Of a stretch of 64,000 nucleotides of DNA, positions 1 through 64,000 are shown one piece after another. The DNA is from a virus: positions 1 to 64,000 of IMG/VR virus record IMGVR_UViG_3300047160_019164. The stretch is one strand, 5' to 3'. How positions within the stretch are numbered: position 1 is the first letter of the stretch; the number at the start of each line of letters is the position of its first letter. The notes below the pieces were generated by a model. That model had not been told where the DNA came from, ran no database searches, and saw nothing but the letters and a program-made list of their open reading frames with translations. A program made the position numbers and the translations under genes.

Positions 1-1437
1 GGGCTCACGGCAGCGACTACCAATGGCACGGGCAACGTCGCCAACATCGCAGCGGTCACTCCGGCCGAGGTCACGACGGTCGTCCAAGGTGCCGTCACTG
101 GCACCAAGGTCGAAGTCGACCAGAACGGCAAGCTGCGTATCAGCGCCACGTTGGGTTCGTCGCTCACGGTGGGTGCGCTCACCACGGCGACGGCGCTCGG
201 CTTCGTGGTCGGTGCGACGAATAGCGCGGCTTCGGGGAACGCGGGCGTCATCCCGGCCGGGACGCAGGTGTCGAACAGCGGCAGCACCGTGAACCTCATC
301 ACGATGCAGGACGTGACCATCTCGGCGACGAGCACCGGCCCGTACAGCGTCAAGGTCCGACATGCGACCGACGACGGCACGGGTCTCAGTGCAACTGCCG
401 GTTCCATCACCGTGTGCACGTCGCCCATCGCGCTCGACAGCTTCACGGTCATCAACGCTCAGATCATCACGGCGGCGCTCAGCGAGTCGGCCATCGATGC
501 CGCGTACGTCGCTGCCATCAACGCGACGCTCGACATCGGGTCGGTTGCGCACGATGCGAATCTGATCTGGTCGGCGCGCCAATCGAACATCATCCGCAAG
601 CAACTCCGTCAGAACGCCATCGACGCGAGTGCCAACGGACTCCTCGGGCGTATGGCGTGCGTGCGTCCGCCGCTCGGCACGCTCAAGGCGGTGGCGCTTT
701 CCACGACGGCGGAGCCGGGTGTCGGCGCGTACCGCGACCAGCGCACCATCTACACGTACCCGGGTGTGAACACCTACGTGCCGATCATCGCCAAGCGTGG
801 GACGTCGGGTGGTACCGGGTTCACGGCGGATGGGAACGTCGACGTGGGTTCCGACGGGTTCATGGTGTCGGTGCTTTCGCAGCTCGCGCCGGAGGAGAAC
901 CCGGGGCAGAGCACCGACTACATGCTGGCGGTCAACAGCATCGAGAAGGGACTGCTCGCGCCCGTCCAGACGCTCGACATCAACGACTACAAGAACTTCA
1001 AGAAGCAGGGCATCGCTGCCGTCCGCATCGACAGCAGCAACCCGATCTTCCAGTCGGGTGTCACCAGCGTCGATCCGGCGGTGCAACCGGCCTTCGTGCG
1101 CATCGGTCGTCGTCGAATGGGCGACTATATCGAGGACTCGATCGCCATCTTCTCGAAGAACTTCGGGAAGAAGCTCTCGACCAACGCGCGACGTGTGGCA
1201 CTCGCGAACGAGATTCGCGAATTCTGCCGATCGCTCTTGTCGGCGCAGAACCCCGGCTCGCAGCGTATTGCCGGCTTCACGGTCGATACGTCCAACAACA
1301 CGGACACGACGCTCGGTCAGGGTCTCTACCGTATCGTCGTGAAGATTCGCACTCTCGCCTCGCTCGACAGCATCGTGCTCGCGTGCACGGTGGGTGAGCA
1401 GGTGCAGGTCGACGAAGTTCTCCCCGCGGCGGCCTGA
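1..1437 (+). CDS. Tail sheath protein (5'-truncated)
   Basis: Frame open from base 1. C-terminal sheath-like segment (FQSGVTS...RIGRRRMGDYIEDSI...IAGFTVD...IVVKIRTLASLDSIVL), upstream of a tube-like gene. Confidence 0.85.
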   Translation, partial: GLTAATTNGTGNVANIAAVTPAEVTTVVQGAVTGTKVEVDQNGKLRISATLGSSLTVGALTTATALGFVVGATNSAASGNAGVIPAGTQVSNSGSTVNLITMQDVTISATSTGPYSVKVRHATDDGTGLSATAGSITVCTSPIALDSFTVINAQIITAALSESAIDAAYVAAINATLDIGSVAHDANLIWSARQSNIIRKQLRQNAIDASANGLLGRMACVRPPLGTLKAVALSTTAEPGVGAYRDQRTIYTYPGVNTYVPIIAKRGTSGGTGFTADGNVDVGSDGFMVSVLSQLAPEENPGQSTDYMLAVNSIEKGLLAPVQTLDINDYKNFKKQGIAAVRIDSSNPIFQSGVTSVDPAVQPAFVRIGRRRMGDYIEDSIAIFSKNFGKKLSTNARRVALANEIREFCRSLLSAQNPGSQRIAGFTVDTSNNTDTTLGQGLYRIVVKIRTLASLDSIVLACTVGEQVQVDEVLPAAA

Positions 1438-1463
1438 CCGCTCGCTGAAAGGAATCGAGCACC

Positions 1464-2132
1464 ATGGCCAAGCAAGCACTCATCAACACGATCAACATGG
1501 GCACGGGGGGCGTGTACTACGCCGGTACCGTCATCGACGACACGGAAGCGCGGTACACCAGCCTCGTCGCCAACGGTGCGCTCTTCGCGCCCATGTCGAA
1601 CAGCACCATCGCGACCGCGCAGGCACTCGCTGCCAAGATGCGCGCGAAGGGCGACAGCGGACTGGCAGTCGATGCCGTCATGATGGACGCGTACGACACC
1701 GTGCAAGCGGCGACGGAAGCGGCCGACACGGCGTCGAAGCTCCAGAAGCGCTCCGTCACCATCGCGTTCGGTGCATTCTCGGGGCTCAGCGGTGGCACCA
1801 AGACGCTGACCGTCGCTGACACGGCCGGTGCGCTCCCCACAGGCGCTCGAGTGATGGGGGTGTCCATCGAATCGTTCACGGGTTTCGACGACGCCACGCA
1901 CGGCACCTACACCGTGGAGTGCGGCGTCGCAGCGACGAACGACGCCATGGCGGCGACCAGCGTGGCGGTCGGTGCGGGTGCGGCTCCCAAGGTCGGCACC
2001 ATCGGTGCCAAGGGCTTCATCGGGTGCCCGGTGTCGGGCACCTTCCAAGCCAAGATCACGGGCGGTCCCGATCTCAACACCGCGACGGCCGGCACCGTGA
2101 CCGTCGCTCTGCTCTTCACGACGCTCGCTTGA
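1464..2132 (+). CDS. Hypothetical virion protein
   Basis: Ala/Thr/Gly-rich 222-aa ORF between sheath and tube, with an AAGGA RBS. Confidence 0.6.
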   Translation: MAKQALINTINMGTGGVYYAGTVIDDTEARYTSLVANGALFAPMSNSTIATAQALAAKMRAKGDSGLAVDAVMMDAYDTVQAATEAADTASKLQKRSVTIAFGAFSGLSGGTKTLTVADTAGALPTGARVMGVSIESFTGFDDATHGTYTVECGVAATNDAMAATSVAVGAGAAPKVGTIGAKGFIGCPVSGTFQAKITGGPDLNTATAGTVTVALLFTTLA

Positions 2133-2157
2133 AGTTGAAGACGGAGGAACCTGAGTC

Positions 2158-2595
2158 ATGAGCGACCAGCGCATCAAAGGCCAAGAGGTTCAGGTTCTCA
2201 TCGTCAATGGCGGGAACCTGGAAGACACGCTCACCGACATCCAAAACTTCAACGTGACGGTCGAGCAAGAGGTGAAGAGCGTCGGCTACCTCGGCGAGAA
2301 GACCAATCGCAAGGACAGCATCTTCAACGGCATCAAGTTCGACATGGAGCTTCACATCCACAAGTCGCGATGGTTCGGCTTCGTGAAGGACATGATCGCC
2401 AAGTCCAAGCGCGAGAAGCCGGACATCAAGTTCAACATCACGGGCGTGTTCTCGTTCCCCAACGGGGAGACTCCGACAATGTTGCTGCCCGACTGCTCGC
2501 TCGGCGAAGTGCCGCACAGCGTGCAGTCGCGCGGTGACTACGTGAAGGTGAAGCTCCAGGGCGAGTGCGATGATTGGGAAGTCGCAGGCGAGTAG
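2158..2595 (+). CDS. Tail tube protein
   Basis: 145 aa, beta-rich; lies between sheath and chaperone/tape measure; GGAGG RBS. Confidence 0.75.
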   Translation: MSDQRIKGQEVQVLIVNGGNLEDTLTDIQNFNVTVEQEVKSVGYLGEKTNRKDSIFNGIKFDMELHIHKSRWFGFVKDMIAKSKREKPDIKFNITGVFSFPNGETPTMLLPDCSLGEVPHSVQSRGDYVKVKLQGECDDWEVAGE

Positions 2596-2628
2596 CAGCC
2601 CACAAGGTCCAAGGAGGCGCGTACAAGG

Positions 2629-2652
2629 CCACCGCACGGCGCCGTGCGGTGG
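2629..2652. repeat. 24-bp palindrome copy 1 (extended to 38 bp, 2622-2659)
   Basis: tacaagg-CCACCGCACGGCGCCGTGCGGTGG-ccttgta; intergenic. Confidence 0.97.
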
Positions 2653-2750
2653 CCTTGTAGCAACAGACACGGCGCTCGCGGTGGGTTGGGAAGTTCGCGC
2701 CTCCATGCCTACCGCGAGCGCCACCTACTGAGAATGGAGGCGCGAACCTC

Positions 2751-3368
2751 ATGAGTGAAGACGACATCAAGGCCGCAGAAACGATGAACAAGGCGAAGCC
2801 GAAGAGCTTCAACGAAGCACTCGGTGCCTTCAAGGCTGCGGTCACCGAAGAAGACGAGTCAGCGCTCTTGCTCGCCGAACAAGAAGCCCGCGAAGCCGAA
2901 GAGGCTCGAGTCAAGTCGACGGTGAAGGTGCCCGAAGTGACCGACCAAGCGCCGGAAGATTGGATGACGGCGTGCATCCCGACGGACATCAAGTTCCCCC
3001 TCAACAAGCAAGCTCACTTCCTGAAGTTCCGCGCGCAGTGGACCGAGACGCCGACCTTCGGCGACCGCACCTGCATCATGTGGAACCTCACCGACGCCGA
3101 CGAGAAGCTCGCTGCCAAGCGCTGCAAAGGCGACGGTGCCCGCTACGCGCAAGAGCTGGCGAAGCAGATGGTGCGCGCCATCGACGGCGAAAAGGTCGAT
3201 TGGACCAAGGGGCTCGCATCCAATATCGAGCGTTGGTGGAACGCCATCGGCAGCAAGTGCCGCAACATGCTCGTGAACGTCTACCACAAGAACCACAACC
3301 TCAATGCGGAGGAGCAGAAGGATTTTTTCGTCAATTGCTACTCGGTCAGGACGGTGACTACTGGCTAG
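2751..3368 (+). CDS. Tail assembly chaperone (gpG-like)
   Basis: Position between tube and tape measure; slippery T TTT TTC at 3323-3329. Confidence 0.7.
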   Translation: MSEDDIKAAETMNKAKPKSFNEALGAFKAAVTEEDESALLLAEQEAREAEEARVKSTVKVPEVTDQAPEDWMTACIPTDIKFPLNKQAHFLKFRAQWTETPTFGDRTCIMWNLTDADEKLAAKRCKGDGARYAQELAKQMVRAIDGEKVDWTKGLASNIERWWNAIGSKCRNMLVNVYHKNHNLNAEEQKDFFVNCYSVRTVTTG

Positions 3369-3658
3369 AACGTGATCCTGCCGAGACGCAGGACCCCGAC
3401 GAGTTGGAAGAGTGGTTAGCCGTCGTCAGCGTCTACACGGGGCACGTCACCGACGCGTATTGGCGCCTTGTTGTCGAGATCGACATCGCCGAGAAAGAGA
3501 AGTGGCGACGCCGGCAGAAGATGTTTCTTGCACGGTACGGGCGTCAGTCGTTGCTTCAGTGGGATGATGTCGAAGTGGCGGAGTTGGACCACTACACCGA
3601 TGACCTGATCGAGCTACTGAAGCTCGAGAGCCATTCGGACGACCTGAAGAGCGGGTGA
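3323..3658 (+). CDS. -1 frameshift extension of the tail chaperone (gpGT-like)
   Basis: The -1 frame (ORF 2960..3658) stays open to 3658 after an X XXY YYZ heptamer and has no obvious start of its own. Confidence 0.65.
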   Translation, partial: FFRQLLLGQDGDYWLERDPAETQDPDELEEWLAVVSVYTGHVTDAYWRLVVEIDIAEKEKWRRRQKMFLARYGRQSLLQWDDVEVAELDHYTDDLIELLKLESHSDDLKSG

Positions 3659-3719
3659 GACAGCGCGACGCGGGCTCTGCACGACGTAGAGGCCCGCGTC
3701 GCGTACACTCGGAGGGAAG

Positions 3720-5573
3720 ATGGGTACCGAAGCGGCAGAGGTGAAGATCAAGCTGGTCCTCGACGACCAGGCTCACGCCGCTGGTCAACGTGTCGGCCAG
3801 GATATGGGGCAGATCGGCAACCAAGCCGGTCAGGCTACGACCGAGATGGAAGGTCTCGGGATGGCGAGCGAGGTGGCCATCGGCGCCGTTGCGATGGCGG
3901 CAGCAGCCGCAGCCGCAGCTGTCGCCGGTATCGTCTACGCAGCGCACGAAGGATTCGAGGCAGCTCTCAAGCAAGCCGAGCAGATCAAGACGCTTGGCGG
4001 CTCGTTGTTGATGATGAGCAACGGGGCGACGCTCAAGGAGACGACATCCGAAGCCAAGCTCCTCCACGGCGAGTTGGAGGACATGGGTGTGCAGGCAGGC
4101 GTCGCGAGTGACAAGATGGCATCGGCTTTCGAGCTGATGGCTTCGCGCTCCAATAAGCCAATCGCCGAAGTGCAGAAGCTCACCGGCGAGATGGCCAACA
4201 TCGGGCGTGTCATCCCTGGTGGCATCGACGCGCTCAGCGAGGGGTTCTCCAATATCGAAGCGGGCGTCATCAAGGCACGCAACCCGCTCGTCATGATGGT
4301 GGCGCAGACGGGCCTTCTGCACGGCAACGCGAAGCAAGTCGCCGCCGAGATGCAGAAGATGACGCCTGAGAAGCAGATGCAGATCGCCGAAGAGGCGGTG
4401 CATCGCATGTCCGACCGTGTGAAGGGGATGCCGCTCGGCTTCAACGAACTGGTCGCGTCCCTCAAGGACATGAAGGACCAGGTGCTCGAGTCGCTCGGTG
4501 GGCCGATTCTCGATGCGGTCACGCGCGTGATGGGCGACGTGCGCTCGTTCTTCATGGCGCACCAGACGCAGATCATGGAGGTCGCCGAGGCCATCGGCAC
4601 ACGCATCGGCGAATTCGTGACGTTCATCTCCGACTTGTTCGTCGAGATCGTCAACGTCTTTTCCGACGACTCCGACCAGGTTGGCGCTTCTATCGAAGAC
4701 GCGATGGAGTGGGCGGCGGACCAGTGGGACAGCATCAAGGACAACGCGCACGCGCTGGCGCAAACGTTCAAGGACATCATCGACGCCTGCAACAAGATCC
4801 TCGAAGTCGCGAAGACGGTCGCAGACATTGCGAACCCGATGGTGATGTTCGGGCTCGAGTCCGACGCGAAGATCCTCAAGAAGATGGTCGGTGGTAGTGG
4901 CGACAAGGCCGACGTGAACGGTGTGCAGCTCTCCGGTGAACAAGAGACCGCATACGAGCGGGCGGCGAAGAAGTTCGGTCAGATGAACATCGACACCTCC
5001 AAGCTCGACAAGGCCGAAGCCAAGTTCCGAGCCGCGGCGAAGGAGAGCGGCGTCGCAGCCGACGACATCGACAAGCTCGTCAACTCGCTCTACGCAGCGC
5101 ACCAGACTGCGATTGAGACGCACGGTGGTGGGAAGTTTGACGCAGCGGCGAACATGAGCGATTCAGTCAAAGCGGCCGAAGCCTTCAAGGCTACGTGGAT
5201 CGCCGCCGCGAAGGCTCACGACGTCGAGCTGATGAAGTACGGCGCCTCCGTCCTCGAGCACTCGGCGATGTTGTCTGACGAGTTGCGTGCCTCGGGCATC
5301 ATCGTGAGCGAGGGGATGGAAGACTTGGGGAGCTACGTGAAGGACAAGGCTCTCAAGTCCGCCATCAGTGACAAGATGAAAATCAACATGTCGGCGTTGG
5401 ACGAAGCCGCCAAGGCACATGCAGTGAACTTCAACGGCGGACAGACCTTTCACATCAAGCAAGACTTCCGCGACCAAGACCCCGATCGGGTCGCGTTGGT
5501 CTTCCAACGCGATATCAAGAACGCGGCGCTCAATCGCAACCAATCGAAGATGGCGACCGCCTTTGGTCTGTAA
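3720..5573 (+). CDS. Tape measure protein
   Basis: 617 aa, helical, Ala/Met-rich, directly after the chaperone. Confidence 0.8.
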   Translation: MGTEAAEVKIKLVLDDQAHAAGQRVGQDMGQIGNQAGQATTEMEGLGMASEVAIGAVAMAAAAAAAAVAGIVYAAHEGFEAALKQAEQIKTLGGSLLMMSNGATLKETTSEAKLLHGELEDMGVQAGVASDKMASAFELMASRSNKPIAEVQKLTGEMANIGRVIPGGIDALSEGFSNIEAGVIKARNPLVMMVAQTGLLHGNAKQVAAEMQKMTPEKQMQIAEEAVHRMSDRVKGMPLGFNELVASLKDMKDQVLESLGGPILDAVTRVMGDVRSFFMAHQTQIMEVAEAIGTRIGEFVTFISDLFVEIVNVFSDDSDQVGASIEDAMEWAADQWDSIKDNAHALAQTFKDIIDACNKILEVAKTVADIANPMVMFGLESDAKILKKMVGGSGDKADVNGVQLSGEQETAYERAAKKFGQMNIDTSKLDKAEAKFRAAAKESGVAADDIDKLVNSLYAAHQTAIETHGGGKFDAAANMSDSVKAAEAFKATWIAAAKAHDVELMKYGASVLEHSAMLSDELRASGIIVSEGMEDLGSYVKDKALKSAISDKMKINMSALDEAAKAHAVNFNGGQTFHIKQDFRDQDPDRVALVFQRDIKNAALNRNQSKMATAFGL

Positions 5574-5606
5574 GCTAAGCATCTCCATTCGGGTTATAAT
5601 TCTTGG

Positions 5607-6224
5607 ATGGATATCACTCACGAAGGCAAGACTCTCACTCTGAAGCAATGGGCGAAGGAGACGGGGATCAACTACCAAACCTTGCACTATCGGTTCAACA
5701 AGGGTTGGAGTCCGTCTCGAATGCTTGAGACGGCACCCTTTACCGGTAATCGCGAGGCGACGGTCGTCGAACGATTCTGGTCCTTCGTAGCCAAGCAAGA
5801 GCGAGTAACTTCGAGTGAGGTCGGGACCCCTTGTTGGCTTTGGAACGGAGGCAAGAGACGCAAGGGCTACGGACAGTTTTCGATCAAGAAGGAAGGGAAG
5901 AATCATGTCGCACATCGGTACGCGTTCTTCCTTCACCATGGTCGATTCCCGAACGGCATCGGGAGACACTTGTGCAATAACCCTAGTTGTGTCCGATGGT
6001 CACACATTGCCGAAGGAACACAGAAGGACAACATCCAAGACGCCGTACGTGCCGGAAGAATGGCAAGTGGCGAACGAAACGGGTCGGCCAAGCTGACACG
6101 GTCGCAGGTCCAAAGGATGCGTCAGCTTCGAGAGCGTGGGTGGACGCAACAGAGGCTCGCCGATAAGTTCGGTGTGTCACAACCGAACGTCAGCGCCATC
6201 TTGGCCGACAAGAATTGGAAGTGA
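5607..6224 (+). CDS. Free-standing HNH homing endonuclease with HTH domains
   Basis: CWLWNG..GYGQF..AHR..RHLCNNPSCVRWSH..GTQKDN motif; C-terminal HTH (TQQRLADKFGVSQPNVS); visibly lower GC; TATAAT at 5595-5600. Confidence 0.88.
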   Translation: MDITHEGKTLTLKQWAKETGINYQTLHYRFNKGWSPSRMLETAPFTGNREATVVERFWSFVAKQERVTSSEVGTPCWLWNGGKRRKGYGQFSIKKEGKNHVAHRYAFFLHHGRFPNGIGRHLCNNPSCVRWSHIAEGTQKDNIQDAVRAGRMASGERNGSAKLTRSQVQRMRQLRERGWTQQRLADKFGVSQPNVSAILADKNWK

Positions 6225-6261
6225 TAGTTTCGCGTTTGCAATCCCCATTCACGGAGGCACC

Positions 6262-6492
6262 ATGGCATCGCCTGCAAGCAAGTTCGCCAAGAAGTCCACG
6301 TCGCTCGAGGAAGAGGAGACCAAGAAGAAGATGGTCGACGACGAGGACGAAGAAGCGCCGGACAGCGAAGAGGAAGAAGACGAGGAAGCCCCGGACAGCT
6401 CGGCGACCGACAAGGCGAAAGCCAAGGGCAAGGCAGCGGCGAAGAAGAAGGCGCCCGCGGCGCTCTTCGCCAAGTCGTCACGCGACGAGTAA
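6262..6492 (+). CDS. Small highly charged hypothetical protein
   Basis: GGAGG RBS then MASPASKFAKK; acidic middle, Lys/Ala-rich ends. Confidence 0.6.
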   Translation: MASPASKFAKKSTSLEEEETKKKMVDDEDEEAPDSEEEEDEEAPDSSATDKAKAKGKAAAKKKAPAALFAKSSRDE

Positions 6493-6493
6493 C

Positions 6494-6517
6494 CCACCGC
6501 ACGGCGCCGTGCGGTGG
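6494..6517. repeat. 24-bp palindrome copy 2
   Basis: Perfect copy 1 nt after a TAA stop. Confidence 0.97.
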
Positions 6518-6534
6518 AATCGGGAGGTGGCTAG

Positions 6535-7755
6535 GTGGGCGTCTACAGCAGCACGATGACAGTCGAAGAGCTGGTGGATGACGCCCCCGGACGCCTTGTC
6601 CTGTTGTCGGGTGCAGGGCTTCCGGTGATGGGAGCGGCGTGGGGTGGCAAGGGAAACGTCATCACCACGTGGAATCCCGGCAACGGGCGTGACGGCACAC
6701 AGCAGACGCTTGGGCCGCAGGAGATCCCTTCGCAGTGGTCGGGCGAATGGCACCGAACGACTCTCCCCGACTCGGGGTGTGTGTTCTTTGACGAGAACGG
6801 CAACAGCAGCAAGGTCAACACACCGTTCTTCCTGAGTCAGACGCTCGAGGACATCTTCCGCAGCGGGCACCTTCTCCGTGTCACGTGGAGCGTCAACAAC
6901 ACGGACGTCGGCGAGTCCATCAATCTCATTCGTGTGGGGCGCGCATCGCAGTGGAACTTCGCCTTCGACCGTGCTCAAGACATCCATTGGGAAATCACCT
7001 TCGACTGGAAGGGTCGTGGTGATGCTTCGGAGAACATCTCAACGCGCGACGACAGCATTGTCGCCGCTGGCAACGAGGTGAGCGCAGCGCTCGCACAAGC
7101 ACTCCTCAAGGCGAAGGCGCTCAACCTGTCTTCGTCGTCGGCCAACTCGCTGTCACTCGGGCAGCTCGACGCGTTGGCTGGATACCCCAACGCACTCGTC
7201 AAGGGCATCACGCGCAGCTTGCAGACGGTCATCGACCAATTCGCACAGGTCGGCGACATCGTCAGCAAGCTGAAGTCAGTGCCGTTCGCCATCTCGAACA
7301 CGGTGGTGGACTTCGCGCACAACAACGTCGCCGTTGCGAAACAGTTTATGGACAACATGGGGCGTACACCCATCGAGCTGATGACGCTCAAATCGAACAC
7401 TTCGGCGGTGGCACACGCCGGGAAGCTGTTCTTCGACACCAATGACTCGGTTGAGCTGGCGGCGCGGCTCAGTGCCGAGTTGGAGCGCAAGTTCCGTCTC
7501 GCTGCCATGCAGGCGCGTCAGATGCGTGACCTCGGAGCGCACGAGCGCTCCTCCAACGACGAGAATGACATCATCGGTGTGTACGTCACCAAGGAGGGCG
7601 ACACGCCCGAGAAGGTGTCGATGCGCTACTACAAGAATCCGGATCACGGCATCGACATCCTTCGGTCCAACAAGCTCCCCTACCATCAACCCAAGTTTCG
7701 GCCGGGTATGCCGCTCATCATCCCGCGCTTGAACACGTCGCAGACGCCGGGATGA
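6535..7755 (+). CDS. LysM-domain baseplate / tail-tube initiator protein
   Basis: C-terminal LysM-like YVTKEGDTPEKVSMRYY...LIIP; follows the tape measure. Confidence 0.7.
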   Translation: MGVYSSTMTVEELVDDAPGRLVLLSGAGLPVMGAAWGGKGNVITTWNPGNGRDGTQQTLGPQEIPSQWSGEWHRTTLPDSGCVFFDENGNSSKVNTPFFLSQTLEDIFRSGHLLRVTWSVNNTDVGESINLIRVGRASQWNFAFDRAQDIHWEITFDWKGRGDASENISTRDDSIVAAGNEVSAALAQALLKAKALNLSSSSANSLSLGQLDALAGYPNALVKGITRSLQTVIDQFAQVGDIVSKLKSVPFAISNTVVDFAHNNVAVAKQFMDNMGRTPIELMTLKSNTSAVAHAGKLFFDTNDSVELAARLSAELERKFRLAAMQARQMRDLGAHERSSNDENDIIGVYVTKEGDTPEKVSMRYYKNPDHGIDILRSNKLPYHQPKFRPGMPLIIPRLNTSQTPG

Positions 7756-7759
7756 AGCT

Positions 7760-9457
7760 ATGGCGCAAGACGCACCCGACCAAAGCTACTACCCGCGTGC
7801 GAAGATCAGGCTCATTGTCCGTTTCGAGGAATTCGGCAAGAAGGTTTTCACTGGCAAGGTGCCGAAGAAGCCGGCCAAGAACCTCGACGGCGTGAAAGAC
7901 GAGCGCGCACCACTGGTCGTGTCGCACGACGATGCAGCACCCGCGGGTGTGAAGCGTCTCTTGCTCCTTCCCAAGACTAGTACCGAGCAACCGCCTGTCG
8001 GCGGTCCGCAGGATCAGACGGGCAGTGACGATGGGCTCACCTACGTGCTCGGCGGCATCATCCCGAAGGAGATCAAGCTTCAGCGCAACGGCATCCGTGT
8101 GGCGGACACACTGACGGTGCGTCTGCGCTTCGTCGATTGCCCCGTGGACCCGCGTGTGGTGCGGAGTTGCGGCGTGCGCGTGTACTTTGGCACCATCTCA
8201 GCGTCGGACTACCAGGCGTCGGTCCAAGGGCGCACGATGTCGGGCGGCGACCCCATCCTTCCGGATACCTATCAGGACGTGAATGGCGACAGTCGTTCGA
8301 ATCACCGCTTCGATGGCTTCGTCGACAAGTGGGAAGTGAATTGGGGCGACAACTCCGAACCGATGATCGAGCTGACGTGTCGTGACAACACGTCGCTCAT
8401 GGTCGACGAGGACGCGCCGCCCGGTCTCGTTATCGACGCGAAGAAGCCGCTCGACGAAGCCTTCGCCGACTACCTGTCGCATTTCCCTCAGTATGCAGGA
8501 CTTGGCGTCGAATTCCGCGGGCTACCTGGCGATACGGCACCCGTACTCGAGGACTCGCTCGCGAAGACGGCGTTCCGTCCGAACCTCGGCCCACCGCCCG
8601 CCAAGGGCGGAGGCGCGAGCGGGAACGAGAAGCTCTCCGTGTGGGACTACCTCACCGACGTCGTGAGCAGCGTGGGTTTCTCGGTGCGTCTCGAAGGCAA
8701 CACCGTCATCATCCAGAAGACGCGCACGCTGATGTCGAGCGACCCGTCGAGTGGCATTGCGCGACCGGACGACCCATTCAAGGGTCGCAGCACGTGGAAG
8801 TCGCGACGGTGGATCTATGGACGCAACGTGATGTCGATGAAGACGAGTCGCTCGTTCACGCGGAGCGCACCCACGAACATCGAGGTGCGTTGCTACAGCC
8901 CGCGGCGCAAGAAGACGATGGTCGGCCGCTTCCCGAGCACGGGCGACACGGTGGCCGACGCGAAGCCGGGCGGCATTGGCGCGGACGAGAAGTGGAAGGT
9001 CTTCAAGGTCAGCGGCATCGAAGACGAGAACGTGCTTCGCATCGTGGCTCAGAACATCTACGAGCAGATCGGGCGCAACGAGTTGGAGGTGTCGTTCAAG
9101 ACGCGCAACCTCGCGTCGTTCGGTGGCGGCAACCTCGACCCCGACGTACTCGACATGCAGGCTGGTGATTCATTCGAGTTGCTCGTGAACCGTGAAGAGG
9201 GAACCGAATTCAACACCCTCACCAAGATCGAGAAGCATCTCACCATCATCGACCGCAGCATTACGTTCATGAAGAGCCTCGGCTTCCCCGAAGCCTTCGC
9301 TGCGGCATACGCCAAGGCGTATTCGGATGCCGGCTTCCAAAGCATCTACAAGGCGAAGACCATCGAATTCACGTGGGGTGACGAAGGCATCGAGATCGAA
9401 GTGGTGGGCGTAAACTACCTGGAAGTGCGCGCCGACGCGCTCTTGAATGGAACGTAA
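7760..9457 (+). CDS. Baseplate hub protein
   Basis: Position; FDGFVDKWEV...IELTCRD and WDYL...YGRNV patterns resemble hub proteins. Confidence 0.65.
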   Translation: MAQDAPDQSYYPRAKIRLIVRFEEFGKKVFTGKVPKKPAKNLDGVKDERAPLVVSHDDAAPAGVKRLLLLPKTSTEQPPVGGPQDQTGSDDGLTYVLGGIIPKEIKLQRNGIRVADTLTVRLRFVDCPVDPRVVRSCGVRVYFGTISASDYQASVQGRTMSGGDPILPDTYQDVNGDSRSNHRFDGFVDKWEVNWGDNSEPMIELTCRDNTSLMVDEDAPPGLVIDAKKPLDEAFADYLSHFPQYAGLGVEFRGLPGDTAPVLEDSLAKTAFRPNLGPPPAKGGGASGNEKLSVWDYLTDVVSSVGFSVRLEGNTVIIQKTRTLMSSDPSSGIARPDDPFKGRSTWKSRRWIYGRNVMSMKTSRSFTRSAPTNIEVRCYSPRRKKTMVGRFPSTGDTVADAKPGGIGADEKWKVFKVSGIEDENVLRIVAQNIYEQIGRNELEVSFKTRNLASFGGGNLDPDVLDMQAGDSFELLVNREEGTEFNTLTKIEKHLTIIDRSITFMKSLGFPEAFAAAYAKAYSDAGFQSIYKAKTIEFTWGDEGIEIEVVGVNYLEVRADALLNGT

Positions 9458-10406
9458 GATGGACCTCGCTTCCATCACTTCGGGGCTCGCGCGTCCGGGT
9501 ATCGATACCCGACAGTGGTGCTCGTACGGCACCGTGCTCAAGGAAACGCCCGACACGAAGAGCGTGGACTTCTCGCCTGAGGTGGGACCGCTTGTCGGCG
9601 TGAAGCTCCACCCGTCTGGCGTGAAGGTACCTTGTCGTGTGGCCAACCCCATCGCCGGCAACGGCGAAGGGGAATGGTCGCCCTTTATCGAAGGGGACGA
9701 AGTGCTCGTCCTTATCCCCGAAGGCGACGAGCGTGCGGCCTGCGTCATCATCGCGCGTCTCAACAACGAGATCGATGCATGGCCGAAACAGGTTGCTGGC
9801 CAGGACACGACGCAGAACACGTTCGGCTTCCGGCGCATGCGTACGCCGTACATCCTCGAGACGGCATCGAGCTACTTGCTCTACAGCGCGACCACTAAAG
9901 CATTCCTCTCATTGTCGCCCATCGGTGAGCTGACGCTCAGCAACGCGGACAACGCGTTCTTCGCACTTCACTCGGACATGATCACCATCCAGAACGGTGA
10001 TGCCGACGTTCTGCTCCAGATGGACGTGAAGTCGAAGACGATTCACATCGAAGCGCAAGGCACCAAGTTCATCCTCGACTCGACGAACGACAGCATGCTC
10101 ATGACGACGGGTCGACTGATGATCGGCACGTCGGGCAGCATCCCTCTCGGGCACGCGGTGACGGTGGAACAGCTCGCGGTCATCTTGCAGGGGTTGCTCA
10201 CGTCGATTGGGTCGACGCAGCCCAGCAACGTTATCGGCGCGGTACTCGCCGCTGCATCCATCCCCATCATCAACGCAGCCATTGCATATGCAGCGACGCA
10301 GCCCGTGACGCCGATGTTGGGTGCCATCACCGCAGCGCTTGGCACCGCACCCGATCCCACGGGTATCAAGCCGGGTATCGGCGTCGCCGGTCTGCTCCTC
10401 GGATGA
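9447..10406 (+). CDS. Baseplate central spike (gpV-like)
   Basis: N-terminal OB-fold pattern (P..GDEVLVLIPEGD) followed by repetitive beta-strand-like sequence. Confidence 0.7.
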   Translation: MERKMDLASITSGLARPGIDTRQWCSYGTVLKETPDTKSVDFSPEVGPLVGVKLHPSGVKVPCRVANPIAGNGEGEWSPFIEGDEVLVLIPEGDERAACVIIARLNNEIDAWPKQVAGQDTTQNTFGFRRMRTPYILETASSYLLYSATTKAFLSLSPIGELTLSNADNAFFALHSDMITIQNGDADVLLQMDVKSKTIHIEAQGTKFILDSTNDSMLMTTGRLMIGTSGSIPLGHAVTVEQLAVILQGLLTSIGSTQPSNVIGAVLAAASIPIINAAIAYAATQPVTPMLGAITAALGTAPDPTGIKPGIGVAGLLLG

Positions 10407-10418
10407 TAGGCTCGCCGA

Positions 10419-10727
10419 ATGGGCGACCCGATTCCCGACCTTCCGCCACCGGACGTGCAAGATGCCGCGGGTGTGGATGCCGGCTTTGCACCGGGTCCGC
10501 CGGCGATCTCGCTCTGCGGATTCAAGCTTCCGCTGTTTCTGCTCGCCCTCAAGTACCGCATTCCGGGGCTCAATCTTCCCATTCCATTTCCCATCCCCAA
10601 ACTCGCCATCGGTTTGAGTTGTGACCTTTCCAACCCCATCAGCGTGACGGCCGGTGTGCCCGCGGGTGGTGGACGCAAAGCCACCTTCGACAAGGACCCG
10701 GACGAGGACTACGACAACGCGGCGTGA
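10419..10727 (+). CDS. Hypothetical Pro-rich protein
   Basis: ORF tiling within the baseplate module. Confidence 0.5.
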   Translation: MGDPIPDLPPPDVQDAAGVDAGFAPGPPAISLCGFKLPLFLLALKYRIPGLNLPIPFPIPKLAIGLSCDLSNPISVTAGVPAGGGRKATFDKDPDEDYDNAA

Positions 10728-10737
10728 GGAGACGACC

Positions 10738-11253
10738 ATGGCGGAGATCGGACCCACGCGACGTAGCTCGAGGACGACCCTTCAGGTGACGCCGACCAAT
10801 TCGGCGGAGCCGTTCAACGGAGGTGCGCAGGGTTGGTCGTACGAGGCCTTGCGTGCGTTCCCCGATCCATTCGGGACACGCATCGATCGCACGTTCCGCG
10901 CGCCCTTCCAAGCCGTCGCTATCGCCGACACGAACCCGCCGGTCGTGGGCAACTTCACGCCATCGCCGGGAAGCACCATCAACCCGACCACCATGCTCGG
11001 GTTCGACGTGACGGATAACGCAGGGCTCCGGCGCGTGATCCTCGGCGTGTACTTTCCCGGCTTTGGCTTCCAAGAGATCGTGCACGACGGCACGTCCTTT
11101 ATGCCCAACTATGCGGCGGCGAGCACGCGCGTGGCCATCACCAACGGCTACCGTTACACGGTGCAGCGCGCGGGAGGGTGGCCTCCGGCGGTGGCGTCGT
11201 TGACGCTCACCTTCAACGTGTGGGCAATCGACACCAGCGGAAACGAGGCTTGA
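10738..11253 (+). CDS. Hypothetical virion protein (Ig-like)
   Basis: AGGAG RBS; DTNPPVV...AIDTSGN pattern typical of Ig-like domains. Confidence 0.55.
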   Translation: MAEIGPTRRSSRTTLQVTPTNSAEPFNGGAQGWSYEALRAFPDPFGTRIDRTFRAPFQAVAIADTNPPVVGNFTPSPGSTINPTTMLGFDVTDNAGLRRVILGVYFPGFGFQEIVHDGTSFMPNYAAASTRVAITNGYRYTVQRAGGWPPAVASLTLTFNVWAIDTSGNEA

Positions 11254-11256
11254 CCC

Positions 11257-12225
11257 ATGCCGACGAGTGCTTCGTGGATTCTGCCCTTCCCGACTCCGCC
11301 GGTCGTTCCACCGAGCCCTCCGCCGACACCGGGACCTTCGTCGTTCGTGGTGAACGCGGTCATCGCTACGCGCGAGAACGTGGTGCGTGTCGAATTCTCG
11401 GCGGTCGCCTATTGGGATGGCCTGCTCACCAAGCGTGATGCGTCGACGTTGTCCTTCTACACGTTGTCGACCGTCGCCGGGACGAAGGGCTTCGATGATT
11501 CGCCCGTGCGACCGGTGACCATCCTGGGCGTGTCAGTCACCGACACCAGCGACGAGACCATCTTCGCGCCGGGGAGCGCTGGACGGTTCCTCGACATCAC
11601 GGTGGACCGACCCTTCACGCCGTACCCGGCGCAGTACACCCTCTCGATGAACGGGCTGTTTACGCCCGATATCACGACGTCGAGTGACTGGACACCGCTC
11701 GACGGTCCCTCGAGTACCAATGTCGCCTTCTACGGCGTGCAGAAGGTCATCGCGCCGCCGCGCGTAGACGCCGACAACTACCGCAAGGACTTCGCCAATA
11801 CGTCGTCCTCCAACACAGCAAAAGGACTCGTCAACAGCGCCGACGCGGACAACCCGCTGATGCTCGGCACTTTCGCGTACGACGAGCAAGGTGACTACGC
11901 AGCGGACGAGGGTGAAGTGTCGCTGATGAAGCGCATCTTCCGTCGAATGTTCTCCAAGCCGGGAGCGTTCTTGCACTTGGGTCCTGGCTATGGGCTCGGG
12001 CTTACCGGCTACGGCAAGAAGCTCATCATGGCGGGCCTCCAACAGCGTATTCAGGCCGAAGCCGTGCGTCAGATTCAGCGCGAACCAGAAGTGGCCAAGG
12101 CTGCCGTCATGTGGCGTCAGGACCCGAACTACCCGATGCTCGTGCGCATCACCATCTTGGTGCGCACGAAGACGGGTCGCACGCTCAAGTACGCGGCCCC
12201 GGTGTCGCTCAAGAACGCCGCGTAG
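11257..12225 (+). CDS. Baseplate wedge protein with C-terminal gp25/GPW-like domain
   Basis: C-terminal RIFRRMFSKPG..H..GYGLGL...QIQREPEV; directly before baseplate J. Confidence 0.6.
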   Translation: MPTSASWILPFPTPPVVPPSPPPTPGPSSFVVNAVIATRENVVRVEFSAVAYWDGLLTKRDASTLSFYTLSTVAGTKGFDDSPVRPVTILGVSVTDTSDETIFAPGSAGRFLDITVDRPFTPYPAQYTLSMNGLFTPDITTSSDWTPLDGPSSTNVAFYGVQKVIAPPRVDADNYRKDFANTSSSNTAKGLVNSADADNPLMLGTFAYDEQGDYAADEGEVSLMKRIFRRMFSKPGAFLHLGPGYGLGLTGYGKKLIMAGLQQRIQAEAVRQIQREPEVAKAAVMWRQDPNYPMLVRITILVRTKTGRTLKYAAPVSLKNAA

Positions 12226-12226
12226 T

Positions 12227-12250
12227 CCACCGCACGGCGCCGTGCGGTGG
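12227..12250. repeat. 24-bp palindrome copy 3
   Basis: Perfect copy 1 nt after a TAG stop. Confidence 0.97.
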
Positions 12251-12288
12251 GATGGACCCGAGCAGCGCCGCCAGCTACTCTCGCGGGC

Positions 12289-13401
12289 ATGGACGTCGTG
12301 ACGCGGCTCGACCTCTACGCCATTGGGCGTGACTATGTCGTTCAGCGGGCGAAGAAGATCGACCCGACGATGGTCGACGTCGAAGGTAGTGACGTCAACG
12401 TGTTCGTCGGTAGCGGCTCCGTCATGTCGTTCGCCGTGATGAAGCAACTGCTCTACGCAGTGAATCGACTCTTCCTCGACGGCTGCGAAGACGAAGACCT
12501 CGATCGCTACGCGTGGGACCGCTACCAAACGACGCGCAAGGGAGCGTCGCCCGCGCTCGGTGCAGTGCGCTTCTATCGAGCGAACGCAACAGCGGGCTCG
12601 GGCACGATTCCCATCGGCACCAAGCTCCGGACAACGACCGGCATCGAGTACGTCACCACGTCGGTCGCGTCGTTCGGTGCCAGCGATCTCGTCTCGAAGG
12701 CCAACGTGCGCGCCGTGCAAGCGGGCAAGGCGACGCAGGTCGGCGCCAACTACATCCGGCAGTTCGCGAGTCCTGCGGCGATCTTCGATCGCATCATGCA
12801 GGTCAACAACGACAAGGCGACCGCAGGTGGCGAGGACATCGAGAACGATTCGTTGTTCAAGGATCGTCTTCGTGACTTCTGGCGCACCGCACGTCGCGGC
12901 ATCCTTGCTGCCATCGAAGTCGGTGCGAAGACGGTCCCCGGTGTCGTGTCGGCGCAGGCCATCGAAGCGCTCACCGACGGCGGATTGCCTGCGCGGTTGG
13001 TGAGCCTCTACATCGCGGACTCGAGTGGTGTCGCAAGCGATGCACTCGCACAGCAAGTGAAAACGGCACTCGACGACTACCGAGCAGGCGGTATCTACGT
13101 GTCCATCAACACGTCGATCCCCACCATCGTGAACATCGTGTTGAAGCTCGTCTTCGCGGCCAACGTCGACACCAACACGCTCTCGGACAACATCCGCGCG
13201 TCGGTGGTCGAGTACATCAACAGTCTCCCGGTCAACGGTACGCTGACGCTCGGTGGTATCTACGCAGTGCTTCAGCGCTTCGTCGCCGATGGGCTCATCC
13301 TGTCGTCCAACACCATTCAGTCGCCCGCGGCGGACATTGTTCCGGCAGTTGGCCAAACGCTCCGCACTACGCTCACCAACGTCATTCCTGCGGCTGCCTG
13401 A
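12289..13401 (+). CDS. Baseplate J-like protein
   Basis: LD...RKGASPA.G.V.F, IPIGT, AGGEDIENDSLFKDR, VPGV, DDYRAGG motifs. Confidence 0.9.
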   Translation: MDVVTRLDLYAIGRDYVVQRAKKIDPTMVDVEGSDVNVFVGSGSVMSFAVMKQLLYAVNRLFLDGCEDEDLDRYAWDRYQTTRKGASPALGAVRFYRANATAGSGTIPIGTKLRTTTGIEYVTTSVASFGASDLVSKANVRAVQAGKATQVGANYIRQFASPAAIFDRIMQVNNDKATAGGEDIENDSLFKDRLRDFWRTARRGILAAIEVGAKTVPGVVSAQAIEALTDGGLPARLVSLYIADSSGVASDALAQQVKTALDDYRAGGIYVSINTSIPTIVNIVLKLVFAANVDTNTLSDNIRASVVEYINSLPVNGTLTLGGIYAVLQRFVADGLILSSNTIQSPAADIVPAVGQTLRTTLTNVIPAAA

Positions 13402-13404
13402 CCC

Positions 13405-15081
13405 ATGGCCGACACCGACGCAAAGAGCGGCGCGCTGACGCAGGCAGACCTTCTCGACATCTGGAAGGGCTCCGTCGACACCGACTACGCCGACCCGCTC
13501 ATTGCCGCAGGTGATAGCGGTGGGATGGAAGCGTACGACCAGTTCATGGCGCAGCTTGCGCGCGTCTCAACCGCTATCGATGCGACCACGCAAGCGCTCT
13601 ACATCCTGCCGCACTCGTCGCAGACCAATCCACCCGCGGGTGGTGCGCGCAAGGCCACGACTACGCTCTCCATCTCGCGCACGGGCAACCTCGCGAAGCC
13701 ACTCATCCTCGGTGCCGGGATGATCTTCGCAGAAGAAGTACAGAACGATTGGAGCGAAGACGGTAGCGACCCGGTCCACACCGGACGTCGCTACGTGCTT
13801 GCTGCCAACGCGTTCTTCCCGCCGGGCGAGACGGGTCCGGTACAAGTGGTGGCGACAGCGGAACGTGTTGGAGCTGGTTACAACAACCCGCTCATCGGCA
13901 GCATCAACTATCTGTCGCAACCCGGCTCGGCGTTCAACAACACCATCGCCAGCGTGACCGTGTACGCACCCGCGGTGACGGATGCTCCCGGTGTGCGGGC
14001 ACGTGTGCAGCTCGTGACGCAGAACCAGGCCGACACGGTCATTCCGGAACATGTCGGCCAGTACGTGCGATTCACGGGTGGTTCGAACGCATCGCGCGTT
14101 GCACGTATGACCTTCTATTCGCCGGCCGATCTGACCACGTCTCCACCGAGTGGTGGGTCGGTCGACCTCGAGATCGACTACGTCGTAACGGGCTTCACGT
14201 GGACGGGCTCGTTCACGCAAGGTGAGCAGGTCGCGTTCAAGATCGGCGCGGCGACGGTGGGCTACGGCTTCCATATCGCCGACGCACTTGTCACTAACGT
14301 GACAGGCAAGTGTGGTGCGTTCTACTTGACCAGTGGGACGTTCGGCACGTCGGTTCAAGGGCTCGCCAGCGGCGCAACACTCCCCGTCGACATCACGTAC
14401 GAGAACACGCCCATCGTCGCCGAGTCAGGGACGGCATCGTGGCAAGTGCTCGATTGGGTGACCGATTGGGGCATCACGCTCACCAACCTCGCGCAGCCTG
14501 CCAACGGACGTTCGCCGATGCTCGACCAGCTCGGTGACGAGCGGAAGGTTGCGCGGGCGCCCGGTGAATCGGATGACGCGTATCGTCTTCGTGTTGCAGC
14601 CGTCGCCGACGTGGTGACGCCGAACGCCATCAAGCGCGCCATCAACAAGGTGCTTGTCCCTCTCGGTCTGACGGGTTGCTTCCGCGAGATCGGGCAGGAC
14701 ACGTTCCCCGGCCTCTTCTTCGACGGCGCTTCAACCGATCCTTCGGATAGTGCTGGTGCGCTCGATTACGACTTCACGGTCAACCCGGCGGACCGCTTCA
14801 AGGTGATGGTCGATCATCTCGAGATGCGCGCCTTCATGCTCATCGGCGTACCTGACATCCCTGCGACGAGCGACTTCGGGTTCTTCTTCGACGGCACCAC
14901 AGGAGACGCGGTGCAAGGGAGTCCCGGAGCATTCGACTTGTATGGCACGGGATTCGGTGCGCTCGACGGATTCGCATCGGTCACCACGACCGTGTACAAG
15001 GCTGTGTATCAAGCGGTCGATTCCGTGCGCGCGGGCGGAGTTGGCTTCGATCTCTACCGCGAGAACGTGTCCTGTCCGTAG
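13405..15081 (+). CDS. Baseplate wedge / tail protein
   Basis: LDQLGDERKVARAPGESDDAYRLR motif; follows baseplate J. Confidence 0.65.
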   Translation: MADTDAKSGALTQADLLDIWKGSVDTDYADPLIAAGDSGGMEAYDQFMAQLARVSTAIDATTQALYILPHSSQTNPPAGGARKATTTLSISRTGNLAKPLILGAGMIFAEEVQNDWSEDGSDPVHTGRRYVLAANAFFPPGETGPVQVVATAERVGAGYNNPLIGSINYLSQPGSAFNNTIASVTVYAPAVTDAPGVRARVQLVTQNQADTVIPEHVGQYVRFTGGSNASRVARMTFYSPADLTTSPPSGGSVDLEIDYVVTGFTWTGSFTQGEQVAFKIGAATVGYGFHIADALVTNVTGKCGAFYLTSGTFGTSVQGLASGATLPVDITYENTPIVAESGTASWQVLDWVTDWGITLTNLAQPANGRSPMLDQLGDERKVARAPGESDDAYRLRVAAVADVVTPNAIKRAINKVLVPLGLTGCFREIGQDTFPGLFFDGASTDPSDSAGALDYDFTVNPADRFKVMVDHLEMRAFMLIGVPDIPATSDFGFFFDGTTGDAVQGSPGAFDLYGTGFGALDGFASVTTTVYKAVYQAVDSVRAGGVGFDLYRENVSCP

Positions 15082-15093
15082 GAGGCTCGCGCC

Positions 15094-16836
15094 ATGGGTA
15101 GCGGAAGCAAGACTCTCGTCCTCAATTCCCGTGAACGCGCTGTCTCGACGGACTTCAACCGTCTTCAGCAATTCAGGGGTGCGGACCAAGCCGAATTCAT
15201 GCGGTACTGGCTTATGGCGCAGCTCGCCGAGGAGTCGAGTGACGGACTCATCCTGGCGTTCCCCACGGGTGGCGAAGCACCTGCCAGTGGCATCATCTTC
15301 AATGGGTTGATGGCGAGCCCTGCCATCGGCGGAACCGACATGCTCATCACTGCGGGTGTGATGTTGATGATCGATCCCGACTTGTCGCCGTCGACGGACG
15401 ACAGTGTCGCCAAGTTCATCGTCGACCCCGGTGTGTCCTCGAGCGGGGTGCTCGTCTTCACGCCCAACGCATCGGGACAGACGCGTGTCGACATCATCGA
15501 ATGTGCTCGTGTGCGCAGCGATCGCGATGGACTCGGGAACGTGAACGTGGCGGCGACGATCATCGAGACGTCGAACCGCGACATCTACAATCCGAGCACT
15601 GGCACCTTCTCCGCGGCGACCGTCACCAAGGTGCGCGCGGACGGGCGCCTCACCTTTCGCATTCGTACCGGAACGCCTGGGAGCGGATTCCCTGGCGTCG
15701 CCGCGGGATGGAAGCCGTTGGCGGTCGCCGTCGTTCCGACGGGCACGACCAATTGGGACGGCGCCACGTTGTACGACGTGCGCAACTTGGTTGCCGATCG
15801 CGCGCGCAACTCGCAACATCAGCAACGTGACATCCTCGAACGATTCCCGGCCGGGATTCGCATGGCGTCGAGTACCGCGGTCGGAGCGGCACCTGCCTAC
15901 GTGGCTGGGCAGCCCGTGCCGCGCAACTACCTGATGGGACGTGCGGAGGTCTACTTCAAGGGGAAGCGTGCGGGTGGCACGTTGCCGGTCGGTGGCATCG
16001 ACTGCTTCACGTCGCCGTCGACGAACGTGTACGCGGAGTCGGGCTTCGCTACGGCGGTCAGTGGCTCGAGCGGCTTGTGGGCGTACCTCTACGCCGCATT
16101 CCCGTACGGTCTCCCGCGCTGGTGCAAGTACACGGGAGTCAACGGCATCAACCCGCGCGTCCCCGGCAACTTCCGCGGCATCCCCATCGTCAGCACGCGC
16201 ACGCCGAACGACTACACGATGCGCCCGTCGTCGGCGTTGGCCTTTCCTCCCGGTGTCGGGCTCACTGGCACGGTGGCGACGACGGACGCGGTGTGCGTGT
16301 TCCAGGTGCCAGCCGACGCGACGGACAACTTCCTTCCGTGTGCGGCCGATGGGGCGTGGGTTCAGCTCTCGGGCGGTGCGTCCCCGTTGCCCATGCAACT
16401 CACGCGCAATCCTGGCACCAACGTCAGCTACAACACGGGCTACGTGCCCGTGTTCGATCTCATCGAAGGGACGAACATCCCGTTCGGCACGCGTGCTGTG
16501 CGCATCGAGATGCAAGCGACGCTCACGCTCAATGCGACGCTCAACCGCGATCAACTCGTACGCGGGCAGATCGATGGGTATGAAGTCGCCGCGTCGACGC
16601 CGTACGAAGCCACCTTCGTCCAGGGCTACGAGACGGTCATCCTGCACATCAACGGTGTCAGCACGGACACGTACGCGATGGGCGGCACGTTCACCTTCTC
16701 GCTACCGCCGAACGAAGCCATCGCTGGCTCGTGGGCCGCGCGCACGTACAAGGTCGGGCTCTTCACGACGCCCGGCACCAACGTCACGATGAGCGGTTCG
16801 AACGGCACGGCATTCGTGCGCGCATACAAGCTCTGA
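15094..16836 (+). CDS. Tail fibre / receptor-binding protein
   Basis: Position; N-terminal DFNRLQ...RVDII..PGTP-like attachment region; beta-rich C-terminus. Confidence 0.6.
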   Translation: MGSGSKTLVLNSRERAVSTDFNRLQQFRGADQAEFMRYWLMAQLAEESSDGLILAFPTGGEAPASGIIFNGLMASPAIGGTDMLITAGVMLMIDPDLSPSTDDSVAKFIVDPGVSSSGVLVFTPNASGQTRVDIIECARVRSDRDGLGNVNVAATIIETSNRDIYNPSTGTFSAATVTKVRADGRLTFRIRTGTPGSGFPGVAAGWKPLAVAVVPTGTTNWDGATLYDVRNLVADRARNSQHQQRDILERFPAGIRMASSTAVGAAPAYVAGQPVPRNYLMGRAEVYFKGKRAGGTLPVGGIDCFTSPSTNVYAESGFATAVSGSSGLWAYLYAAFPYGLPRWCKYTGVNGINPRVPGNFRGIPIVSTRTPNDYTMRPSSALAFPPGVGLTGTVATTDAVCVFQVPADATDNFLPCAADGAWVQLSGGASPLPMQLTRNPGTNVSYNTGYVPVFDLIEGTNIPFGTRAVRIEMQATLTLNATLNRDQLVRGQIDGYEVAASTPYEATFVQGYETVILHINGVSTDTYAMGGTFTFSLPPNEAIAGSWAARTYKVGLFTTPGTNVTMSGSNGTAFVRAYKL

Positions 16837-16877
16837 ATCGACCTCGCCAGCACCTCTCGAACAGGAAGGGTACTCAC

Positions 16878-17564
16878 GTGGCCGATCCGAACATGCTCAT
16901 CCCCATCGGCTTCGTCATCCAACTCTGTGCGACGGTGTTCGCGGCGGGGATGGGTTATCAGTCGCTCCGCGACATCAAGGAGCGCCAGAAGGAAGACCGC
17001 GACAAGAACGAGAAGGCACTCAAGGAAGCGGTCGAGAAACGCGACAAGGACATCAAGGAGATTCACGAGAAGCACGAGCGCGAGCTGAAGGAAGTGCGCA
17101 ACGAAACCAAGGCAGACGTGAATCTGCTTCGCAGCGAGCATGCCAAGACGCTCTCCGACGTGCGCGCCGAGTCGCAGGCTGGCCGTGAAGCCATCCGACT
17201 CGAGATGTCGACGATGATCCAAACAACTGCCGAAGTGCGCGCCGAGCGCATGTCGCAGTTCTTCAAGGACTTCGAGAAGCTCGAGGTAGAGACGGTGCGT
17301 GGCTTCGGCGAGATCAAGAGCATCATCAACGAAGTGGCCGGTCGTGTGAACGCGCTCTACACCGAGATGCGCGACATGTCGTGGAAGGTGAAGAACCTCG
17401 AAGACGACATGGAAGAGGCTGGTAACGCGAAGCGCAGCGGCAAGAGCGCACCACGGATGGATGCCGTATCGGCTCCGCCATACGGAGGGCGCCCCGATAT
17501 CGCACGTGATTCTGGCCCCAGCTTCGATCCGCAAGCCGGTCGACACGGGAAGGTCACGCGCTAG
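16878..17564 (+). CDS. Membrane-anchored coiled-coil protein (possible lysis module)
   Basis: N-terminal hydrophobic segment then a long charged coiled coil; GTG start after GGAAGG. Confidence 0.55.
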   Translation: MADPNMLIPIGFVIQLCATVFAAGMGYQSLRDIKERQKEDRDKNEKALKEAVEKRDKDIKEIHEKHERELKEVRNETKADVNLLRSEHAKTLSDVRAESQAGREAIRLEMSTMIQTTAEVRAERMSQFFKDFEKLEVETVRGFGEIKSIINEVAGRVNALYTEMRDMSWKVKNLEDDMEEAGNAKRSGKSAPRMDAVSAPPYGGRPDIARDSGPSFDPQAGRHGKVTR

Positions 17565-17596
17565 ACGGCGGTGGTGGACTCGGTCAGAATCGGCAC

Positions 17597-17950
17597 ATGG
17601 CCGACGACACCAATCCCTCCCCGCAGCCGCAAGGCGTGAAGCCCTGGTCGCTCATCCTCAGCAGCCGCAAAGGCGTTTTCACGTTGGTTGGCATCGGCCT
17701 CGTGTTGCTGATGGCGACCGGCTTCGTGGTCTTGATCCTCGTGCAGACGGCGCGCGGCGTCATGACCATCGAACAGGCCATGACACTCACGTTCGGCACG
17801 CTGCTCACGGCGGTGCTCGGAGCAATGTGGGCGGTCACCAAGTTCGTCGACAGCACGTCAAAGGAAGACGTTGCCAAGTTCGCCGCACAGGCCAAGCCTT
17901 CCACCGTGCAGACCAACATCACCAAGGTCGAAGACAAGAAGCCCGACTAG
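17597..17950 (+). CDS. Holin-like protein
   Basis: 117 aa, two hydrophobic segments, charged C-terminus, end of structural module. Confidence 0.55.
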   Translation: MADDTNPSPQPQGVKPWSLILSSRKGVFTLVGIGLVLLMATGFVVLILVQTARGVMTIEQAMTLTFGTLLTAVLGAMWAVTKFVDSTSKEDVAKFAAQAKPSTVQTNITKVEDKKPD

Positions 17951-17951
17951 C

Positions 17952-17975
17952 CCACCGCACGGCGCCGTGCGGTGG
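17952..17975. repeat. 24-bp palindrome copy 4 (extended to 38 bp, 17945-17982)
   Basis: gactagc-core-gctagtc; the left arm includes the stop codon. Confidence 0.97.
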
Positions 17976-18030
17976 GCTAGTCATTGCATCGTCGGTGCCA
18001 GGCTGTCTATTGTTTCCCAATGGAAACTAT

Positions 18031-18371
18031 GGCACCGGGGGAACCCCGGAGTCGACGAGCGAAGCGGCGTTACACAATGCCTAGGCACCGGGGGAGAGTG
18101 GGGCGGGTCCGAAGGACACGTCCCACGAGGGGGAACCCCGGTTACTTGGGGGAACGAGGGAATTGGTTAGTGGGGAACCAGACCTCCGCGCTTCGCGCTC
18201 CGGTCAGCTCGTGTGTGCTCATTCGCGGAGACGCCTTCGGCGCTCCGCTCATCTCGCACACACTCGAGCGCGCTGACGCGCGCACTTGTAGTTTCGAAGT
18301 TCGCTTCGCGAAGATGACGGCGATGAAGGATCGCGAAGTTCCTCACGAGAAGGATCGCGAAGTTCCTCACG
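18031..18371. repeat. Non-coding repeat region (GGGGGAAC-like repeats plus 24-bp-period tandem), possible origin
   Basis: GGGG(G)A(AC) about five times in 18035-18179; GAAGGATCGCGAAGTTCCTCACG at 18325 and 18349. Confidence 0.55.
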
Positions 18372-18384
18372 GCATAACCAATCC

Positions 18385-19866
18385 ATGAAGACGCTCATCA
18401 TCGTCGACAATCGAGTGCGGGTTCCGATCGCGGGATTGGCGGGTCACGTCATCCAAGAGCTGAAGGATTCCTTCCGCCACGAGAATCCGGAGTGGCTGAA
18501 GAAGAAGCGCATGAACCTACCCACGTATGGTGAGCCGCGCACGTACGTGACCTGGAAGGACGAAGGTGGTGGTGTCCTGAGCTTCCCGCGTGGTGGGTTC
18601 GCGCGCGTGCGCACCGTGCTCGAGATGGCGAACGTCGAATGCTCGTTCAAGGACAAGCGCACGACGGGCGTTTCGTTCGGAAGCCTCGTCACCGGCAAAG
18701 AGCCGAAGGAGATCCCGAAGCACCTCTACACGCTGTATACCCACCAAGAAGAAGCTCTCGCGGCGGCGCACAAGACGCAGAACTGCGTTGTGCGGGCACC
18801 GACCGGCTCGGGAAAGACGACGGTGGGCTTCGCGCTCGCCAGCGCGATTCAGTTACCGACGCTTGTGATCGTGTGGGCTGGTGCGCTCTTCACACAGTGG
18901 CAGAAGCGCGCGGTTACCGAGCTGGGATACAAGCCGTCGCAGGTCGGCGTAGTGCGTGGTGGGAAGTTCAAGCTCAAGCCGCTGACCATCGCCATGCAAC
19001 AGAGCATCGCCAAGGTGTTCGAGCGTGGCGGAGACGAAGCCGAAGAGTTGCGAGCTTTCCCCGGCGCGGTCATCTGCGACGAGGTGCAGCGGTTCGCGGC
19101 GCCAACGCTTTTCGCAGCGGTGGACCCGTTCCCTGCCAAGTATCGCATCGGCATCAGCGCAGATGAGACGCGCAAGGACCGAAAGGAATTCCTCATCTAC
19201 GACCTGTTCGGTCAAGTCGCTGCCGACATCCCGCGTAGCCGCTTGGTGAAGGAAGGCCACGTGCTCGACGTCGAGATCCGCGTGGTCCCGACCAAGTTCG
19301 ATAGCCGCATCCGCGGTGACTTCAACGCATTGCTCGAGGAGATGATCAACGACGAAGCGCGGAACCATCTGGTCGAAGTGATCGTCGAAGGCGAAACGAA
19401 GCGCAGCGAGCAGGTCGTGGCGCTCACACATCGGCGTGAGCACGCCATCGCGATGGACGCTTCCTTTGCACGCATGGGCCTCAAGAGCGGCATCATGCTC
19501 GGAGGTGTTGCCGGCGATGCCACGCGCTTCGAAGAAGCGAACCAGGGCTTGCTCAGTGGCGACTACCGCACTGCGGCGGCGACCATTCAGGCGTTCGGCA
19601 CGGGCATCGACATTCCACGACTCGCCATCGGCATTGTGACCACCCCGCTCGCTGCGAACCGGCAGCTCTTTGGTCAGGTGCGTGGGCGCTTCTGTCGGAA
19701 GGGCAAAGAGAGCGCACGGCTCTACTACTTGTGGGATCGCGCGTACTACGGCCTGCGTCACCTCGAAAACCTGGTGCGATGGAACACGCGCGTGCTGGTG
19801 CTCGAGAAGGGTGAGTGGGTCGATGCCAAGGTGTACATCAAGTCCATCCGCAAGTTCGGCATGTAG
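18385..19866 (+). CDS. SF2 helicase (ResIII/UvsW-like)
   Basis: APTGSGKT, DEVQ, SA, GTGIDIP, QVRGR motifs. Confidence 0.9.
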   Translation: MKTLIIVDNRVRVPIAGLAGHVIQELKDSFRHENPEWLKKKRMNLPTYGEPRTYVTWKDEGGGVLSFPRGGFARVRTVLEMANVECSFKDKRTTGVSFGSLVTGKEPKEIPKHLYTLYTHQEEALAAAHKTQNCVVRAPTGSGKTTVGFALASAIQLPTLVIVWAGALFTQWQKRAVTELGYKPSQVGVVRGGKFKLKPLTIAMQQSIAKVFERGGDEAEELRAFPGAVICDEVQRFAAPTLFAAVDPFPAKYRIGISADETRKDRKEFLIYDLFGQVAADIPRSRLVKEGHVLDVEIRVVPTKFDSRIRGDFNALLEEMINDEARNHLVEVIVEGETKRSEQVVALTHRREHAIAMDASFARMGLKSGIMLGGVAGDATRFEEANQGLLSGDYRTAAATIQAFGTGIDIPRLAIGIVTTPLAANRQLFGQVRGRFCRKGKESARLYYLWDRAYYGLRHLENLVRWNTRVLVLEKGEWVDAKVYIKSIRKFGM

Positions 19867-19890
19867 CCACCGCACGGCGCCGTGCGGTGG
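19867..19890. repeat. 24-bp palindrome copy 5
   Basis: Perfect copy abutting a TAG stop. Confidence 0.97.
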
Positions 19891-20000
19891 CTGTTGCTTA
19901 GCTGTGATTCGTGGCGGAGCGCTAGGGGGGTAGAATCGAGGCGTTAGCGGCATAACGGCAATTGCAGTTCATTCGGCACTAACCCCTCCGAGGAGGACCC

Positions 20001-20399
20001 TTGAAGAAGCGCAGTGAAGCCGCTGAGGCGGCGAAGCCCCCCACGAAGAACTTCATCGAAGACGCGGCCGACAAGGCCGAGACACAGGTCCGCAGGAAGG
20101 AGTCGCTCGCAACTGCGGCGAATGGTGGCATCGGTCCCAATGTGTTTCCCGACGGTGACCAAGACGAGTCGGTGACCGTGGTGCTCGGCGAGATCAAGCT
20201 CCAACCAAAGCAGTTCAACGTCATCACCATCGGGCCGTTCAGCACCACCACGCGTGTGCGACCGGGCGAGACCCGCAACGATGCCGCGCGCCGCGCGCGT
20301 GCACAGCTCGCGGTCGTTCAGCGCGAGGAATTCGATCGCGTGATGAAGATGTTCCGCGAGTGCTACCCGCAGATGTTCAAGCAGGAGGGTGGCGAATGA
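20001..20399 (+). CDS. Hypothetical protein
   Basis: GAGGAGG RBS, TTG start. Confidence 0.6.
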   Translation: MKKRSEAAEAAKPPTKNFIEDAADKAETQVRRKESLATAANGGIGPNVFPDGDQDESVTVVLGEIKLQPKQFNVITIGPFSTTTRVRPGETRNDAARRARAQLAVVQREEFDRVMKMFRECYPQMFKQEGGE

Positions 20400-20902
20400 G
20401 CGCGGTTGCCAAGATCGACGACGACATGTTCGAGACCGTCGATGCAGATCGCCTCAAAGCACAGGAAGAGATGGAGGCCATGCATGCGGCGCGGCGCGCG
20501 AAGAAGCGCACGTCGATTTCCATCGGTAACAAGGGTTGGTCGCGCACGGTCGAAGAGACCGCAAAGATGATGCAGACCGGCGAGTGGGAAGGTGCCACGG
20601 GGCGGCATTTCTCGGCGCTGTTCACCATCCTCTTCCATCGCGTCTACAAGGTCGACGCGGACATGACGTCGCAGGATCGTGCGTGGGCGGCAGGGCTCGC
20701 CAACAAGATGCTCCGCGAGAAGTTCAGCGACAACGCGGGTGAGATGGCCGGCTTCATGCGGTGGTGCTGGCAGCGTGAGGAGAGCCGCGAGAAGTGGCGC
20801 CGCGACAACTCGCAAAGTGGTTCCGTTATGTCGTGGCGGTGGCAGTTCAACACGAAGCTCTACACCGAGTGGCGTGTCGACATGATGCGCCACAAGGCGT
20901 GA
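20396..20902 (+). CDS. Hypothetical protein
   Basis: ATGA overlap with the upstream gene. Confidence 0.6.
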   Translation: MSAVAKIDDDMFETVDADRLKAQEEMEAMHAARRAKKRTSISIGNKGWSRTVEETAKMMQTGEWEGATGRHFSALFTILFHRVYKVDADMTSQDRAWAAGLANKMLREKFSDNAGEMAGFMRWCWQREESREKWRRDNSQSGSVMSWRWQFNTKLYTEWRVDMMRHKA

Positions 20903-21115
20903 CGATGGACATGCGATTCGCGCTCCCCCACGGCACCCTCATTGCGAGTGCTGTGGGGGAGCGGTGGATGGTCTGGTCGCCGCATTGGTGGGACCTTCGC
21001 GCGTGGGGTTGGTACTTCACGTTCGGGCGTAAGTGGTGGCGGGGAATCGTCACCATTACGCAACTACACGGCAGTGATGTCCGACGTTTCGACGTGAAAG
21101 TGATCTTCTACGACC

Positions 21116-22645
21116 ATGCGAAAGCGAAGCGAGGCGAAGCCCCCCACTGGCGTCGCAAAAGAACTACCCAAGGTCGATAGCGCACCGAAGAAAGAAGAAC
21201 CGAAGGAGGTCGTGGTCCGACACGACCCGGTCAACGAGCAAGTGGTGTTCGCCGCTGCACTGGTCGACAAGACCGTGCGCGATAAGCTTGCGGATCGATT
21301 GCAGCCGGACCACTTCCTCGTTCCGATGCACAAGACAGGATGGAAGGGTGTTCAAGAGCTGCACCATCGCAAGCTCGAATTCGACGCGGCGACGTTTCAG
21401 CAGATCGTCGGGAGCGACTCGTTCGACGTCAACTACTTGGCACAGCTCGTCGACGCGCGGCCGTATGCGCCGGCCAATCTCGAATTCCACGTCGAGACGC
21501 TCTTGTGGGACAAGGCGCGGTACACGGCGTCGACGGGGCCCATCGCGTCGCTCATCGACGCTATCAAGGACCCGCGCGAAACGCCCGAACGCGTCAAGGC
21601 GCTTGCGCGCCAAGTGCCCGAGTCGTTGGAAGGGTACAAGGACCGCTCCTTCCTGCACGATGGACGCACGCTCGTGATGTCGCAGATGGACGATATCCGT
21701 GAGCGGCGCCGTGGGCGCGCGCACTTCCCCTTCGGCATCGATGGACTCGACTACTTCGAGCCCATCGAAGGCGAGAAGCTCAAGAAGCGACTCATCCCCG
21801 GTGCAGCACCGAAGAAGGTGACCGTCGTCGTGGGCACCAGTGGTAGTGGAAAGAGCACCCTTTGCGCCAACTTCGTGCTCGGCCTGCGGCGGATGAAGCG
21901 CCGTGGGCTCGTGGGTGCGTGGGAGATGAACGGTGGCACGACGCTGGAGTTGTGCGCTGCTATCGAGGAAGGGATCTCGCTTGTCGATCTGCGGACGGGC
22001 GCCATTACCGACGAGGAAGAGCAGCGGATGGAAGCACAGATGCTCTCCATCACCGAGACGGTGATGTTCATGAGCAACCCCTTCCACCGCAAGCGCGGCG
22101 AGAAGAGCAGCAACGAGCGAAACCTTGACTTGCTCCAGGGTTACATCGCCGATAGCGGATGCGAGTGGGTCATCCTCGACTTGTGGCGCCGCGCGCTGCG
22201 CAAGATTGACCCCGAAGAGGAAGAGCAAGCGCTGGTGCGTCAACAGGCAATGGCTGAGGAGACCAATACGCATCACATCCTCGTTCAGCAGCTACGCAAC
22301 AAGGATCTCGAGGCGCGGCAGGACAAGCGCCCAACGCGCGAGTCCATCAAGGGTTCGGGTGCGTGGATCGAGATCGCCGACACCATTCTTGGATGCCATC
22401 GGCCGGCGCTGTGGAAGAACATCGAGGACACCTCTATGGAGGTGTTCGTGTTGAAGCAACGCTTCGGGAAGTGGCCACTCGGTATCGAGCTGGATTGGAA
22501 CGGTGAGTACGGCAAGGTGCAGGGTGGGAAGAGCATTCCGTACGAGCCTCCGGACGGCGAGAGCAGCACCAACGCAGTTGACGGTGCGATGGCAGCACCG
22601 AAGACCGGCGGGAAGAAGCCGTGGAGTCGTGGACGGCGCGTCTGA
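21116..22645 (+). CDS. DnaB-like replicative helicase
   Basis: N-terminal EQVVFAAAL...PDHF, Walker A GTSGSGKS, EM, ILD, QL.....RP....KGSG..E.AD, KQRFG motifs. Confidence 0.9.
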   Translation: MRKRSEAKPPTGVAKELPKVDSAPKKEEPKEVVVRHDPVNEQVVFAAALVDKTVRDKLADRLQPDHFLVPMHKTGWKGVQELHHRKLEFDAATFQQIVGSDSFDVNYLAQLVDARPYAPANLEFHVETLLWDKARYTASTGPIASLIDAIKDPRETPERVKALARQVPESLEGYKDRSFLHDGRTLVMSQMDDIRERRRGRAHFPFGIDGLDYFEPIEGEKLKKRLIPGAAPKKVTVVVGTSGSGKSTLCANFVLGLRRMKRRGLVGAWEMNGGTTLELCAAIEEGISLVDLRTGAITDEEEQRMEAQMLSITETVMFMSNPFHRKRGEKSSNERNLDLLQGYIADSGCEWVILDLWRRALRKIDPEEEEQALVRQQAMAEETNTHHILVQQLRNKDLEARQDKRPTRESIKGSGAWIEIADTILGCHRPALWKNIEDTSMEVFVLKQRFGKWPLGIELDWNGEYGKVQGGKSIPYEPPDGESSTNAVDGAMAAPKTGGKKPWSRGRRV

Positions 22646-22677
22646 GCTGCCAATCCTCGAGAAGAACAGGAAGCAAC

Positions 22678-23631
22678 GTGCCCAAGAAGCTCGACATTCC
22701 AAAGCTCCTGCACGCACTCGGAATCGAAGCAACGCAAAGAGGTCGTGAGTGGGTCGCCCTCTGCCCGAACCCGAAGCATCACGATCGGCACCCAAGCTGG
22801 CGTATCAAGGACTCGCCACTTTCAAGCAAGCACGGGTTCCACAAGTGCCACCCGTGCGGCTTCGGTGGTGGGCCAGCGGAGTTGGTGCGCGTGGTGCGCG
22901 ACTTCGCCGAGATATCGAGTGCGCTCCAATGGCTCAAGGACTTCCGCAAGGGTGAGCAGGAAGAAGAGCAGGTCGACGCCTTCCGCTGGGAGACGATGAG
23001 CCTGACCAAGCGTGCGTTCGTGCTGCCGCCCGAAGTGGTGGTCGAGGAGCTGAGCGAGTGGCCTTCGGTCATCCGCGAGTACGCGCAATTGCGCGGCATC
23101 ACCGAGGAGCAGGTCGAGCGTTACGGCATTGGGTATGCGGTGTTTGGCAAGCTCGCCGGACGCATCGTGCTTCCGGCACGCGACGTTCACGGTGCACCAC
23201 GCAATTACACATCGCGTTCGTTCGTTGGTCACCAGAAGCGCTACCTCGCCGCTGACATCTCCGAGAAGCCAGACTTGGGGTGCATGTTCGGTGAGCAGTT
23301 CTGGCCTCCCACCGCACGGCGCCGTGCGGTGGTCGTTCTGGAAGGCGCCATCAACGGGCTGACGGTGGATCGGGCTGTTCCCGAGCTTCCGTTTGGCGTC
23401 ATCGATGGCAGCGAGCCACGACCGGCGCACTTCATGAAGCTGGCGACCTTTCCACAGGTCTACATCCTGACCGACCCCGACAAGGCCGGAGCCAAGGCTG
23501 CGGAGACGCTCGCCATGGGGCTCGGTCGGCATTCCATCGTGACTCGTGTTACTTTGCCTCCAGGAGTAGATGCACAGGCCGCTGGCGACGCCAAGGTGAA
23601 GGAGTTGTTAGAGCCATGCCTCGCCCACTGA
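22678..23631 (+). CDS. DnaG-like primase (zinc finger + Toprim)
   Basis: CPNPKHHD..PS...CHPCG zinc finger; LEG and DPDKAG Toprim motifs. Confidence 0.88.
   Translation: MPKKLDIPKLLHALGIEATQRGREWVALCPNPKHHDRHPSWRIKDSPLSSKHGFHKCHPCGFGGGPAELVRVVRDFAEISSALQWLKDFRKGEQEEEQVDAFRWETMSLTKRAFVLPPEVVVEELSEWPSVIREYAQLRGITEEQVERYGIGYAVFGKLAGRIVLPARDVHGAPRNYTSRSFVGHQKRYLAADISEKPDLGCMFGEQFWPPTARRRAVVVLEGAINGLTVDRAVPELPFGVIDGSEPRPAHFMKLATFPQVYILTDPDKAGAKAAETLAMGLGRHSIVTRVTLPPGVDAQAAGDAKVKELLEPCLAH
23309..23332. repeat. 24-bp palindrome copy 6 (inside primase, TARRRAV)
   Basis: Perfect copy, in frame, just before the Toprim VVVLEG. Confidence 0.97.
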
Positions 23632-24056
23632 AAGAGGTTCCGCAGTATCGAAGCCTCCGAGAACGCAGGAAGAACGACAACGAGCTGACGACCGTCTTTC
23701 GCGAGGAAGGGCCGGAAGCACTGCGGAAGGTGCTCACCGATTATCTGGAAGCGACGTCGGGGAGCATGAACAAGGCGGCAGAGTTGGCCGGAGTGGAGCG
23801 GTCGTTCTTCTGGTGGTGGCTGAATCGACTCGGCATGAATTCCGTTTCGTACGAGATTCGGAATCGCTACAAGGCTATGTTCGACATCCCTCCGCTCGAG
23901 GAGAACAACGATGCCGGTGAATCCCAAAGCGATGAAGGGACTCAAGGAGTGGGCGAAGAAGTTGCCCACCAAGGACATCGCGAAGCATCTGGAGAACCAC
24001 GACATCGAAGATCCGGCAGCACTCGCGGTCTGGCTCCGCAAGAAGGCCATCGGTAG
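23616..24056 (+). CDS. Fis-like HTH protein
   Basis: GSMNKAAELAGVERSFFWWWLNRLG. Confidence 0.55.
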   Translation: MPRPLKEVPQYRSLRERRKNDNELTTVFREEGPEALRKVLTDYLEATSGSMNKAAELAGVERSFFWWWLNRLGMNSVSYEIRNRYKAMFDIPPLEENNDAGESQSDEGTQGVGEEVAHQGHREASGEPRHRRSGSTRGLAPQEGHR

Positions 24057-24102
24057 CTCGCAGTTCAAGAAGAATCAGGAAGCGGCTCGCAAGAAAGCGT
24101 AG
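23911..24102 (+). CDS. Small hypothetical protein
   Basis: GAGGAG RBS, ATG; overlaps the tail of the previous ORF. Confidence 0.5.
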   Translation: MPVNPKAMKGLKEWAKKLPTKDIAKHLENHDIEDPAALAVWLRKKAIGSSQFKKNQEAARKKA

Positions 24103-24121
24103 TTCGCGGCATAAAGGAACC

Positions 24122-24433
24122 ATGCAACGGATCGAGCAGCTCGAATTGCGACGCCAAGTGTTCGACGAGCCCCATGTGGCCAAGAGCACGATCCTGGCGT
24201 TGTACGTGAAGAACGGGCTGCTCTGGCGTGCGGTCGCGAAGGAAGTGGGCGTCAGCTACGAGACCATCTGGCGGTGGGTCAAGCGGCTCGATCTTCAAGC
24301 GCAGGTGTTCAAGCTCCAACGGAAGCACGTCGACGTCATCAAAGCTCGATTGTCTGAATACGGAACCAAAGGAGGCAAGAAGGGGGGCTGGCCGTTGGGT
24401 CGTCCCCGGAAGCCGAAGGAGAAGCGGTCATGA
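24122..24433 (+). CDS. HTH DNA-binding protein
   Basis: AVAKEVGVSYETIWRWVKR; C-terminal GRPRK. Confidence 0.7.
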   Translation: MQRIEQLELRRQVFDEPHVAKSTILALYVKNGLLWRAVAKEVGVSYETIWRWVKRLDLQAQVFKLQRKHVDVIKARLSEYGTKGGKKGGWPLGRPRKPKEKRS

Positions 24434-24933
24434 ACACGAAGATGGACACCCGAGTCGATGCCCTGATGGATGATGTGCGTGCGCTGAATGCGCGACGTGC
24501 ACGTGCGCGCCAGGATGCGGTGCGTTCCATTCGCGCTCTCGAAACGCGTCTGGTCGAAGTCCTCGATGGAACGTCGCTCCGTGGCCTGCCGAATCTCGCA
24601 CTCGAATGCGAGGAGCCCTTCAACGGCATCCGTTTGCGCGGCAAGATGGCCGAAGGTCTGCCGTTCGATGGCCGTGCCGTGTTGGTGCTCTCCGAGTCGG
24701 GGCGCATCAAGATGGCGATGCGCTACGAAGACGGCACGCTGCGCCCGCACGCGAACGTGGTGTCGTGGGATGCGGCGGATGCCGACTTCCGTGCGGAAGA
24801 CCTCGAGCAAGTGATCGGGCGCGTGGCCGTGGTACTCGAGCACCACGCGGCGCAGGCCAAGAAGACCAGCGGACAGTACGCCGCAGTGTCGATGCTGGCT
24901 CTTCGCCTGACCGGTGCGTTACGCGCCGCCTAG
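24430..24933 (+). CDS. Hypothetical protein
   Basis: ATGA overlap; 167 aa. Confidence 0.55.
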   Translation: MNTKMDTRVDALMDDVRALNARRARARQDAVRSIRALETRLVEVLDGTSLRGLPNLALECEEPFNGIRLRGKMAEGLPFDGRAVLVLSESGRIKMAMRYEDGTLRPHANVVSWDAADADFRAEDLEQVIGRVAVVLEHHAAQAKKTSGQYAAVSMLALRLTGALRAA

Positions 24934-24968
24934 CCATCGCACCGCCTATAAGGTGGTGACCGGTAACC

Positions 24969-25096
24969 AAGTCCACCGCACGGCGCCGTGCGGTGGACTT
25001 TTTCGTATGAGAATCCCTCACGAAAAAAGAAATCGTCAGGGGCTCGGACGATTTCATGTTGCACAGGGATGCAATGCGGCTTATTGTTCTTCTCAC
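24969..25096 (+). promoter_or_regulatory. Promoter cassette copy A (palindrome copy 7 at 24973-24996, two inverted repeats, sigma70-like promoter)
   Basis: TTGCAC 25059-64, 17-bp spacer, TATTGT 25082-87; near-identical to 50869-50995. Confidence 0.85.
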
Positions 25097-25129
25097 AGGG
25101 CGACGGACGGACACGAAAGGGAAGCGACG

Positions 25130-25483
25130 ATGAGCAACACGCACGGCAGCAAGTGGATTCGCCCGGAGAAGCGCCTCGCCATCTATGCCCGCGACGGCTT
25201 TGCGTGCGTGTGCTGTGGTGCGACGGCGGAAGAAGGCGTGATGCTCAGCCTCGATCATGTGCTTCCGCGCGAGTTGGGTGGCACGCACCACGAAACCAAC
25301 CTGGTGACGATGTGCGTGCCCTGCAACAGCACCAAGCGCGACGCCACGAACCGCCGCTTCTTCGAGATCCTCCGCGACAAGGGCATTGATACCAGCAAGC
25401 TTGGCGCGCGCATCCGTGCTGCGGTCAAGCGCGCGATCGACATCAACGAAGGCAAGGCGCTGCTCGCAGCGCGGAAGGGCTGA
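25130..25483 (+). CDS. HNH endonuclease
   Basis: RDGFACVCCG...LDHVLP...GG.....NLVTMCVPCNSTK. Confidence 0.9.
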   Translation: MSNTHGSKWIRPEKRLAIYARDGFACVCCGATAEEGVMLSLDHVLPRELGGTHHETNLVTMCVPCNSTKRDATNRRFFEILRDKGIDTSKLGARIRAAVKRAIDINEGKALLAARKG

Positions 25484-25488
25484 TTCCC

Positions 25489-25742
25489 ATGAAGACCATT
25501 CGCTACGGTTTCGATTCCGGTGTGTGCGACGACATCCATGTCGTGACGGACGCCGAGGACTGGATGACGGCATCGACCAGGCGACGTTCCACGCTGGTTT
25601 CGTGGCCGGGTTCTTCTCCACCTATGAGCGGCACGAAGTGCCGCTAGAGCACTTGGGCGAGTACGACCACGTGATGGAGAAGTGGGGTGCCAAGTTGCGC
25701 GAGCTGGGCTTGGTCGACGACGAGGACGACAGCGCTGCATAA
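25489..25742 (+). pseudogene. Small gene apparently split by a 1-nt frameshift near 25558
   Basis: MKTIRYGFDSG...DAE in one frame; protein-like GLDDGIDQATFHAGF... continues in the -1 frame. Confidence 0.4.
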
Positions 25743-25759
25743 CCGCGCAGCCAAGAAGT

Positions 25760-25783
25760 CCACCGCACGGCGCCGTGCGGTGG
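25760..25783. repeat. 24-bp palindrome copy 8
   Basis: Perfect copy upstream of the UvrD-like gene. Confidence 0.97.
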
Positions 25784-25812
25784 CAGGGCAACCGCCGAAA
25801 GGGGCACAACCG

Positions 25813-27840
25813 ATGAAGAAGCGTGCAGACGTGAAACCGAACAAGGAAGAGATCGCCAATTCCGCCGCAATTGCCGAGGCTGACACAGCGCCTGCGCCTT
25901 GGGACAAGAACATGAACCCGGAGCAGCTCAAAGCCATCTACCACGTGGATGGTCCCTGCGCGGTGCTCGCGCAGGCCGGTAGCGGTAAGACCAGGGCGCT
26001 CGTCCACCGCATCGCGCGCATGGTGCGCGGGCTGCGCATCGACCCGGCGCGCATCATGGCCGTGACCTTCAGTAAGAAGGCTGCGGACGAGATGAACGTG
26101 CGGCTCGAGCAACTGGAAGTGACGGAGGCGCGAATCGGCACCTGGCACTCACTCTGCCTCCAGATCCTCAAGGATGATCACACGACGTGGGGCTCGTGGG
26201 CCATCGACGAGAAGGACCGCCACAAGTGGATCGTGAAGGATGTGCTCGGCTACAAGAAGAAGGGGCGTGAGGAGCTGAGCCTCGATTGGAAGCAGGCCGA
26301 TCTCGCGAAGGTGCGGCGCTTCATCACGATGTGCAAAGCCAACTTGTGGACGTGGGAGCATTCCGAAGCGCTGGAGTTGGCGCGTGAGGAATTCGGCACG
26401 ATGCGCGACTTCAGCGGTCGACCGCAGTTCCAGCTCGCGCTGGATGCCTTTCGGCTGAGCCAGCGAGTGATCGAAGAGGAGTGCATCCTCACGTTCGACG
26501 ACTTCCTCGTCTTCGCGCACCGACACCTGTGCGACGAAGAGAACCGCCAGCGGTGGGCGGGGAAGTGGGACTACGTCCTTCAGGACGAGGCGCAGGATGC
26601 GAACCGTGCGCAGTGCGAGATCGCGCGACTGCTCTCCCAGGACCACCGCAACTACATGGTCGTGGGCGACACTGCGCAGAGCATCTACGGGTTCCGTGGG
26701 TCGACGCCTGCTTATCTCGCCAACTTCGCCAAGGATTGGGAGGGCGCCGAGGTCGTCATCATGAACCGCAACTACCGCAGCGGCGACGCCATCGTGCAGG
26801 CTGCGAACGACATCATTCGTCCGGCAGAAGTGCGCCTCCCGACCGACATGCTGGCAGAGCGTGGCATCGAAGGCTCTGTCCGAGTGGTGCACGCGACCGA
26901 CTTCGACAACGAGGCGGCGGAATTCGCGGGCTGGGCGGAGGAGCACTGGAAGGCGACTGGCAAGCTGTCCGACGTGACGTGCCTGTTTCGCCTCAACGCA
27001 CAGAGCCGCGCGCTCGAAGAGGAGTTGCTCAAGCGCCGCATCCCGTACGTCATCGTGGGTGGCACCAGCTTCTACGATCGCAAGGAGGTGAAGGACTTGC
27101 TCTCGTACTTGCGCGTGGCCATCCAACGCGACAAGGAAGGCGACGCCGTCAAACGCTGCATCAACGCACCGTTCCGCTTCCTCGGGCAAGCGTTCGTCGA
27201 GCGCGTCATGAAGGCCAGCTCGCCCGACTGTGACTGGTCCGAAGTGGTGCGCGAGGTGGCGCAGCAAGAGCGCTTGATGAACAAGCAACGCGAGAGCGCC
27301 GTCGAGTGGGCTGCGCTTATCGAAGAAGTTCGCACCATGATGGAGAGTGACAAGCTCACCGAGTCGCGCCCGACTGTCATCCTCGACTTCCTCGTGCGAC
27401 GCACCAACTACATCGCGTGGATCGAGAAGGAGGAAGGCGGCGAGAGCATCGAGACCAGTGGTGGCGCCAACGTGCGTGAGTTGATCCGCGTGGCGGAGCG
27501 CTTCGATACCGTCGACGAGATGCTCACCTACATCGAGAAGAATCAGGCTGCGGCGAAGCGTCAGAGGAAGGACAAGCAAGCGGGTGGCGAACGCCTACTC
27601 CTCATGTCCATCCACCGCAGCAAGGGGCTCGAGTGGCCGAATGTGTGGGTGGTGGGTTGCAACGAGATGATTCTCCCGCACGTGAAGGGCGACGTGGAGG
27701 AAGAGCGCCGGCTCATGTATGTGGCGGCGACGCGGGCGCGCGACAACCTGGTCCTCTCGCACGTGCGGGAGATGGCCACGCGCAGCGGCATCAAGCAAGG
27801 GACGCCGTCCAAGTTCCTCGTCGATGCCAACCTCGTCTAA
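25813..27840 (+). CDS. UvrD/PcrA-like SF1 helicase
   Basis: AQAGSGKT, DEAQD, VGDTAQSIYGFRG, NYRS, SIHRSKGLEW, EERRLMYVAATRA. Confidence 0.95.
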   Translation: MKKRADVKPNKEEIANSAAIAEADTAPAPWDKNMNPEQLKAIYHVDGPCAVLAQAGSGKTRALVHRIARMVRGLRIDPARIMAVTFSKKAADEMNVRLEQLEVTEARIGTWHSLCLQILKDDHTTWGSWAIDEKDRHKWIVKDVLGYKKKGREELSLDWKQADLAKVRRFITMCKANLWTWEHSEALELAREEFGTMRDFSGRPQFQLALDAFRLSQRVIEEECILTFDDFLVFAHRHLCDEENRQRWAGKWDYVLQDEAQDANRAQCEIARLLSQDHRNYMVVGDTAQSIYGFRGSTPAYLANFAKDWEGAEVVIMNRNYRSGDAIVQAANDIIRPAEVRLPTDMLAERGIEGSVRVVHATDFDNEAAEFAGWAEEHWKATGKLSDVTCLFRLNAQSRALEEELLKRRIPYVIVGGTSFYDRKEVKDLLSYLRVAIQRDKEGDAVKRCINAPFRFLGQAFVERVMKASSPDCDWSEVVREVAQQERLMNKQRESAVEWAALIEEVRTMMESDKLTESRPTVILDFLVRRTNYIAWIEKEEGGESIETSGGANVRELIRVAERFDTVDEMLTYIEKNQAAAKRQRKDKQAGGERLLLMSIHRSKGLEWPNVWVVGCNEMILPHVKGDVEEERRLMYVAATRARDNLVLSHVREMATRSGIKQGTPSKFLVDANLV

Positions 27841-27890
27841 GGAACGTCGTTCCAACCGGCGGAGGCGTGAGCGGTCAGTTCGTAGGAAGC

Positions 27891-27939
27891 TTGACACACT
27901 TGAAGCCGAATGGCGTAGTGTATGCCATTCGGCTTCAAG
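27891..27939 (+). promoter_or_regulatory. TTGACA followed by a 16-bp perfect inverted repeat upstream of the sigma gene
   Basis: CTTGAAGCCGAATGGC-gtagtgtat-GCCATTCGGCTTCAAG at 27899-27939. Confidence 0.6.
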
Positions 27940-27977
27940 AAAGGCGCTGAGGCGTCAAGGGCAAGGGAGGAAGTCCC

Positions 27978-28643
27978 ATGGGTCGTTTCGAGAATGCGTT
28001 GGTAGCATTGCGTGGTGGGCAGTCGACGTTCGCGCAGTTCGTGCAGGCCACGCGCCCGCACTGGAAGGCGCTCAGTATCTACGTGGTCAAGCGGTGGGAC
28101 TTGCCGCTGTGGATGGACAAGGAAGACGTCGAGCAGGAGCTTCACGTTGCCGCGTGGACCTTCGTCGGCAAGTTCGACGACAAGCGCGGTAAGAAGCTCG
28201 AGGAATTCGTCGTGTGGAACGCCATCGACAAGGCGAAGAAGGTGGCGCACAAGGCGCGCGGTGCGAATCGCCACCGTGGCGCCGATGGGAACCCGTCGAT
28301 GTACGAGCGCCCGTTCACCACGTTCGAGCGTGCTACGGACGAACGTGGTGCGGCGGCCGAGCGGATGCTCAGCGGTGCAGCGGTCGAAGCGCACCAAGAA
28401 CGCACGGCGGTGCGAGAAGAGGGTTACAAGCGAGCACGTACCGTGTGTGGCAAGGTTCGCGAGCTGCTCGCAGTGCAGGCGCTCTATCACGCGGACGACT
28501 CGCTGACCGAAGCGGCGGCGAATCTTTACGAAGACTACGAGTCGCGTCGGCTCTGTCGGCTCGGCAGTGAAGACCACGCGCTCAGCGTGGTGAAGCATGC
28601 GGTGCGCACCGTCGGGGAGCGCATGCAGTTCCTTTCGGTTTGA
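27978..28643 (+). CDS. Phage-encoded sigma70-family sigma factor
   Basis: Region-2-like DKEDVEQELHVAAW...KFDDKRGKKLEEFVVWNAIDK. Confidence 0.7.
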   Translation: MGRFENALVALRGGQSTFAQFVQATRPHWKALSIYVVKRWDLPLWMDKEDVEQELHVAAWTFVGKFDDKRGKKLEEFVVWNAIDKAKKVAHKARGANRHRGADGNPSMYERPFTTFERATDERGAAAERMLSGAAVEAHQERTAVREEGYKRARTVCGKVRELLAVQALYHADDSLTEAAANLYEDYESRRLCRLGSEDHALSVVKHAVRTVGERMQFLSV

Positions 28644-28654
28644 TGGAGGCGCAC

Positions 28655-29800
28655 ATGGCGGAATTCGATTTCAGTGTGACGATCTCGAAGGTGGACACGA
28701 AGGTACTTGGTGAACATCTCGCCAAGATCGGCGTGAAGGTGCCGAAGGCCGATGCCGATTCGATGGCCAATGCGCTCATCGCGCACTATCGTGCGATCGA
28801 AGCGCAGTCGCTCGCTCGCTGCGAGAACTGCAATGGGCTCAGCGACCCCAACCTCGACGTTTGCCCGTACTGTGGCCACGTCGAGTCGCTGGACGAAGTG
28901 CCGCTACCGGAGCCGACTCCGGTAGCGGTTGTCAAGACGACCAAGAAGAGCGAAAAGAAGGACGGCGCCGCCGAGGCGCAGGAAGGCGCGAAGAACATGT
29001 CGACGGAAACCACCACGGACAAGAAGAGCACCAACGGCGTTGCGAAGAAGGACGCACTTGCCAAGGCCAAGGGCGACGAAGAGACCAAGATCACCAAGGC
29101 GGGGCTGGCCGACCTCGACAAGTCCGTCAGCACCATCCGCAAGCTGATGACCGAGACGGCGACCAACTACTGGCACCTCGGGAAAGAGCTGAACGTCATT
29201 CACGAGAAGCAGCTCTGGAAGCAGCGCACCACCGAGGATGGCAAGGTCGCGTTCAAGAGCTTCGACAACTTCGTGTCGAAGGAGATCGGCTGGAGCGCGA
29301 TGAACGCGTACCGTGCCATCGACGTCGCGAAGGAGTACAGCGAATCCGATGTGCGCAAGTTCGGTATGACGAAGCTCTCGCTCGTGCTCGAAGCGCCGAA
29401 GGAAGCGCGTGCCGAGATCGAAGAAGGGCTCAAGAAGGGCGCCACGTACCGCGAGACCAAGGAAAAGGTGAAAGAGGCGCGCGCCAAGGCGGGTACCACG
29501 CGCCGCGAGACCGGTCGCAAGAAGACGCCGGCCGGCGAGAAGAGCGAAGGCGCGAAGAAGGCGCGCGCCAAGGCTGCGGCGGAGAAGGGGAAGTCGTCGC
29601 GCATGACCATCGCGAACATCGAAGGCACCAAGACGGTGCGCTTGTACGCGAAGGGCAGCGACGACAAGCCTGCCAAGAAGGTCGCCGATCTTCCGTGGGG
29701 CCAGATGGAGCTGTCCAACGACGTCGTGATGCAGTTCGCGATCGTCGAGACGACGGCCGGCGAGCTGGTGCTCAGGGTCAAGGTCAAGCGCGGCGAGTAA
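28655..29800 (+). CDS. Putative DNA-binding protein (Zn ribbon, DUF3102-like helical domain, Lys-rich linkers)
   Basis: CENC..CPYC; YWHLGKEL..IHEKQLWK...FKSFDNFV..EIG.S...AYRAI. Confidence 0.55.
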   Translation: MAEFDFSVTISKVDTKVLGEHLAKIGVKVPKADADSMANALIAHYRAIEAQSLARCENCNGLSDPNLDVCPYCGHVESLDEVPLPEPTPVAVVKTTKKSEKKDGAAEAQEGAKNMSTETTTDKKSTNGVAKKDALAKAKGDEETKITKAGLADLDKSVSTIRKLMTETATNYWHLGKELNVIHEKQLWKQRTTEDGKVAFKSFDNFVSKEIGWSAMNAYRAIDVAKEYSESDVRKFGMTKLSLVLEAPKEARAEIEEGLKKGATYRETKEKVKEARAKAGTTRRETGRKKTPAGEKSEGAKKARAKAAAEKGKSSRMTIANIEGTKTVRLYAKGSDDKPAKKVADLPWGQMELSNDVVMQFAIVETTAGELVLRVKVKRGE

Positions 29801-29882
29801 ATCGGCCGCGTGGACACGGTGGTCGGGCGCGCTTCTGTCAGTGCGCCCGACCCTTCAATTGGCAGATGGAAGAGAGGCGCGA

Positions 29883-30095
29883 ATGGCGATGACACCGGGA
29901 CCGAAGGAAGAAACCGAGCGGTTGATCAAGAAGGTCGTGAAGGCGGCGGGGAAGAAGGGCGGCACGCTCGCCGAGCTGGCGACGAAGGTCGGTGACGAGG
30001 TCGGTCCCGTGCGGCGCGCGGTGAAGTACGCCGTCACTCGCGGTGACCTCAAGAAGACGGGGTCCGGGCGCTTCACGGTCTACTGCATTCCGTAG
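29883..30095 (+). CDS. Small winged-HTH-like protein
   Basis: TLAELATKVG...VRRAV...GDLKKTGSGRFTVY. Confidence 0.55.
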   Translation: MAMTPGPKEETERLIKKVVKAAGKKGGTLAELATKVGDEVGPVRRAVKYAVTRGDLKKTGSGRFTVYCIP

Positions 30096-30115
30096 TAGGT
30101 CCGGCGTTTCGTGAA

Positions 30116-30160
30116 ACAGAAAGGCGGGAAGGCACCATTGCCTTCCCGCCTTCTGTCTTT
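30116..30160 (+). terminator. Probable intrinsic terminator
   Basis: AAGGCGGGAAGGCA-ccat-TGCCTTCCCGCCTT followed by CTGTCTTT. Confidence 0.65.
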
Positions 30161-30181
30161 GGGCGGCATAATCCAAGCCGC

Positions 30182-33100
30182 ATGAACCAAGAGAACTACG
30201 TCAACGCATACGTCGATGGTGGTGAGATCGTTCTTCTGAAACGTGTCGACGGGAAGCTCGTCGAGAAGCGGACGCCGGCCGAGTACGTCACGTACTACGA
30301 ACAGAGCAAAGTCCCCTCCGAGCTGGTGCGCGCGTTGAAGACGTCGGAGAACGTGCTCTCCATGGTGCAGGAGAAGCAGTGGCTTCGCGTTCACTGGAAG
30401 CGCCCCTATCGCAAGAGCAACAAGAGTGATTGGGAATTCGACCCGCGGCGCTTCATGGCACAGGACGAGAGTAGTCCGTTCAACGAGCGCGGCATCGTCT
30501 CCTACGAAGCGGACGTTCATCCGGTGTTGCGGCACTTCGTCGATTGCGGGGTGGGCATCGCGAAGCCGAAACGCTGCTACATCGACTTGGAAACAGACAG
30601 CCGTGTCTCGTTCGCGCGCAAAGAGGAGATGCGCATCCTCTGCTACACGATCGTCGACGAGGACGGTGGAGTCGTCGACTCTGCTTGTCTTCAGGAAGAC
30701 ACCGATGCGTCGGAAGCCAAGTTGCTCACGCGAATGTGGGACTTGCTGCACAAGTACGATCAGGTGTGCGCCTGGAATGGTGATCGCTTCGACTTTCCGG
30801 TGATGTTCGCGCGTAGCCAAGGGCGCGAGGTCAACGTCGACGTGAATCGATGGCTGTGGCTCGACCACTTGATGGTCTTCAAGCGCATGAACGTGACGGC
30901 GTCGGAGAGCGGCGACGAGAAAACGTCGATGCGCTTGCAAGACGTGGCCACCGCTGTCCTCAAGGAAGGGAAGGACAAGTTCGATGGCTCGAAGACGTGG
31001 CAAGCGTGGGCGCGCGGCGATGGCTCGTGCCGCAAGGAAGCGTGTCCAGGCTGCGGCGAGAAGCACGAGCACAGCGCGCGCGAGTGCATGCGCCGCTACT
31101 GCCTGACGCCGGATCACAAGGTACTCGGTGAGGATCTTCGCTGGCGACCTTTGGGTGAATGCAAAGCGGGGGACGTAATCCTCGGGTTCGAGGAGAACGG
31201 TCCGAAGGGTTACGGTCGCCAGTATCGACGTGCCATCGTGAAGTCCGTCGAGCGAGCCATCGCGCCACTGTACGAGGTCGAGCTTGCTTCGGGGAAGAAG
31301 TTCCGGGTCACTCCAGATCACAAGTGGCTCGTCGCACGAGTGCGCAAGGACACTGGGTGCGTGAACCAGATGGAGTGGAGGGAGACCGTGGATCTTCTTT
31401 TCGATGGGCGCTCCATCCGCAGTGGTGGGAAAAGGATCACGAATGCCGGTTCGAGCGCGGCGATCAAGCTGTTCGACGTGTGGGAGGAGGATGAGACGAA
31501 AGAGGCCGGTTGGCTGGCCGGGATGTTGGACGGTGAAGGATCTCTTTCCGTGAAGAAGAACAAGGGCCAAAGGTCCGCTGGTGGGTTCACCATCCAAGTG
31601 GGACAGGTGCTCGGACCTACGGCGGATCGACTCCACGCCTTGATTCGAGAGAAGAGTGTCGTCGAACCGAAGGTCTGTTATGAGGCGCCGCGAGGGCCCA
31701 TCTCGCGCAAGTCCTTGAAGAAGATCATCGTGCGAGGCGCGATGCACGAGAAGTTGAAGTTCCTCGGCACGGTGCGACCCGAGCGGCTCATCCCGAAGGT
31801 CGACTTCGATCGCCTTGGCCGTGTCGAGGCCCGTAATCAGTTTGACCCTGTTGTGCGCGTGACGCCGATCCCCGATGGGGAGATCGTCATGATGGAGACG
31901 TCAACCAAGACCTTCGTCGCTGACGGATATCCGATGCACAACTGCGAGCAGGACACCAAGCTCCTCGCCAAGATCGAGAAGAAGACGGGTTACCTCGAGC
32001 TGTTCTTCTCACTCTGCCAAGCCTGCGGCATCTTCCCCGACAGTCCGTCGACGAACCCGACACACCAGGTCGACGGCTTCATGCTGCGACTCGGAAAGGA
32101 GCGCCACACGCACTTCCGCACGCGCAAGTTCGGCGAAGAGGTGGAGGCGTTCGAAGGTGCCTTCGTGATGATCCCCGAGTACAAGGGCATCGTGCGCAAC
32201 GTGCACGTCGGCGACTTCGCACGTCTGTACCCGTCCATCATCATCACGTGGAACATGAGCCCCGAGACGAAGGTCGGGGTGTACGACCATTCGACCAAAC
32301 TGGTCACGCGTGTCGATGGCAAGAAGGAGTCGATGCGCGAGGAGTGGGCGCGGGCACCGCGCACGAACGTGGTGTTCGACACCACGGCCCAAGGCATCCT
32401 TCCGACGGCGCTCTTGGAGATGATCCGCTTGCGCGCCTACTGGAACGATCGGAAGGCCAGCCTCACACCGGGGACCGAGGAGTGGCACGACGCCGACCGC
32501 CGCAGCACGGCTTACAAGATTGCGGCGAACAGTTTCTTTGGTGTCGCGGGCTCGCCCTTCAGCCGCTACTACGATAAGCAAGTCGGTGAGAGCATCACGC
32601 AAGCCGGTGTCTACTTGCTCAAGGCGACCATCGCCGAAGGGCTCACCTTCAAGCCACCAGTGCGTACGGGCTACGCCGACACCGACTCGATGTTTGCAGA
32701 CCGCGTGACGAAGGCCGAATTCGAAGCCTTCGTGAAGCACTGCAACGCTGAGTTGTACCCGCGCATCACCAAGGCGCACGGGTGTAAGGCGTACGACATC
32801 AAGTTCGCGTATGAGAAGCAATTCGACCGTCTCGTGATGACCGGCAAGAAGCGTTACGCCGCCCGCTACGCTCACTACAAGGGCAAGCTCGCAGCGAAGG
32901 ACAGCAAGCCCGAGATCAAGGGTCTCGAATTCAAGCGTGGCGACACCGCCAAGCTGGCGCGTCAGCTCCAAGAAGAAGCGATTCGCATGCTGCTCGGCAA
33001 TTGGGAAGAGCCCTTCACTGCGCCGACGGAAGTCGTCGACGACTACCACAAGCTCATCGCCAAGTTCCAGCGCGAGGTGCTCGAGGAGAAGTTGCCTACC

Positions 33101-34024
33101 GAACTGTGTGTCATCTCCAAGAACATCACGAAGAAGCTGCCGCCAAGTCAGCGTGAGGTCGAAGAGCGGTTGGAGAAGTTCAAGGCTACAGCCGAGAAAC
33201 GCAACAAGGAGTGGAACGACGAAGCTGTGCTCGACGCCATCGACACCATCATGGCGGAGTACGAGCGTGCGGATGGCTACAAGGCGCGCAAGAAGAACGA
33301 CGGCACACGCGTCGCTCATCCGCCGCACGTGCAGGTCGCTCTCATTCTGAAGGAACGCGGCGAAGAGGTGCATGCCGGTTCGAAGATCGGCTACGTGGTG
33401 GTGGACGGGTCGAAGTCGCCGATGAAGGTGATTCCCGCCAGTGACTTCACCGGCGTGGAGGCAGATCGCTGGTACCTGTGGGAGAACCTCGTGTGGCCAC
33501 CGACGGAGCGTCTACTCGTCGCGGCGTTCCCCGACCACGAGTGGAAGTCGTGGGGCAAGGTGCGGCCCAAGAAGCCGCGATTGCCACGCGGCAAGAAGAC
33601 GGCGCAGCTCGCATCCCCTGAAGTCAAGCCTCCCACCGCACGGCGCCGTGCGGTGAAGACTCCTGCGCTCGTTGCTGGCGGCTCCGTGGCGGTGCCGAAG
33701 CAAGCACCACCGCCAGCGGCTCCGGCCAAGGCCGAACCGGCTTCTTGGATGCCGCAGGTCGTCTCCCGCACCGCACGGCGCCGTGCGGTGGACCAGCCAC
33801 CCCTCGTAGCCCCAAAGGAAGAAGGGACGGGCATGGAGTGGCTCCTACCCGTGGGCCGTGGGACGAATCTCGACGAGGTGACGAAGGCGCTCAAGGCAGC
33901 ACCGGGGCGCACACCCGTGTTCTTGGAAGTGGCGCTCCAAGGTGCACGCCTCCGCGTCGACTTGCGGATCAAGGTGAAGCCGTCGAAGGAGCTTTGGTCG
34001 TTCGTCACTTCATTGCTCGTCTGA
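30182..34024 (+). CDS. Family B DNA polymerase with intein
   Basis: Exonuclease DLETD, WNGDRFDF, YC..D; polymerase DFARLYPSII, KIAANSFFG, YADTDS, KKRYA. Confidence 0.95.
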   Translation: MNQENYVNAYVDGGEIVLLKRVDGKLVEKRTPAEYVTYYEQSKVPSELVRALKTSENVLSMVQEKQWLRVHWKRPYRKSNKSDWEFDPRRFMAQDESSPFNERGIVSYEADVHPVLRHFVDCGVGIAKPKRCYIDLETDSRVSFARKEEMRILCYTIVDEDGGVVDSACLQEDTDASEAKLLTRMWDLLHKYDQVCAWNGDRFDFPVMFARSQGREVNVDVNRWLWLDHLMVFKRMNVTASESGDEKTSMRLQDVATAVLKEGKDKFDGSKTWQAWARGDGSCRKEACPGCGEKHEHSARECMRRYCLTPDHKVLGEDLRWRPLGECKAGDVILGFEENGPKGYGRQYRRAIVKSVERAIAPLYEVELASGKKFRVTPDHKWLVARVRKDTGCVNQMEWRETVDLLFDGRSIRSGGKRITNAGSSAAIKLFDVWEEDETKEAGWLAGMLDGEGSLSVKKNKGQRSAGGFTIQVGQVLGPTADRLHALIREKSVVEPKVCYEAPRGPISRKSLKKIIVRGAMHEKLKFLGTVRPERLIPKVDFDRLGRVEARNQFDPVVRVTPIPDGEIVMMETSTKTFVADGYPMHNCEQDTKLLAKIEKKTGYLELFFSLCQACGIFPDSPSTNPTHQVDGFMLRLGKERHTHFRTRKFGEEVEAFEGAFVMIPEYKGIVRNVHVGDFARLYPSIIITWNMSPETKVGVYDHSTKLVTRVDGKKESMREEWARAPRTNVVFDTTAQGILPTALLEMIRLRAYWNDRKASLTPGTEEWHDADRRSTAYKIAANSFFGVAGSPFSRYYDKQVGESITQAGVYLLKATIAEGLTFKPPVRTGYADTDSMFADRVTKAEFEAFVKHCNAELYPRITKAHGCKAYDIKFAYEKQFDRLVMTGKKRYAARYAHYKGKLAAKDSKPEIKGLEFKRGDTAKLARQLQEEAIRMLLGNWEEPFTAPTEVVDDYHKLIAKFQREVLEEKLPTELCVISKNITKKLPPSQREVEERLEKFKATAEKRNKEWNDEAVLDAIDTIMAEYERADGYKARKKNDGTRVAHPPHVQVALILKERGEEVHAGSKIGYVVVDGSKSPMKVIPASDFTGVEADRWYLWENLVWPPTERLLVAAFPDHEWKSWGKVRPKKPRLPRGKKTAQLASPEVKPPTARRRAVKTPALVAGGSVAVPKQAPPPAAPAKAEPASWMPQVVSRTARRRAVDQPPLVAPKEEGTGMEWLLPVGRGTNLDEVTKALKAAPGRTPVFLEVALQGARLRVDLRIKVKPSKELWSFVTSLLV
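31100..31942 (+). mobile_element. Intein (281 aa) with LAGLIDADG-type endonuclease motif
   Basis: Starts CLTPDHKV; block B VTPDHKW; WLAGMLDGEGS; ends FVADGYPMHN before +1 Cys. Confidence 0.93.
33633..33656. repeat. Palindrome copy 9 (23/24, inside polymerase C-terminal linker)
   Basis: PPTARRRAVK; 20-bp core intact. Confidence 0.95.
33768..33791. repeat. Palindrome copy 10 (23/24, inside polymerase C-terminal linker)
   Basis: SRTARRRAVD; 20-bp core intact. Confidence 0.95.
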
Positions 34025-34051
34025 GCCGCATAACAGCGGCGGAGGTGAAGC

Positions 34052-34675
34052 GTGAAGAAACGCACCGATGTGAGCGGCAAGAAGCTCAGCAAGATCGAGG
34101 AAGTGAGTAAGGAGCTGAAGGAGGAGTTGAAGCGCGGCGACGAGCACATCGACACGATGGGTGGGTTCCTGACGCATAAGCGATTCGACTCCCATCCCAA
34201 GCTCTCCGACGACCTCGAGCGCATCATCGCCAAGACGTTCAAGATCGACGTCGAGGCCACGCACAAGGTTCTCCTCGAGAACCTTGTTATCGCCGGTACC
34301 GACCTCGGTGACCGCGGCACCATCACGGTCCACCTGAACCGTGCCGAGGACAATGCTCGACTTGCCCATCAGCTCTACTGTGTCGCGCGCGCCGACAAGG
34401 AAGAGTGGGACGCCCGTCATGAAGTGGTGCGCGGCGCCATGTGGACGCAAGCCACCGTCGCGCTCCAGCGCGAGAAGGACGCCGGCGAGCGGCGGAAGCA
34501 GATCACCGACGCCGACGTGAAGACGAAGTGCGCCGAGCTGTTCCCCGACGAGTGGCAGTACACCGAGGCACGCGGCATGCGCGTCAAGCTGATGGTCGAG
34601 CACTTCAAGGAGCTGGTCGATTGTTGGCGCAGCCGATGCGCGACGCTCCGGACGCTTCTGGAGACGCGTCGATGA
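34052..34675 (+). CDS. UvsY-like recombination mediator (tentative)
   Basis: Helical protein whose C-terminus (ITDADVK...LVDCWRSRCATLR) recalls T4 UvsY; near SSB and RecA. Confidence 0.45.
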   Translation: MKKRTDVSGKKLSKIEEVSKELKEELKRGDEHIDTMGGFLTHKRFDSHPKLSDDLERIIAKTFKIDVEATHKVLLENLVIAGTDLGDRGTITVHLNRAEDNARLAHQLYCVARADKEEWDARHEVVRGAMWTQATVALQREKDAGERRKQITDADVKTKCAELFPDEWQYTEARGMRVKLMVEHFKELVDCWRSRCATLRTLLETRR

Positions 34676-35325
34676 AGCGCCTTCATTTCGCGGTGAGAAG
34701 GGGCGTCGACGGTCGCATCGCCGAACCGGCGCGCGTGGTGGTGGCGGATCCTCCATGGAGCTTCAACGACAAGCTCCCCGGTGCATCGCGTGGCGCGGAG
34801 AAGAACTACAAGGTGCTCGATCTCGAAGGCATCAAGAACTTCAAGCTCCCACTCATCGACGATGATGCTGCACTCTTCATGTGGCGTGTGTCCTCGCAGG
34901 TTGAGGAAGCGTACGAAGTGGTGCGTGCGTGGGGCTTCGTGCCGAAGACGGAGATTGTCTGGTGTAAGCTCACGCGGAAGGGTGGAGACGCACCTTCGGC
35001 GAAGTTCGCGCTCCAGGCAGCGAACACCGCAGGCGTGCAACCGCAAGACACGAAGCTCCACTTCGGGATGGGGCGCTATGTGCGTGCCTCACACGAGTCG
35101 TGCATCGTGGCGGTGCGTGGGCGTATGGTCGATAAGGTGTTGGACCGTGCCGTGCGCAGCGTGTTCTACGCACCGACTGGTGAGCACAGCGAGAAGCCCG
35201 CGGTGTTCTTCCAACTCGTCGAGCGCCTCTTCGAAGGCCCGTATGTGGAGATGTTCTCGCGTCATCACCGAACGGGTTGGACCTGTTACGGGAACGAAGT
35301 GGGCAAGCTCGGTAAACGCGTCTAG
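34672..35325 (+). CDS. MT-A70 family N6-adenine methyltransferase
   Basis: ADPPW, LFMW, WGF, GMGRY.R..HE, HSEKP, YVEMFSR...GW..YGNE. Confidence 0.92.
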   Translation: MKRLHFAVRRGVDGRIAEPARVVVADPPWSFNDKLPGASRGAEKNYKVLDLEGIKNFKLPLIDDDAALFMWRVSSQVEEAYEVVRAWGFVPKTEIVWCKLTRKGGDAPSAKFALQAANTAGVQPQDTKLHFGMGRYVRASHESCIVAVRGRMVDKVLDRAVRSVFYAPTGEHSEKPAVFFQLVERLFEGPYVEMFSRHHRTGWTCYGNEVGKLGKRV

Positions 35326-35397
35326 GCTGCATAACCTCCCTTGCTCGGAGGGCAACCGAGTACCGCCAAACCAAACAACCGTTGAGGTTTTCAATTC

Positions 35398-36789
35398 ATG
35401 GCGAACAGCATCGACGACTTCTTGAACCATCGGACCAACAGCGGCGATCGCGCGTCCTTCTTCAAGTGGAAGGACAAGGGCGAAGCCGACGTGTGGTTGC
35501 ACACCAAGTGCATGCCGAAGCCCGTGTGGCGCCATCAGATTCCCAAGTTGGTGCCCATCGAGGACAAGGACACCAAAGAGACGCACATCATGCTGTGGAG
35601 CGAAAACGCGGTCTGCCACGAGGACGAAGAAATCCTCCGCGCGCAGTATCAGCGCGACGACGACGGCGCGCGGAAGAAGACTCCGACCAAGTGCGGGCTC
35701 TGTCGCTATGTCGAGTGGGTCTTCCAGCAAGTGCAGCAAGAGAAGCTCTCGTGGACTGATCCGGTGCTCCACTTCGAGGGCTTCACCAAGGAGAAGATCA
35801 AGGGCAATTGGGAGTACGTCGAGACGGAGCTGACGCTCCACGCCGGCGGGCTCTACGGTGCCTTTCAGAAGGTTGAGGACGACGACGAGAAGCGCGAGCT
35901 GAAGGAGGCTGGCATCTTCCTCAAAGAAGCGTGGAAGGAGAAGATGCTCGCGAGTTGCAACTACATCTTCCGCATCGTCGACAACAAGTCGATCAAGGAC
36001 GGCGTCCAGATCGCGATCGAAGCCTCGCTCCTCGGTGACAAGGTGAAGACCGTCATCAGTGACCGCATGCAGTCGGTCGGTCGTGACAAGGGCAACCCGA
36101 TGGTGACGCCGTACGCCATCCGTTGGAAGTACAACGACAAGGAGAAGGAATTCGGCAAGAAGTACCACGCGCTCCCGCTCGAGGAAGAGCGCATCTCGCA
36201 GACGATCCGCGACCTCATCATCGAAGCCGAGCCGCCGGACATCACGCGCCTGACGGAGCCCTACAACCAAGCCACCGTCCGCGCGTTCTTCGAGAAGCAC
36301 AGCGTCCTCAAGAACGTCCCGTGGGACAAGCTCTTCCGCAAGGAGAGCAGCGCTGGCAAGTCCACGACGGCCGGTGCGGAGGCGGAGAAGGCCAGCTCCA
36401 AGAAGGCACCGGACTCCGAGCCCGACGATCCCGACGAGACACAGGTCCGCAAGAAGCAGGACGACGGTCCACCGAAGGGCTACACCACGTCGACCGGCAT
36501 CTTCATCCCCGAAGACGATGCGGTCGAATGCAACAAGTGCGACAAGCCGATGCACGAGTCGTGGAACAAGTGCGTCGAGTGCGGCAAGACGTACGAAGGT
36601 GGCGAGGACCCGCCCGAGCCGCCCAAGAAGGAAGAGAAGGAACCGAAGATCGTTCCGCGCCGTCGTATGAAGGAGAAGGCTGAGACGAAGCCTGCCCCCA
36701 AGTCCGACCCGCCGCCCAAGAAGAAGCCCAAAGACGAAGAGGAAGACGAGGGTGGTGGGGACGAAGACGACGATTCCATCCCTTTCTAA
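35398..36789 (+). CDS. Single-stranded DNA-binding protein (gp32-like)
   Basis: Acidic C-terminus ending DDDSIPF; C/H-rich core; adjacent to RecA. Confidence 0.7.
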   Translation: MANSIDDFLNHRTNSGDRASFFKWKDKGEADVWLHTKCMPKPVWRHQIPKLVPIEDKDTKETHIMLWSENAVCHEDEEILRAQYQRDDDGARKKTPTKCGLCRYVEWVFQQVQQEKLSWTDPVLHFEGFTKEKIKGNWEYVETELTLHAGGLYGAFQKVEDDDEKRELKEAGIFLKEAWKEKMLASCNYIFRIVDNKSIKDGVQIAIEASLLGDKVKTVISDRMQSVGRDKGNPMVTPYAIRWKYNDKEKEFGKKYHALPLEEERISQTIRDLIIEAEPPDITRLTEPYNQATVRAFFEKHSVLKNVPWDKLFRKESSAGKSTTAGAEAEKASSKKAPDSEPDDPDETQVRKKQDDGPPKGYTTSTGIFIPEDDAVECNKCDKPMHESWNKCVECGKTYEGGEDPPEPPKKEEKEPKIVPRRRMKEKAETKPAPKSDPPPKKKPKDEEEDEGGGDEDDDSIPF

Positions 36790-36819
36790 AAGGGATTGGT
36801 GAATCAGGCATGCAAGAGC

Positions 36820-36843
36820 CCACCGCACGGCGCCGTGCGGTGG
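36820..36843. repeat. 24-bp palindrome copy 11 (extended to 36 bp, 36814-36849)
   Basis: aagagc-core-gctctt; intergenic. Confidence 0.97.
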
Positions 36844-36897
36844 GCTCTTCGCTTGTGGGCGGCATAACGACTACATCACTTCACGAGGTGAATTCGA

Positions 36898-38103
36898 ATG
36901 GCAAGGCGACGAATCGAGCAGGTCGAAGAAGTCGAAGAGAACGTGACACCGATCCGCAATTCACGACTCAAGGCCATGGAGGCGCTCGCCAAGAGCCACT
37001 CTGCGTTCAAGCCGGCCGGTCAGGTGCTCACACCGGTGCGCGTGGTGCCAACGATCTTCGCGCAGTACGACCACGCGTTGCGTGTCGGTGGTCACCCCAT
37101 CGAGCGCGTGGTCACGGTGCATGGGCCGTCCAACCACGGGAAGACGGCGTTCGTGTTGGGGCTCGGGCGATCGTTTCTCCAACGTGACCACTTCTTCAAA
37201 CTGGTGGACGCCGAATTCACGACACCGACGGCGTGGCTCAAGACGATGCTCGGTCCGGAATTGTTTCAGGACGAGCGGACGCACCATCCGGGCTTCGTGG
37301 CCACGCGCCCGCAGAACTACGAAGAGACCGTCGACGACATCCGCAGCTTCGTGACCAAGATCGAGAAGGAGCGGGACGAAGGCAACCTCGACCCCGACAC
37401 GACGGCGATCATCGCCATCGACAGTATCCGCAAACTGGTGCCGAAGAAGTTCTTCGAGAAGGTGGTCGGTGAAGGCTCCAAGAAGGGCGCGAAGGCCAAC
37501 GGCATCGACGGCTTCGGCGGGCGCGGAGCGCAGATCAAAGCTGCGCTCAATGCCGCGTGGCTCGATGAGTTGGTGCCACTCCTCTACAAGACGCGTACGG
37601 GTATCGTGTTCATCGCGCGCGAGTCTGAGGACACCGAAGCCGACGCCAACGACAAGAAGTGGGGCAACGACTACAAGGTCACGGGTGGTAAGAGCATCAT
37701 CTTCGACAGCTCCATCGTCGCGCGCGTCGAGCGTGACCGATGGGTGTACGGGCCTGGTCCCGAAGGCGAGAAGAAGCCCGTCTACGGCGAAAAGCACCGC
37801 ATCACGGTCAAGAAGACCAAGATCGCCGGCAAGACCGACAAGGTGCAGGTCGGTTTTTTTCACACATCGAATGGTGTGTGGACGCCGGAAGGGTTCGACA
37901 CCGCGCGTGACCTGGTGGAGTTGGGCATCCGCTTCGGTGTGCTCAAGCAAGCCAAGTCGTGGATCCAATTCGGTAACCGCAAGTGGAACGGCGAGCATGC
38001 GGTTGTGAAGGCGCTCTACGAGAACCGCATCGTGCTGCGCGACCTCGAGTCCGAAGTGCGTGCTGCTTTCGATTCGACTTCGCCGTTGGAAGAGGACGAT
38101 TGA
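36898..38103 (+). CDS. recA: RecA-like recombinase
   Basis: GPSNHGKT, VDAEF, IDSI..LVPK, TGG....F.S, VKKTKI motifs. Confidence 0.88.
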   Translation: MARRRIEQVEEVEENVTPIRNSRLKAMEALAKSHSAFKPAGQVLTPVRVVPTIFAQYDHALRVGGHPIERVVTVHGPSNHGKTAFVLGLGRSFLQRDHFFKLVDAEFTTPTAWLKTMLGPELFQDERTHHPGFVATRPQNYEETVDDIRSFVTKIEKERDEGNLDPDTTAIIAIDSIRKLVPKKFFEKVVGEGSKKGAKANGIDGFGGRGAQIKAALNAAWLDELVPLLYKTRTGIVFIARESEDTEADANDKKWGNDYKVTGGKSIIFDSSIVARVERDRWVYGPGPEGEKKPVYGEKHRITVKKTKIAGKTDKVQVGFFHTSNGVWTPEGFDTARDLVELGIRFGVLKQAKSWIQFGNRKWNGEHAVVKALYENRIVLRDLESEVRAAFDSTSPLEEDD

Positions 38104-38202
38104 GCGTGCTGGACGCCACTGCGGTAGGTACGCGCACGCTGCATTACTTAACCGGTCGCTCGTGGCGAACCCCGCGCGGCCGAGCCGGAAGTGGGTCTAT
38201 CT

Positions 38203-38901
38203 ATGGCCGATAAGATCGTTGTCCGCAACATGCTCACGGCCGTCGCGGCGGTACGCCACGCGGTGTCGTCCGACGAGACGCGCCCGCACCTTTGCTGCGT
38301 CTCGCTCGACCTCTCCGACCGAAGGGAGCCGTGCGTCGTCGCGACCGACGGGCACAGGCTCGCGATCTACAGGCTCCGCGACGAGGACGTCGAGACGGCG
38401 ACGCCCGCACCGAGCGCCATCAACCTCGCGCCGAAGCTCGTCAAGGAGATGACGGCGAAGTTTGTCATCGCAGCGCTCAAGCGATATGGCTCGATGCTCG
38501 ACGAGGTCACGATCTCGGCGGACCGCGTCGCTGTCTCGCCGCACCCGGTATGGGGCGTCGTCGGGGGAGAGCCGTCGTGGCGGCTCCGGACGGTGGACGC
38601 AAAGTTCTCGTCGTGGCGGCATTTCGTGCCGACGCGCGCCCTCGAACCGGAGGACCGCGGCCCGCACACCATCAGCGTGAACCCGCGCTACCTACTGGAT
38701 GCCGAGGAGGCGCACAAGCTCGTCGCCCGCGTGCAGTGGGCCTCGCGATCGAAGCCGAGCAAGAAGGACAAGGAGCCGAGCAAGAACAAGCTCTCGGCCT
38801 TCGTCACGCGCGTCGAACTCGGACCGGACGAGTTCGCCGCGATGCTCGTCCGGTCCGACGTCGCGGCCCTCACGTGCGTGGTCATGCCGAGGAAGTTCTG
38901 A
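38203..38901 (+). CDS. Truncated DNA polymerase III beta-clamp-like protein
   Basis: AVSSDETRPHL, VATDGHRLA, VNPRYLLDA, VVMP motifs. Confidence 0.75.
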   Translation: MADKIVVRNMLTAVAAVRHAVSSDETRPHLCCVSLDLSDRREPCVVATDGHRLAIYRLRDEDVETATPAPSAINLAPKLVKEMTAKFVIAALKRYGSMLDEVTISADRVAVSPHPVWGVVGGEPSWRLRTVDAKFSSWRHFVPTRALEPEDRGPHTISVNPRYLLDAEEAHKLVARVQWASRSKPSKKDKEPSKNKLSAFVTRVELGPDEFAAMLVRSDVAALTCVVMPRKF

Positions 38902-39055
38902 TGGCCGCGTGCGCGATGGTTGATGCTTGTTCGTGCGGTCATCGCGTGGGCGGAGAGCAAACTCCCGCCGAAGGGAGAATCATGGTCAGCTGGCGCAAGA
39001 TGATCGTCGGGAAGGCGATTGACGCAGCGAGCAGCGGGAAGGAAGGCAAGCTCCG

Positions 39056-39637
39056 ATGATTCCTCACCACTACACCAAAGAAGGTCTTCGCGAAGAATTG
39101 CTCATCTTCATGCACCGTTGCGAGAAGGCGGCAGCAAGTGTCGCAACGGCATTAGCCGGTCAAGAATTCGACGGCATCGCGCTGAGCACTGTTCGCTCGT
39201 ATCGGCGCGTGTCGTTGAAGTTCCTTTGGATGAAGGACGAAGCACAGAAGCTCTATCGCTCGCTTTTCGACAAGCCATACGACGACTCCGAAGTAGAGGG
39301 GCGAGCGTACGAAGCCATTGCCATCGGTTCGGGATTCAACGAATGGTACGAGCAACATGAGTGTGAACGTGTTGCTCAAGAGGTCCGTGAACTGCGCGGT
39401 GTGTGGACTTTGAGCGATTCGGGAGGTTCACTCGCCGGCGCATTCATCGCGTTCCGCTCGTTGCCGCCCGAGGAGCGCGAGAAGCGAATGCGGTTTGGCG
39501 AACTGATGAAAGACGGATTGATCGGCTTCCAGGTCGATGCTTGTTCGTGTGGTCATGTGGGGCGTATCTACAATTTCGAGCAGTGGAGCGAATTCGAGAA
39601 GCACAAGAGCGATTGCACGAAGAGGGGTGAAGGATGA
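39056..39637 (+). CDS. Hypothetical protein
   Basis: 193-aa ORF tiling the operon. Confidence 0.5.
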   Translation: MIPHHYTKEGLREELLIFMHRCEKAAASVATALAGQEFDGIALSTVRSYRRVSLKFLWMKDEAQKLYRSLFDKPYDDSEVEGRAYEAIAIGSGFNEWYEQHECERVAQEVRELRGVWTLSDSGGSLAGAFIAFRSLPPEEREKRMRFGELMKDGLIGFQVDACSCGHVGRIYNFEQWSEFEKHKSDCTKRGEG

Positions 39638-40875
39638 AATTCATCGTCGCTTCCGACTTCCACTTCGACGCAGTGACGGCGGGCGTTCGACGCTTCGAAG
39701 AACTGGAACGCGCCGCCGTCGCGGTGGTCAAGCACGCCATCGAAGCGAAGGTCGATGCGTTTCTCTTTCTCGGTGACCTGTGCGACCCGGACACCGGGAG
39801 CGCGGTGTTCCGATGCGTGGAGCTGGCGCAACGGATGGCAGTCAAGCTGGCGCAGGAACGCATCACGTCGTTCTGGATGGCAGGGAACCACGACGTGATC
39901 GAGGACGGCACAGGGCACACCACACTCACGCCGATGCGCAGCATCGAGAAGTGGGGCGCGAAACGGCTCTTCCCTGAACCCGGCTCCATCCTAGTCGTCG
40001 AGCGGTGGGAGCACTTCATCATCGACACCGGGCGCGACAAGAAGGACCACACTCCACCCATCACGTTCGCGTTCTTGCCGTACACGGCGACGTCACACCA
40101 CTACAGCCCGAAGGACGTGATGCCGACGCAGGCATTCCACAACGCGTGGAGAGCGCAAGCCCCGGTCGTCTTTGCCGGTCACCTATCCATCCCCGGCATC
40201 GTGCCTGGTGAAGAGACGCACGAGATGGGTCGTGGACGCGACATGACGTTCCCCTACGACGAGATCATCGAACGGCGTCGCGAGTACCCGACGCTGATGC
40301 TGAACGGGCACTACCATCGTCAGCAGCACTTCCGAAAGCTCAAGGATAGTCGCGGCATCCACATCCCCGGTTCGATGGCGCGACTCACCTTTGGCGAGGA
40401 GTACCACGCACCCGGCTACTTGTTCGTCGAGACGCGTGGTCACAAGTTCGATGTCTACAACAACTCTTTCGGCAACAAGCATACGCCCGACACGAAGCCG
40501 GCGACGTTGCTCACCATCGGTGAGAGTGACCCGATCTGGAAGCAAGTGGCAGAAGGTGAAGCTATCTACTTCGGCGACGACTTGCGCGCGACCATCGTGC
40601 GGCTCCGCCCCCCGCTCGAGGCCGAAGAGATTCATGTGGAGTTAGTCGTACACGCACTTCGTACGCTCGGTGTCGCTGCCGTGAAGGTGCTTCCACGGCC
40701 TTCCAAGGCTGTGTTGCCGGCGTTCCGAACCGAGTTGGACGAAGAAGGCGAGCCCCTCCAAGTCGCGAAGCGTCCATACGAAGTCGTGAGCGAACTGGTC
40801 GAGAGCGCGAACACACGCGACCGTGATGCTCTCAAGCAACTGACCAGCGAAGTGATGGCGAAAGCGGGTCTCTGA
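39634..40875 (+). CDS. SbcD/Mre11-like metallophosphoesterase nuclease
   Basis: SDFH, GDL.D, GNHD, GH, GHYH, PGS..RLTFGE. Confidence 0.92.
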   Translation: MKFIVASDFHFDAVTAGVRRFEELERAAVAVVKHAIEAKVDAFLFLGDLCDPDTGSAVFRCVELAQRMAVKLAQERITSFWMAGNHDVIEDGTGHTTLTPMRSIEKWGAKRLFPEPGSILVVERWEHFIIDTGRDKKDHTPPITFAFLPYTATSHHYSPKDVMPTQAFHNAWRAQAPVVFAGHLSIPGIVPGEETHEMGRGRDMTFPYDEIIERRREYPTLMLNGHYHRQQHFRKLKDSRGIHIPGSMARLTFGEEYHAPGYLFVETRGHKFDVYNNSFGNKHTPDTKPATLLTIGESDPIWKQVAEGEAIYFGDDLRATIVRLRPPLEAEEIHVELVVHALRTLGVAAVKVLPRPSKAVLPAFRTELDEEGEPLQVAKRPYEVVSELVESANTRDRDALKQLTSEVMAKAGL

Positions 40876-42824
40876 TGCGCTACTTGGCAGAGCTGCACCT
40901 CAAGAACTGGAAGTGCTTTCGTGGCGAGCACGTGCTCAAGTTCGAGCCGAAGGCGTACGCAGTACTTGCCACGATGGACCGCGACGTCGAGCGTTCCAAT
41001 TGGCTCGGGAAGTCGTCGCTCCTCGAGGCCATTGCCTTCGCGATGTACGGATGGCACACCGAGGAAGGTGGCGACAACGCGCTCATCACACGCGGCGAGA
41101 AGGTGGCTGAAGCGAAGCTCGTCTTCGATGATGGAAGCCAGGTCATGCGCACCAAGCACGCCGGCAAACCGAAGCGGCTTTTCTACCACCACGGTGGGAA
41201 GGACTTGATGGGTGACGAAGCACAGTCGCTCATTCTCGATAACGTTGGGTTGAGTGAGCAGGACTTCTTCGCTACGTGCTTTTTCGAACAGAAGAAGATG
41301 TCGCGCCTGGTGACGATGGAAGCCAGCGAACGGATGGCTGTGGTGGTGGAGTGGCTACGGCTCGGAGTACTGGAGCAGTGCGAAGCGCTCACGCTGCATC
41401 ACGTGCGTATGTTGCTCGAGAAGGAGCACAAGATGCGCGCACAATTGGAATCGCAGCTTGCGGTTCAGAAGCACGCGCTTGGGACGTTCCCCAACATCGA
41501 AGTCCTCGTCAACGAGTTGGAGTCGGTGCGCAAGGAAGTGGCGGAGCACGCCGACAAGGTCGCGGAGCTGGAAGACCAGGAGAAGCGCTCGAACCGCGCC
41601 GTGTCGCTTCGTAAGGAGTGCGAGCGGTGGGGTAGCCTCAAGGCCGACGGGTTGGCGCTCAGCGAGGAGATCAAGTCGACGGATGAGTTGGCGCTACGGC
41701 GCGCCCTGGAAGAAGCGCGCGATGCGTTGCGCGAGGCTGACAGCAAGCAAGGGCTTCTCGAACGAGAGGTGTCGCTGAAGCGCACCGTCGCTGTCGGGAA
41801 GTTTGATGGCGCCTGTCCTGTCGTGAAGTTCGCTTGCCCCGCACGCGACGATATCAACGACATGACGGAGCAGAGCCGCAAAGAGCTGAAGAAGAGCGAC
41901 GAGCGTCTGCGCGAGTTGCTCGTCGCGCGCGATGCCGTGCGCAAGGGTGTGAACCGCGCCGAAGCCGACTACCAAGAGCTGGCGCGCAAGCGCGATCGAC
42001 TTGATTACATCCGCAAGGAGATGGAGCGCATCTTGCCGATGCGCGCCGAGTGGAAGAAGTGCAAGGACGACGAGCAGGACGGGGAGAAGCTGTCCACCGC
42101 ACGGCGCCGTGCGGTGGAGAAGTCGATCGAGTTGGCGTCGGCCAAGAAGGTGCTCGCTAGTTCGGTGGACAGCTACAAGGCCACGCTTCAACCCATCGAG
42201 GAGTTGACCGCGGAGCTGAAGGACATCACCAACAAGCTCGCCACCGCGCGCGAAGCGATGATCATCTTCGGCAAGAACGGAGCGCAACGTCGCATCGCGG
42301 AGACGGCGCTCGAGGACATTCAACAGAGCGCCAACACCATCCTCGCCGACTGCGGTATCCCGCTCAGCATCGTCATCCGTTGGGCGCGTGAAGGGTCGGG
42401 CCTTGCCAACACGTGCAGCGATTGCGGGTACCCGTTTCCCAAGTCGGCCAAGGACCGCAAGTGCACGCATTGCGGCGCCGACCGTGGTCCCAACATCATC
42501 AACAAGCTGGACATCGTGATGACGGACCGAAGTGGTGCTGCGGAAGACCTCGTGGGCGGTGCGTTGCAGCTCGCGGCGTCGACATGGCTGCGCACCGACC
42601 GAAACAGTGGATGGAGTGCAGCTTTCATCGATGAGCCGTTCGGTGCGCTTGATCGCGCCAACTTGCGCGCGTTCAGCTCGCACCTCCACGGCATGCTCAA
42701 CTCGCGCTACGGGTTCGCGCAGTCGTTCGTCATCGCGCATCATGCGTCTGTCCTCGACGCACTCCCCGGACGCATCCTCATCACGTCGGACGGTAAGTAC
42801 TCGAGCGTGAAGGTGGTGTCGTGA
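40875..42824 (+). CDS. SbcC/Rad50-like ATPase
   Basis: SNWLGKSS Walker A, coiled coil, CPV hook, IDEPFGALD. Confidence 0.9.
   Translation: MRYLAELHLKNWKCFRGEHVLKFEPKAYAVLATMDRDVERSNWLGKSSLLEAIAFAMYGWHTEEGGDNALITRGEKVAEAKLVFDDGSQVMRTKHAGKPKRLFYHHGGKDLMGDEAQSLILDNVGLSEQDFFATCFFEQKKMSRLVTMEASERMAVVVEWLRLGVLEQCEALTLHHVRMLLEKEHKMRAQLESQLAVQKHALGTFPNIEVLVNELESVRKEVAEHADKVAELEDQEKRSNRAVSLRKECERWGSLKADGLALSEEIKSTDELALRRALEEARDALREADSKQGLLEREVSLKRTVAVGKFDGACPVVKFACPARDDINDMTEQSRKELKKSDERLRELLVARDAVRKGVNRAEADYQELARKRDRLDYIRKEMERILPMRAEWKKCKDDEQDGEKLSTARRRAVEKSIELASAKKVLASSVDSYKATLQPIEELTAELKDITNKLATAREAMIIFGKNGAQRRIAETALEDIQQSANTILADCGIPLSIVIRWAREGSGLANTCSDCGYPFPKSAKDRKCTHCGADRGPNIINKLDIVMTDRSGAAEDLVGGALQLAASTWLRTDRNSGWSAAFIDEPFGALDRANLRAFSSHLHGMLNSRYGFAQSFVIAHHASVLDALPGRILITSDGKYSSVKVVS
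42094..42117. repeat. 24-bp palindrome copy 12 (inside SbcC coiled coil)
   Basis: LSTARRRAVEK; perfect copy. Confidence 0.97.
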
Positions 42825-42999
42825 GCGAGCACCGCTTCCTCGACGGCGAAGAGACGCTCGACGAGGCGGAGCTGATGCGTGTGTTCCTGAACAAGCAACG
42901 CACCCGCGAAGGCGTGTGCGACGGCTGCAACAAGCAAACGAAGGTCTACGTCGAAACCAACCTCTGCATCACGTGCCTTGCCGGCTACTCGGAGATCCC

Positions 43000-43584
43000 A
43001 TGAGCGACGACACCAAGGACCGCGGCGACTGGAGCCAGACCTATACCGACCTGATGTTCTACCCGAAGGACCCGCGCCCGGAGGACATCGACATTCGCGA
43101 CATCGCTCATGGGCTTGCGTACTCGTCGCGGTTCAACGGGCAGACCAATCGCTACTACTCCATCGCGGAGCACTGCGTCCACGTCAGTTACGAGTGCGAC
43201 GAAGCTGATGCGCTCGAAGGGCTGATGCACGATGCCGCAGAAGCCTACGTCGGCGACGTGGTCACCTCGGTGAAGCGCCACCTTCCAGGCTTCTACGAGA
43301 TCGAGGATGCCATCGAGCAGGTCATTGCGGCGAAGTACAAGTTGCGTCGTCCGTGGCCGGAGAGTGTGAAGCGTGCGGACATCGCGGTGCTCATCGCCGA
43401 GAAGCGCGATCTTTTCGCCAAGAATCTCGTGTGGAAGAAGCACGCGAACACCAAGCCGATGTCGCGCACGGTGAATTGCTGGAACGATTCGACCGCCTAC
43501 GACCACTTCTTGAAGCGCTACGCCCAACTCAAAGGGCTCGATCTCGTCGGCGTGATGGTGCACGGGGACGCGGTGCTCCTGTGA
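43000..43584 (+). CDS. HD-domain 5'-deoxynucleotidase (YfbR/YfdR-like)
   Basis: DIAHGL...RFNG...YSIAEH...LMHDAAEAYVGD. Confidence 0.88.
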   Translation: MSDDTKDRGDWSQTYTDLMFYPKDPRPEDIDIRDIAHGLAYSSRFNGQTNRYYSIAEHCVHVSYECDEADALEGLMHDAAEAYVGDVVTSVKRHLPGFYEIEDAIEQVIAAKYKLRRPWPESVKRADIAVLIAEKRDLFAKNLVWKKHANTKPMSRTVNCWNDSTAYDHFLKRYAQLKGLDLVGVMVHGDAVLL

Positions 43585-44114
43585 GCAAAGTGAAGGGGAA
43601 CGGCGGCGAGCGCGAGGTGGCAGCGCTCATCCAACCATGGTGGTCGAAGGTCGAACCGGGTGCCACCTTCGTTCGTACGCCGCTCTCTGGTGGATGGGGC
43701 AAGACGCGCGAAGTGCGCGCCGGCTTCAAAGCAAGCGGCGACCTGATGACCACCGCGACGCAGTTTCCCTTCACCATCGAAGTGAAGCGTCGCGAAAAGT
43801 GGACGTTGGAGCGTCTTCTCGCTGGCAAGGCGAGCCCCGTGTGGCCGTGGTGGAAGCAAGCGCAGACGCAAGCCGACGAGATGGGGCTTACTCCACTGCT
43901 CTGGATTCGAAAGAATCGGCAGCCGTGGCGCATCATCATGCCGCACTCGTTCGCCTTGCTGAAGGGGCTCATCACAGCGCGCTCGCGAGTGCATGTGTGG
44001 ACCTGCTCACCGCATCTCGTCGCGGATCTGTTCGGTGAGCAGGTGCCCGCGATGATCGCGGCGGAGGACTTCCTCAAGTGCGACCCGAAGCGCTTCCTAC
44101 TGACCAAGTGGTGA
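43581..44114 (+). CDS. PD-(D/E)xK Holliday junction resolvase
   Basis: KGNGGEREVA, RTPLSGG, GDL, IEVKRRE. Confidence 0.8.
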   Translation: MSKVKGNGGEREVAALIQPWWSKVEPGATFVRTPLSGGWGKTREVRAGFKASGDLMTTATQFPFTIEVKRREKWTLERLLAGKASPVWPWWKQAQTQADEMGLTPLLWIRKNRQPWRIIMPHSFALLKGLITARSRVHVWTCSPHLVADLFGEQVPAMIAAEDFLKCDPKRFLLTKW

Positions 44115-44140
44115 GTTACAACAAGGTTGGAGGCGCGACT

Positions 44141-44860
44141 GTGAAGAAGAAACTCGAGACTACGAAGACCCCCGAGGCGGCAGCCGTCTATCTCGACCCC
44201 AAGAAGCTCGTCCCCAATCCCAAGAACCCACGTGTCAACGACGCGGTGGTTGACGACATCGTCAAGTCAATCGACAAGTTCGGGTTCACAGTGCCCATCG
44301 TCGTGCGCAAAGCGAACATGATGGTGGCGGCAGGGCATACGCGGTTGAAGGCGGCACTCAAGATGGGGCTCAAGGAAGTCCCGGTTCGCATCCTCGACAT
44401 CACGCAACGTCAGCTCGAAGCACTCACCATCGCCGACAACAAGCTCGGCGAGAAGGCCACGTGGGACGAGACGCTCTTGAAGGAGCAGCTCCAAGGGCTT
44501 CTCAAGGACGATTTCGACTTGAACATGCTCGGATTCGACGGGACCGAGTTGGCAAGCCTTCTCGCCGAGTCGCCTTCGGTGCTTGGTGGCGACTCCATTC
44601 CCGCCGAGGCAGCCAACGGCAAAGGCATGACGGACCCCGGCGCGCCGCAGGGCGATCCGTCGCACGTGCGCATGGTGCAACTCTTCCTCGACGAGACGAC
44701 GCACCCGGTGTTCCTCGAGCGCTGCAAGGTGCTCGGAAAGAAGTGGGGTCTCGACAACGTCACGAAGGTCGTGATGAAGGCGCTCGAGGAGATCGCCAAG
44801 GAACCGAACAAGAAGGGCGAGAAGACCGATGTTCACGGTGCAGCTTCGAACGCAGGTTGA
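44141..44860 (+). CDS. ParB N-terminal-domain protein
   Basis: PNPKNPR, SIDKFGFTVPIVV, AGHTRLKAA, IADNKL. Confidence 0.9.
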   Translation: MKKKLETTKTPEAAAVYLDPKKLVPNPKNPRVNDAVVDDIVKSIDKFGFTVPIVVRKANMMVAAGHTRLKAALKMGLKEVPVRILDITQRQLEALTIADNKLGEKATWDETLLKEQLQGLLKDDFDLNMLGFDGTELASLLAESPSVLGGDSIPAEAANGKGMTDPGAPQGDPSHVRMVQLFLDETTHPVFLERCKVLGKKWGLDNVTKVVMKALEEIAKEPNKKGEKTDVHGAASNAG

Positions 44861-45728
44861 CGAGAAGCTCATCGCGTCACGCCATGGTGGCGATGTCACC
44901 GAAGAGGACATCGCGTTCAAGCCCACGAGCGACATCGCCGTCTACAAGTCCAACGGCCAGCCGCTCCTCTTCGTCTTCAAGCGCGCGGTGTCGCAGAAGG
45001 AGATCGAGCTGGCGCTCCCTGGCTTGAACGCCATGCGGATCACGAGCCCGAGCTTCAAGAGCAATCGCAAGACGTATGGTGGTGGGCCGGCATACCGCAA
45101 GAAGGAAGACGGCACCGTCTCCAACACGACGTACGGCAAGAGCATCAGCAGTGCCATTGCTGGCTACTTCGATCGGTACCCACGTTTCCCGTTCTGTCGG
45201 CAGACGGCGTTCACCGCGAAGGAGGTCGAGAAGTGGCGCGACCTCCAACCGATGATCCACACGTGCGCGAAGCTGTTCAAGGAGCACCTCCCCGAGCGCT
45301 ACGAGAACCAGGACAAGGTCGCGCGCAAGGTGCATCCCGACTTCCAGATCGCAGGGACGCCGTTCAGCACGCTCACGGTCAATCACAACGCGGTGGCCAA
45401 GCTTCACCAGGACAAGGGTGACCTTCCTGACGGTTTCGGTGTGATGACGGTCATCAAAGAGGGCTCGTACGACGGCTTCTCGTTGGTGTTCCCGCGCTTC
45501 CGTGTAGGAGCTGAGCTGGAAACTGGCGACGTGATCCTGTTCGACCCGCACGAGTTTCACGCCAACGTGCCGCCGCGCAATTGCTCGGACGATTACCACC
45601 GCATCAGCGTGGTGATGTACTTCAGGAAGAAGATGATCGAATGCGGCAGTGCTGCGGACGAGATGAGGCGCGCACAGAAGGCGCGCGGCTCGCTCGACAT
45701 CGTTGCGAACGAAGGAGCGACCGAATGA
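44829..45728 (+). CDS. TET/JBP-family 2OG-Fe(II) dioxygenase
   Basis: GYFDR..RFPFCR.TAFT, FSTLTVN, HQD.GD (HxD), H..HAN, RISVVMYFRKKM. Confidence 0.88.
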   Translation: MFTVQLRTQVDEKLIASRHGGDVTEEDIAFKPTSDIAVYKSNGQPLLFVFKRAVSQKEIELALPGLNAMRITSPSFKSNRKTYGGGPAYRKKEDGTVSNTTYGKSISSAIAGYFDRYPRFPFCRQTAFTAKEVEKWRDLQPMIHTCAKLFKEHLPERYENQDKVARKVHPDFQIAGTPFSTLTVNHNAVAKLHQDKGDLPDGFGVMTVIKEGSYDGFSLVFPRFRVGAELETGDVILFDPHEFHANVPPRNCSDDYHRISVVMYFRKKMIECGSAADEMRRAQKARGSLDIVANEGATE

Positions 45729-46819
45729 ACGTCGCGGTATGGCGCTACGGGTTGCCGTTGCAGGTGGAGGCACAGAGCACGGTCGGCGGTGGCAAGATTG
45801 CTGGCGAGCTACTCAAGACGCTCAAGAAGCAAGGTCACAACGTCACGGTCGTGGGTCCGGTGTCGAAGGGTGTCGAGCAGTGGCTCGCGGACGCTGGCAT
45901 CGCTCACAAGCGCACCAACGACTTGAGCACGATGGATGCTGCGGTGGTGCTCACGGGTCCGTTCAATGTGATGTACGGAGACGGTGTCTTCGACACCTAT
46001 CGCCGACTCGCGACATTGAACGGCAAGGCCATCTATGCGCAGTGGGACGTCGCGTTGCCGTTCCACTTCGCCGCGGACCGAAGCACCAAGTTCGCAGCTG
46101 ACTGTCACGTGCGCACTCCACACCTCTTGAAGAACAAGGAGTGGTTCCTCTTCACGCAACTCGAAGAGGAACACGTGCGTGCTAGCAAGGCCGCGAGCAC
46201 GATGTATGCGACGGCACCTTTCAAGCACGTGCGCTGCCTTTTCGAACTGGTCGAGTTGGAGAAGGAGTTGCTCAAACCGGTGAAGAACCCGGTGCCGGCG
46301 ATCGCTTACTTTGGTAGCGACCGCCCCGGTCGCATGCGTGAGCTACTTCGTTGGTTCGGAGCACCCGGTTCGCCGCCCGTGCACCTCTATGGGCAGTGGA
46401 GCGAGAAGTCGCTCGCCGAGTTGATGAAGAACCAAGGCTTCGAACCCAACATCGAGTACCGCGGCAAGATCCCCGAGGGCCGGGTGACCGAAGTGTTGAA
46501 TCAGTACGTGATGACCTTCTACATGGCGGACCCTGCGTACGTGAAGACCGACTTCATCGCGCAGCGGTTCTTCGAGAACGCCATCGCCGGCGTCGCGACC
46601 TACTACAGCGACAAGATTCAGCCGTCGGTGCGGAAGACCGTGCCGAGTGGGTTGGTGCTCGAGGACCCGAAGCAGCTCAAGGAAGCGTTCCAACACGTGG
46701 TGTCGATGCCGTTCAAGAAGCGCCTTGGGCTCGTGCACCAGCACCAGGAAGCGATCCTGAGCTTCGCGAAGAGCCATCCGCACAGCATGCGCAACGCGTT
46801 CGAGCAGGTGCTCTCGTGA
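45725..46819 (+). CDS. T4 beta-glucosyltransferase-like DNA glycosyltransferase (GT-B)
   Basis: YFGSDRPGR and GKIPEGRVTE...ADPAY..DFIAQRFFE resemble, from memory, T4 BGT GGSFRSG.R and GKIPMNMVSE...GDKNYNDNFITLRVWE. Confidence 0.75.
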   Translation: MNVAVWRYGLPLQVEAQSTVGGGKIAGELLKTLKKQGHNVTVVGPVSKGVEQWLADAGIAHKRTNDLSTMDAAVVLTGPFNVMYGDGVFDTYRRLATLNGKAIYAQWDVALPFHFAADRSTKFAADCHVRTPHLLKNKEWFLFTQLEEEHVRASKAASTMYATAPFKHVRCLFELVELEKELLKPVKNPVPAIAYFGSDRPGRMRELLRWFGAPGSPPVHLYGQWSEKSLAELMKNQGFEPNIEYRGKIPEGRVTEVLNQYVMTFYMADPAYVKTDFIAQRFFENAIAGVATYYSDKIQPSVRKTVPSGLVLEDPKQLKEAFQHVVSMPFKKRLGLVHQHQEAILSFAKSHPHSMRNAFEQVLS

Positions 46820-46821
46820 CG

Positions 46822-47505
46822 ATGGCGAGTTGCACGGTCGTCATCCCGGCGCACAACGAAGAGGACACCATTGGTGGACTCGTGGAGTGCGCGCTCGTGC
46901 ACGCGGACCGCGTCATCGTGGCGAACGACTCGAGCACCGATCGAACGGAACAAGTGGCGGAGGAAGCGGGTGCAATCGTCGCTCTGGTTCCGCGTGAGCG
47001 TCGTGGCTTGGTGGGCGTCTACTCGTTCGGGCTCCGGGTCGCCGTTGCTCTCCACCGCACGGCGCCGTGCGGTGGACGTGGGGCGTACGTCTGCGAGATG
47101 GACGCGGGCGGCAGCCACGACCCGCACGAGCTACCCAAGTTCTGGAAGGCTCTCGACGAAGGCGCCGACATCGCCGCGGGCTGTCGCTTTGCGTACGGGG
47201 GCGAGTACCTCGGGTCGTGGCAGCGGAAGAGCCTGAGCTACTTCGGCACCAAGCTCACCAACATCGTGCACGGCACCAAGTGGTGCGACGCGACGAGTGG
47301 CTTCGTGGCGTACAGGTCATCGTCGCTCGATGCGCTCTTGCAGGTCCCCTACAAGTCGACGGGTCACTACTACCAGACGGAGATGCGTCTGCGCGCGCAG
47401 GCCATGGGCATGAAGACGACGGAAGTGCCCATCACGTACAGGAACAGCGGCTCGTCGCTCAATTGGCGTAGCATCCGTGAGGCATTGTCCTTGGTGATGC
47501 GATAG
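46822..47505 (+). CDS. GT2 (DPM1-like) glycosyltransferase
   Basis: VVIPAHNE, NDSSTDRT, EMDAGGSHDP, DATSGF, EVPI. Confidence 0.9.
   Translation: MASCTVVIPAHNEEDTIGGLVECALVHADRVIVANDSSTDRTEQVAEEAGAIVALVPRERRGLVGVYSFGLRVAVALHRTAPCGGRGAYVCEMDAGGSHDPHELPKFWKALDEGADIAAGCRFAYGGEYLGSWQRKSLSYFGTKLTNIVHGTKWCDATSGFVAYRSSSLDALLQVPYKSTGHYYQTEMRLRAQAMGMKTTEVPITYRNSGSSLNWRSIREALSLVMR
47052..47075. repeat. 24-bp palindrome copy 13 (inside GT2, read as HRTAPCGG)
   Basis: Perfect copy in a different reading frame from the TARRRAV copies. Confidence 0.97.
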
Positions 47506-47516
47506 GAGAAGTCACA

Positions 47517-48158
47517 ATGGCGCGAAAGATGGCAGCACACATTGGAGCGACGCCGGTCGTCGTTCATGACACGACGCTCGTCGACGTCGAAAAGCTCAAC
47601 CCCGCGCCGTACAACCCGCGCAAGATCAAACCGGCCATGCTCTCGGCGTTGAAACAGAGCATCAAGGAACAGGGGTTCATTCACCCCATCGTCGTGCAGA
47701 AGAAGGGTATGGTCATTATCGCTGGCCACCAACGAGTGAAGGCGTTGCGTGAGCTGTGCAGCGAAACGGGGCAGCCGCTCCCCAAGATTCCCGCCATCAT
47801 CCGCGACATCGGCGATCGAGTCGCCAAGAAGCTCAACATCACGCTGAACCGCGTCGGTGGTGAATTCGATGCGGGGCTCCTCGGTGACTTGTTGCGTGAC
47901 CTGCAAGACGATGTGCGCCTGACGACCGACGAACTGACTGGCATGGGCATCTCGGCCGACGAGCTGGACGGGCTTCTCAAGCTCGACGATCCGCCGCCCG
48001 AGAACGAAGAGATTCCAACCTTCGGACGCTCGGTCACCATGTCGCTTTCGTTCAGCGACACCAAGATGCGTGACCGCGTGAAGAAGAAGCTCGAGGAGCG
48101 TTCGCGTGTGGAAGGGAAGAAGAGCGGCGAGATCGTCGACAGCCTGATGCGGCGATGA
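47517..48158 (+). CDS. Second ParB N-terminal-domain protein
   Basis: PAPYNPRKI, SIKEQGFIHPIVV, AGHQRVKA, LNITLN. Confidence 0.9.
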   Translation: MARKMAAHIGATPVVVHDTTLVDVEKLNPAPYNPRKIKPAMLSALKQSIKEQGFIHPIVVQKKGMVIIAGHQRVKALRELCSETGQPLPKIPAIIRDIGDRVAKKLNITLNRVGGEFDAGLLGDLLRDLQDDVRLTTDELTGMGISADELDGLLKLDDPPPENEEIPTFGRSVTMSLSFSDTKMRDRVKKKLEERSRVEGKKSGEIVDSLMRR

Positions 48159-50112
48159 AGCCCAAAGAGGCAACTCCGCTGGTGCGCTTCTTCCGTCGAA
48201 TGGCGGAGAAGTTGTTCGGTACGTGGAAGGAAGGCATTGAGCCACCTGACCGGCTTGGCGATATGGTCATTACCTTCGCCAACATGCACCCACACGCTAC
48301 TCGGCAGGATTGGGTTGTCTTCGCGACGTTTCACGCACGCGAAGCGTACCGAAGTGGTTACTTGCGCGGCGTCGAGTACGCCGAGCGCGAAGACGATGAA
48401 CCGGGCCTCGACCCCGATGTCTTGATGGACGCGATGAATGGCCCTTCGTGGCGCGGACGGCCCGTGGGACCGAATCTCGAGCCGCCCGCCGAAGACCTGC
48501 ACGATTGGGAGTGGTATCCGACCGAAGGTCCCACGCTGGAAGGCGACGTGGCTGCACGCGTGCGTGAGTACGAAGACGAGAACCACATTGCGTGGGAGCA
48601 GCTCACCAAGATGGAGAGTGCCGATCAGGAGCGTTCGAAGCGCTGAGCGGCATAAGGGGAGTGGAGGTGCACGATGTCCGAAGGAGACCCGTTGCAGTGG
48701 GCTCGCGCCCTCGGTGCCGGAACTGCGATGGTGATGCACATTCCCACGGACACCGTGGCGAAGGTGAAGGCGTTCTACGACGGTGTGACCACGAAGTTCA
48801 TCAGCCCCATCACCAACGAGCCCGTCAACGGGCCGGTGCTGGTGATGGAGGACGGGAACAGCTTCATGGCAGAGGACGAGAAGTCCTTTCACCGTATGAC
48901 CATGCAACAAGCGCAGTTCTATCGCACCATGCAGCGCGTAATCGCCAACACGCTGCGCGAAGCCGCGCAGCTCCTCAAGTCGCTCGGTATTCCGGTCGAC
49001 GTCGGCGTTTCGTTGTTGGTTGCTACGCTCAAGGCGCAGCTTCGTGTACTCGAAGCCAAGCCCGAAGCCATGCCGCAGACGCTTCCACCCGAGGAGATGC
49101 CCTGATGCCGCCCAACACCAACGTCCCCGTCGCCGCCCACAACGCGCTCAAGCAAGTGATCGACATGTATGGTCAGCTCCTCGTCGAACAGGAGCATAGG
49201 TTCATGATGGAGCGCGCGCAGTTGGAGCTTCAGATCAAGGACATCCACCACACGAACAACGAAGTGACCGCGCGCTGTCTCGAGATCGAGGGGAAGAACC
49301 AGAAGTTGGTCGCCACGAACGAAGGGCTCGCGGCCGACTTCGTGAAGATGACCCAACTGATTCAAGACCTGAAGGGGAGGGTCGACGAGCTGACGGAAGA
49401 GAACGATGCACTGAAGCGCGAGAATGAACGCTACGTACCGTCGCACCTGCGTCGAGAATCCCCTTCCCACGGCAATTACGGGAACGTGGGATCGGGTGGA
49501 TGATGGATGGTCCCAAGGCACTGCCGCCCTTCGTTATCGACGCGGCGCTAGGAAGTGGTGCAATCGATCTCCAGAAGTGGCGCACGTGGATCGATATCTA
49601 CGGTCCGATGTGCGCCGCGTGGCTGGTGAAGCACTTCAGTAAGACCATCAAGCAAGCGGGTCACTTCAAGGTCTTCGTGCCACGACTCGTCGATCTGTCC
49701 TTGCAGAGCAAGCGCTTCCGCTGGTTCAAGCTCGCACTCGCGTACATCCGCAAGTCCACGCGCTGGCGTGTAATCGTGCGTGACGTGTGGCACAAGGACA
49801 CCGACCGCGGCAAAGAATTCGACTTCAAGTGGATGTTGTCGAGGCATCGTCGTGGCTGAAGGTCGCTGGAAAGAGAAGTGGATCCCGCCGTGGGCTCCAC
49901 ATGTCGTCGGTGAGTACGACATGCCGCGCGAATTCCGCGAGGACGGGCTTCCCGAAGCGCAGTGGGTCGAGATGACCTGCACGCACGCGGAATGCGCAAG
50001 CCGGCCGAAGCCGCATTACCGAGTCCCGTGCACCAGTGGCAACGTCCGACAGCACGTCGCGCGGTTTGCACTGGTGCACATGCACAAGGATCCATTCGAA
50101 GGAGGGAAGTGA
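48155..50112 (+). other. Five hypothetical ORFs (48155-48646, 48674-49105, 49105-49503, 49500-49859, 49852-50112)
   Basis: Tiled with stop/start overlaps; no family recognised. Confidence 0.55.
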
Positions 50113-50756
50113 TGAGCGGGAAGTTCGTGGTGATAGAGGGTATTGATGGGTCTGGGAAGACGAGCTTGGTGAAGCTGATGGCGGCGGAGCTGCGGAAGCG
50201 TGGGTTCACCGTGCACGAGACGTACGAGCCCACGCACGGTGAGATCGGCGCGTTGGCGCGCAAGGCGTTCAGTGCGGAGTCGAAACACATCGACGACCCG
50301 CTTGCGTGGGCGAAGCAGGAGATGCTCCTCGCGGCCGATCGCATGCACCATCTGTTTGGTGAAGTGAACCCGGCGCTCGAGACGCACGACTACGTCATCT
50401 GCGATCGCTACGTCGGCAGCGGGTACGCGTACGGCATGGCGTCGCGTCCGAATTCCGTCTCCACGTTGAGCGCGCATGGGTTCCTCTGCGGCATGTATGC
50501 GTTCGCGTGGAAGCCGGATTACTGCATCCTCGTCGACGTGCCGATCGAAGTGGCAGTGGAGCGCATGGCCAAGCGCACGGACAAGACGCGCTACGACGTC
50601 GACGTGGAGTTGCTCAAGCGGGTGCGTAGCATCTACAACAGCGAAGCCGCAGAGCATCGGCACTGGTACACCATCCGTTCCGGTGCCATGACGGCCGAGC
50701 AGACATGTCTCGCAGCGCTCGATCGCACGGGCATCGGCCTGCGCAGAACCTCGTAA
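50112..50756 (+). CDS. tmk: Thymidylate (dNMP) kinase
   Basis: FVVIEGIDGSGKT, EP, AADR..H, VICDRY, KPD motifs. Confidence 0.9.
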   Translation: MSGKFVVIEGIDGSGKTSLVKLMAAELRKRGFTVHETYEPTHGEIGALARKAFSAESKHIDDPLAWAKQEMLLAADRMHHLFGEVNPALETHDYVICDRYVGSGYAYGMASRPNSVSTLSAHGFLCGMYAFAWKPDYCILVDVPIEVAVERMAKRTDKTRYDVDVELLKRVRSIYNSEAAEHRHWYTIRSGAMTAEQTCLAALDRTGIGLRRTS

Positions 50757-50863
50757 CCACCGCAAGCGAAAACGTCGGAGTGACGCGAGCGCGGTCCCTA
50801 TAAGGTGGGGACTGTCTGTGGCAGGTCGGGCGCGAAACGGCGCTAGCTAGCGGCCTGCCGCAC

Positions 50864-50995
50864 CGAAAAAGTCCACCGCACGGCGCCGTGCGGTGGACTT
50901 TTTCGTATGAGAATCCCTCACGAAAAAGGAAATCGTCAGGGCTCGGACGATTTCATGTTGCACAGGGATGCAATGCGGCTTATTGTTCTTCTCAC
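50864..50995 (+). promoter_or_regulatory. Promoter cassette copy B (palindrome copy 14 at 50873-50896, extended to 42 bp; sigma70-like promoter)
   Basis: TTGCAC 50958-63, 17-bp spacer, TATTGT 50981-86; cgaaaaagt-core-actttttcg. Confidence 0.85.
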
Positions 50996-51028
50996 GGTGA
51001 ACACGACGGTGACGCAAGGAGGTGTGTG

Positions 51029-51253
51029 ATGGACATGCGACGTAGCCAAGCGGCAAAGGTGCTGGATAGTGTGCGCACGATGTTGGCCCAACGTGAGAGC
51101 CCGGAGAAGATCGAGAGGTATCTGTCGCTCCAGTTTGGCATCGAAGCCCTCGTCAAGTGCAGTGGCGAAGCGCACTCCAACGCGCACATCGACAATTGCG
51201 GTTGCTGTGCGCCGCGGTGGGGTTGGGTGGGCGATACCGTCAACATCAAGTAG
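51029..51253 (+). CDS. Small early hypothetical protein (Cys/His-rich)
   Basis: AAGGAGG RBS; first ORF after the promoter; its stop overlaps the ribozyme. Confidence 0.65.
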   Translation: MDMRRSQAAKVLDSVRTMLAQRESPEKIERYLSLQFGIEALVKCSGEAHSNAHIDNCGCCAPRWGWVGDTVNIK

Positions 51254-51304
51254 GTCGAAACGGGCACCAGCCCGTCCGCACGTGATGCGTGCGCTGACGA
51301 GACC
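51253..51304 (+). ncRNA. Type II hammerhead ribozyme 1
   Basis: GGTC-GAAA-CGGGC(acca)GCCCG-TC-CGCACG(tgatg)CGTGCG-CTGACGA-GACC: complete core, three perfect stems. Confidence 0.93.
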
Positions 51305-51318
51305 AGGAGCAAGTAGCC

Positions 51319-51555
51319 ATGGACACCAGCAAGATCGCGATCGGGGAAGTCGTGAAGGCCACCGCCACCACGTATACGGGCAAGATGTACGGCGGCGGGC
51401 TCATCGCCGGGCAGCTCTACAAGGTGGTTGATATGAGTCACCTACGCTGTACGTTCGGCGGTCACACCACGTTGTTCGTGCGCTCCGTCGACCGCAGCAT
51501 CGACCGCGGCATCATTCCGGTGCGGAACGCGCACCTGGTGTTGGAGGTGGCGTGA
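51319..51555 (+). CDS. Small hypothetical protein between the ribozymes
   Basis: AGGAG RBS immediately after ribozyme 1. Confidence 0.65.
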   Translation: MDTSKIAIGEVVKATATTYTGKMYGGGLIAGQLYKVVDMSHLRCTFGGHTTLFVRSVDRSIDRGIIPVRNAHLVLEVA

Positions 51556-51836
51556 TGATCAACCGTTATACGGTCGAGAACGCGGTGGTCGTTGCCAGCC
51601 TGCTCACGGAGCAGGGCTTCTTCGCGCATGTCTACTCGGACCAGGAGTCGGTCGTTTGCACCGATGCGCCAGTAGCTAAGGTGCAAACGACCGAGCGCAA
51701 GGCGTTCGAGCCGATCGAAGTGGCGTACTACACCGGGACGTGGAAGCGGCAGGTGTGCAAGACGCCCGCATCGTTCCGCAAGCTGGTGGACCGTTGCATC
51801 GACGAGGGCTGGGAAACGCGTACGCGCAAGGCGTGA
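51555..51836 (+). CDS. Small hypothetical protein between the ribozymes
   Basis: GGAGG RBS, TGATG overlap. Confidence 0.65.
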   Translation: MINRYTVENAVVVASLLTEQGFFAHVYSDQESVVCTDAPVAKVQTTERKAFEPIEVAYYTGTWKRQVCKTPASFRKLVDRCIDEGWETRTRKA

Positions 51837-51840
51837 TGTA

Positions 51841-51902
51841 GGTCGAAACCACCGCACGGCGCCGTGCGGTGGTCCGGGCGTAAGGCGCCCGCTGACGAGA
51901 CC
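51841..51902 (+). ncRNA. Type II hammerhead ribozyme 2; stem III is palindrome copy 15 (51849-51872)
   Basis: GGTC-GAAA-[CCACCGCACGGCGCCGTGCGGTGG]-TC-CGGGCG(taagg)CGCCCG-CTGACGA-GACC. Confidence 0.93.
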
Positions 51903-51919
51903 ACGAGGAGCAAGCCGAC

Positions 51920-52291
51920 ATGAGGACCACGAGCTTCCACGGCCACGCGCTCAACCTCCCGGCCGGCCGACTCGGCCGCACTCAGCGCTACGCGCTGGAG
52001 CACATCTACGAAGAGGGACAGGACTCGACCGATCGTGCCCTCCACCTCCACGGTCGGGCAGCGCGCTACGCTAGCCGCTACGCCACCGCGCTCGCGAACA
52101 TCGTCGACGCGAACCCGCACCTCTTCGCCGGCGGTCCGTTCGGACCGCGCGGCGGCCGCGGGTACAAGTGGATTTGGCACGGACCGATCCAGGCACCCCG
52201 GTGCACCGCGCACGAGGACTGCCGCGCGTGCGTCGACGTCGCGCTCGCGTGCGATCAAGAAGCCACGCGGCATAACCCAAACAAGCGCTGA
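51920..52291 (+). CDS. Hypothetical protein
   Basis: GAGGAG RBS after ribozyme 2. Confidence 0.6.
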   Translation: MRTTSFHGHALNLPAGRLGRTQRYALEHIYEEGQDSTDRALHLHGRAARYASRYATALANIVDANPHLFAGGPFGPRGGRGYKWIWHGPIQAPRCTAHEDCRACVDVALACDQEATRHNPNKR

Positions 52292-52319
52292 GGCGCAGCA
52301 ACCCAAAGGAGCACAGAAG

Positions 52320-53276
52320 ATGCCCACCAAGAAGCCGTTCGATCGTGACAAGTGGCTCGAGGAGAAGCGCGCCAAGGTGCAGGACGCGAAGGAGATGCTG
52401 GAGACTGGGCTCACTGCACTGCGCACCAGCGACGAGTGGAAAGCGTGCATGACTGCCATCGCGAAGAACGCGCGCCTGCGTTACAGCGTTACCCGCTACA
52501 GTTTCGGAAACCAGATGATGCTCGCCTGTCAGTGCGCTGGTGCGAACCGACCGCAGCCCACGAGCGTCGCTACCTTCAAGGCGTGGCAGCGCGTCGGTCG
52601 CAGCGTGAAGAAGGGCGAGAAGGGGATGTTCATCCTCACGCCGAAGCCCTGGAAGCGCGAGGAGAAGCAAAGCGACGGCACCTCCAAGGAGCTGCGCGGC
52701 ATGTCGTTCGGCGTGGCGCACGTGTTCGACATCGCGCAGACCGAAGGTGACGAGCTGCCTGTACCGCCGCGCGTGACGGTGGACATCGAAGATGCCGCCA
52801 CCTTCAGCGCGGACGTGGAGACGCTGCGCGAAGTGGCGCTCGCCATCGACGGCGAACCGGTGAGCGATATCGAGATCCGTGCCAACCAACCGGGCGACCC
52901 GACCAACGCGCAAGGCTGGTACGTCATCTCCACCAAGGCGATCGTCGTGGTGGAGCACCGCAGCCGCGCTCACATGTTCAAGACGCTCGTCCACGAGGTG
53001 GCGCACGCGTTGCTCCATCCCAAGGGCGACCACCACTCTACGCCCGAGCGCGAGGTCGAAGCTGAATCGACGGCGTTCATCGTCTGCCAGGTGCTCGGTC
53101 TCAGTACCGACGCCTTTAGCTTCCCGTACGTCGAGTCGTGGGCGCAGCGCGCGAGCTGCACGTCGAACGACATGATCGCCAAGTGCGGCGACCGCATCAC
53201 CAAGGCGTCGCATACCATCTTGGATGCGCTCCTCGGCAAGCAAGTCGAAGAGCCCAACGAGGAAGAGGCTGCGTAA
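52320..53276 (+). CDS. ArdC-like antirestriction / ssDNA-binding protein with metallopeptidase domain
   Basis: YSFGNQMML, ATFKAWQRVGRSVKKGEKG, VFDIAQTEG, HEVAH, EVEAES.A. Confidence 0.85.
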   Translation: MPTKKPFDRDKWLEEKRAKVQDAKEMLETGLTALRTSDEWKACMTAIAKNARLRYSVTRYSFGNQMMLACQCAGANRPQPTSVATFKAWQRVGRSVKKGEKGMFILTPKPWKREEKQSDGTSKELRGMSFGVAHVFDIAQTEGDELPVPPRVTVDIEDAATFSADVETLREVALAIDGEPVSDIEIRANQPGDPTNAQGWYVISTKAIVVVEHRSRAHMFKTLVHEVAHALLHPKGDHHSTPEREVEAESTAFIVCQVLGLSTDAFSFPYVESWAQRASCTSNDMIAKCGDRITKASHTILDALLGKQVEEPNEEEAA

Positions 53277-55984
53277 TGGCTCGCTGGTCGCTCAAGCGGC
53301 TCAAGGAGCACGGCTTCGATAAGAGCACGAGTGACCGCGTTGGACGTCTCACGGTGGGCTGCTCGCAGTGCGCCGTGAGCGTCATCAACGGCACTCCGTG
53401 CCACGAACACGACTGCCCTAATTGGGTGCGGCGTAACAAGCTCGGACAGGAAGTGGAGGACTAGATGGCCACCGACATCGAAGAGGTCGACGAGAATCGT
53501 TTGGAGACGTGGATCTTGCGCTTCAAGAAACACCGCATCCTTGCGCGCCAAGGCTCCTACGAAGCGCGCAAGTTCTACGAGCGCATGGCGCGTCGCGACG
53601 AGATCATGATTCGCACCTTCATGGCGGAAGCGTCGTGAAGCCGGTCCAGATCGGCGAAGAAGACTATCACGACCATGTCGAAGGGAGTGACGGTATCTGC
53701 CTGAGCTGTGGCGAGTGGAAGTACGGTGACTGCGAGCCCGACGCCGAGAACTACAGGTGCGACGAGTGCGGTGCGATGGAGGTGATGGGCGTCGAGATGG
53801 CGATGGTGGCCGGTCACATTCAACTAGTCGAAGATGACTCGTGAAGCCCGTGGGTGAAGGAGCGAGTGATGGTGGTGCGCGAATTCAAAGAGCTGCACGA
53901 GGGCTTCGTCTTCTACAAGTGGATGAGCGTGGCGGTCGCCAATCGCCGCATCAAGTGGCAATGGGTCAAGCACGAAGTGCGCGCACGCTTCGACCCTGAA
54001 GAAGTGCCCTGGGAGAAGGGTCAACCGCCGGTCATCTCGCACCACGTGGTGTACCGCTACTGGTCTCCCAAGCGTGGATGGCACTACGAGCATGACGAGG
54101 AGTGGCTGATGTCGGTCAACACCATGATGAGTCTCTCGGCCTTCAAGCCGGGGAAGGACCCGTGGGGGAAGGACTTGGACAAGTGAAGATCATGTTTCAT
54201 CCCAACAAAGGTCCGGCGCGCAAAGCCAAGCTTCCTTACACCGATGCGGACTACTGTGTTGTCGATGGTGAGTGCCCTTACTGCAAAGCGATGCCATTCC
54301 ACGCCGCAGGTGTGAAGGGCACGATGGTGAAGGGGCACGCCACGCTCACGAGTGATGCCGGTTGTATCGGCTGCAAGGTCGTCACTGGCAAGTTGGTCGT
54401 GAAGGTCAACACGCTGTTTGGTATCGAAGAAGACGAACGTGTCATGCGCAGTGGAGTGAGGATCTACTGATGAAGCACACACTCAAGGTCAAAGACCTCA
54501 ACAACCTCCGGCTATCGGAAGCCACGATGGCTGTGTGCGATGCGGCCGAGAAGCTCAAGCAAGCGGCACGCACCTACGCGGATAAGGTTCCCAAGAACGA
54601 ACCGAGCGGGTTGCCCTCAAACGTCGACTTCGTTGACCAAAGCCCCGAAGGGAAAGCATTGGAGGCTGCGGCGCGTGACTTCTCGCTCTGGTACGACGCA
54701 CTGGCGCACGTGAAGGTGCGGGAGAAGCTCTGATGGCACGCAAGATCGCGGTCATATCACCGGCACTGGTCGATATCCTTCAAGACCCCGGTCGCCAGCG
54801 TGAGTCGCTCGTCGGCCCACTGTGGGATGCGATGAGCCTCGGTTGGTGCACGTGTCACACGTTCCGAATCGCTGGTAATGATTGGATCGCGGTGTTGACG
54901 AAGAAGGGCATCGCGGCACGTAGCCAGCACGTACAGGACAAGACCATCTTACTCTCGAAGTCGTGGCACTTCGTGAAGCAACCCAATGGGCTCCTCGCAT
55001 GGTGGTCAGACGCGACCGCCACTTTCGAAGAATTCAACATCGGTGTGCAGGAAGCCGAGGAATACGCCTGCGAGCAGGTGTCGCTTTCGCGCAGCATCGG
55101 CAAGCGCGTAAGCACTGTGATGCTCCAAGAGGCGCTCGACGACGTCCTACGTGGCTTTCCCTTCCAAGAGGCCAGAATCGAGAGCAAAGACGGGTTGGTG
55201 CGTTGGCGGAATTGCCTGCGGCTCATGCGAGGCATTCACGGTTTCGAACACGTACGTAGAGCAGAAGAACAAGCTCGATGAGCTTCCTTGCCTATTGTTG
55301 TGACGCTCGCCAGGTGCCCGAAGTGTTTTCTACACGAGCGGCGGCAGAGGCGTACTTGCGGCAGTGGGCTTGCTATCCCGATCCTGGTCGAATTGTTGAG
55401 GAATGCCCGATGACTTGGCGCTTTCATACAACGTGTGTGCAGAGTGATTACCTGTCTATTACGACCATGCAGGATAAGGCGGTGTCGATTACGTATCGCA
55501 CCATGCGCAGGAAGCTCGGTAAGGTGCTCACTGACGTGGAAGAGATGTTGGGCTACGACACGGGTCGTGGGAAGCGTGGGCTGCGAATGAAGAACGACTT
55601 CGCCGTGTCGTTCTACAAGTCCACCTACCAGGGGAAGCCGTGCTTGTACTTCGTGTGGTCGCACATCGAGCACATCTTCTTGGAGGATTGAGGCATGGCA
55701 ACGCGGACGTACATGCGCGGGGGAGAGGTCGTCACCTTCGAGACCAAGGTGCTGTTCAGCACCACGTACATCGACATGAGCGGCCTTCGCGTCCTCACGC
55801 ACGCGCGCCAAGGCCGTTACATGCAGCCGACGCGTGAAGCGGCCGAAGAGGCGCTCAAGAACCTCCTCGAGAACAACACGGAGCAGCGGCTCGCCGACAT
55901 CTACGGTCCGCAGTCCATCGGTACCTTCCGTGTCGACGCGTTCGAGTGTTACGAGCACGGCGACCCTATTCACCTCTTGGAGAA

Positions 55985-56062
55985 GCCGTGAGCGACCTGG
56001 ACGAAGACCCGCGCCACCGCATCGCCGTGAGCGACCTGGACGAAGACCCGCGCCACCGCATC
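55985..56062 (+). repeat. 39-bp tandem duplication
   Basis: GCCGTGAGCGACCTGGACGAAGACCCGCGCCACCGCATC twice. Confidence 0.9.
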
Positions 56063-56300
56063 GTCATCGACGGCGTGGCCTACAGCGGCAAGAAGCTCGC
56101 CGTCTATGCGTACGCGCTAGCGCTCAAGGTGTCGGTCGAAGCGGCAGCTTTGGTCGCCGTCTACATGGACCTTCTGGTGCTCTACGACGTGTCGGTGTTC
56201 CCGCCGCAACGAGCCACGTTGCGCGCCACCCTGTTCGGCCCACGCAACGAAAGGTGTGCCTGATGCGCAAGCGACTCGTCGAGACCCCCTTCGGCAGCTC

Positions 56301-56324
56301 CGACCGCACGGCGCCGTGCGGTGG
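56301..56324. repeat. Palindrome copy 16 (23/24, inside ORF 56263, DRTAPCGG)
   Basis: 20-bp core intact. Confidence 0.95.
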
Positions 56325-57145
56325 GGAACCGGCCACGCCAGGACTCCGCAAACGCGTCCAGACGCACGAACCGCCCGTTGCTCCGGCCAACGCCCAAAGA
56401 CGCGCCACGGAGGCAGCTATGGGGGGCGCGCTGGCCGATATCGATGCCGACATCGTGCGGCTTAGGGACCAGCTCGGCGTCGGGTTCGCCATCACGGTGG
56501 TGGCGCCCATCAACGCGCCAGGGTTCGAGACGTGTCGTATCGGCTTGAGCTGGCACCGGCTCAGCGCGTTGCAGGCGCACCTCCCTACGGCCACGCGCAT
56601 CACCTTCGTGTCCACGCTGCGCGCGGGACTCGACTACATGTTCGAGTACGAGAAGCGCGTGGACCGCGACGGCGAAGAGGCGACGCACCGTTGGCACCTA
56701 GAACAGCGCACCATCCGCGAGAAGGAGATGGACCGCCTCATCGAAGAGGTGAGGAAGGTGCGTGCGCGATGAGCAGCCCCATCACCATCGATCATTCCAA
56801 GCGCACCACTCCGTGCAACCCGACGTGCCAGCACCCGCTCTGTAAGTGGCTCATGAAGGAGCAACGTATGCAGAAGGCACGGGCACTCGCGGAGCGGATC
56901 AAGAGCGTGAATCTGTACTGCGAACCGGGTGACCACTTCGACAATTCAGTTTCAGCCATCTACATGTGCGTCGACGCGTTGGTGAAGCTCGTCGAGGAGA
57001 GCTAGCGATTGGTCAAGCCGGTAAGTGGGATGACGTCGGTGATCGCCGATCCTGTACATGAATGGTCGAGTAGCCAATGATGACCGAGACGAAACGTCGT
57101 GAGCTCGCGAAGCGGGTGGAGAACGATGTACGCGCGTCCTTCTCG

Positions 57146-57928
57146 ATGAAGATCGGCTCCCTCTTCTCAGGCATCGGCGGCTTTGAGCTTGGCCTTGAGC
57201 GTGCCGGTCTCGGGAAGGTCGTCTACCAGGTCGAGATCGATCCGTTCCGTCGCGAGATCCTCGCGCGTCACTGGCCGAACGTGCGGAGGTACGTCGATGT
57301 CGAAAAGGTCGAGAAGGATGTCGGAAGCGAAGGATACGGGATCGGCTCCCTCCCCCGCGTTGACGTCGTCTGTGGAGGTTTCCCTTGCCAGGACGTTTCG
57401 TCCGCGAACGTCCGTTCCCGGAAGCGTCTCGACGGACGAAAGAGTGGGCTCTGGAGAGAGTTTTTCCGCGTCATCCTCCGTCTCTGCGACCCGAACGTCC
57501 ACGGAGGCTTTCGCCGGCCGATCTTCATCTTCGTCGAGAATGTCGGCTCGACGTGGCGTGACTGGTTGCCCGTCGTGCGGGGCGACCTTGGACGACTCGG
57601 GTACACCAGCCTGCCTCTACGCCTGTCCCCCGCGACTCTCGGCGCACCTCACCACCGAGATCGAGTCTTCGTCGTCGCGTGCTCGTTGGCCGACGCCGAC
57701 GCGGAAAGCGAATTGCTTCGCACCGTCGATGCGGAAGTGGCCCGCATACAGGCGGATGCAGGACGACTTGAGAGTCACTGGAGGAAGCCCTTCGCCGGCC
57801 CTGTTCGAGTGGATGATGGGGTTTCCCGACGGATGGACCGCGTAGCGGCCCTCGGCGACTCCGTCGTCCCTCAGGTGGCCGAGATGCTAGGGCGCGCCGT
57901 TGTGACTTCTTTCGCGATGTTACGATGA
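57146..57928 (+). CDS. C5-cytosine DNA methyltransferase, large subunit
   Basis: LFSGIGG, GGFPCQD, ENV, HHRDRVF, motif X ALGDSVVPQV; no motif IX seen in this frame. Confidence 0.92.
   Translation: MKIGSLFSGIGGFELGLERAGLGKVVYQVEIDPFRREILARHWPNVRRYVDVEKVEKDVGSEGYGIGSLPRVDVVCGGFPCQDVSSANVRSRKRLDGRKSGLWREFFRVILRLCDPNVHGGFRRPIFIFVENVGSTWRDWLPVVRGDLGRLGYTSLPLRLSPATLGAPHHRDRVFVVACSLADADAESELLRTVDAEVARIQADAGRLESHWRKPFAGPVRVDDGVSRRMDRVAALGDSVVPQVAEMLGRAVVTSFAMLR
57318..57845 (+). CDS. Nested alternative-frame small subunit of the C5-methyltransferase
   Basis: GAGAAGG RBS + ATG; WPTP and motif-IX-like P...EWMMGFPDGWT. Confidence 0.75.
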   Translation: MSEAKDTGSAPSPALTSSVEVSLARTFRPRTSVPGSVSTDERVGSGESFSASSSVSATRTSTEAFAGRSSSSSRMSARRGVTGCPSCGATLDDSGTPACLYACPPRLSAHLTTEIESSSSRARWPTPTRKANCFAPSMRKWPAYRRMQDDLRVTGGSPSPALFEWMMGFPDGWTA

Positions 57929-57932
57929 CCGC

Positions 57933-58785
57933 ATGCGCCCCGGCATCCGACGATGCATGACCGTCATCGCACTCCTCCCGCTTCTCGTCGCAATGACTGG
58001 TGTGCTCACGTACGCGCTCGCGTCCAACACCAAGATCGCAGACATCGGACGCATCGCGTTCGCCTGCGGCCTTCTGGCGTTTCTGCTCATTTCCGGGCCC
58101 TCGCTCGGTGTGGTGCACGTGCGCTAGACTCGTCTGCATGTCGGACGTGTCGGTCATCAAGTACGTGGCACGCGCGAAGTGGGGCGGGCGCTCGTGGAAG
58201 AAGAAGTTCGCGTCTAACTCCGACGCGAACACCGAGATGGCGAAGCAACGCGCCTACCCGAACCCGAAGTTGGAGCGCGTGTACCAGCTCTACAACGCAC
58301 CGGGTGATGTGACGTACGACCTATGGATTCGCGGTAGCTGAGCGTGGTCGCGGCATAACCTGCCGTATGCAATCGCTCTTCCAGAACCCATTCCCAGTGG
58401 ACCGTCACGTGCAGGTGTACCCGTGAGCGGCGACAAGAAGTGCAAGGGTGTGGAGCACATCACCATCCATGGTGCGCTACCCAAGCGGGTCGAGCGCTCG
58501 GACGGGGTGGGTGAGTTGACCTGGGAAGACATGAAGATCACGTGGGCGGTCTACCCACCGCGTGAGGTGCAGAAGTCTGCGGCCGAGAAGCCCATGCTCG
58601 TGCGACCCATTCGCATCAAGTGTGTATTTACACACGACGATGACGAAGAGTACGAGGCCATGGGTGAGCACTTCATGGACGCCATCGCCTTCGCGCGCAT
58701 CGCGAAGGAGGATTGGCCGGCCAAGTGCGTCGAGCTAGCCAAAGCTACTGTGAAGAGCGCCATCGAGTCGCAGCGGATGAACTGA
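57933..58785 (+). other. Three small hypothetical ORFs (57933-58127 membrane-like, 58138-58341, 58423-58785)
   Basis: ORF tiling; two hydrophobic segments in the first. Confidence 0.5.
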
Positions 58786-58875
58786 TGAAGCGCAAGGACG
58801 GGCGGCAAGAGACGGAGATATCGACCGCTCATCCCCGACAATGAAGACGTCGCGGCGGCGCTCTTCTACGGTGCA

Positions 58876-59502
58876 TTGGCGCTGGTGAAGTTGGCAGAGT
58901 CCGACCCCGATATGAAGGCGCTCGATATTCTCGAGAAGGTCATGAAGTCAGAGACGAAACGGCGCGAGACTGCGCAGGAAGAGAAGCCCGTGGACAAGTT
59001 CTCGTACAAACAATTGCAAGAAGAGCAACGTGTGTGGGTCGCTCACAACTTCCCTGGTCGTAAATCGCACCAACCGCTCCTCGGTATCTTCGAGGAATTC
59101 GGTGAGCTGGAAGTGGCGCTCAACGACGCCAACGCCGAAGAGATCGCCGACGCACTCGCCGACATCACGATCTTCTCGTCCGACTTCGCGAGTGCGATGG
59201 GGTGGGACTTCGAAGCGGTCATGGCTGAAGTGGACGCGGCGCCGTGCTCGTTGCTGCCGTCGAAGTTGATTCGAACGTTCGGGCAGCTCTCGCACGCCTT
59301 GCTCAAGATGGAGCAAGGCATTCGCAAGAGTGAAGACCACAACGGCAACGCGCGTCGGATGTTGGTGGAATTGCTCCAACACGTGCGCATGGCGAGTGAC
59401 TACAACCAATTCCCATCACTTCTCGATCTCGTCGAGGTCACGTGGTCGCGTGTGCGGAAGCGCGACTGGAAGAAGGACGCAGTACACGCCGGCGAGGTGT
59501 AG
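58876..59502 (+). CDS. MazG-like NTP pyrophosphohydrolase (start uncertain)
   Basis: W..HNF...LLGIFEEFGEL...IADALADITIF; C-terminal V.KRDW. Confidence 0.75.
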   Translation: MALVKLAESDPDMKALDILEKVMKSETKRRETAQEEKPVDKFSYKQLQEEQRVWVAHNFPGRKSHQPLLGIFEEFGELEVALNDANAEEIADALADITIFSSDFASAMGWDFEAVMAEVDAAPCSLLPSKLIRTFGQLSHALLKMEQGIRKSEDHNGNARRMLVELLQHVRMASDYNQFPSLLDLVEVTWSRVRKRDWKKDAVHAGEV

Positions 59503-59503
59503 A

Positions 59504-60325
59504 ATGAACGTTGTCACCAAGCAATCGCAACCGCTCGCCAACACATACGCGGGCTCCCTCATCAAGCTCTTCGATCACGGCAGTATCCAGCTCGTCGACT
59601 CGTGGGGGTCGGACGAGCGGATCATCGAAGCCGCGCGCATGTCGACGGGGAAGGGGTTCCTCGGGTGGGGACCGCGCTGCCCGCACGGGAACAAGTTCGG
59701 CGAGTGCTTGCGAGATGCTGCCTGCGCGTCGGGTACGTGCGAGACAACACCAGGTGACGAGAAGCTCCTCGCGTACCTCTGGAAGAACAAGCACGCAACG
59801 CCGTTCGAGATGGTGGGTGTAACCATCGAAGTGCAGGCGCCCATCTTCGTGTTCCGAGAGTGGCATCGGCACCGTGTGCCGTTCGGCTACAACGAGCTGA
59901 GCGCGCGCTACACGCCGCTTCCCGACTTCAACTACGTGCCCACCGTGGATCGGCTCACGGGTCCGCCCGATGCCAAGAACAAGCAAGCCGGTACGCACGA
60001 TGGGGTTCCGCGCATCAGCGACGAGGCCACTGCGCGCACGTGGCTCGCCGAGCTGCGGCAGCTCTACGAGCACGCGGAACGCGTGTACCAGGAAGGGCTC
60101 GCCATCGGCGTGCCGAAGGAGTTGGCACGTCTCCCGGTGCCCGTGGGTCGCTACAGCCGCATGCGCGCGACAGGCAACTTGCGCGGATGGTTGGCCTTCC
60201 TCGCACTTCGTGACCACAAGTCGGCTCAGGAAGAGATTCGTACCTTCGCGTACGCGCTCGGCGAGCACATCCTGACGCCGCTCTTCCCCCGTTCCATGAA
60301 GCTGTTTAACGAAGGGCGTACGTGA
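59504..60325 (+). CDS. thyX: Flavin-dependent thymidylate synthase
   Basis: AARMS, H.TPFE, REWHRHR...YNELSARY, KELAR..P, NLR, AQEEIR. Confidence 0.95.
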   Translation: MNVVTKQSQPLANTYAGSLIKLFDHGSIQLVDSWGSDERIIEAARMSTGKGFLGWGPRCPHGNKFGECLRDAACASGTCETTPGDEKLLAYLWKNKHATPFEMVGVTIEVQAPIFVFREWHRHRVPFGYNELSARYTPLPDFNYVPTVDRLTGPPDAKNKQAGTHDGVPRISDEATARTWLAELRQLYEHAERVYQEGLAIGVPKELARLPVPVGRYSRMRATGNLRGWLAFLALRDHKSAQEEIRTFAYALGEHILTPLFPRSMKLFNEGRT

Positions 60326-62326
60326 TGGGCGAAGCCAAGGAACGCGCCAAGCTCGGCATCGTCCCCGACGAGACCGCACGGCGCCGTGCGGTGGAGGAGT
60401 TGCCCTTCGAGACCTACGCGCGCAAGCCGCGCGAAGTGCGTGCGCACCAGATGGAGGAAGACACCCTCATCGGGAAAGTGCGGCTGCGGAAAGGCGACTA
60501 CGTTGTGCTGTGGGAGGGACAACTCATGCCCTTCGACCGTGAGACCTTCGAGATGGAGTATGCTCGCAAGAAGGAGACCTCTGATGATCGTCAAGACGAA
60601 GAAGGGGTATGGCGCATCGCGAAGCTCCGCGGAGACGCGCTATGAGCATTCGCTGGCTCGTCAACGCCTCCGGCATCTCGCACCTGTTCGGCCTGAACAT
60701 GAGCGTGGAACGTGGCCGCGCGGTCGAACGGTCGGCATGCGGGCGCGTGAAGTTGGCGGAGGATATGGAGCCTGAACAGGCTGGCGACCTACGATGCGCG
60801 GCGTGCTGGCACGTGGTGGAGATGGGGACGATGCGATGATCAAACGGAGTGAGCTGCTACGTAATGGTCTGGCGAAAGTGTTCGCTCCAGGCACGCGCGC
60901 AGACACCATGACAGCTATCTGCTCGGCGTTCGGCGCGCCCATGGAAGTCGAGTATCGTGGCGAGCAACTCGTCATTACGCCGGCGACGTCCAATTGGTTC
61001 AACGACGCCATCGCCGAGGCCGAACGCGAAGAACGATTGGCCGCCGACGACCGCGTGCGATGTGTCCTACTCGACCAGATTCTAGACGGCGACGAACGCG
61101 CGTTGACCATCGTGCCGGCCGAGATGTGGACGCGGCTGTCCGACGTTCGGAACGGCACGCGTGACCAGATTCGGCGCGAGGAAGCGGCGAAGGCGCGACG
61201 TGGCGTGACGACCCCGCTGGACGTGGCTATGGGTGACACGCTGGAACGGATGGGTTCGCATGTTGGCATCAGGCGCGAGCGCATGTGGGTGCCTCGCCCG
61301 CTCGAATTCAATCTTGACGAAGCCGATGCAAACAAGCCGACCCCGCCGGCGCAAACCCGCATGGAGACAGACGACGAGTTGCGCGAGCGGATTCGCACGG
61401 CTGAATTGTATGCCATCGAAACGGTCGCAACGCGTCCACAGGCAACGGTCATGCGTCCGGACCCGCTGACTGATTGGGTTCGCCAGCAACGCGAGGCGCG
61501 CATCCAGGCTCGCATGCGCGAACGAATCGACCACGACTACCCTGGTCTACTGGCGCAGGCCGATTCGGGCGACCCGATTGCGATTGACAGAGTGCGCACC
61601 ATCGTGGCAGGCATGCCGCGGGCGGATTGGTGATGACCAACTACGCGCGACGGAGGAACGCACGATGAGCGACTGCCAAGCCACCCCACCGCGTGCCGAC
61701 TGCTGCGGGCCCTACGGTTCGAGCGACGGCCCGCACGATTGCTGCCCTACGTGCGTGCGCATCCACGAGGAGAAGCCGCACCTCGACTGCCAGTGCGGTG
61801 ATGCGGACTGCCCAGGCCGCGATCGCTCGTTCCTGATTTCGGAGGTTGCTCGCTATCAGGTCAAGAGCGAGAGCGGTGACAAGAACCTCTCCTCGAATGA
61901 CCTGACCGAAGAGGAAGCCAAGAAGCGTTTGGCGGAAGTCGAATACTTCAAGAAGAAGACGAATGGCGCTCGCGCATTCGCCAAGAAGTGAGTAGCATTC
62001 CCATGCTCGCATTCATCAAGCGCATCGAAGCCAAGGTCGACGAGTCACTGCACTTGCTCCGACTGGTCGTCTCGATGCTCACCAACGAAAGGCAATTCAT
62101 CATGAGCGCCCTCGACGATCTCGAGAAGCAAGTCCAGGCCAACACCGACGCGGAGGCTTCGGCCGTCGCGCTCATCAAGGGGCTCGCCGAGCAGGTGGCG
62201 CAGGCCGCTTCCGACCCGGCCAAGGTCACCGCGCTCGCTGCCAAGCTCAAGGCGTCGGCCGACGCGCTCGGTGCTGCGGTCTTCGCGAACACGCCCGCGG
62301 CGCCCGCACCGGCGACCCCGGCCTGA
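60325..62326 (+). other. Five hypothetical ORFs (60325-60645, 60642-60839, 60836-61633, 61665-61991, 61988-62326)
   Basis: Mostly tiled with stop/start overlaps. Confidence 0.5.
60371..60394. repeat. Palindrome copy 17 (22/24, inside ORF 60325, ETARRRAVE)
   Basis: 20-bp core intact. Confidence 0.95.
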
Positions 62327-62333
62327 TGTTCTC

Positions 62334-62357
62334 CCACCGCACGGCGCCGTGCGGTGG
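62334..62357. repeat. 24-bp palindrome copy 18
   Basis: Perfect copy 3 nt before the tRNA. Confidence 0.97.
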
Positions 62358-62360
62358 CAT

Positions 62361-62436
62361 TGCGCGGTAGAGCAACGGCAGCTCGCTAGGGGTTCATACC
62401 CTGGAAGTAGGAGGTTCGATTCCTCCCCGCGCGACC
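62361..62436 (+). tRNA. Atypical tRNA, fMet-like body with anticodon loop GTTCATA
   Basis: Acceptor TGCGCGG/CCGCGCG, D arm GAGC/GCTC, anticodon stem CTAGGG/CCCTGG, T arm GGAGG-TTCGATT-CCTCC. Confidence 0.8.
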
Positions 62437-62460
62437 GTCGGGAAGTTGCGCTCCCGACTC

Positions 62461-62511
62461 GAAGCCCCTTCTCGCGAGATGGCTCATCCCCACTCTGCGA
62501 GAAGGGGCTTC
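62461..62511. other. 15-bp inverted repeat (hairpin) downstream of the tRNA
   Basis: GAAGCCCCTTCTCGC...GCGAGAAGGGGCTTC. Confidence 0.7.
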
Positions 62512-62536
62512 ACCTTTGGAGCGGCATAACCTCATC

Positions 62537-62929
62537 ATGCCCAAACTGAAGGTGCGATTCGAGATCGACTGGTCCGGTGGCGACATGGCCAAGGCTCGTC
62601 TTCTGAACGAGCTGCAACGGCTCTACCCCGATGCCGTCAACATGCAGGTGCAGACCGAGGACAAGTCGGACCACCCTATCGACACCAGCATTCTCGCAGT
62701 CACCAAACACCTGACCAAGCTGCCCACCGAACCCTTCTCGAAGGTGAAGAAGTCGGTCGAGGAATTTGATCGTCTGTGGTGCCTCTACATCGAGATGATG
62801 GCGTCGGCTTATCTCGCCGAGACGGACATCCCAGCGACCGACGTGGAGCTGGTGTGCGAGCACGGTAGCGGGCTCGACGACTTCGTCATGCGGGCACGGT
62901 TTCGGCGTCTCGAAAAGGAGAAGGTCTGA
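62537..62929 (+). CDS. Hypothetical protein
   Basis: ATG just after a GCGGCATAAC motif. Confidence 0.55.
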   Translation: MPKLKVRFEIDWSGGDMAKARLLNELQRLYPDAVNMQVQTEDKSDHPIDTSILAVTKHLTKLPTEPFSKVKKSVEEFDRLWCLYIEMMASAYLAETDIPATDVELVCEHGSGLDDFVMRARFRRLEKEKV

Positions 62930-63349
62930 TAAACACCGACGTTGTGACGTTCAGACACTCGCTTTACCCCAAGGCCATCAAGCACTCGGCGCGCGGTAGC
63001 CGACGTTTCCTATGCACGTGCGGGAAGCTCCACCACTGGCCTCAAGGTGAGAACCCCGGAAGAGCGCTCCCGCTGCATCAACGCGTCATCCGTTGCAAGT
63101 GTGGCCAGGAGCACGTGCGCTGATGCAGGGAGAAGCCCAACGACTGAGCGGTCCCTAACCCCCCGAGTGAAGGAGACGAACGAACATGAAGATCCGCATG
63201 ACCATTGCTAAGAAGATCCGCAAGCTCGCCGACGCCATCGACGGTAGTGAGACGCTTCACTTCTTCGAGTGGCGCCTGCGCGACTTGCAAGAGCGCGTGG
63301 AGAAGCTCGAGACCTTCGTGCGCACGGGTCGCCAACAAGGTGACCGATC

Positions 63350-63898
63350 GTGAAGGGCACACGAGCCGCAACGAATGCAGTGCTCATCTCCATGCTGGAG
63401 ACGGAGTTGCAGTCCTACAACGCCGAAGCCGAGAAGGTCACTGTCAATATTCAGTATTGGGTCGTGGACACGGACCAGGACCAGCTCACCGTCACTATCG
63501 ATGTTTTGCTGAAGAACGGTCCTATGCTTGACCACGAAGAGCACAAGGAAGGAATCCGCAAGCGAGCAATCGGCCTGTGCCATCCGCACGTGCCAGCGTC
63601 CGTCGTCATTCATTGGGACGTGCGGCTGTGGTGTCGCAACGAAGAGAACGCCATGCAGTTGCGCGCCAAGAGCGTCCACTGGCGCACGATGCTCGATGCC
63701 ATCCTCCAAGGTGACGTCGCCACGCTGAAGAAGATGCAGGTGGAGCTTCACGAAGAGATGACCAAGCTGATGGACGAGGGGCGCGGCTTCGTTTTCAAGA
63801 AGCGCGTCAATCGCAACGCGCAGACCGAGGCTCACTTCCCCGTCGGACCCGATGGTGAATTCACGTGGGTCGATTCGGACGAGAAGGTCGGGTCGTGA
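63350..63898 (+). CDS. Hypothetical protein
   Basis: 182-aa ORF. Confidence 0.5.
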   Translation: MKGTRAATNAVLISMLETELQSYNAEAEKVTVNIQYWVVDTDQDQLTVTIDVLLKNGPMLDHEEHKEGIRKRAIGLCHPHVPASVVIHWDVRLWCRNEENAMQLRAKSVHWRTMLDAILQGDVATLKKMQVELHEEMTKLMDEGRGFVFKKRVNRNAQTEAHFPVGPDGEFTWVDSDEKVGS

Positions 63899-64000
63899 AC
63901 AAGCCAGCAAGGATCGGGAAGGGCCCGGTGACGCTCCTTCCCGACGTCCACGTGATGAAGGCCGGGAAGTCCGTTGCGTCGTTCGAGCTTATCGACCGCA

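Follow-up and report, generated by a model that had tools for sequence, protein, structure and literature searches.

Short sequence words that recur almost unchanged along a whole phage or plasmid genome have been described in a few systems. In the Cluster O mycobacteriophages (Corndog), 17-bp dyad repeats, TGTTCGGNNNCCGAACA, are present genome-wide in more than 30 invariant copies, about one third of which are inside genes, and are found neither in the host nor in other phages; their discoverers inferred a dimeric DNA-binding protein with a role other than the control of transcription initiation (PMC4351075). The stoperators of Cluster A phages are asymmetric 13-mers, present as dozens of near-identical sites, mostly in short intergenic gaps and oriented with transcription, where they are bound by the monomeric immunity repressor of a temperate phage such that elongation of transcription is stopped; the specificities of site and repressor co-evolve between lineages (PMC6550527, PMC9283540). 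On the IncP plasmid RK2, KorB, a ParB-family CTPase with an HTH domain, loads at the 13-bp OB site and acts at a distance by sliding (PMC11790492).

The DNA considered here, referred to as the window, is a stretch of 64,000 nucleotides comprising bases 1–64000 of a 92,463-bp IMG/VR record (G000), an uncultured 92-kb soil phage in which a palindrome recurs at a mean interval of ~3.5 kb. A first-pass annotation of the window had listed 18 copies with an identical core, and this is borne out by an exact-match scan, in which the 20-bp core ACCGCACGGCGCCGTGCGGT matches at 18/18 positions with 0 mismatches. No further copies of the core with up to 2 mismatches exist in the window, and the number expected by chance, from 100 dinucleotide-preserving shuffles of the window, is 0. 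The same annotation's count of 14 perfect 24-mers was likewise obtained, the other four copies (33633, 33768, 56301 and 60371) deviating in the outer 2 bp only. The whole record contains 25 exact cores together with one single-mismatch copy at 80264, and isolated half-sites of the palindrome were not found. Indeed, in eight genomes the mismatch spectrum is all-or-none, with exact copies, 0–3 near-copies and then background, an exactness which is unusual for operators and would fit a copying mechanism or a very strict enzyme.

The motif is real and not a product of assembly, a check that the first-pass annotation had proposed, since contigs of four other soil runs (Logan) carry it and cover the sites at 23309, 25760 and 33768 with zero differences. 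Neither is it a host repeat, since 596 Gb of prokaryote genomes yield only four single copies; six copies are present in JGI metagenomes and, overall, prokaryote genome contigs, metagenome contigs and IMG/VR contain single copies only elsewhere.

Several copies lie directly behind stop codons. The perfect 24-mers at 6494..6517 and 12227..12250 begin 1 nt past a TAA and a TAG stop, respectively, the former with the next gene start 17 nt downstream and the latter abutting the start of a baseplate-wedge gene. The perfect copy at 17952..17975, with arms extending to 38 bp, also begins 1 nt past a TAG stop and is upstream of an SNF2-like helicase gene, the orthologue of which has a palindrome within 450 nt upstream in the relatives G002, G006 and G010, and ~490 nt upstream in G001; another perfect copy, at 19867..19890, comes immediately past the TAG stop of the helicase gene. 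Perfect intergenic copies are found at 2629..2652, where the arms extend to a 40-bp dyad, and at 36820..36843, where they extend to 38 bp and GCGGCATAA stands 15 nt downstream of the 24-mer. The perfect copy at 25760..25783 is just upstream of the likely start of a UvrD/PcrA-like helicase gene. At 24973..24996 a perfect 24-mer, with a T run after it, is the stem of an intrinsic-terminator-like hairpin, followed by a ~100-bp repeat that contains TTGCAC-17-TATTGT, and at 50873..50896 a perfect 24-mer between an A run and a T run has the shape of a bidirectional terminator, with a second copy of the promoter-bearing repeat coming next. The perfect copy at 51849..51872 is the entire stem III of a hammerhead-like three-way junction (51841–51902), and that at 62334..62357 lies 7 nt past a TGA stop and is separated by 3 nt from the tRNA gene downstream (62361–62436).

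The remaining copies are in, or close to, coding sequence. Perfect 24-mers are read in frame in the primase (23309..23332, translated PTARRRAV, just before the TOPRIM EG motif), in an SbcC/Rad50-like gene (42094..42117) and in a GT2 glycosyltransferase domain (47052..47075, HRTAPCGG). Four copies have an imperfect outer pair. That at 33633..33656 is read in frame as part of the DNA polymerase's Pro/Ala-rich C-terminal linker, and that at 33768..33791 is in the same linker, 135 bp beyond. Of the other two, that at 60371..60394 is in frame in the first part of a 107-aa ORF, and that at 56301..56324 is 37 nt past a stop and, from a frame plot, at the start of the following gene or slightly upstream of it. 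The original division into 11 intergenic and 7 coding copies is roughly right, in that 6–7 of the 18 are in genes, with 56301 at or before a gene start.

The palindrome proves to be a family trait. Nine related lineages of ~90-kb myoviruses each have their own perfect palindrome of 16–30 bp in 7–26 copies, and four relatives have none. Sister phages carry related yet distinct palindromes; the word of G010, for example, is TGGAACTCGAGTTCCA and that of G014 is GGGAACCCGGGTTCCC, and GGATCGATCC is common to G009 and L130. In every lineage the dyad is perfect through its centre, and a central CG is present in all nine, within TCGA, CCGG, GCGC or ACGT. Most site positions turn over between lineages. 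A copy at the end of the polymerase gene is present in 7/9 of them, and there the spelling has changed along with that of all other sites. At some of the same places the palindrome-free relatives have ordinary hairpins. For the UvrD-like helicase, the one gene searched, GenBank phages give a best match of ~33% identity, from SPO1-like phages.

With respect to genes, 99/156 sites across the lineages are outside them, although the genomes are 83–89% coding by gene calls (G009 is 62% coding, the calls being poor there). Thirty-seven sites start no more than 10 nt after a stop codon, and the crowding into the 0–10 nt past stops is seen in every lineage. The 57/156 sites well inside genes (14–50% per lineage, from crude gene calls) have as hosts, among others, primase, polymerase and Rad50-like genes, and are confined to variable linkers with one preferred reading frame per lineage; the 24-bp unit of G000 amounts to 8 codons and has no stop in any frame. 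Alignment of host genes to their homologues, as the first-pass annotation had suggested, shows that the primase copy at 23309 has zero insertion relative to most homologues and that the SbcC/Rad50-like copy at 42094 has zero gap against nine orthologues.

Between close relatives, 94–97% identical, the palindrome columns have changed in 0/260 cases versus 83/2601 for the flank columns (P = 2e-4). Orthologous sites are kept in 13/13 cases among G006, G007 and G003, with zero gain or loss in shared DNA, and copy differences between these three occur only where whole segments differ; two homology breakpoints between G006 and G007 are within 30 bp of a palindrome copy. The sites are also evenly distributed. 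The limited gaps remarked on in the first-pass annotation hold against the random model that it had called for, the coefficient of variation (CV) of the gaps being 0.57 in the window alone (P = 0.009) and 0.53 in the whole G000 genome against 0.95 in simulations (P = 4e-4), where the largest gap is 7.9 kb (P = 0.016). All eight genomes tested are more even than random (gap CV 0.35–0.64 against ~0.93 simulated), and in 5/8 the largest gap is smaller than expected (P ≤ 0.021). The earlier proposal that the sites are under selection at the DNA level is upheld by the unchanged palindrome columns; the even spacing, the perfect dyads and the indel-free copies in primase and SbcC are further points in support of that annotation's reading.

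The best explanation appears to be that the palindromes form a lattice of putative recognition sites, read on double-stranded DNA by a homodimeric, highly sequence-specific and lineage-specific factor, a reading to which we would give a probability of about 0.48. Symmetry that is perfect through the would-be loop points to a dimer on duplex DNA, whereas an RNA hairpin needs no such symmetry and, since the factor differs between phage lineages, the candidate reader is most likely phage-encoded. The evidence favours such a lineage-specific dimeric reader on duplex DNA and speaks against both a simple RNA hairpin and a mobile element of recent origin. We infer that the reader is a protein and that what matters is that every part of the chromosome should be within ~4 kb of a site. 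The preferred output would be that a bound protein serves as a roadblock or insulator in both directions and, like a stoperator, breaks up transcription at the ends of genes, because the sites crowd just past stops, several are just upstream of a conserved promoter-like motif and two are in terminator-plus-promoter modules. About equally possible would be a grid of loading points, from each of which a protein slides or spreads, as in KorB–OB. The tight abutment to stop codons has no obvious reason under a DNA reader, and the roadblock is an attempt to account for it. No gene family tracked the presence and absence of the palindrome across 13 genomes, even with iterated profiles, and this counts against the reading, as do the all-or-none mismatch spectrum and the turnover of most site positions between lineages.

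This abutment, found in every lineage, would accord with a function in RNA or single strands, in which the palindromes would be standardised, REP-like stem-loops at transcript ends (terminators, 3′-end protectors or processing sites), homogenised by some copying process and harmless in genes, where ribosomes unwind them. Five G000 copies have long locus-specific arm extensions, 4–9 bp beyond the 24-mer, where ~0.1–0.2 would be expected by chance; one of them is the ribozyme stem and two precede tRNAs (at 3–6 nt). Together, the extensions, the ribozyme stem and the tRNA neighbours show a preference for RNA contexts that tolerate or require a hairpin, which counts against the DNA-reader explanation. 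The A and T runs of the two copies in front of the promoter-bearing repeat, and the hairpins that stand in at some of the same places in the palindrome-free relatives, also accord with a function in RNA. On the other hand, a T run is found at only 2/26 G000 copies (24973 and 50873), so that the other 24 lack the mark of an intrinsic terminator, the 16-bp versions of the palindrome would give stems of just 6 bp, and an Rfam search gave zero family matches. Nor would hairpins be expected to be spaced evenly with an upper bound on gaps, to lie well inside genes in more than a third of cases (by the crude calls above) or to have in every lineage a self-complementary loop that RNA does not need, such that this explanation, while deserving of consideration, seems unlikely. 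The same arm extensions resemble insertion into the tips of older hairpins, including the ribozyme stem, as would be made by a selfish miniature element whose new copies go into the loops of hairpins, the ends of genes and linkers that tolerate them, and which is kept uniform by recent or continuing spread. The all-or-none mismatch spectrum in eight genomes, the stop-free 8-codon length, the coincidence of the G010 primase copy with a loop insertion and the two breakpoints near copies all accord with such an element. Set against these are the complete retention of orthologous sites, flanks that decay where copies do not, the primase and SbcC copies without indels, and the fact that none of the 26 G000 copies has a direct flank repeat of more than 2 bp that could be a target-site duplication. 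Moreover, the even spacing would still need selection, scans of ~94 G000 proteins with Pfam or PHROGs found no transposase, RAYT or recombinase, and the trait goes back as far as the family itself, with the polymerase gene-end site respelled together with all others. A very recently spread miniature element, the alternative raised in the first-pass annotation, is accordingly not supported, and selfish spread in general is distinctly improbable.

A DNA transaction that needs the dyad or a cruciform has also to be weighed, either recombination-dependent replication seeded from programmed nicks or breaks, for which even spacing would be suitable, or the work of a recombinase or resolvase on the central CG, which, unlike the arms, is constant in all lineages. 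The all-or-none exactness is as for strict enzymes, and the phage has a T4-like recombination set (RecA/UvsX-like, a UvsY-like fold, Mre11/Rad50-like and a RusA-like resolvase), the UvsY-like fold adjoining the best-conserved palindrome site. The palindrome-free relatives, however, have the same recombination genes, no candidate site-specific nuclease or recombinase that tracks the trait was found, the contigs show zero evidence of ends at the sites, and arms of 8–12 bp would be short for a cruciform to extrude or for SbcCD to attack, which together make such a transaction improbable. A more specific identity for a reader follows the parS-like idea of the first-pass annotation, in which the ParB-like proteins of the phage (44078–44860 and 47517–48158) would load at the palindromes. 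By spreading from there they could, for example, recruit the TET/JBP-type dioxygenase and the glycosyltransferases encoded next to them to the DNA of the phage alone. In its favour, the site density and evenness resemble those of KorB–OB, where palindromes are the loading points of a sliding CTP clamp (PMC11790492), the genes form a cassette in G000 (ParB_N / Tet_JBP / GT / GT2 / ParB_N), and both ParBs end in a strand-helix-helix that, from alignment, could be a ribbon-helix-helix. That cassette, however, matches a published class of dioxygenase-associated ParBs, which act as activators of a dioxygenase and in which a DNA-binding domain is not evident (PMC13229309), and Pfam detects no ParB-type HTH in either ParB_N protein. 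ParB genes do not track the palindromes: by family profile, ParB-like genes are present in 4/4 palindrome-free relatives and not found in G010, a complete genome with 24 sites, and the TET/JBP-type dioxygenase is in only 3/9 palindrome-bearing lineages. In addition, the strand that would contact DNA hardly differs between lineages with unrelated palindromes (SHVRMVQLF in both G000 ParB1 and G015; VTMSLSF in G000 ParB2 versus VTLSLAF in G006). The ParB proposal is hence highly improbable, and the lattice with a lineage-specific dimeric reader is the reading carried forward here.

Among known systems, the REP/BIME elements with their RAYT are species-specific iterated palindromes, of which REPs stand just past stops and act both as RNA hairpins and as protein-binding sites. 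REPs are, however, imperfect, extragenic, present in hundreds of copies and accompanied by a RAYT gene, while the G000 palindromes are perfect and many are in genes, and the scanned proteins include no RAYT (IS200/IS605-like) family. Likewise a species-specific iterated palindrome, the cyanobacterial HIP1 octamer, 8 bp, also occurs in genes, is made by substitution and is not evenly spaced. A further parallel is given by the repressor-bound conserved inverted repeats (CIRs) of phiC31 and the dispersed C1 operators of P1, ~17–20 highly conserved intergenic sites across the genome for one phage regulator. Both phages are temperate with a known repressor, the P1 operators are asymmetric and, to our knowledge, neither set has been reported in essential genes at regular spacing. 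In G000, scans of ~94 proteins with Pfam or PHROGs found no integrase, ParA or repressor family, and one small HTH_23 protein and weak hits were the sole matches of the regulator kind.

The closest precedents are KorB–OB, stoperators and the Cluster O dyad repeats. OB sites number 12 in 60 kb, or roughly one every 5 kb, and, like the G000 palindromes, are palindromic, dispersed along a replicon that measures tens of kb and in some cases far from promoters; the difference is that the ParB-like genes of the phage family do not follow the sites. With stoperators G000 shares a genome-wide distribution and lineage-specific words, but its site is its own reverse complement, a perfect dyad, and many sites are in genes. 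The first-pass annotation did not recognise the palindrome as a described element, which stands for the sequence, as this is new, but not for the kind, which is already described in the Cluster O dyad repeats, for which a dimeric reader was likewise proposed (PMC4351075). In both cases an invariant inverted repeat occurs in tens of copies (25 exact and one near-exact in 92 kb of G000), with a sizeable coding minority (6–7/18 in the window and, by crude calls, 14–50% per lineage), is absent from host genomes and unrelated phages, apart from single copies in the case of the G000 palindrome, and belongs to a phage which is not obviously temperate and has a ParB-like domain gene and glycosyltransferases. 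The Cluster O repeat consists of two 7-bp arms around a variable 3-bp spacer, whereas the G000 dyad is spacer-free and perfect through the centre, is longer, at 20–24 bp (in one relative as much as 30 bp), and is an unrelated word in unrelated phages, ~90-kb soil myoviruses. Going beyond Cluster O, even spacing is shown statistically and the trait is followed over nine lineages with different words, the main new result being that the palindrome lattice is a trait of the family in which each lineage has a word of its own.

The 20-bp core of the palindrome, ACCGCACGGCGCCGTGCGGT, has 18 matches in the window, every one of them exact, with no additional copies at up to two mismatches and none at all in shuffled sequence. 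The make-up of the array described in the first-pass annotation is reproduced, 14 of the 18 copies being perfect 24-mers and the remaining four deviating in the outer two base pairs only. Of the scans proposed there, that of the whole 92,463-bp record (G000; rated complete in IMG/VR), whose opening 64 kb are the window, finds 25 exact cores and a single one-mismatch copy, at 80264; relatives have palindromes of their own. Several of the sites recur with zero differences in contigs from four other, independently assembled soil runs, which excludes an assembly artefact to the extent that contigs allow. Beyond G000, the 20-mer turns up solely as single copies: one in IMG/VR, on an unrelated contig, four across 596 Gb of prokaryote genomes and six in JGI metagenomes. 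On these counts the palindrome does not represent a host repeat or a widespread element. Across eight genomes the spectrum of near-matches is all-or-none, the exact copies being joined by no more than three near-copies before the background begins. In G000, five copies are lengthened by arm extensions of 4–9 bp, each specific to its locus. Half-sites are never found alone, on which ground a Chi-like single-strand signal was rejected.

The phage that carries this array has a G+C content of 62% and genes that lie almost entirely on the + strand. These include structural genes (tail sheath, baseplate), DnaB-like, SNF2-like and UvrD-like helicases, a primase, recombination genes (RecA/UvsX-like, Mre11/Rad50-like and a RusA-like resolvase) and nucleotide- or DNA-modifying genes (thymidylate kinase, ThyX and a C5 cytosine methylase), together with a cassette in the order ParB_N / Tet_JBP / GT / GT2 / ParB_N. 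No integrase, ParA or recombinase families were found among ~94 scanned proteins. An anti-restriction-like protein, encoded at 52035–53276 within the early region, combines an ArdC N-terminal domain with an M78 peptidase-like domain. A megablast of 15 kb gave no close GenBank phage, the best GenBank phage match of the UvrD-like helicase is at most ~33% identical, to SPO1-like phages, and a look-up of the helicase in viral contigs gave no near relatives. The closest relatives are the primase homologues P0002–P0005, at ~60% identity, of which P0002 was not found in prokaryote genome contigs and P0005 has an intein-like insertion of ~150 aa directly behind a zinc-finger cysteine (alignment A1, columns 70–220).

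Searches with primase and capsid recovered relatives as viral contigs of ~60–100 kb with conserved gene order, and the G000 record was compared with twelve further whole records; at least 36 loci of the family are present in IMG/VR. Nine lineages have a perfect palindrome each, with its own sequence, or word: CCACCGCACGGCGCCGTGCGGTGG in G000 (26 copies), CTGAACATCGATGTTCAG in G001 (7), GGAAACCCGGGTTTCC in G002 (16), CGAAAGTCGACTTTCG in G004 (9), ACGGATGATCGATCATCCGT in G006, representative of a clade with G003, G007 and G008 (17), AAATCCAATTGGATCGATCCAATTGGATTT in G009 (20), TGGAACTCGAGTTCCA in G010 (24), GGGAACCCGGGTTCCC in G014 (20) and CCGTCGGTGATCGATCACCGACGG in G015 (14–19). The exact centre of all the words is CG, within TCGA, CCGG, GCGC or ACGT. 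On the capsid tree, sister phages have related yet distinct words: G010 and G014 have GGAAC arms in common and differ in their centres, and G009 and the further related locus L130 share GGATCGATCC. The trait is missing from one entire clade of this tree, and four relatives, G005, G011, G012 and G013, contain no palindrome of this kind. The trait is inherited within the family and has been lost repeatedly, leaving four natural loss lineages, and the word alters in concert across the copies of a genome, sister phages included. Among the palindrome-free genomes, G005 (L099–L103) has an imperfect hairpin, GGAACCGCGCGATTCCAAAC, in seven copies on both strands, and G011 (L176–L180) has six copies of TTGAC..N..ATAAACCGAAACCC, promoter-like in appearance; a repeat in G013 proved to consist of collagen-like coding repeats.

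The proposal that the site is under selection as DNA is borne out by comparison of close relatives. Within the G006 clade (94–97% identity), all 13 orthologous sites are retained, with changes in 0 of 260 palindrome columns against 83 of 2601 in the 100-bp flanks (P = 2e-4). Against a random model, the spacing is more even than chance in all eight genomes tested, the coefficient of variation of the gaps being 0.35–0.64 compared with ~0.93 at random (P = 4e-4 for G000; P = 0.009 for the window alone). The largest gaps are below random expectation in five genomes (P ≤ 0.021), with values of 0.06, 0.15 and 0.40 in G014, G001 and G015. Moreover, dyad symmetry is unbroken through the centre in all lineages, and a self-complementary centre, which an RNA hairpin does not need and a dimer on duplex DNA does, supports selection at the level of DNA.

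By crude gene calls, 57 of 156 copies (14–50% per lineage) lie well inside genes, nearly always within hydrophilic linkers of low conservation, and each lineage favours a single reading frame, giving the peptides TARRRAV in G000, TDDRSSV in G006, GTRVP in G010 and G014, and VGDRSPT in G015. Alignment of two of these genes with homologues reveals copies accommodated with no change of length, since the primase copy substitutes loop residues at a length unchanged from most homologues and that in the Rad50-like gene aligns free of gaps. In seven of the nine lineages a copy, spelled in the word of that lineage, lies at the 3′ end of the polymerase gene or in its C-terminal tail. The G000 polymerase (30182–34024) is a family A enzyme of 1280 aa, compared with ~790–880 aa in G001, G003 and G005, with an HNH-like insert at residues 438–486 and a C-terminal extension of ~330 aa, in which the linker with two palindromes is succeeded by a small domain common to G002 only. 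Elsewhere, most positions are replaced from one lineage to the next; in the pairs of lineages tested, shared positions are typically 2–6 times as frequent as a uniform model predicts, and one pair has none in common. What is kept is density and evenness, not exact places. The overall picture is of a feature which is real, strongly non-random, family-wide and kept at the DNA level.

Several features oppose this DNA-level reading, namely abutment to stop codons, a bias in those stops, the extended arms, RNA contexts and the all-or-none spectrum. The sites outside genes number 99 of 156, in genomes that are 83–89% coding by our own gene calls (62% for the poorly called G009), and 37 of the 156 start within 10 nt past a stop; the palindrome includes the stop TGA itself in G001 and G004. 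Of the 12 G000 stops with a palindrome 10–12 nt or less behind them, 10 are TAA or TAG, when TGA makes up 72 of 109 called stops (66%; P ~7e-4 by our own binomial estimate). With regard to RNA, the tRNA genes at 62361–62436 and, in genome coordinates, 67549–67623 each start 3–6 nt past a palindrome. The latter is tRNA-Thr (UGU); the former is assigned by ARAGORN as SeC with anticodon UCA, although a canonical 7-nt loop gives CAU, and its anticodon is thus ambiguous. Two elements resembling type II hammerheads, at 51253–51304 and 51841–51902, are predicted to form three-way junctions (−23.2 and −36.5 kcal/mol) in the order GGUC, GAAA, stem III hairpin, UC, stem I hairpin, CUGACGA, GACC, and stem III of the second consists wholly of palindrome. 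Rfam gave no match to either element at E ≤ 1, its one hit above threshold being a tRNA.

Two copies have A and T runs and stand directly ahead of a ~100-bp repeat (24997–25095 and 50897–50995) holding a good sigma-70-type promoter, TTGCAC-17 nt-TATTGT; palindrome and repeat together constitute a putative terminator-plus-promoter module, in two instances. A further motif, GCGGCATAA, has 11 copies, all of them on the + strand (19947, 24106, 30163, 36859, 48647, 52267, 58350 and 62521, and genome positions 67427, 69607 and 72927) and none on the − strand, mostly 10–60 nt ahead of a start codon. The form GCGGCAT(G)A in relatives is likewise biased in strand (43:4 in G001; 52:17 on the coding strand in G006), and the motif probably serves this family as its own promoter or transcript-start signal. 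GCGGCAT lies within 120 nt downstream of 15 sites against ~5 expected; this being only ~10% of sites, promoter control is not the main role of the palindrome. A gene for a sigma-70 region 2-like protein is at 27978–28643.

The suggestion that the sites are parS-like and loaded by ParB does not survive comparison across the family, since ParB profile matches are present in all four palindrome-free genomes and the same profile found nothing in the complete G010, with its 24 sites. Moreover, the C-terminal strand-helix-helix of ParB is nearly identical across lineages with unrelated palindromes, and of the nine lineages with palindromes only three have the dioxygenase. From this occurrence, near-constant segment and patchy dioxygenase, the sites are not assigned to parS or OB. 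The G000 cassette (44078–48158), whose first GT is a putative one, fits the published class of ParB-dependent 5-methylpyrimidine dioxygenases, phage enzymes activated on double-stranded DNA by a ParB that lacks an evident DNA-binding domain (PMC13229309). Together with genes at 49962–50756, 57077–57928 and 59330–60325 (thymidylate kinase, C5 cytosine methylase, ThyX), it makes up a hypermodification set.

The reading to which we attach a probability of about 0.5 is that the palindromes are a lattice of docking sites for a putative dimeric reader, that is, a protein specific to the word of each lineage. Its output might be the punctuation of transcription in both directions at gene ends, or the sites might load a factor effective over a few kb. 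A copying process, or a reader of enzyme grade, would fit the all-or-none spectrum, which is unlike that of ordinary operators. A recently spread miniature palindrome had been offered as the alternative; against such a mobile element, target-site duplications are absent, positions are stable among close relatives, copies show no decay, the trait is old and the spacing is even. A broader form of the docking-site reading, in which many lytic phages have a general chromosome-address system, with a stringent lineage-specific dimeric reader on palindromes at most ~8 kb apart, we regard as rather unlikely. Such a lattice would mark or organise the entire viral chromosome, with possible uses in self-recognition, genome-wide punctuation of transcription or the guiding of post-replicative base hypermodification.

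No gene family tracks the presence and absence of the palindrome by BLASTP, all-against-all clustering or iterated HMMs. The best partial patterns are those of 48674–49105 (six with, none without), 24430–24933 and the UvrD-like helicase. Candidate readers are the small HTH_23 protein at 24122–24433 and the family at 24430–24933, which usually has a palindrome behind the gene. Beside the best-conserved site, 34052–34675 encodes an all-helical protein of 207 aa, which most relatives conserve, and lies near the RecA/UvsX-like gene (36898–38103). Its model (pLDDT 80) best matches, weakly, UvsY of T4, a recombination mediator (Foldseek E ~0.05, TM up to 0.77 on target), and the protein does not resemble a reader of DNA sequence.

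The finding is of value for its comparative panel and for the negative ParB result. Nine cognate words and four loss lineages form a panel in which the reader can be sought by covariation, and the ParB result cautions against treating all such lattices as analogues of parS or KorB. Should the reader be a roadblock or a loader, it would provide a compact, orthogonal DNA-binding module of 20-bp specificity and a new layer of phage genome organisation; were the address-system reading true, this family, with its nine words, conserved central CG, four losses and ParB evidence, would be the best comparative model.

Among described elements, the nearest counterpart is a 17-bp dyad repeat found in Cluster O mycobacteriophages (PMC4351075). 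Its arms are invariant, it has > 30 copies, of which about one-third lie within genes, and the host lacks it. The phage is not clearly temperate, and the repeats, described in 2015 with function then unknown, were inferred by their authors to bind a dimeric protein with a role other than promoter control (PMC4351075). No later account of their function was found. The best mechanistic analogues are the stoperators (PMC6550527, PMC9283540) and KorB-OB (PMC11790492). When membership is tested, each of these analogues departs from the lattice in at least one defining feature. What the present family adds beyond the single Cluster O is inheritance, concerted change of the word, kept density and evenness, all-or-none copies and repeated loss.

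Follow-up and report, generated by a model that had tools for sequence, protein, structure and literature searches.

An uncultured soil phage carries two type II hammerhead ribozymes, here termed HH1 (positions 51253-51304) and HH2 (51841-51902), on the sense strand of an operon whose small genes all run in one direction. We consider it likely, with a probability of about 0.8, that both elements are functional and that they cleave the operon transcript into end-protected, insulated mRNAs; the cleavage and the benefit derived from it are both predictions. The argument is built on the motif and the way it folds, on the family to which it belongs, on covariation, and on its location between cistrons, and from these we infer cleavage in the host and a gain in stability or insulation. 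On this reading, the locus is a clean example of phages cutting their own operon transcripts by ribozyme rather than by host RNases. The intergenic arrangement of phage hammerheads has been known since 2011 (Perreault et al.); the locus is in this respect clean but ordinary and should not surprise a ribozyme specialist.

The operon and the anatomy of its ribozymes

The source is a 92,463-bp IMG/VR virus record that CheckV rates as complete, and the stretch analyzed here (the “window”) is its first 64 kb. Identical sequence was found in soil-metagenome DNA runs, and no RNA run is listed among those containing it; contigs from four of these DNA runs carry it at low depth, without variants, joints, or ends that touch the ribozyme question. 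Among cultured phages, no match was found with positions 50800-52300 (BLASTN) or with the ORF at 35398-36789 (tblastn). A 1280-aa ORF (30182-34024) matched cultured phages by tblastn over a segment of about 280 aa only, and no host was assignable. The matching segment, residues ~306-589 of this ORF, is 37-38% identical to parts of genes that carry a terminase annotation in cluster-C-like mycobacteriophages. That unrelated genes have an internal segment in common would be in line with an intein or homing element, inserted in the large ORF, that both of them share.

All of the operon features described here are on the plus strand. A long terminator-like hairpin with A-run and U-run flanks (50866-50906), which is a copy of a palindrome dispersed through the genome, ends the preceding gene block; it is followed by UUUUU, and its core recurs unchanged as stem III of HH2. 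A promoter-like element comes next, and then gene 1 (51029-51253; 74 aa; GC3 0.76), which has AAGGAGG upstream of its ATG. The TAG of gene 1 (51251-53) shares a single base with HH1, namely the first G of the ribozyme. Gene 2 (51319-51555; 78 aa; GC3 0.87) is preceded by AGGAG at 51305-09, and its ATG at 51319 lies 15 nt from HH1. The ATG of gene 3 (51555-51836; 93 aa; GC3 0.83) overlaps the TGA of gene 2, and its own TGA (51834-36) lies 4 nt before HH2. Gene 4 (51920-52291; 123 aa; GC3 0.84) follows AGGAG at 51906-10, with its ATG at 51920, 18 nt from HH2. Thus, each ribozyme sits between a stop codon and an AGGAG, as an earlier reading of the letters alone (the sequence-only reading) had described. 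Ribozymes are confined to two of the operon's junctions; none is present at the next one, 52292-52319.

The GC3 values of genes 1-4 (0.76-0.87) resemble those of this phage's confirmed genes. PHROGs and Pfam searches gave no family for any of the four. The ESM Atlas yields weak leads only, pointing in the case of gene 2 to a small beta-barrel-like phage protein. No loci related to the cargo genes 2 and 3 were found in viral contigs.

HH1 is composed of GGUC (51253-56), GAA (51257-59), the stem III hairpin (51260-75, running from A15.1 to U16.1), C17 (51276), the stem I hairpin (51277-93), CUGACGA (51294-51300), and GACC (51301-04). The corresponding parts of HH2 are GGUC (51841-44), GAA (51845-47), the stem III hairpin (51848-73), C17 (51874), the stem I hairpin (51875-91), CUGACGA (51892-98), and GACC (51899-51902). 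Both elements therefore display the type II order: the 5' strand of stem II, GAAA, stem III, UC, stem I, CUGACGA, and the 3' strand of stem II. Stems I and III are capped by loops, and stem II is open, formed by the 5' and 3' ends of the motif. Every invariant nucleotide of the hammerhead core (C3 U4 G5 A6 N7 G8 A9 and G12 A13 A14) is intact in both copies. The consensus is completed in each by A15.1-U16.1 (A51260-U51275 in HH1, A51848-U51873 in HH2), by G10.1-C11.1 (G51301-C51256 and G51899-C51844), and by the GUC triplet; C1.1-G2.1 closes stem I in both.

The two elements are 588 nt apart. Their cores and stems II are identical, and their stems I and III differ throughout while remaining fully paired, which bears out the first description of the pair. 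The minimum-free-energy fold (ViennaRNA) of each element is the three-way hammerhead junction, whether it is folded alone or with its flanks. Judged by sequence, neither element lacks any part of a type II hammerhead. The cut sites that had been predicted, after C51276 and after C51874, fit the type II consensus and its GUC triplet; the interval so delimited, 51277-51874, is 598 nt long and holds the two ORFs of genes 2 and 3.

A scan for the three hammerhead topologies, covering both strands of the window and of the complete 92,463-bp genome, matched only HH1 and HH2. Random sequences from a first-order Markov model of the window contain, for every 64 kb, 0.05 matches when the stem lengths are relaxed and none when the observed lengths are required. 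At gathering scores over the whole window, Rfam reports a tRNA only, and a 1.6-kb E-value scan returned no hammerhead because of its filters. When approximately 90 nt were searched, RF02276 (Hammerhead_II) was the top Rfam match for both elements, at 25.8 bits for HH1 and 21.9 bits for HH2. The Rfam check proposed with the sequence-only reading thus points to the right family, but at scores under its gathering score of 37 bits. Nearly all relatives of these elements also fall below Rfam gathering, and we therefore ascribe the shortfall to the coverage of the Rfam model and not to defects in HH1 or HH2.

A phage subfamily and its covariation

An IUPAC pattern of the parts shared by HH1 and HH2 matches more than 120 IMG/VR contigs among the matches listed, and 53 stretches in a set of 185,579 species, each represented by a single genome. 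These genome matches occur in very diverse hosts, including Acidobacteriota, Chloroflexota, Pseudomonadota, Actinomycetota, Melainabacteria, and haloarchaea. The pattern demanded no pairing, and nonetheless both hairpins form in 124 of the 126 pattern matches listed. We define the subfamily by a GGUC/GACC stem II, an invariant A at position -1, a purine at +1, a 6-bp stem I with a U-N-A-N-G loop, and an intercistronic position in the sense strand. The A at -1 is present in 108/108 listed members and in 150/150 sequences of a model-based alignment; neither this base nor the purine at +1 was forced by the pattern. Stem I comprises five covarying pairs and one conserved G-C pair beneath the U-N-A-N-G loop. 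HH1 and HH2 have A at both -1 and +1, and no loop is commoner in the subfamily than the two they carry, UGAUG and UAAGG.

Covariation was assessed in an ungapped alignment of 31 sequences, in which 99.8% of the cells are paired (25-46% in slid controls) and 119 cells carry double changes, against 35.7 in shuffles. Double changes occur in 10 of the 16 pairs of the family alignment. Stem II covaries as well, in hits that lie outside the search pattern (for example, GGAC/GUCC, GGCC/GGCC, and GACC/GGUC). A covariance model, R1, was built from 31 other phage contigs, none of them from this phage. Its seeds were retrieved with the pattern derived from HH1 and HH2, so that their match in the core is by construction, but the match in the stems, loop I, and flanks is not. 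With R1, HH1 reaches 74.5 bits (E = 3.6e-19) and HH2 reaches 65.0 bits (E = 1.9e-16), whereas 9.5 bits is the score of the next-best match in the window.

The genomic setting of the relatives is equally regular. R1 yields 162 hits in 100 loci. An upstream open frame ends no more than 15 nt from the ribozyme in 104 of 108 listed members (21 in the reverse-strand control), and in most family members the stop lies within 3 nt. A Shine-Dalgarno sequence, start codon, and open frame follow 10-43 nt downstream in 63 of the 108, compared with 4 in the control. Among the best 150 of the 162 hits, arrays of 2-6 copies, always on one strand, are found in 28 of 97 loci, and neighboring copies are separated by a median of 550 nt (interquartile range, 350-814).

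Of the 44 hits that R1 gives in 12 related array loci, Rfam at gathering detects a single one, which is weak by R1 and of the classical type II form. An abundant subfamily is therefore nearly invisible to Rfam at this threshold, and annotations of phages under-count ribozymes as a consequence. One contig, L063, holds an Rfam-detectable classical type II hammerhead (1240-1306; 60.4 bits) in an array with four subfamily members (at 1559, 1950, 2598, and 3248), which are on the same strand and are missed by Rfam. Because this array mixes the two, the classical and subfamily forms appear interchangeable at operon junctions. A further peculiarity is seen in 6 of the 108 listed members (L004, L007, L010, L061, L077, and L090), in which GUCAG directly follows stem II. 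This tail is complementary to the core CUGAC, with which it might pair in a rival hairpin that would be a candidate off-state; neither HH1 nor HH2 has it.

The subfamily also departs from the published type II hammerheads in its loop I. In the majority of those ribozymes, but not in all, loop I forms a pseudoknot with the 3' tail that follows stem II; in the type II consensus, this pseudoknot serves fast cleavage at low Mg2+ (PMC3088659). By the criterion of that consensus, at least 4 bp between loop I and the 3' tail, the pseudoknot is absent from HH1 and HH2, whose best complementarity is 3 bp in each case. Across the subfamily, such pairing of at least 5 bp is mildly enriched (10.3% versus 3.9% in permutations). 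The sequence-only reading had proposed a different partner, a CAUCA at 51244-48 upstream of HH1. This segment does complement loop I of HH1, but pairing of this kind is at chance level: at least 5 bp between loop I and the 5' leader is found in 6.2% of 97 family members and in 7.3% of permuted pairings, and HH2 has no such partner. We do not retain this pseudoknot.

Conservation of the U-N-A-N-G loop, together with the invariance of A(-1), suggests, at the level of sequence, a contact of the loop-receptor type instead of a pseudoknot. Mutual information between the variable positions of loop I and the flanks gave weak signals only, inseparable from the relatedness of the sequences. Given the lack of a pseudoknot, the activity of HH1 and HH2 would depend on this putative alternative tertiary contact. 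Whether the subfamily with GGUC/GACC, A(-1), and U-N-A-N-G is an undescribed structural variant of type II, with a non-pseudoknot contact and systematically missed by Rfam, is in our estimation close to an even bet.

The dispersed palindrome and the duplicated block

The most distinctive detail of the locus concerns HH2, in which a repeat copy serves as stem III. The genome contains 26 copies (23 of them exact) of the 22-bp perfect palindrome CACCGCACGGCGCCGTGCGGTG, 18 in the window, between 2630 and 62356, and 8 beyond it. Apart from the A15.1-U16.1 pair, stem III of HH2 consists entirely of the copy at 51849-51872. Many copies directly follow stop codons and have arm extensions specific to their loci; some lie inside long ORFs. 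The palindrome may serve as a hairpin at RNA 3' ends or as a protein-binding site, or it may be a mini mobile element. One copy is located 4 nt upstream of a tRNA gene (62361-62434; Rfam, 42.8 bits), within the region 62335-62434.

The terminator-like hairpin upstream of gene 1 belongs to a larger repeat. A block of ~130 nt is present almost exactly at 24970-25100 and at 50870-50998, and it contains the palindrome terminator with its U-run, a second hairpin, and the promoter-like TTGCAC-N17-TATTGT. This last element occupies 50958-50986 in the operon and has a second exact copy at 25059-25087; the identity of the two blocks ends just past the -10-like hexamer. We regard the block as probably a reused terminator-plus-promoter module. 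The promoter that had been placed at 50958 is thus represented by its hexamers and their spacing, but a sigma-70 consensus scan of 50000-57000 called no promoter, and the function of the element is putative.

Predicted processing of the transcript, its alternatives, and known systems

We propose the following course of events. Once transcribed, each ribozyme would fold into the three-way junction and cleave itself 3' of C17 (C51276 in HH1, C51874 in HH2), and the two cuts would split the transcript into gene 1, genes 2-3, and gene 4 onward. With a stem II of only 4 bp that is open, the products should separate after cleavage. The upstream product would end in the stem III hairpin plus one nucleotide, C17, bearing a 2',3'-cyclic phosphate. 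The downstream product would start with a 5'-OH nucleotide already paired within the stem I hairpin; 11 single-stranded nucleotides of the core would come next, and then the Shine-Dalgarno sequence. The type II topology, combined with the short open stem II, is thus expected to leave both product ends flush with hairpins. Stable hairpins flush with RNA ends normally protect from end-dependent nucleases, and it follows from established RNA-decay biology that such ends would hinder 3' exonucleases as well as the 5'-end-dependent RNase E or RNase J. Further, the translation-initiation regions would be insulated from their upstream context, as in a natural insulator of the RiboJ type. The topology and the short stem II hence yield a hypothesis of stability and insulation that can be tested.

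The suggestion that the operon's polycistron is processed by its own ribozymes is consistent with their intercistronic sites in the sense strand and with the published interpretation of phage hammerheads; its remaining part, cleavage in the host, is a prediction. For clustered hammerheads that flank genes in phages and prophages, processing of a long phage transcript into gene-length mRNAs has been proposed, and self-cleavage of the prophage clusters was shown in E. coli as well as in vitro (PMC3088659). For type II hammerheads that neighbor phage-like genes, cleavage has been demonstrated in vivo (Olzog et al., PMC8782182).

The position of the upstream stops, 0 nt from HH1 and 4 nt from HH2, raises another possibility. 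A ribosome terminating at such a distance must overlap stems II and III and would unfold them, so that cleavage would compete with translation; cleavage may in this way be kinetically coupled to translation of the upstream gene. It is thus conceivable, but in our view improbable, that the ribozymes serve conditional or negative control, in which cleavage competes with upstream translation or another signal, uncouples or destabilizes the cistrons, and so sets their stoichiometry or timing. The presence of ribozymes at only some of the junctions is in keeping with such a role, as is glmS, whose 5'-OH end triggers decay of the RNA; in some hosts, RNase J1 targets 5'-OH ends of this kind. Both new ends here, however, would be flush with stable hairpins, which should be protective. 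Nor is a ligand-binding or switch element visible, and the hairpin-forming GUCAG tail is missing from both ribozymes.

Two other explanations appear less probable still. In one, the sequence-only reading's suggestion of a circular phage mRNA, the ends of the cut 598-nt fragment would reassemble as a chimeric hammerhead, and ligation, through reversal of the ribozyme reaction or through host RtcB, would close the fragment into a circular mRNA of two genes; in a variant of this idea, the pieces on either side would be joined to each other, with the cassette spliced out. Hammerhead cleavage leaves RtcB-compatible ends, and the shared core and stem II would allow the isolated ends to form a full hammerhead (cofold, -36.4 kcal/mol, versus -31.2 kcal/mol apart). 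But in the ensemble of the folded 598-nt RNA, the pairing probability of the chimeric stem II is only ~1.5%; in 13 of 53 adjacent ribozyme pairs from related arrays, the stem II strands are unable to pair; and searches of the phage genome detected neither RtcB (PF01139) nor RNA ligase (PF09414). The idea was also considered by Perreault et al., who sought circular or spliced products and detected none (PMC3088659). We accordingly hold the circular mRNA to be very improbable. The other explanation, of comparably slight probability, holds that HH1 and HH2 are inactive look-alikes, either clusters of hairpins (a terminator or repeat with chance matches to the core) or decayed ribozymes that no longer cleave. 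The scores below the Rfam gathering threshold, the lack of a pseudoknot, and, in HH2, a stem III that is no more than another copy of the dispersed palindrome could all be read in this manner. Against it stand the intact invariant core of both elements, where ~0.05 matches are expected by chance, the family-model E values of 1e-16 to 1e-19, and the conservation of A-1 and loop I. The 26-nt stem III of HH2 also lies within the range of the family, since 11 of 106 listed members have one that is as long or longer.

The reading that we favor, self-cleavage of the operon transcript into protected and insulated mRNAs, places HH1 and HH2 among several known systems. Compared with the type II hammerheads of RF02276 (PMC3088659), the present elements have a stem II of 4 bp (GGUC/GACC) instead of 1-2 bp, lack the pseudoknot of loop I with the 3' tail, bear a conserved 5-nt U-N-A-N-G loop on a 6-bp stem, and score 22-26 bits against a gathering score of 37. 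In the prophages of A. tumefaciens (ardA), A. caulinodans, and C. scindens, hammerheads flank single genes or short blocks (PMC3088659), and the bracketing of small genes by ribozymes on the same strand is common to those clusters and to this operon. Unlike them, the present locus belongs to an uncultured 92-kb soil phage, has only two ribozymes, encloses cargo genes that have no known family, and has one ribozyme whose stem III is a copy of a genome-wide palindrome.

The hammerheads of Desulfovibrio vulgaris are likewise of type II topology and occur in two copies, ~300 nt apart, with phage-like genes as neighbors; their 2',3'-cyclic phosphate and 5'-OH ends were captured in vivo by cyPhyRNA-seq (PMC8782182), whereas the ends described here are predicted from sequence. 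Those ribozymes are also larger, with a 5' fragment of 29-32 nt and a 3' fragment of 39 nt, as opposed to 24 or 34 nt and 28 nt here. Tandem hammerheads in viroids, satellite RNAs, and retrozymes excise unit-length RNAs with ligatable ends, and circles have been demonstrated in these systems (PMC4918200, PMC7229834). They are of type I or III and lie inside repeats of replicating or retrotransposing RNA, whereas HH1 and HH2 are of type II and would act in the mRNA of a DNA phage.

A last parallel comes from synthetic biology. RiboJ is an engineered insulator derived from a type III hammerhead of a satellite RNA. Like RiboJ, a hammerhead upstream of the ribosome-binding site would here remove the upstream context and leave a 5' hairpin; unlike RiboJ, these natural elements would also furnish the upstream mRNA with a 3' hairpin.

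Follow-up and report, generated by a model that had tools for sequence, protein, structure and literature searches.

The locus and its surroundings

The window analyzed here is the first 64 kb (64,000 nucleotides) of a 92,463-bp virus record with a G+C content of 62%, which represents an uncultured soil phage (G000). An ORF scan placed all likely genes on the plus strand. Two stretches with the features of type II hammerhead ribozymes, termed HH1 and HH2, are each preceded by a stop codon and followed by a GGAG ribosome-binding site, and their predicted cut sites, 598 nt apart, bracket a pair of small genes with no match in Pfam. Downstream of HH2 are a further small gene and a gene encoding an ArdC-like anti-restriction protein (Table 1). 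The terminator-like hairpin listed in the table lies just upstream of this operon and the same module is found at 24973. A simple scan of the plus strand for promoters and terminators gave nothing useful.

The region has few close relatives in the collections searched. GenBank phages gave no match to positions 50000-54000 in near or distant DNA searches, and the best GenBank phage relatives of the helicase were only ~27% identical. The closest ArdC homologues were 56-61% identical; single-protein scans of viral contigs returned no relative for the 94-aa upstream protein or for the ArdC-like ORF. The genome was present in many soil metagenome runs at low depth, and the sequencing runs listed for the HH2 stretch included no RNA runs. 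One soil-metagenome contig (run X1, 51679-52014) was identical to the genome across HH2, although it may come from the same sample as the genome assembly. No variants of HH2 were found in the soil-metagenome contigs, in which coverage was shallow.

Table 1. Positions of features in the window, numbered from its first nucleotide.
Feature	Position	Strand	Remarks
ParB_N cassette	44078-48158		ParB_N, TET/JBP dioxygenase, two unassigned ORFs, second ParB_N (Pfam)
Terminator-like hairpin	50865..50904	+	Palindrome copy as G+C-rich stem between A-run and T-run
HH1, paralogous type II hammerhead	51253..51304	+	14-nt stem III hairpin; predicted cut 51276/51277
Two small genes	51319-51555 and 51552-51836	+	GC3 0.87 and 0.83
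HH2, conserved A and GGUC (stem II 5' strand)	51840..51844	+	Pairs with GACC 51899-51902 in the MFE fold
HH2, core GAAA	51845..51848	+	G12 A13 A14 A15.1
HH2, palindrome	51849..51872	+	Perfect, 24 nt; stem III positions 15.2 to 16.2
HH2, U16.1 and C17	51873..51874	+	Hammerhead consensus position; predicted cut 51874/51875
HH2, stem I hairpin	51875..51891	+	6 bp and 5-nt loop UAAGG
HH2, core CUGACGA and GACC (stem II 3' strand)	51892..51902	+	CUGACGA at 51892-51898
Small gene downstream of HH2	51905..52291	+	RBS GAGGAG, ATG at 51920
ArdC-like anti-restriction gene	52320-53276	+	3' of the small gene with ATG at 51920

Structure of HH2 and HH1

The elements of HH2 (51841-51902) follow one another in the order GGUC, GAAA, 24-nt palindrome, UC, 17-nt hairpin, CUGACGA and GACC. 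This is the topology of a type II hammerhead, with stems I and III capped by loops and stem II (GGUC/GACC) open. The residues of the hammerhead core, C3 U4 G5 A6 N7 G8 A9, G12 A13 A14, the A15.1-U16.1 pair and H17, are all present. An initial reading made from the sequence only had located a dispersed 24-bp palindrome exactly between GAAA and UC (TC in the DNA) of HH2, and inspection confirmed this location. The same reading held that the palindrome supplies the C-G pair adjacent to the core together with the G of the GUC site. This was also found to be correct, as the first C and last G of the palindrome are at positions 15.2 and 16.2, and the cleavage triplet is composed of the last base of the palindrome followed by U and C. 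The statement that the palindrome forms the whole of stem III applies to positions 15.2 to 16.2 but does not extend to the A15.1-U16.1 pair, which lies outside the palindrome.

The minimum free energy and centroid structures predicted for the 62-nt HH2 RNA were both the three-way junction (-36.5 kcal/mol, z = -3.5). The core and stem II of HH1 are identical to those of HH2, and two compensatory pairs distinguish their stem I hairpins. The palindrome of HH2 takes the place of the 14-nt hairpin in HH1, as had been proposed. The two elements also have flanks in common, GUA upstream (present in 2 of 104 members of the class described below) and GGAGCAAG downstream (present in none of the 104). Since few or none of the class members have these flanks, HH1 and HH2 are most likely local duplicates.

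Membership in a hammerhead class of uncultured phages

A pattern taken from HH1 and HH2, GGUCGAAAC...GUC...CUGACGAGACC, was found in at least 120 IMG/VR viral contigs. The 93 distinct matches with a stem I of 17-18 nt aligned cleanly and were used to build a covariance model from which the sequences of the window itself were left out. This model gave 70.6 bits for HH1, 67.1 bits for HH2 and no more than 9.5 bits for the rest of the 92.5-kb genome, the share of these scores contributed by the core being built in because the training set was fetched with the HH1/HH2 pattern. With the Rfam model RF02276 (Hammerhead_II) the scores were 25.8 bits for HH1 and 21.9 bits for HH2, both under the gathering score of 37 bits, and an initial cmscan (E <= 10) did not report HH2.

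The alignment of the 93 sequences showed 96.4% of the cells in stems I and III to be paired, with 376 double-sided changes, compared to 30-43% of cells paired in a control in which the partner was slid by 1-3 columns. Ten of the 12 pairs of these stems vary on both sides; the remaining two are fixed by the search pattern. Several features outside the pattern are common to HH2 and the class. The A preceding GGUC is invariant (93/93) and present in HH2, and stem I is 17 nt long in 85 of the 104 class members, as in HH2. The G-C closing pair and U...G loop of stem I that characterize the class are likewise found in HH2, where the loop and closing pair read GUAAGGC, tied for the commonest sequence in the class. 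A stop codon is located within 10 nt upstream in 96 of the 104 members. HH1 and HH2 are genuine members of a hammerhead class that is common in uncultured phages, and HH2 is probably an active type II hammerhead.

When the small genes neighboring HH1 and HH2 were compared by tblastn with the 120 hammerhead loci, one distant match to ArdC was obtained and nothing more. Another hammerhead of the class, with 11 differences from HH1 (compared with 51251-51305) and other flanks, was detected in the same soil samples (X1 record 2, X3 record 21 and X4 record 25). The presence of this second, different hammerhead in the same samples indicates that the class is common in the soil habitat.

Stem III as the site of the palindrome

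In the 104 distinct class members the hairpin of stem III is most often 14 nt long (range, 10-36 nt), and in approximately one-sixth of them it is at least 20 nt long. With stem I essentially fixed in length, the palindrome of HH2 thus occupies the sole position that tolerates variation in length. Moreover, the ribozyme takes up all of the space from the stop codon to the ribosome-binding site, and stem III, being the one part of it that is free in both length and sequence, is the only place that could host a 24-bp palindrome without damage. The C15.2-G16.2 pair, shown in upper case in the Rfam consensus, is kept because the palindrome has C as its first base and G as its last. Including the A-U pair, stem III of HH2 consists of 11 bp and a 4-nt loop with a predicted stability of -21.0 kcal/mol, compared to a class median of -10.8 kcal/mol; the value is equaled or exceeded in 4 of the 93 members. 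The proposal that the repeat lies where it preserves catalysis is upheld at the level of prediction, in that the core and helices are intact, the class-model score (67.1 bits) is only slightly below the 70.6 bits of HH1, and the length falls within the 10-36 nt of the class.

Stem III contained no dispersed palindrome at the other class loci (120 loci, each of at most 15 kb). Literature searches for repeats inside hammerhead stems or for perfect palindromes dispersed throughout a phage genome returned nothing on point.

The palindrome in the phage genome

The palindrome ACCGCACGGCGCCGTGCGGT, which is 83% G+C, is present in 25-26 copies in the 92,463-bp genome, from position 2629 of the window to position 90459 of the genome. 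The window contains 18 copies, compared to none expected from 100 shuffles. All 26 copies share one and the same 18-bp core. Nineteen copies are intergenic, many of them 0-3 nt past a stop codon, and 6-7 are within coding sequence, namely the genes for primase, polymerase (twice) and SbcC and small ORFs. Six coding copies are all read in the TARRRAV frame. In the primase ORF (22621-23631) the copy at 23309-23332 encodes PTARRRAV, and the alignment with relatives is free of gaps (for example DPAARHTV in G004). These results indicate that the word overwrote a segment of equal length and was not acquired as an insertion of eight codons.

The copies are more evenly spaced than expected by chance. 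The coefficient of variation (CV) of the spacing was 0.52 versus 0.95 in simulations (P = 0.0002), and the largest gap between copies was 7.9 kb versus 13.7 kb (P = 0.005). The nearest upstream copy is only 976 bp from the copy in HH2; thus, even spacing alone does not call for a site at 51849. The other 25 copies are neither flanked by GAAA or UC nor accompanied by ribozyme remnants.

Searches for the exact palindrome found none in viral contigs and none in 185,579 genomes. An otherwise unrelated, A+T-rich metagenome contig of 2.6 kb (Ga0056135_10034761; L121, 2434-2470) contains an exact 22-nt match followed by a partial copy. Two regions of the phage genome, 24973-25045 and 50873-50945, are a duplicated module in which the palindrome with AAGT/ACTT and a T-run is followed by ~45 nearly identical nucleotides. 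From its sequence this module looks like a terminator-plus-promoter cassette that opens two operons. The copy at 62334 is directly upstream of a tRNA gene (62361-62434, identified with Rfam), and the copy in the region 67519-67600 of the genome precedes a second stretch that resembles a tRNA.

Palindromes in related phages and the order of events

A 464-aa protein from the structural region has 36 relatives in IMG/VR at 48-63% identity, several of them on contigs of 84-100 kb. The 52.7-kb contig G001 is syntenic with G000 over much of its length. Related phages that have a palindrome set each have a perfect palindrome of 16-20 bp with a sequence of its own, in 9-24 exact copies: TCCTCGGAACGTTCCGAGGA in G001 (7-10 copies in 53 kb), TGGAACTCGAGTTCCA in G002 (24 copies), ACGGATGATCGATCATCCGT in G004 (17 copies) and AGATAACACCGGTGTTATCT in G008 (16 copies). 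No set was found in G005. The spacing test covered the four complete genomes G000, G002, G004 and G008, in all of which the copies were more even than chance (CV 0.46-0.57 versus ~0.93, P = 0.0001-0.012). The words of the relatives have a G+C content of 40-60%, compared to 67-71% for the genomes, and for this reason they look like half-sites of the operator type and not like strong RNA hairpins.

Considered together, the invariant core, the even spacing, the word specific to each phage, the copies within genes and the overwritten primase segment favor a reading at the level of DNA. The palindrome is most likely recognized as double-stranded DNA by a putative dimeric phage protein, as judged from these sequence features.

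In G008, 10 of the 16 copies directly precede a motif of 9-10 nt, GGACAAACC (GGACAAGCC once), for example at record positions 4253 and 54380. The motif directly adjoins the palindrome, which makes the repeat unit of that phage asymmetric, and a promoter-like signal or some other signal with a direction may form part of the unit.

No hammerhead was detected with the class model or RF02276 in 22 relatives, eight of which are at least 90% complete, while HH1 and HH2 were recovered in the control. The block of tmk, small genes and ArdC that holds the hammerheads has no counterpart in G002, G004, G005 or G008. G001 has ArdC, and its contig ends ~200 nt upstream of the ardC gene, short of the position of HH2. 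No orthologous HH2 free of the palindrome was found, and the replacement in HH2 is therefore deduced from HH1 and the class. Since relatives have palindromes and no hammerheads, and since the other 25 copies are free of ribozyme remnants, the palindrome system appears to be older than the ribozymes. The simplest history suggested by these sequences is that the palindrome system came first, after which the block with the hammerhead would have been gained, the hammerhead duplicated and one stem III replaced.

Comparison with known systems

[quoted passage not shown] 2011, PMC3088659). HH1 and HH2 resemble the type II hammerheads of that study and of RF02276 in the core, the capped stems I and III, the open stem II and the intergenic location. 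They further resemble the former in that a close pair brackets a small block of genes with an anti-restriction neighbor, which is ardA there and ArdC-like here (PMC3088659). The elements differ from the known class in that a palindrome present 26 times in the genome provides stem III of HH2 and in that the scores are below the gathering score. A pseudoknot between loop I and the 3' tail is present in most type II hammerheads (PMC3088659) and, by comparison, is not evident in HH2. Loop I of HH2 has no complement of at least 4 nt in either flank, the figures for the class being 26% versus 18.5 ± 3.8%, a marginal enrichment.

[quoted passage not shown] 2015, PMC4351075). The repeat has invariant inverted-repeat arms and a variable 3-bp center and is found in all five Cluster O genomes (PMC4351075). 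Like the palindrome described here, it is present in many invariant copies both between and inside genes (PMC4351075). The palindromes of the present phages differ in that they are perfect, are 16-24 bp long and vary among related phages, with one copy located in a ribozyme. The Cluster O repeat is the closest published parallel.

In ParB-parS systems, short palindromes at several dispersed places are read by a dimeric protein. The dispersed short palindromes of G000 are similar, and the phage encodes two proteins with ParB_N domains. Searches with tblastn (E <= 1e-4) gave no match to the ParB-like proteins in G001, G002 or G008, all of which have a palindrome set, and gave a match in G005, which is without one. 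Thus, in this crude test with five relatives, the homologues do not track the palindrome sets and a reading by ParB gains no support.

In Neisseria, DNA uptake sequences arranged in inverted pairs also act as transcription terminators. By analogy, the palindrome in HH2 may also be a DNA word placed at a site that requires or tolerates a hairpin in the RNA. The two cases differ in the organism, the length of the word and its purpose, and no ribozyme is involved in Neisseria.

Both this kind of hammerhead and evenly spaced palindromes are already known from phages, and what is new is their overlap in one element.

Interpretation of the overlap

Overall, the results are probably best explained by a real type II hammerhead and a separate, older palindrome that share one sequence in a tolerated double use. 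The palindrome in HH2 most likely represents neither a functional link nor the origin of the repeat. In the RNA the palindrome just closes stem III, and the overlap is for this reason viewed as a double use without mechanistic coupling. According to this explanation, one palindrome word would have taken over the stem III hairpin of HH2 after the local duplication that produced HH1 and HH2. HH2 would then cut an early polycistronic RNA at 51874/51875. The 3' end of the upstream RNA of two genes would carry a cyclic phosphate and be capped by the palindrome hairpin, which is very stable. The downstream RNA would have a 5'-OH end, followed first by the hairpin of stem I and then by the ribosome-binding site that serves the next gene. 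At the DNA level, the same 24 bp would be one site of the palindrome set.

It is also conceivable, though unlikely, that the palindrome acts mainly as an RNA hairpin, whether a protector of 3' ends, the stem of a terminator or a processing signal, and was recruited to HH2 so that the upstream cleavage product ends in the standard protective hairpin. The very stable hairpin formed by a word of such high G+C content, the 19 of 26 copies that are intergenic and often directly follow a stop codon, and the layout of the genes on one strand are all consistent with such a role, as are the modules at 24973 and 50873, in which an A-run, hairpin and T-run resemble a terminator, and the two copies that precede tRNA genes. 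However, a hairpin maintained only for its fold would be expected to show covariation like that of the hammerhead stems, whereas the 18-bp core is invariant. Copies within the primase, polymerase and SbcC genes and the even spacing in G000, G002, G004 and G008 are also difficult to reconcile with a role in RNA, and the words of the relatives would form much weaker hairpins.

A functional coupling, in which a factor that recognizes the palindrome as DNA or as RNA hairpin controls cleavage of HH2 or transcription through it, is considered improbable. The co-location itself is what recommends this explanation, together with the general precedent of engineered, regulated hammerheads (PMC3088659). 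On the other hand, HH1 is in the same operon without the palindrome, the other loci among the 120 have no dispersed palindrome in stem III, and the relatives have palindromes without ribozymes. More specifically, it is a little more doubtful still that the protein reading the palindrome also attaches to the hairpin of stem III or, on the DNA, stops RNA polymerase at the HH2 site. If this were true, the palindrome system would gate cleavage of an early anti-restriction operon and HH2 would be a natural hammerhead controlled by a protein.

The probability is similarly low that HH2 is a disabled relic in which the palindrome overwrote stem III and cleavage became poor, for example through misfolding or pairing between copies. 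Stem III of HH2 ranks in the top 5% of the class for stability, HH2 was missed by the first Rfam scan, and the fold predicted with flanks contains other pairings that compete with stem II, all in accord with a loss of function. These findings are countered by the presence of all 11 core nucleotides, the core-adjacent pairs and perfect stems, by changes in stem I relative to HH1 that are compensatory and not those of decay, and by the natural stem III hairpins of the class that reach 36 nt.

Finally, the suggestion that the repeat family was born from stem III of HH2 or copied through the ribozyme RNA, for which the overlap alone speaks, is hardly credible and is rejected here, as the palindrome sets of relatives differ in sequence and are found without hammerheads, GAAA/UC flanks are present at 0 of the 25 other copies, and the hammerhead region is an accessory block missing from four relatives. 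The argument in the sequence-only reading that the repeat is not an assembly artefact holds.

The preferred explanation, tolerated double use, makes HH2 a clear case from nature in which a single short sequence is used in two layers, as a palindrome site in DNA and as a ribozyme stem in RNA. It implies that stem III of a common class of phage hammerheads is free enough to accommodate foreign signals. The order of events, in which the palindrome set preceded the ribozyme, speaks against an origin of the repeat in the ribozyme. HH2 also provides a built-in test for the effect on cleavage of any protein that binds the palindrome. The wider observation is that related phages have evenly spaced palindromes of their own.
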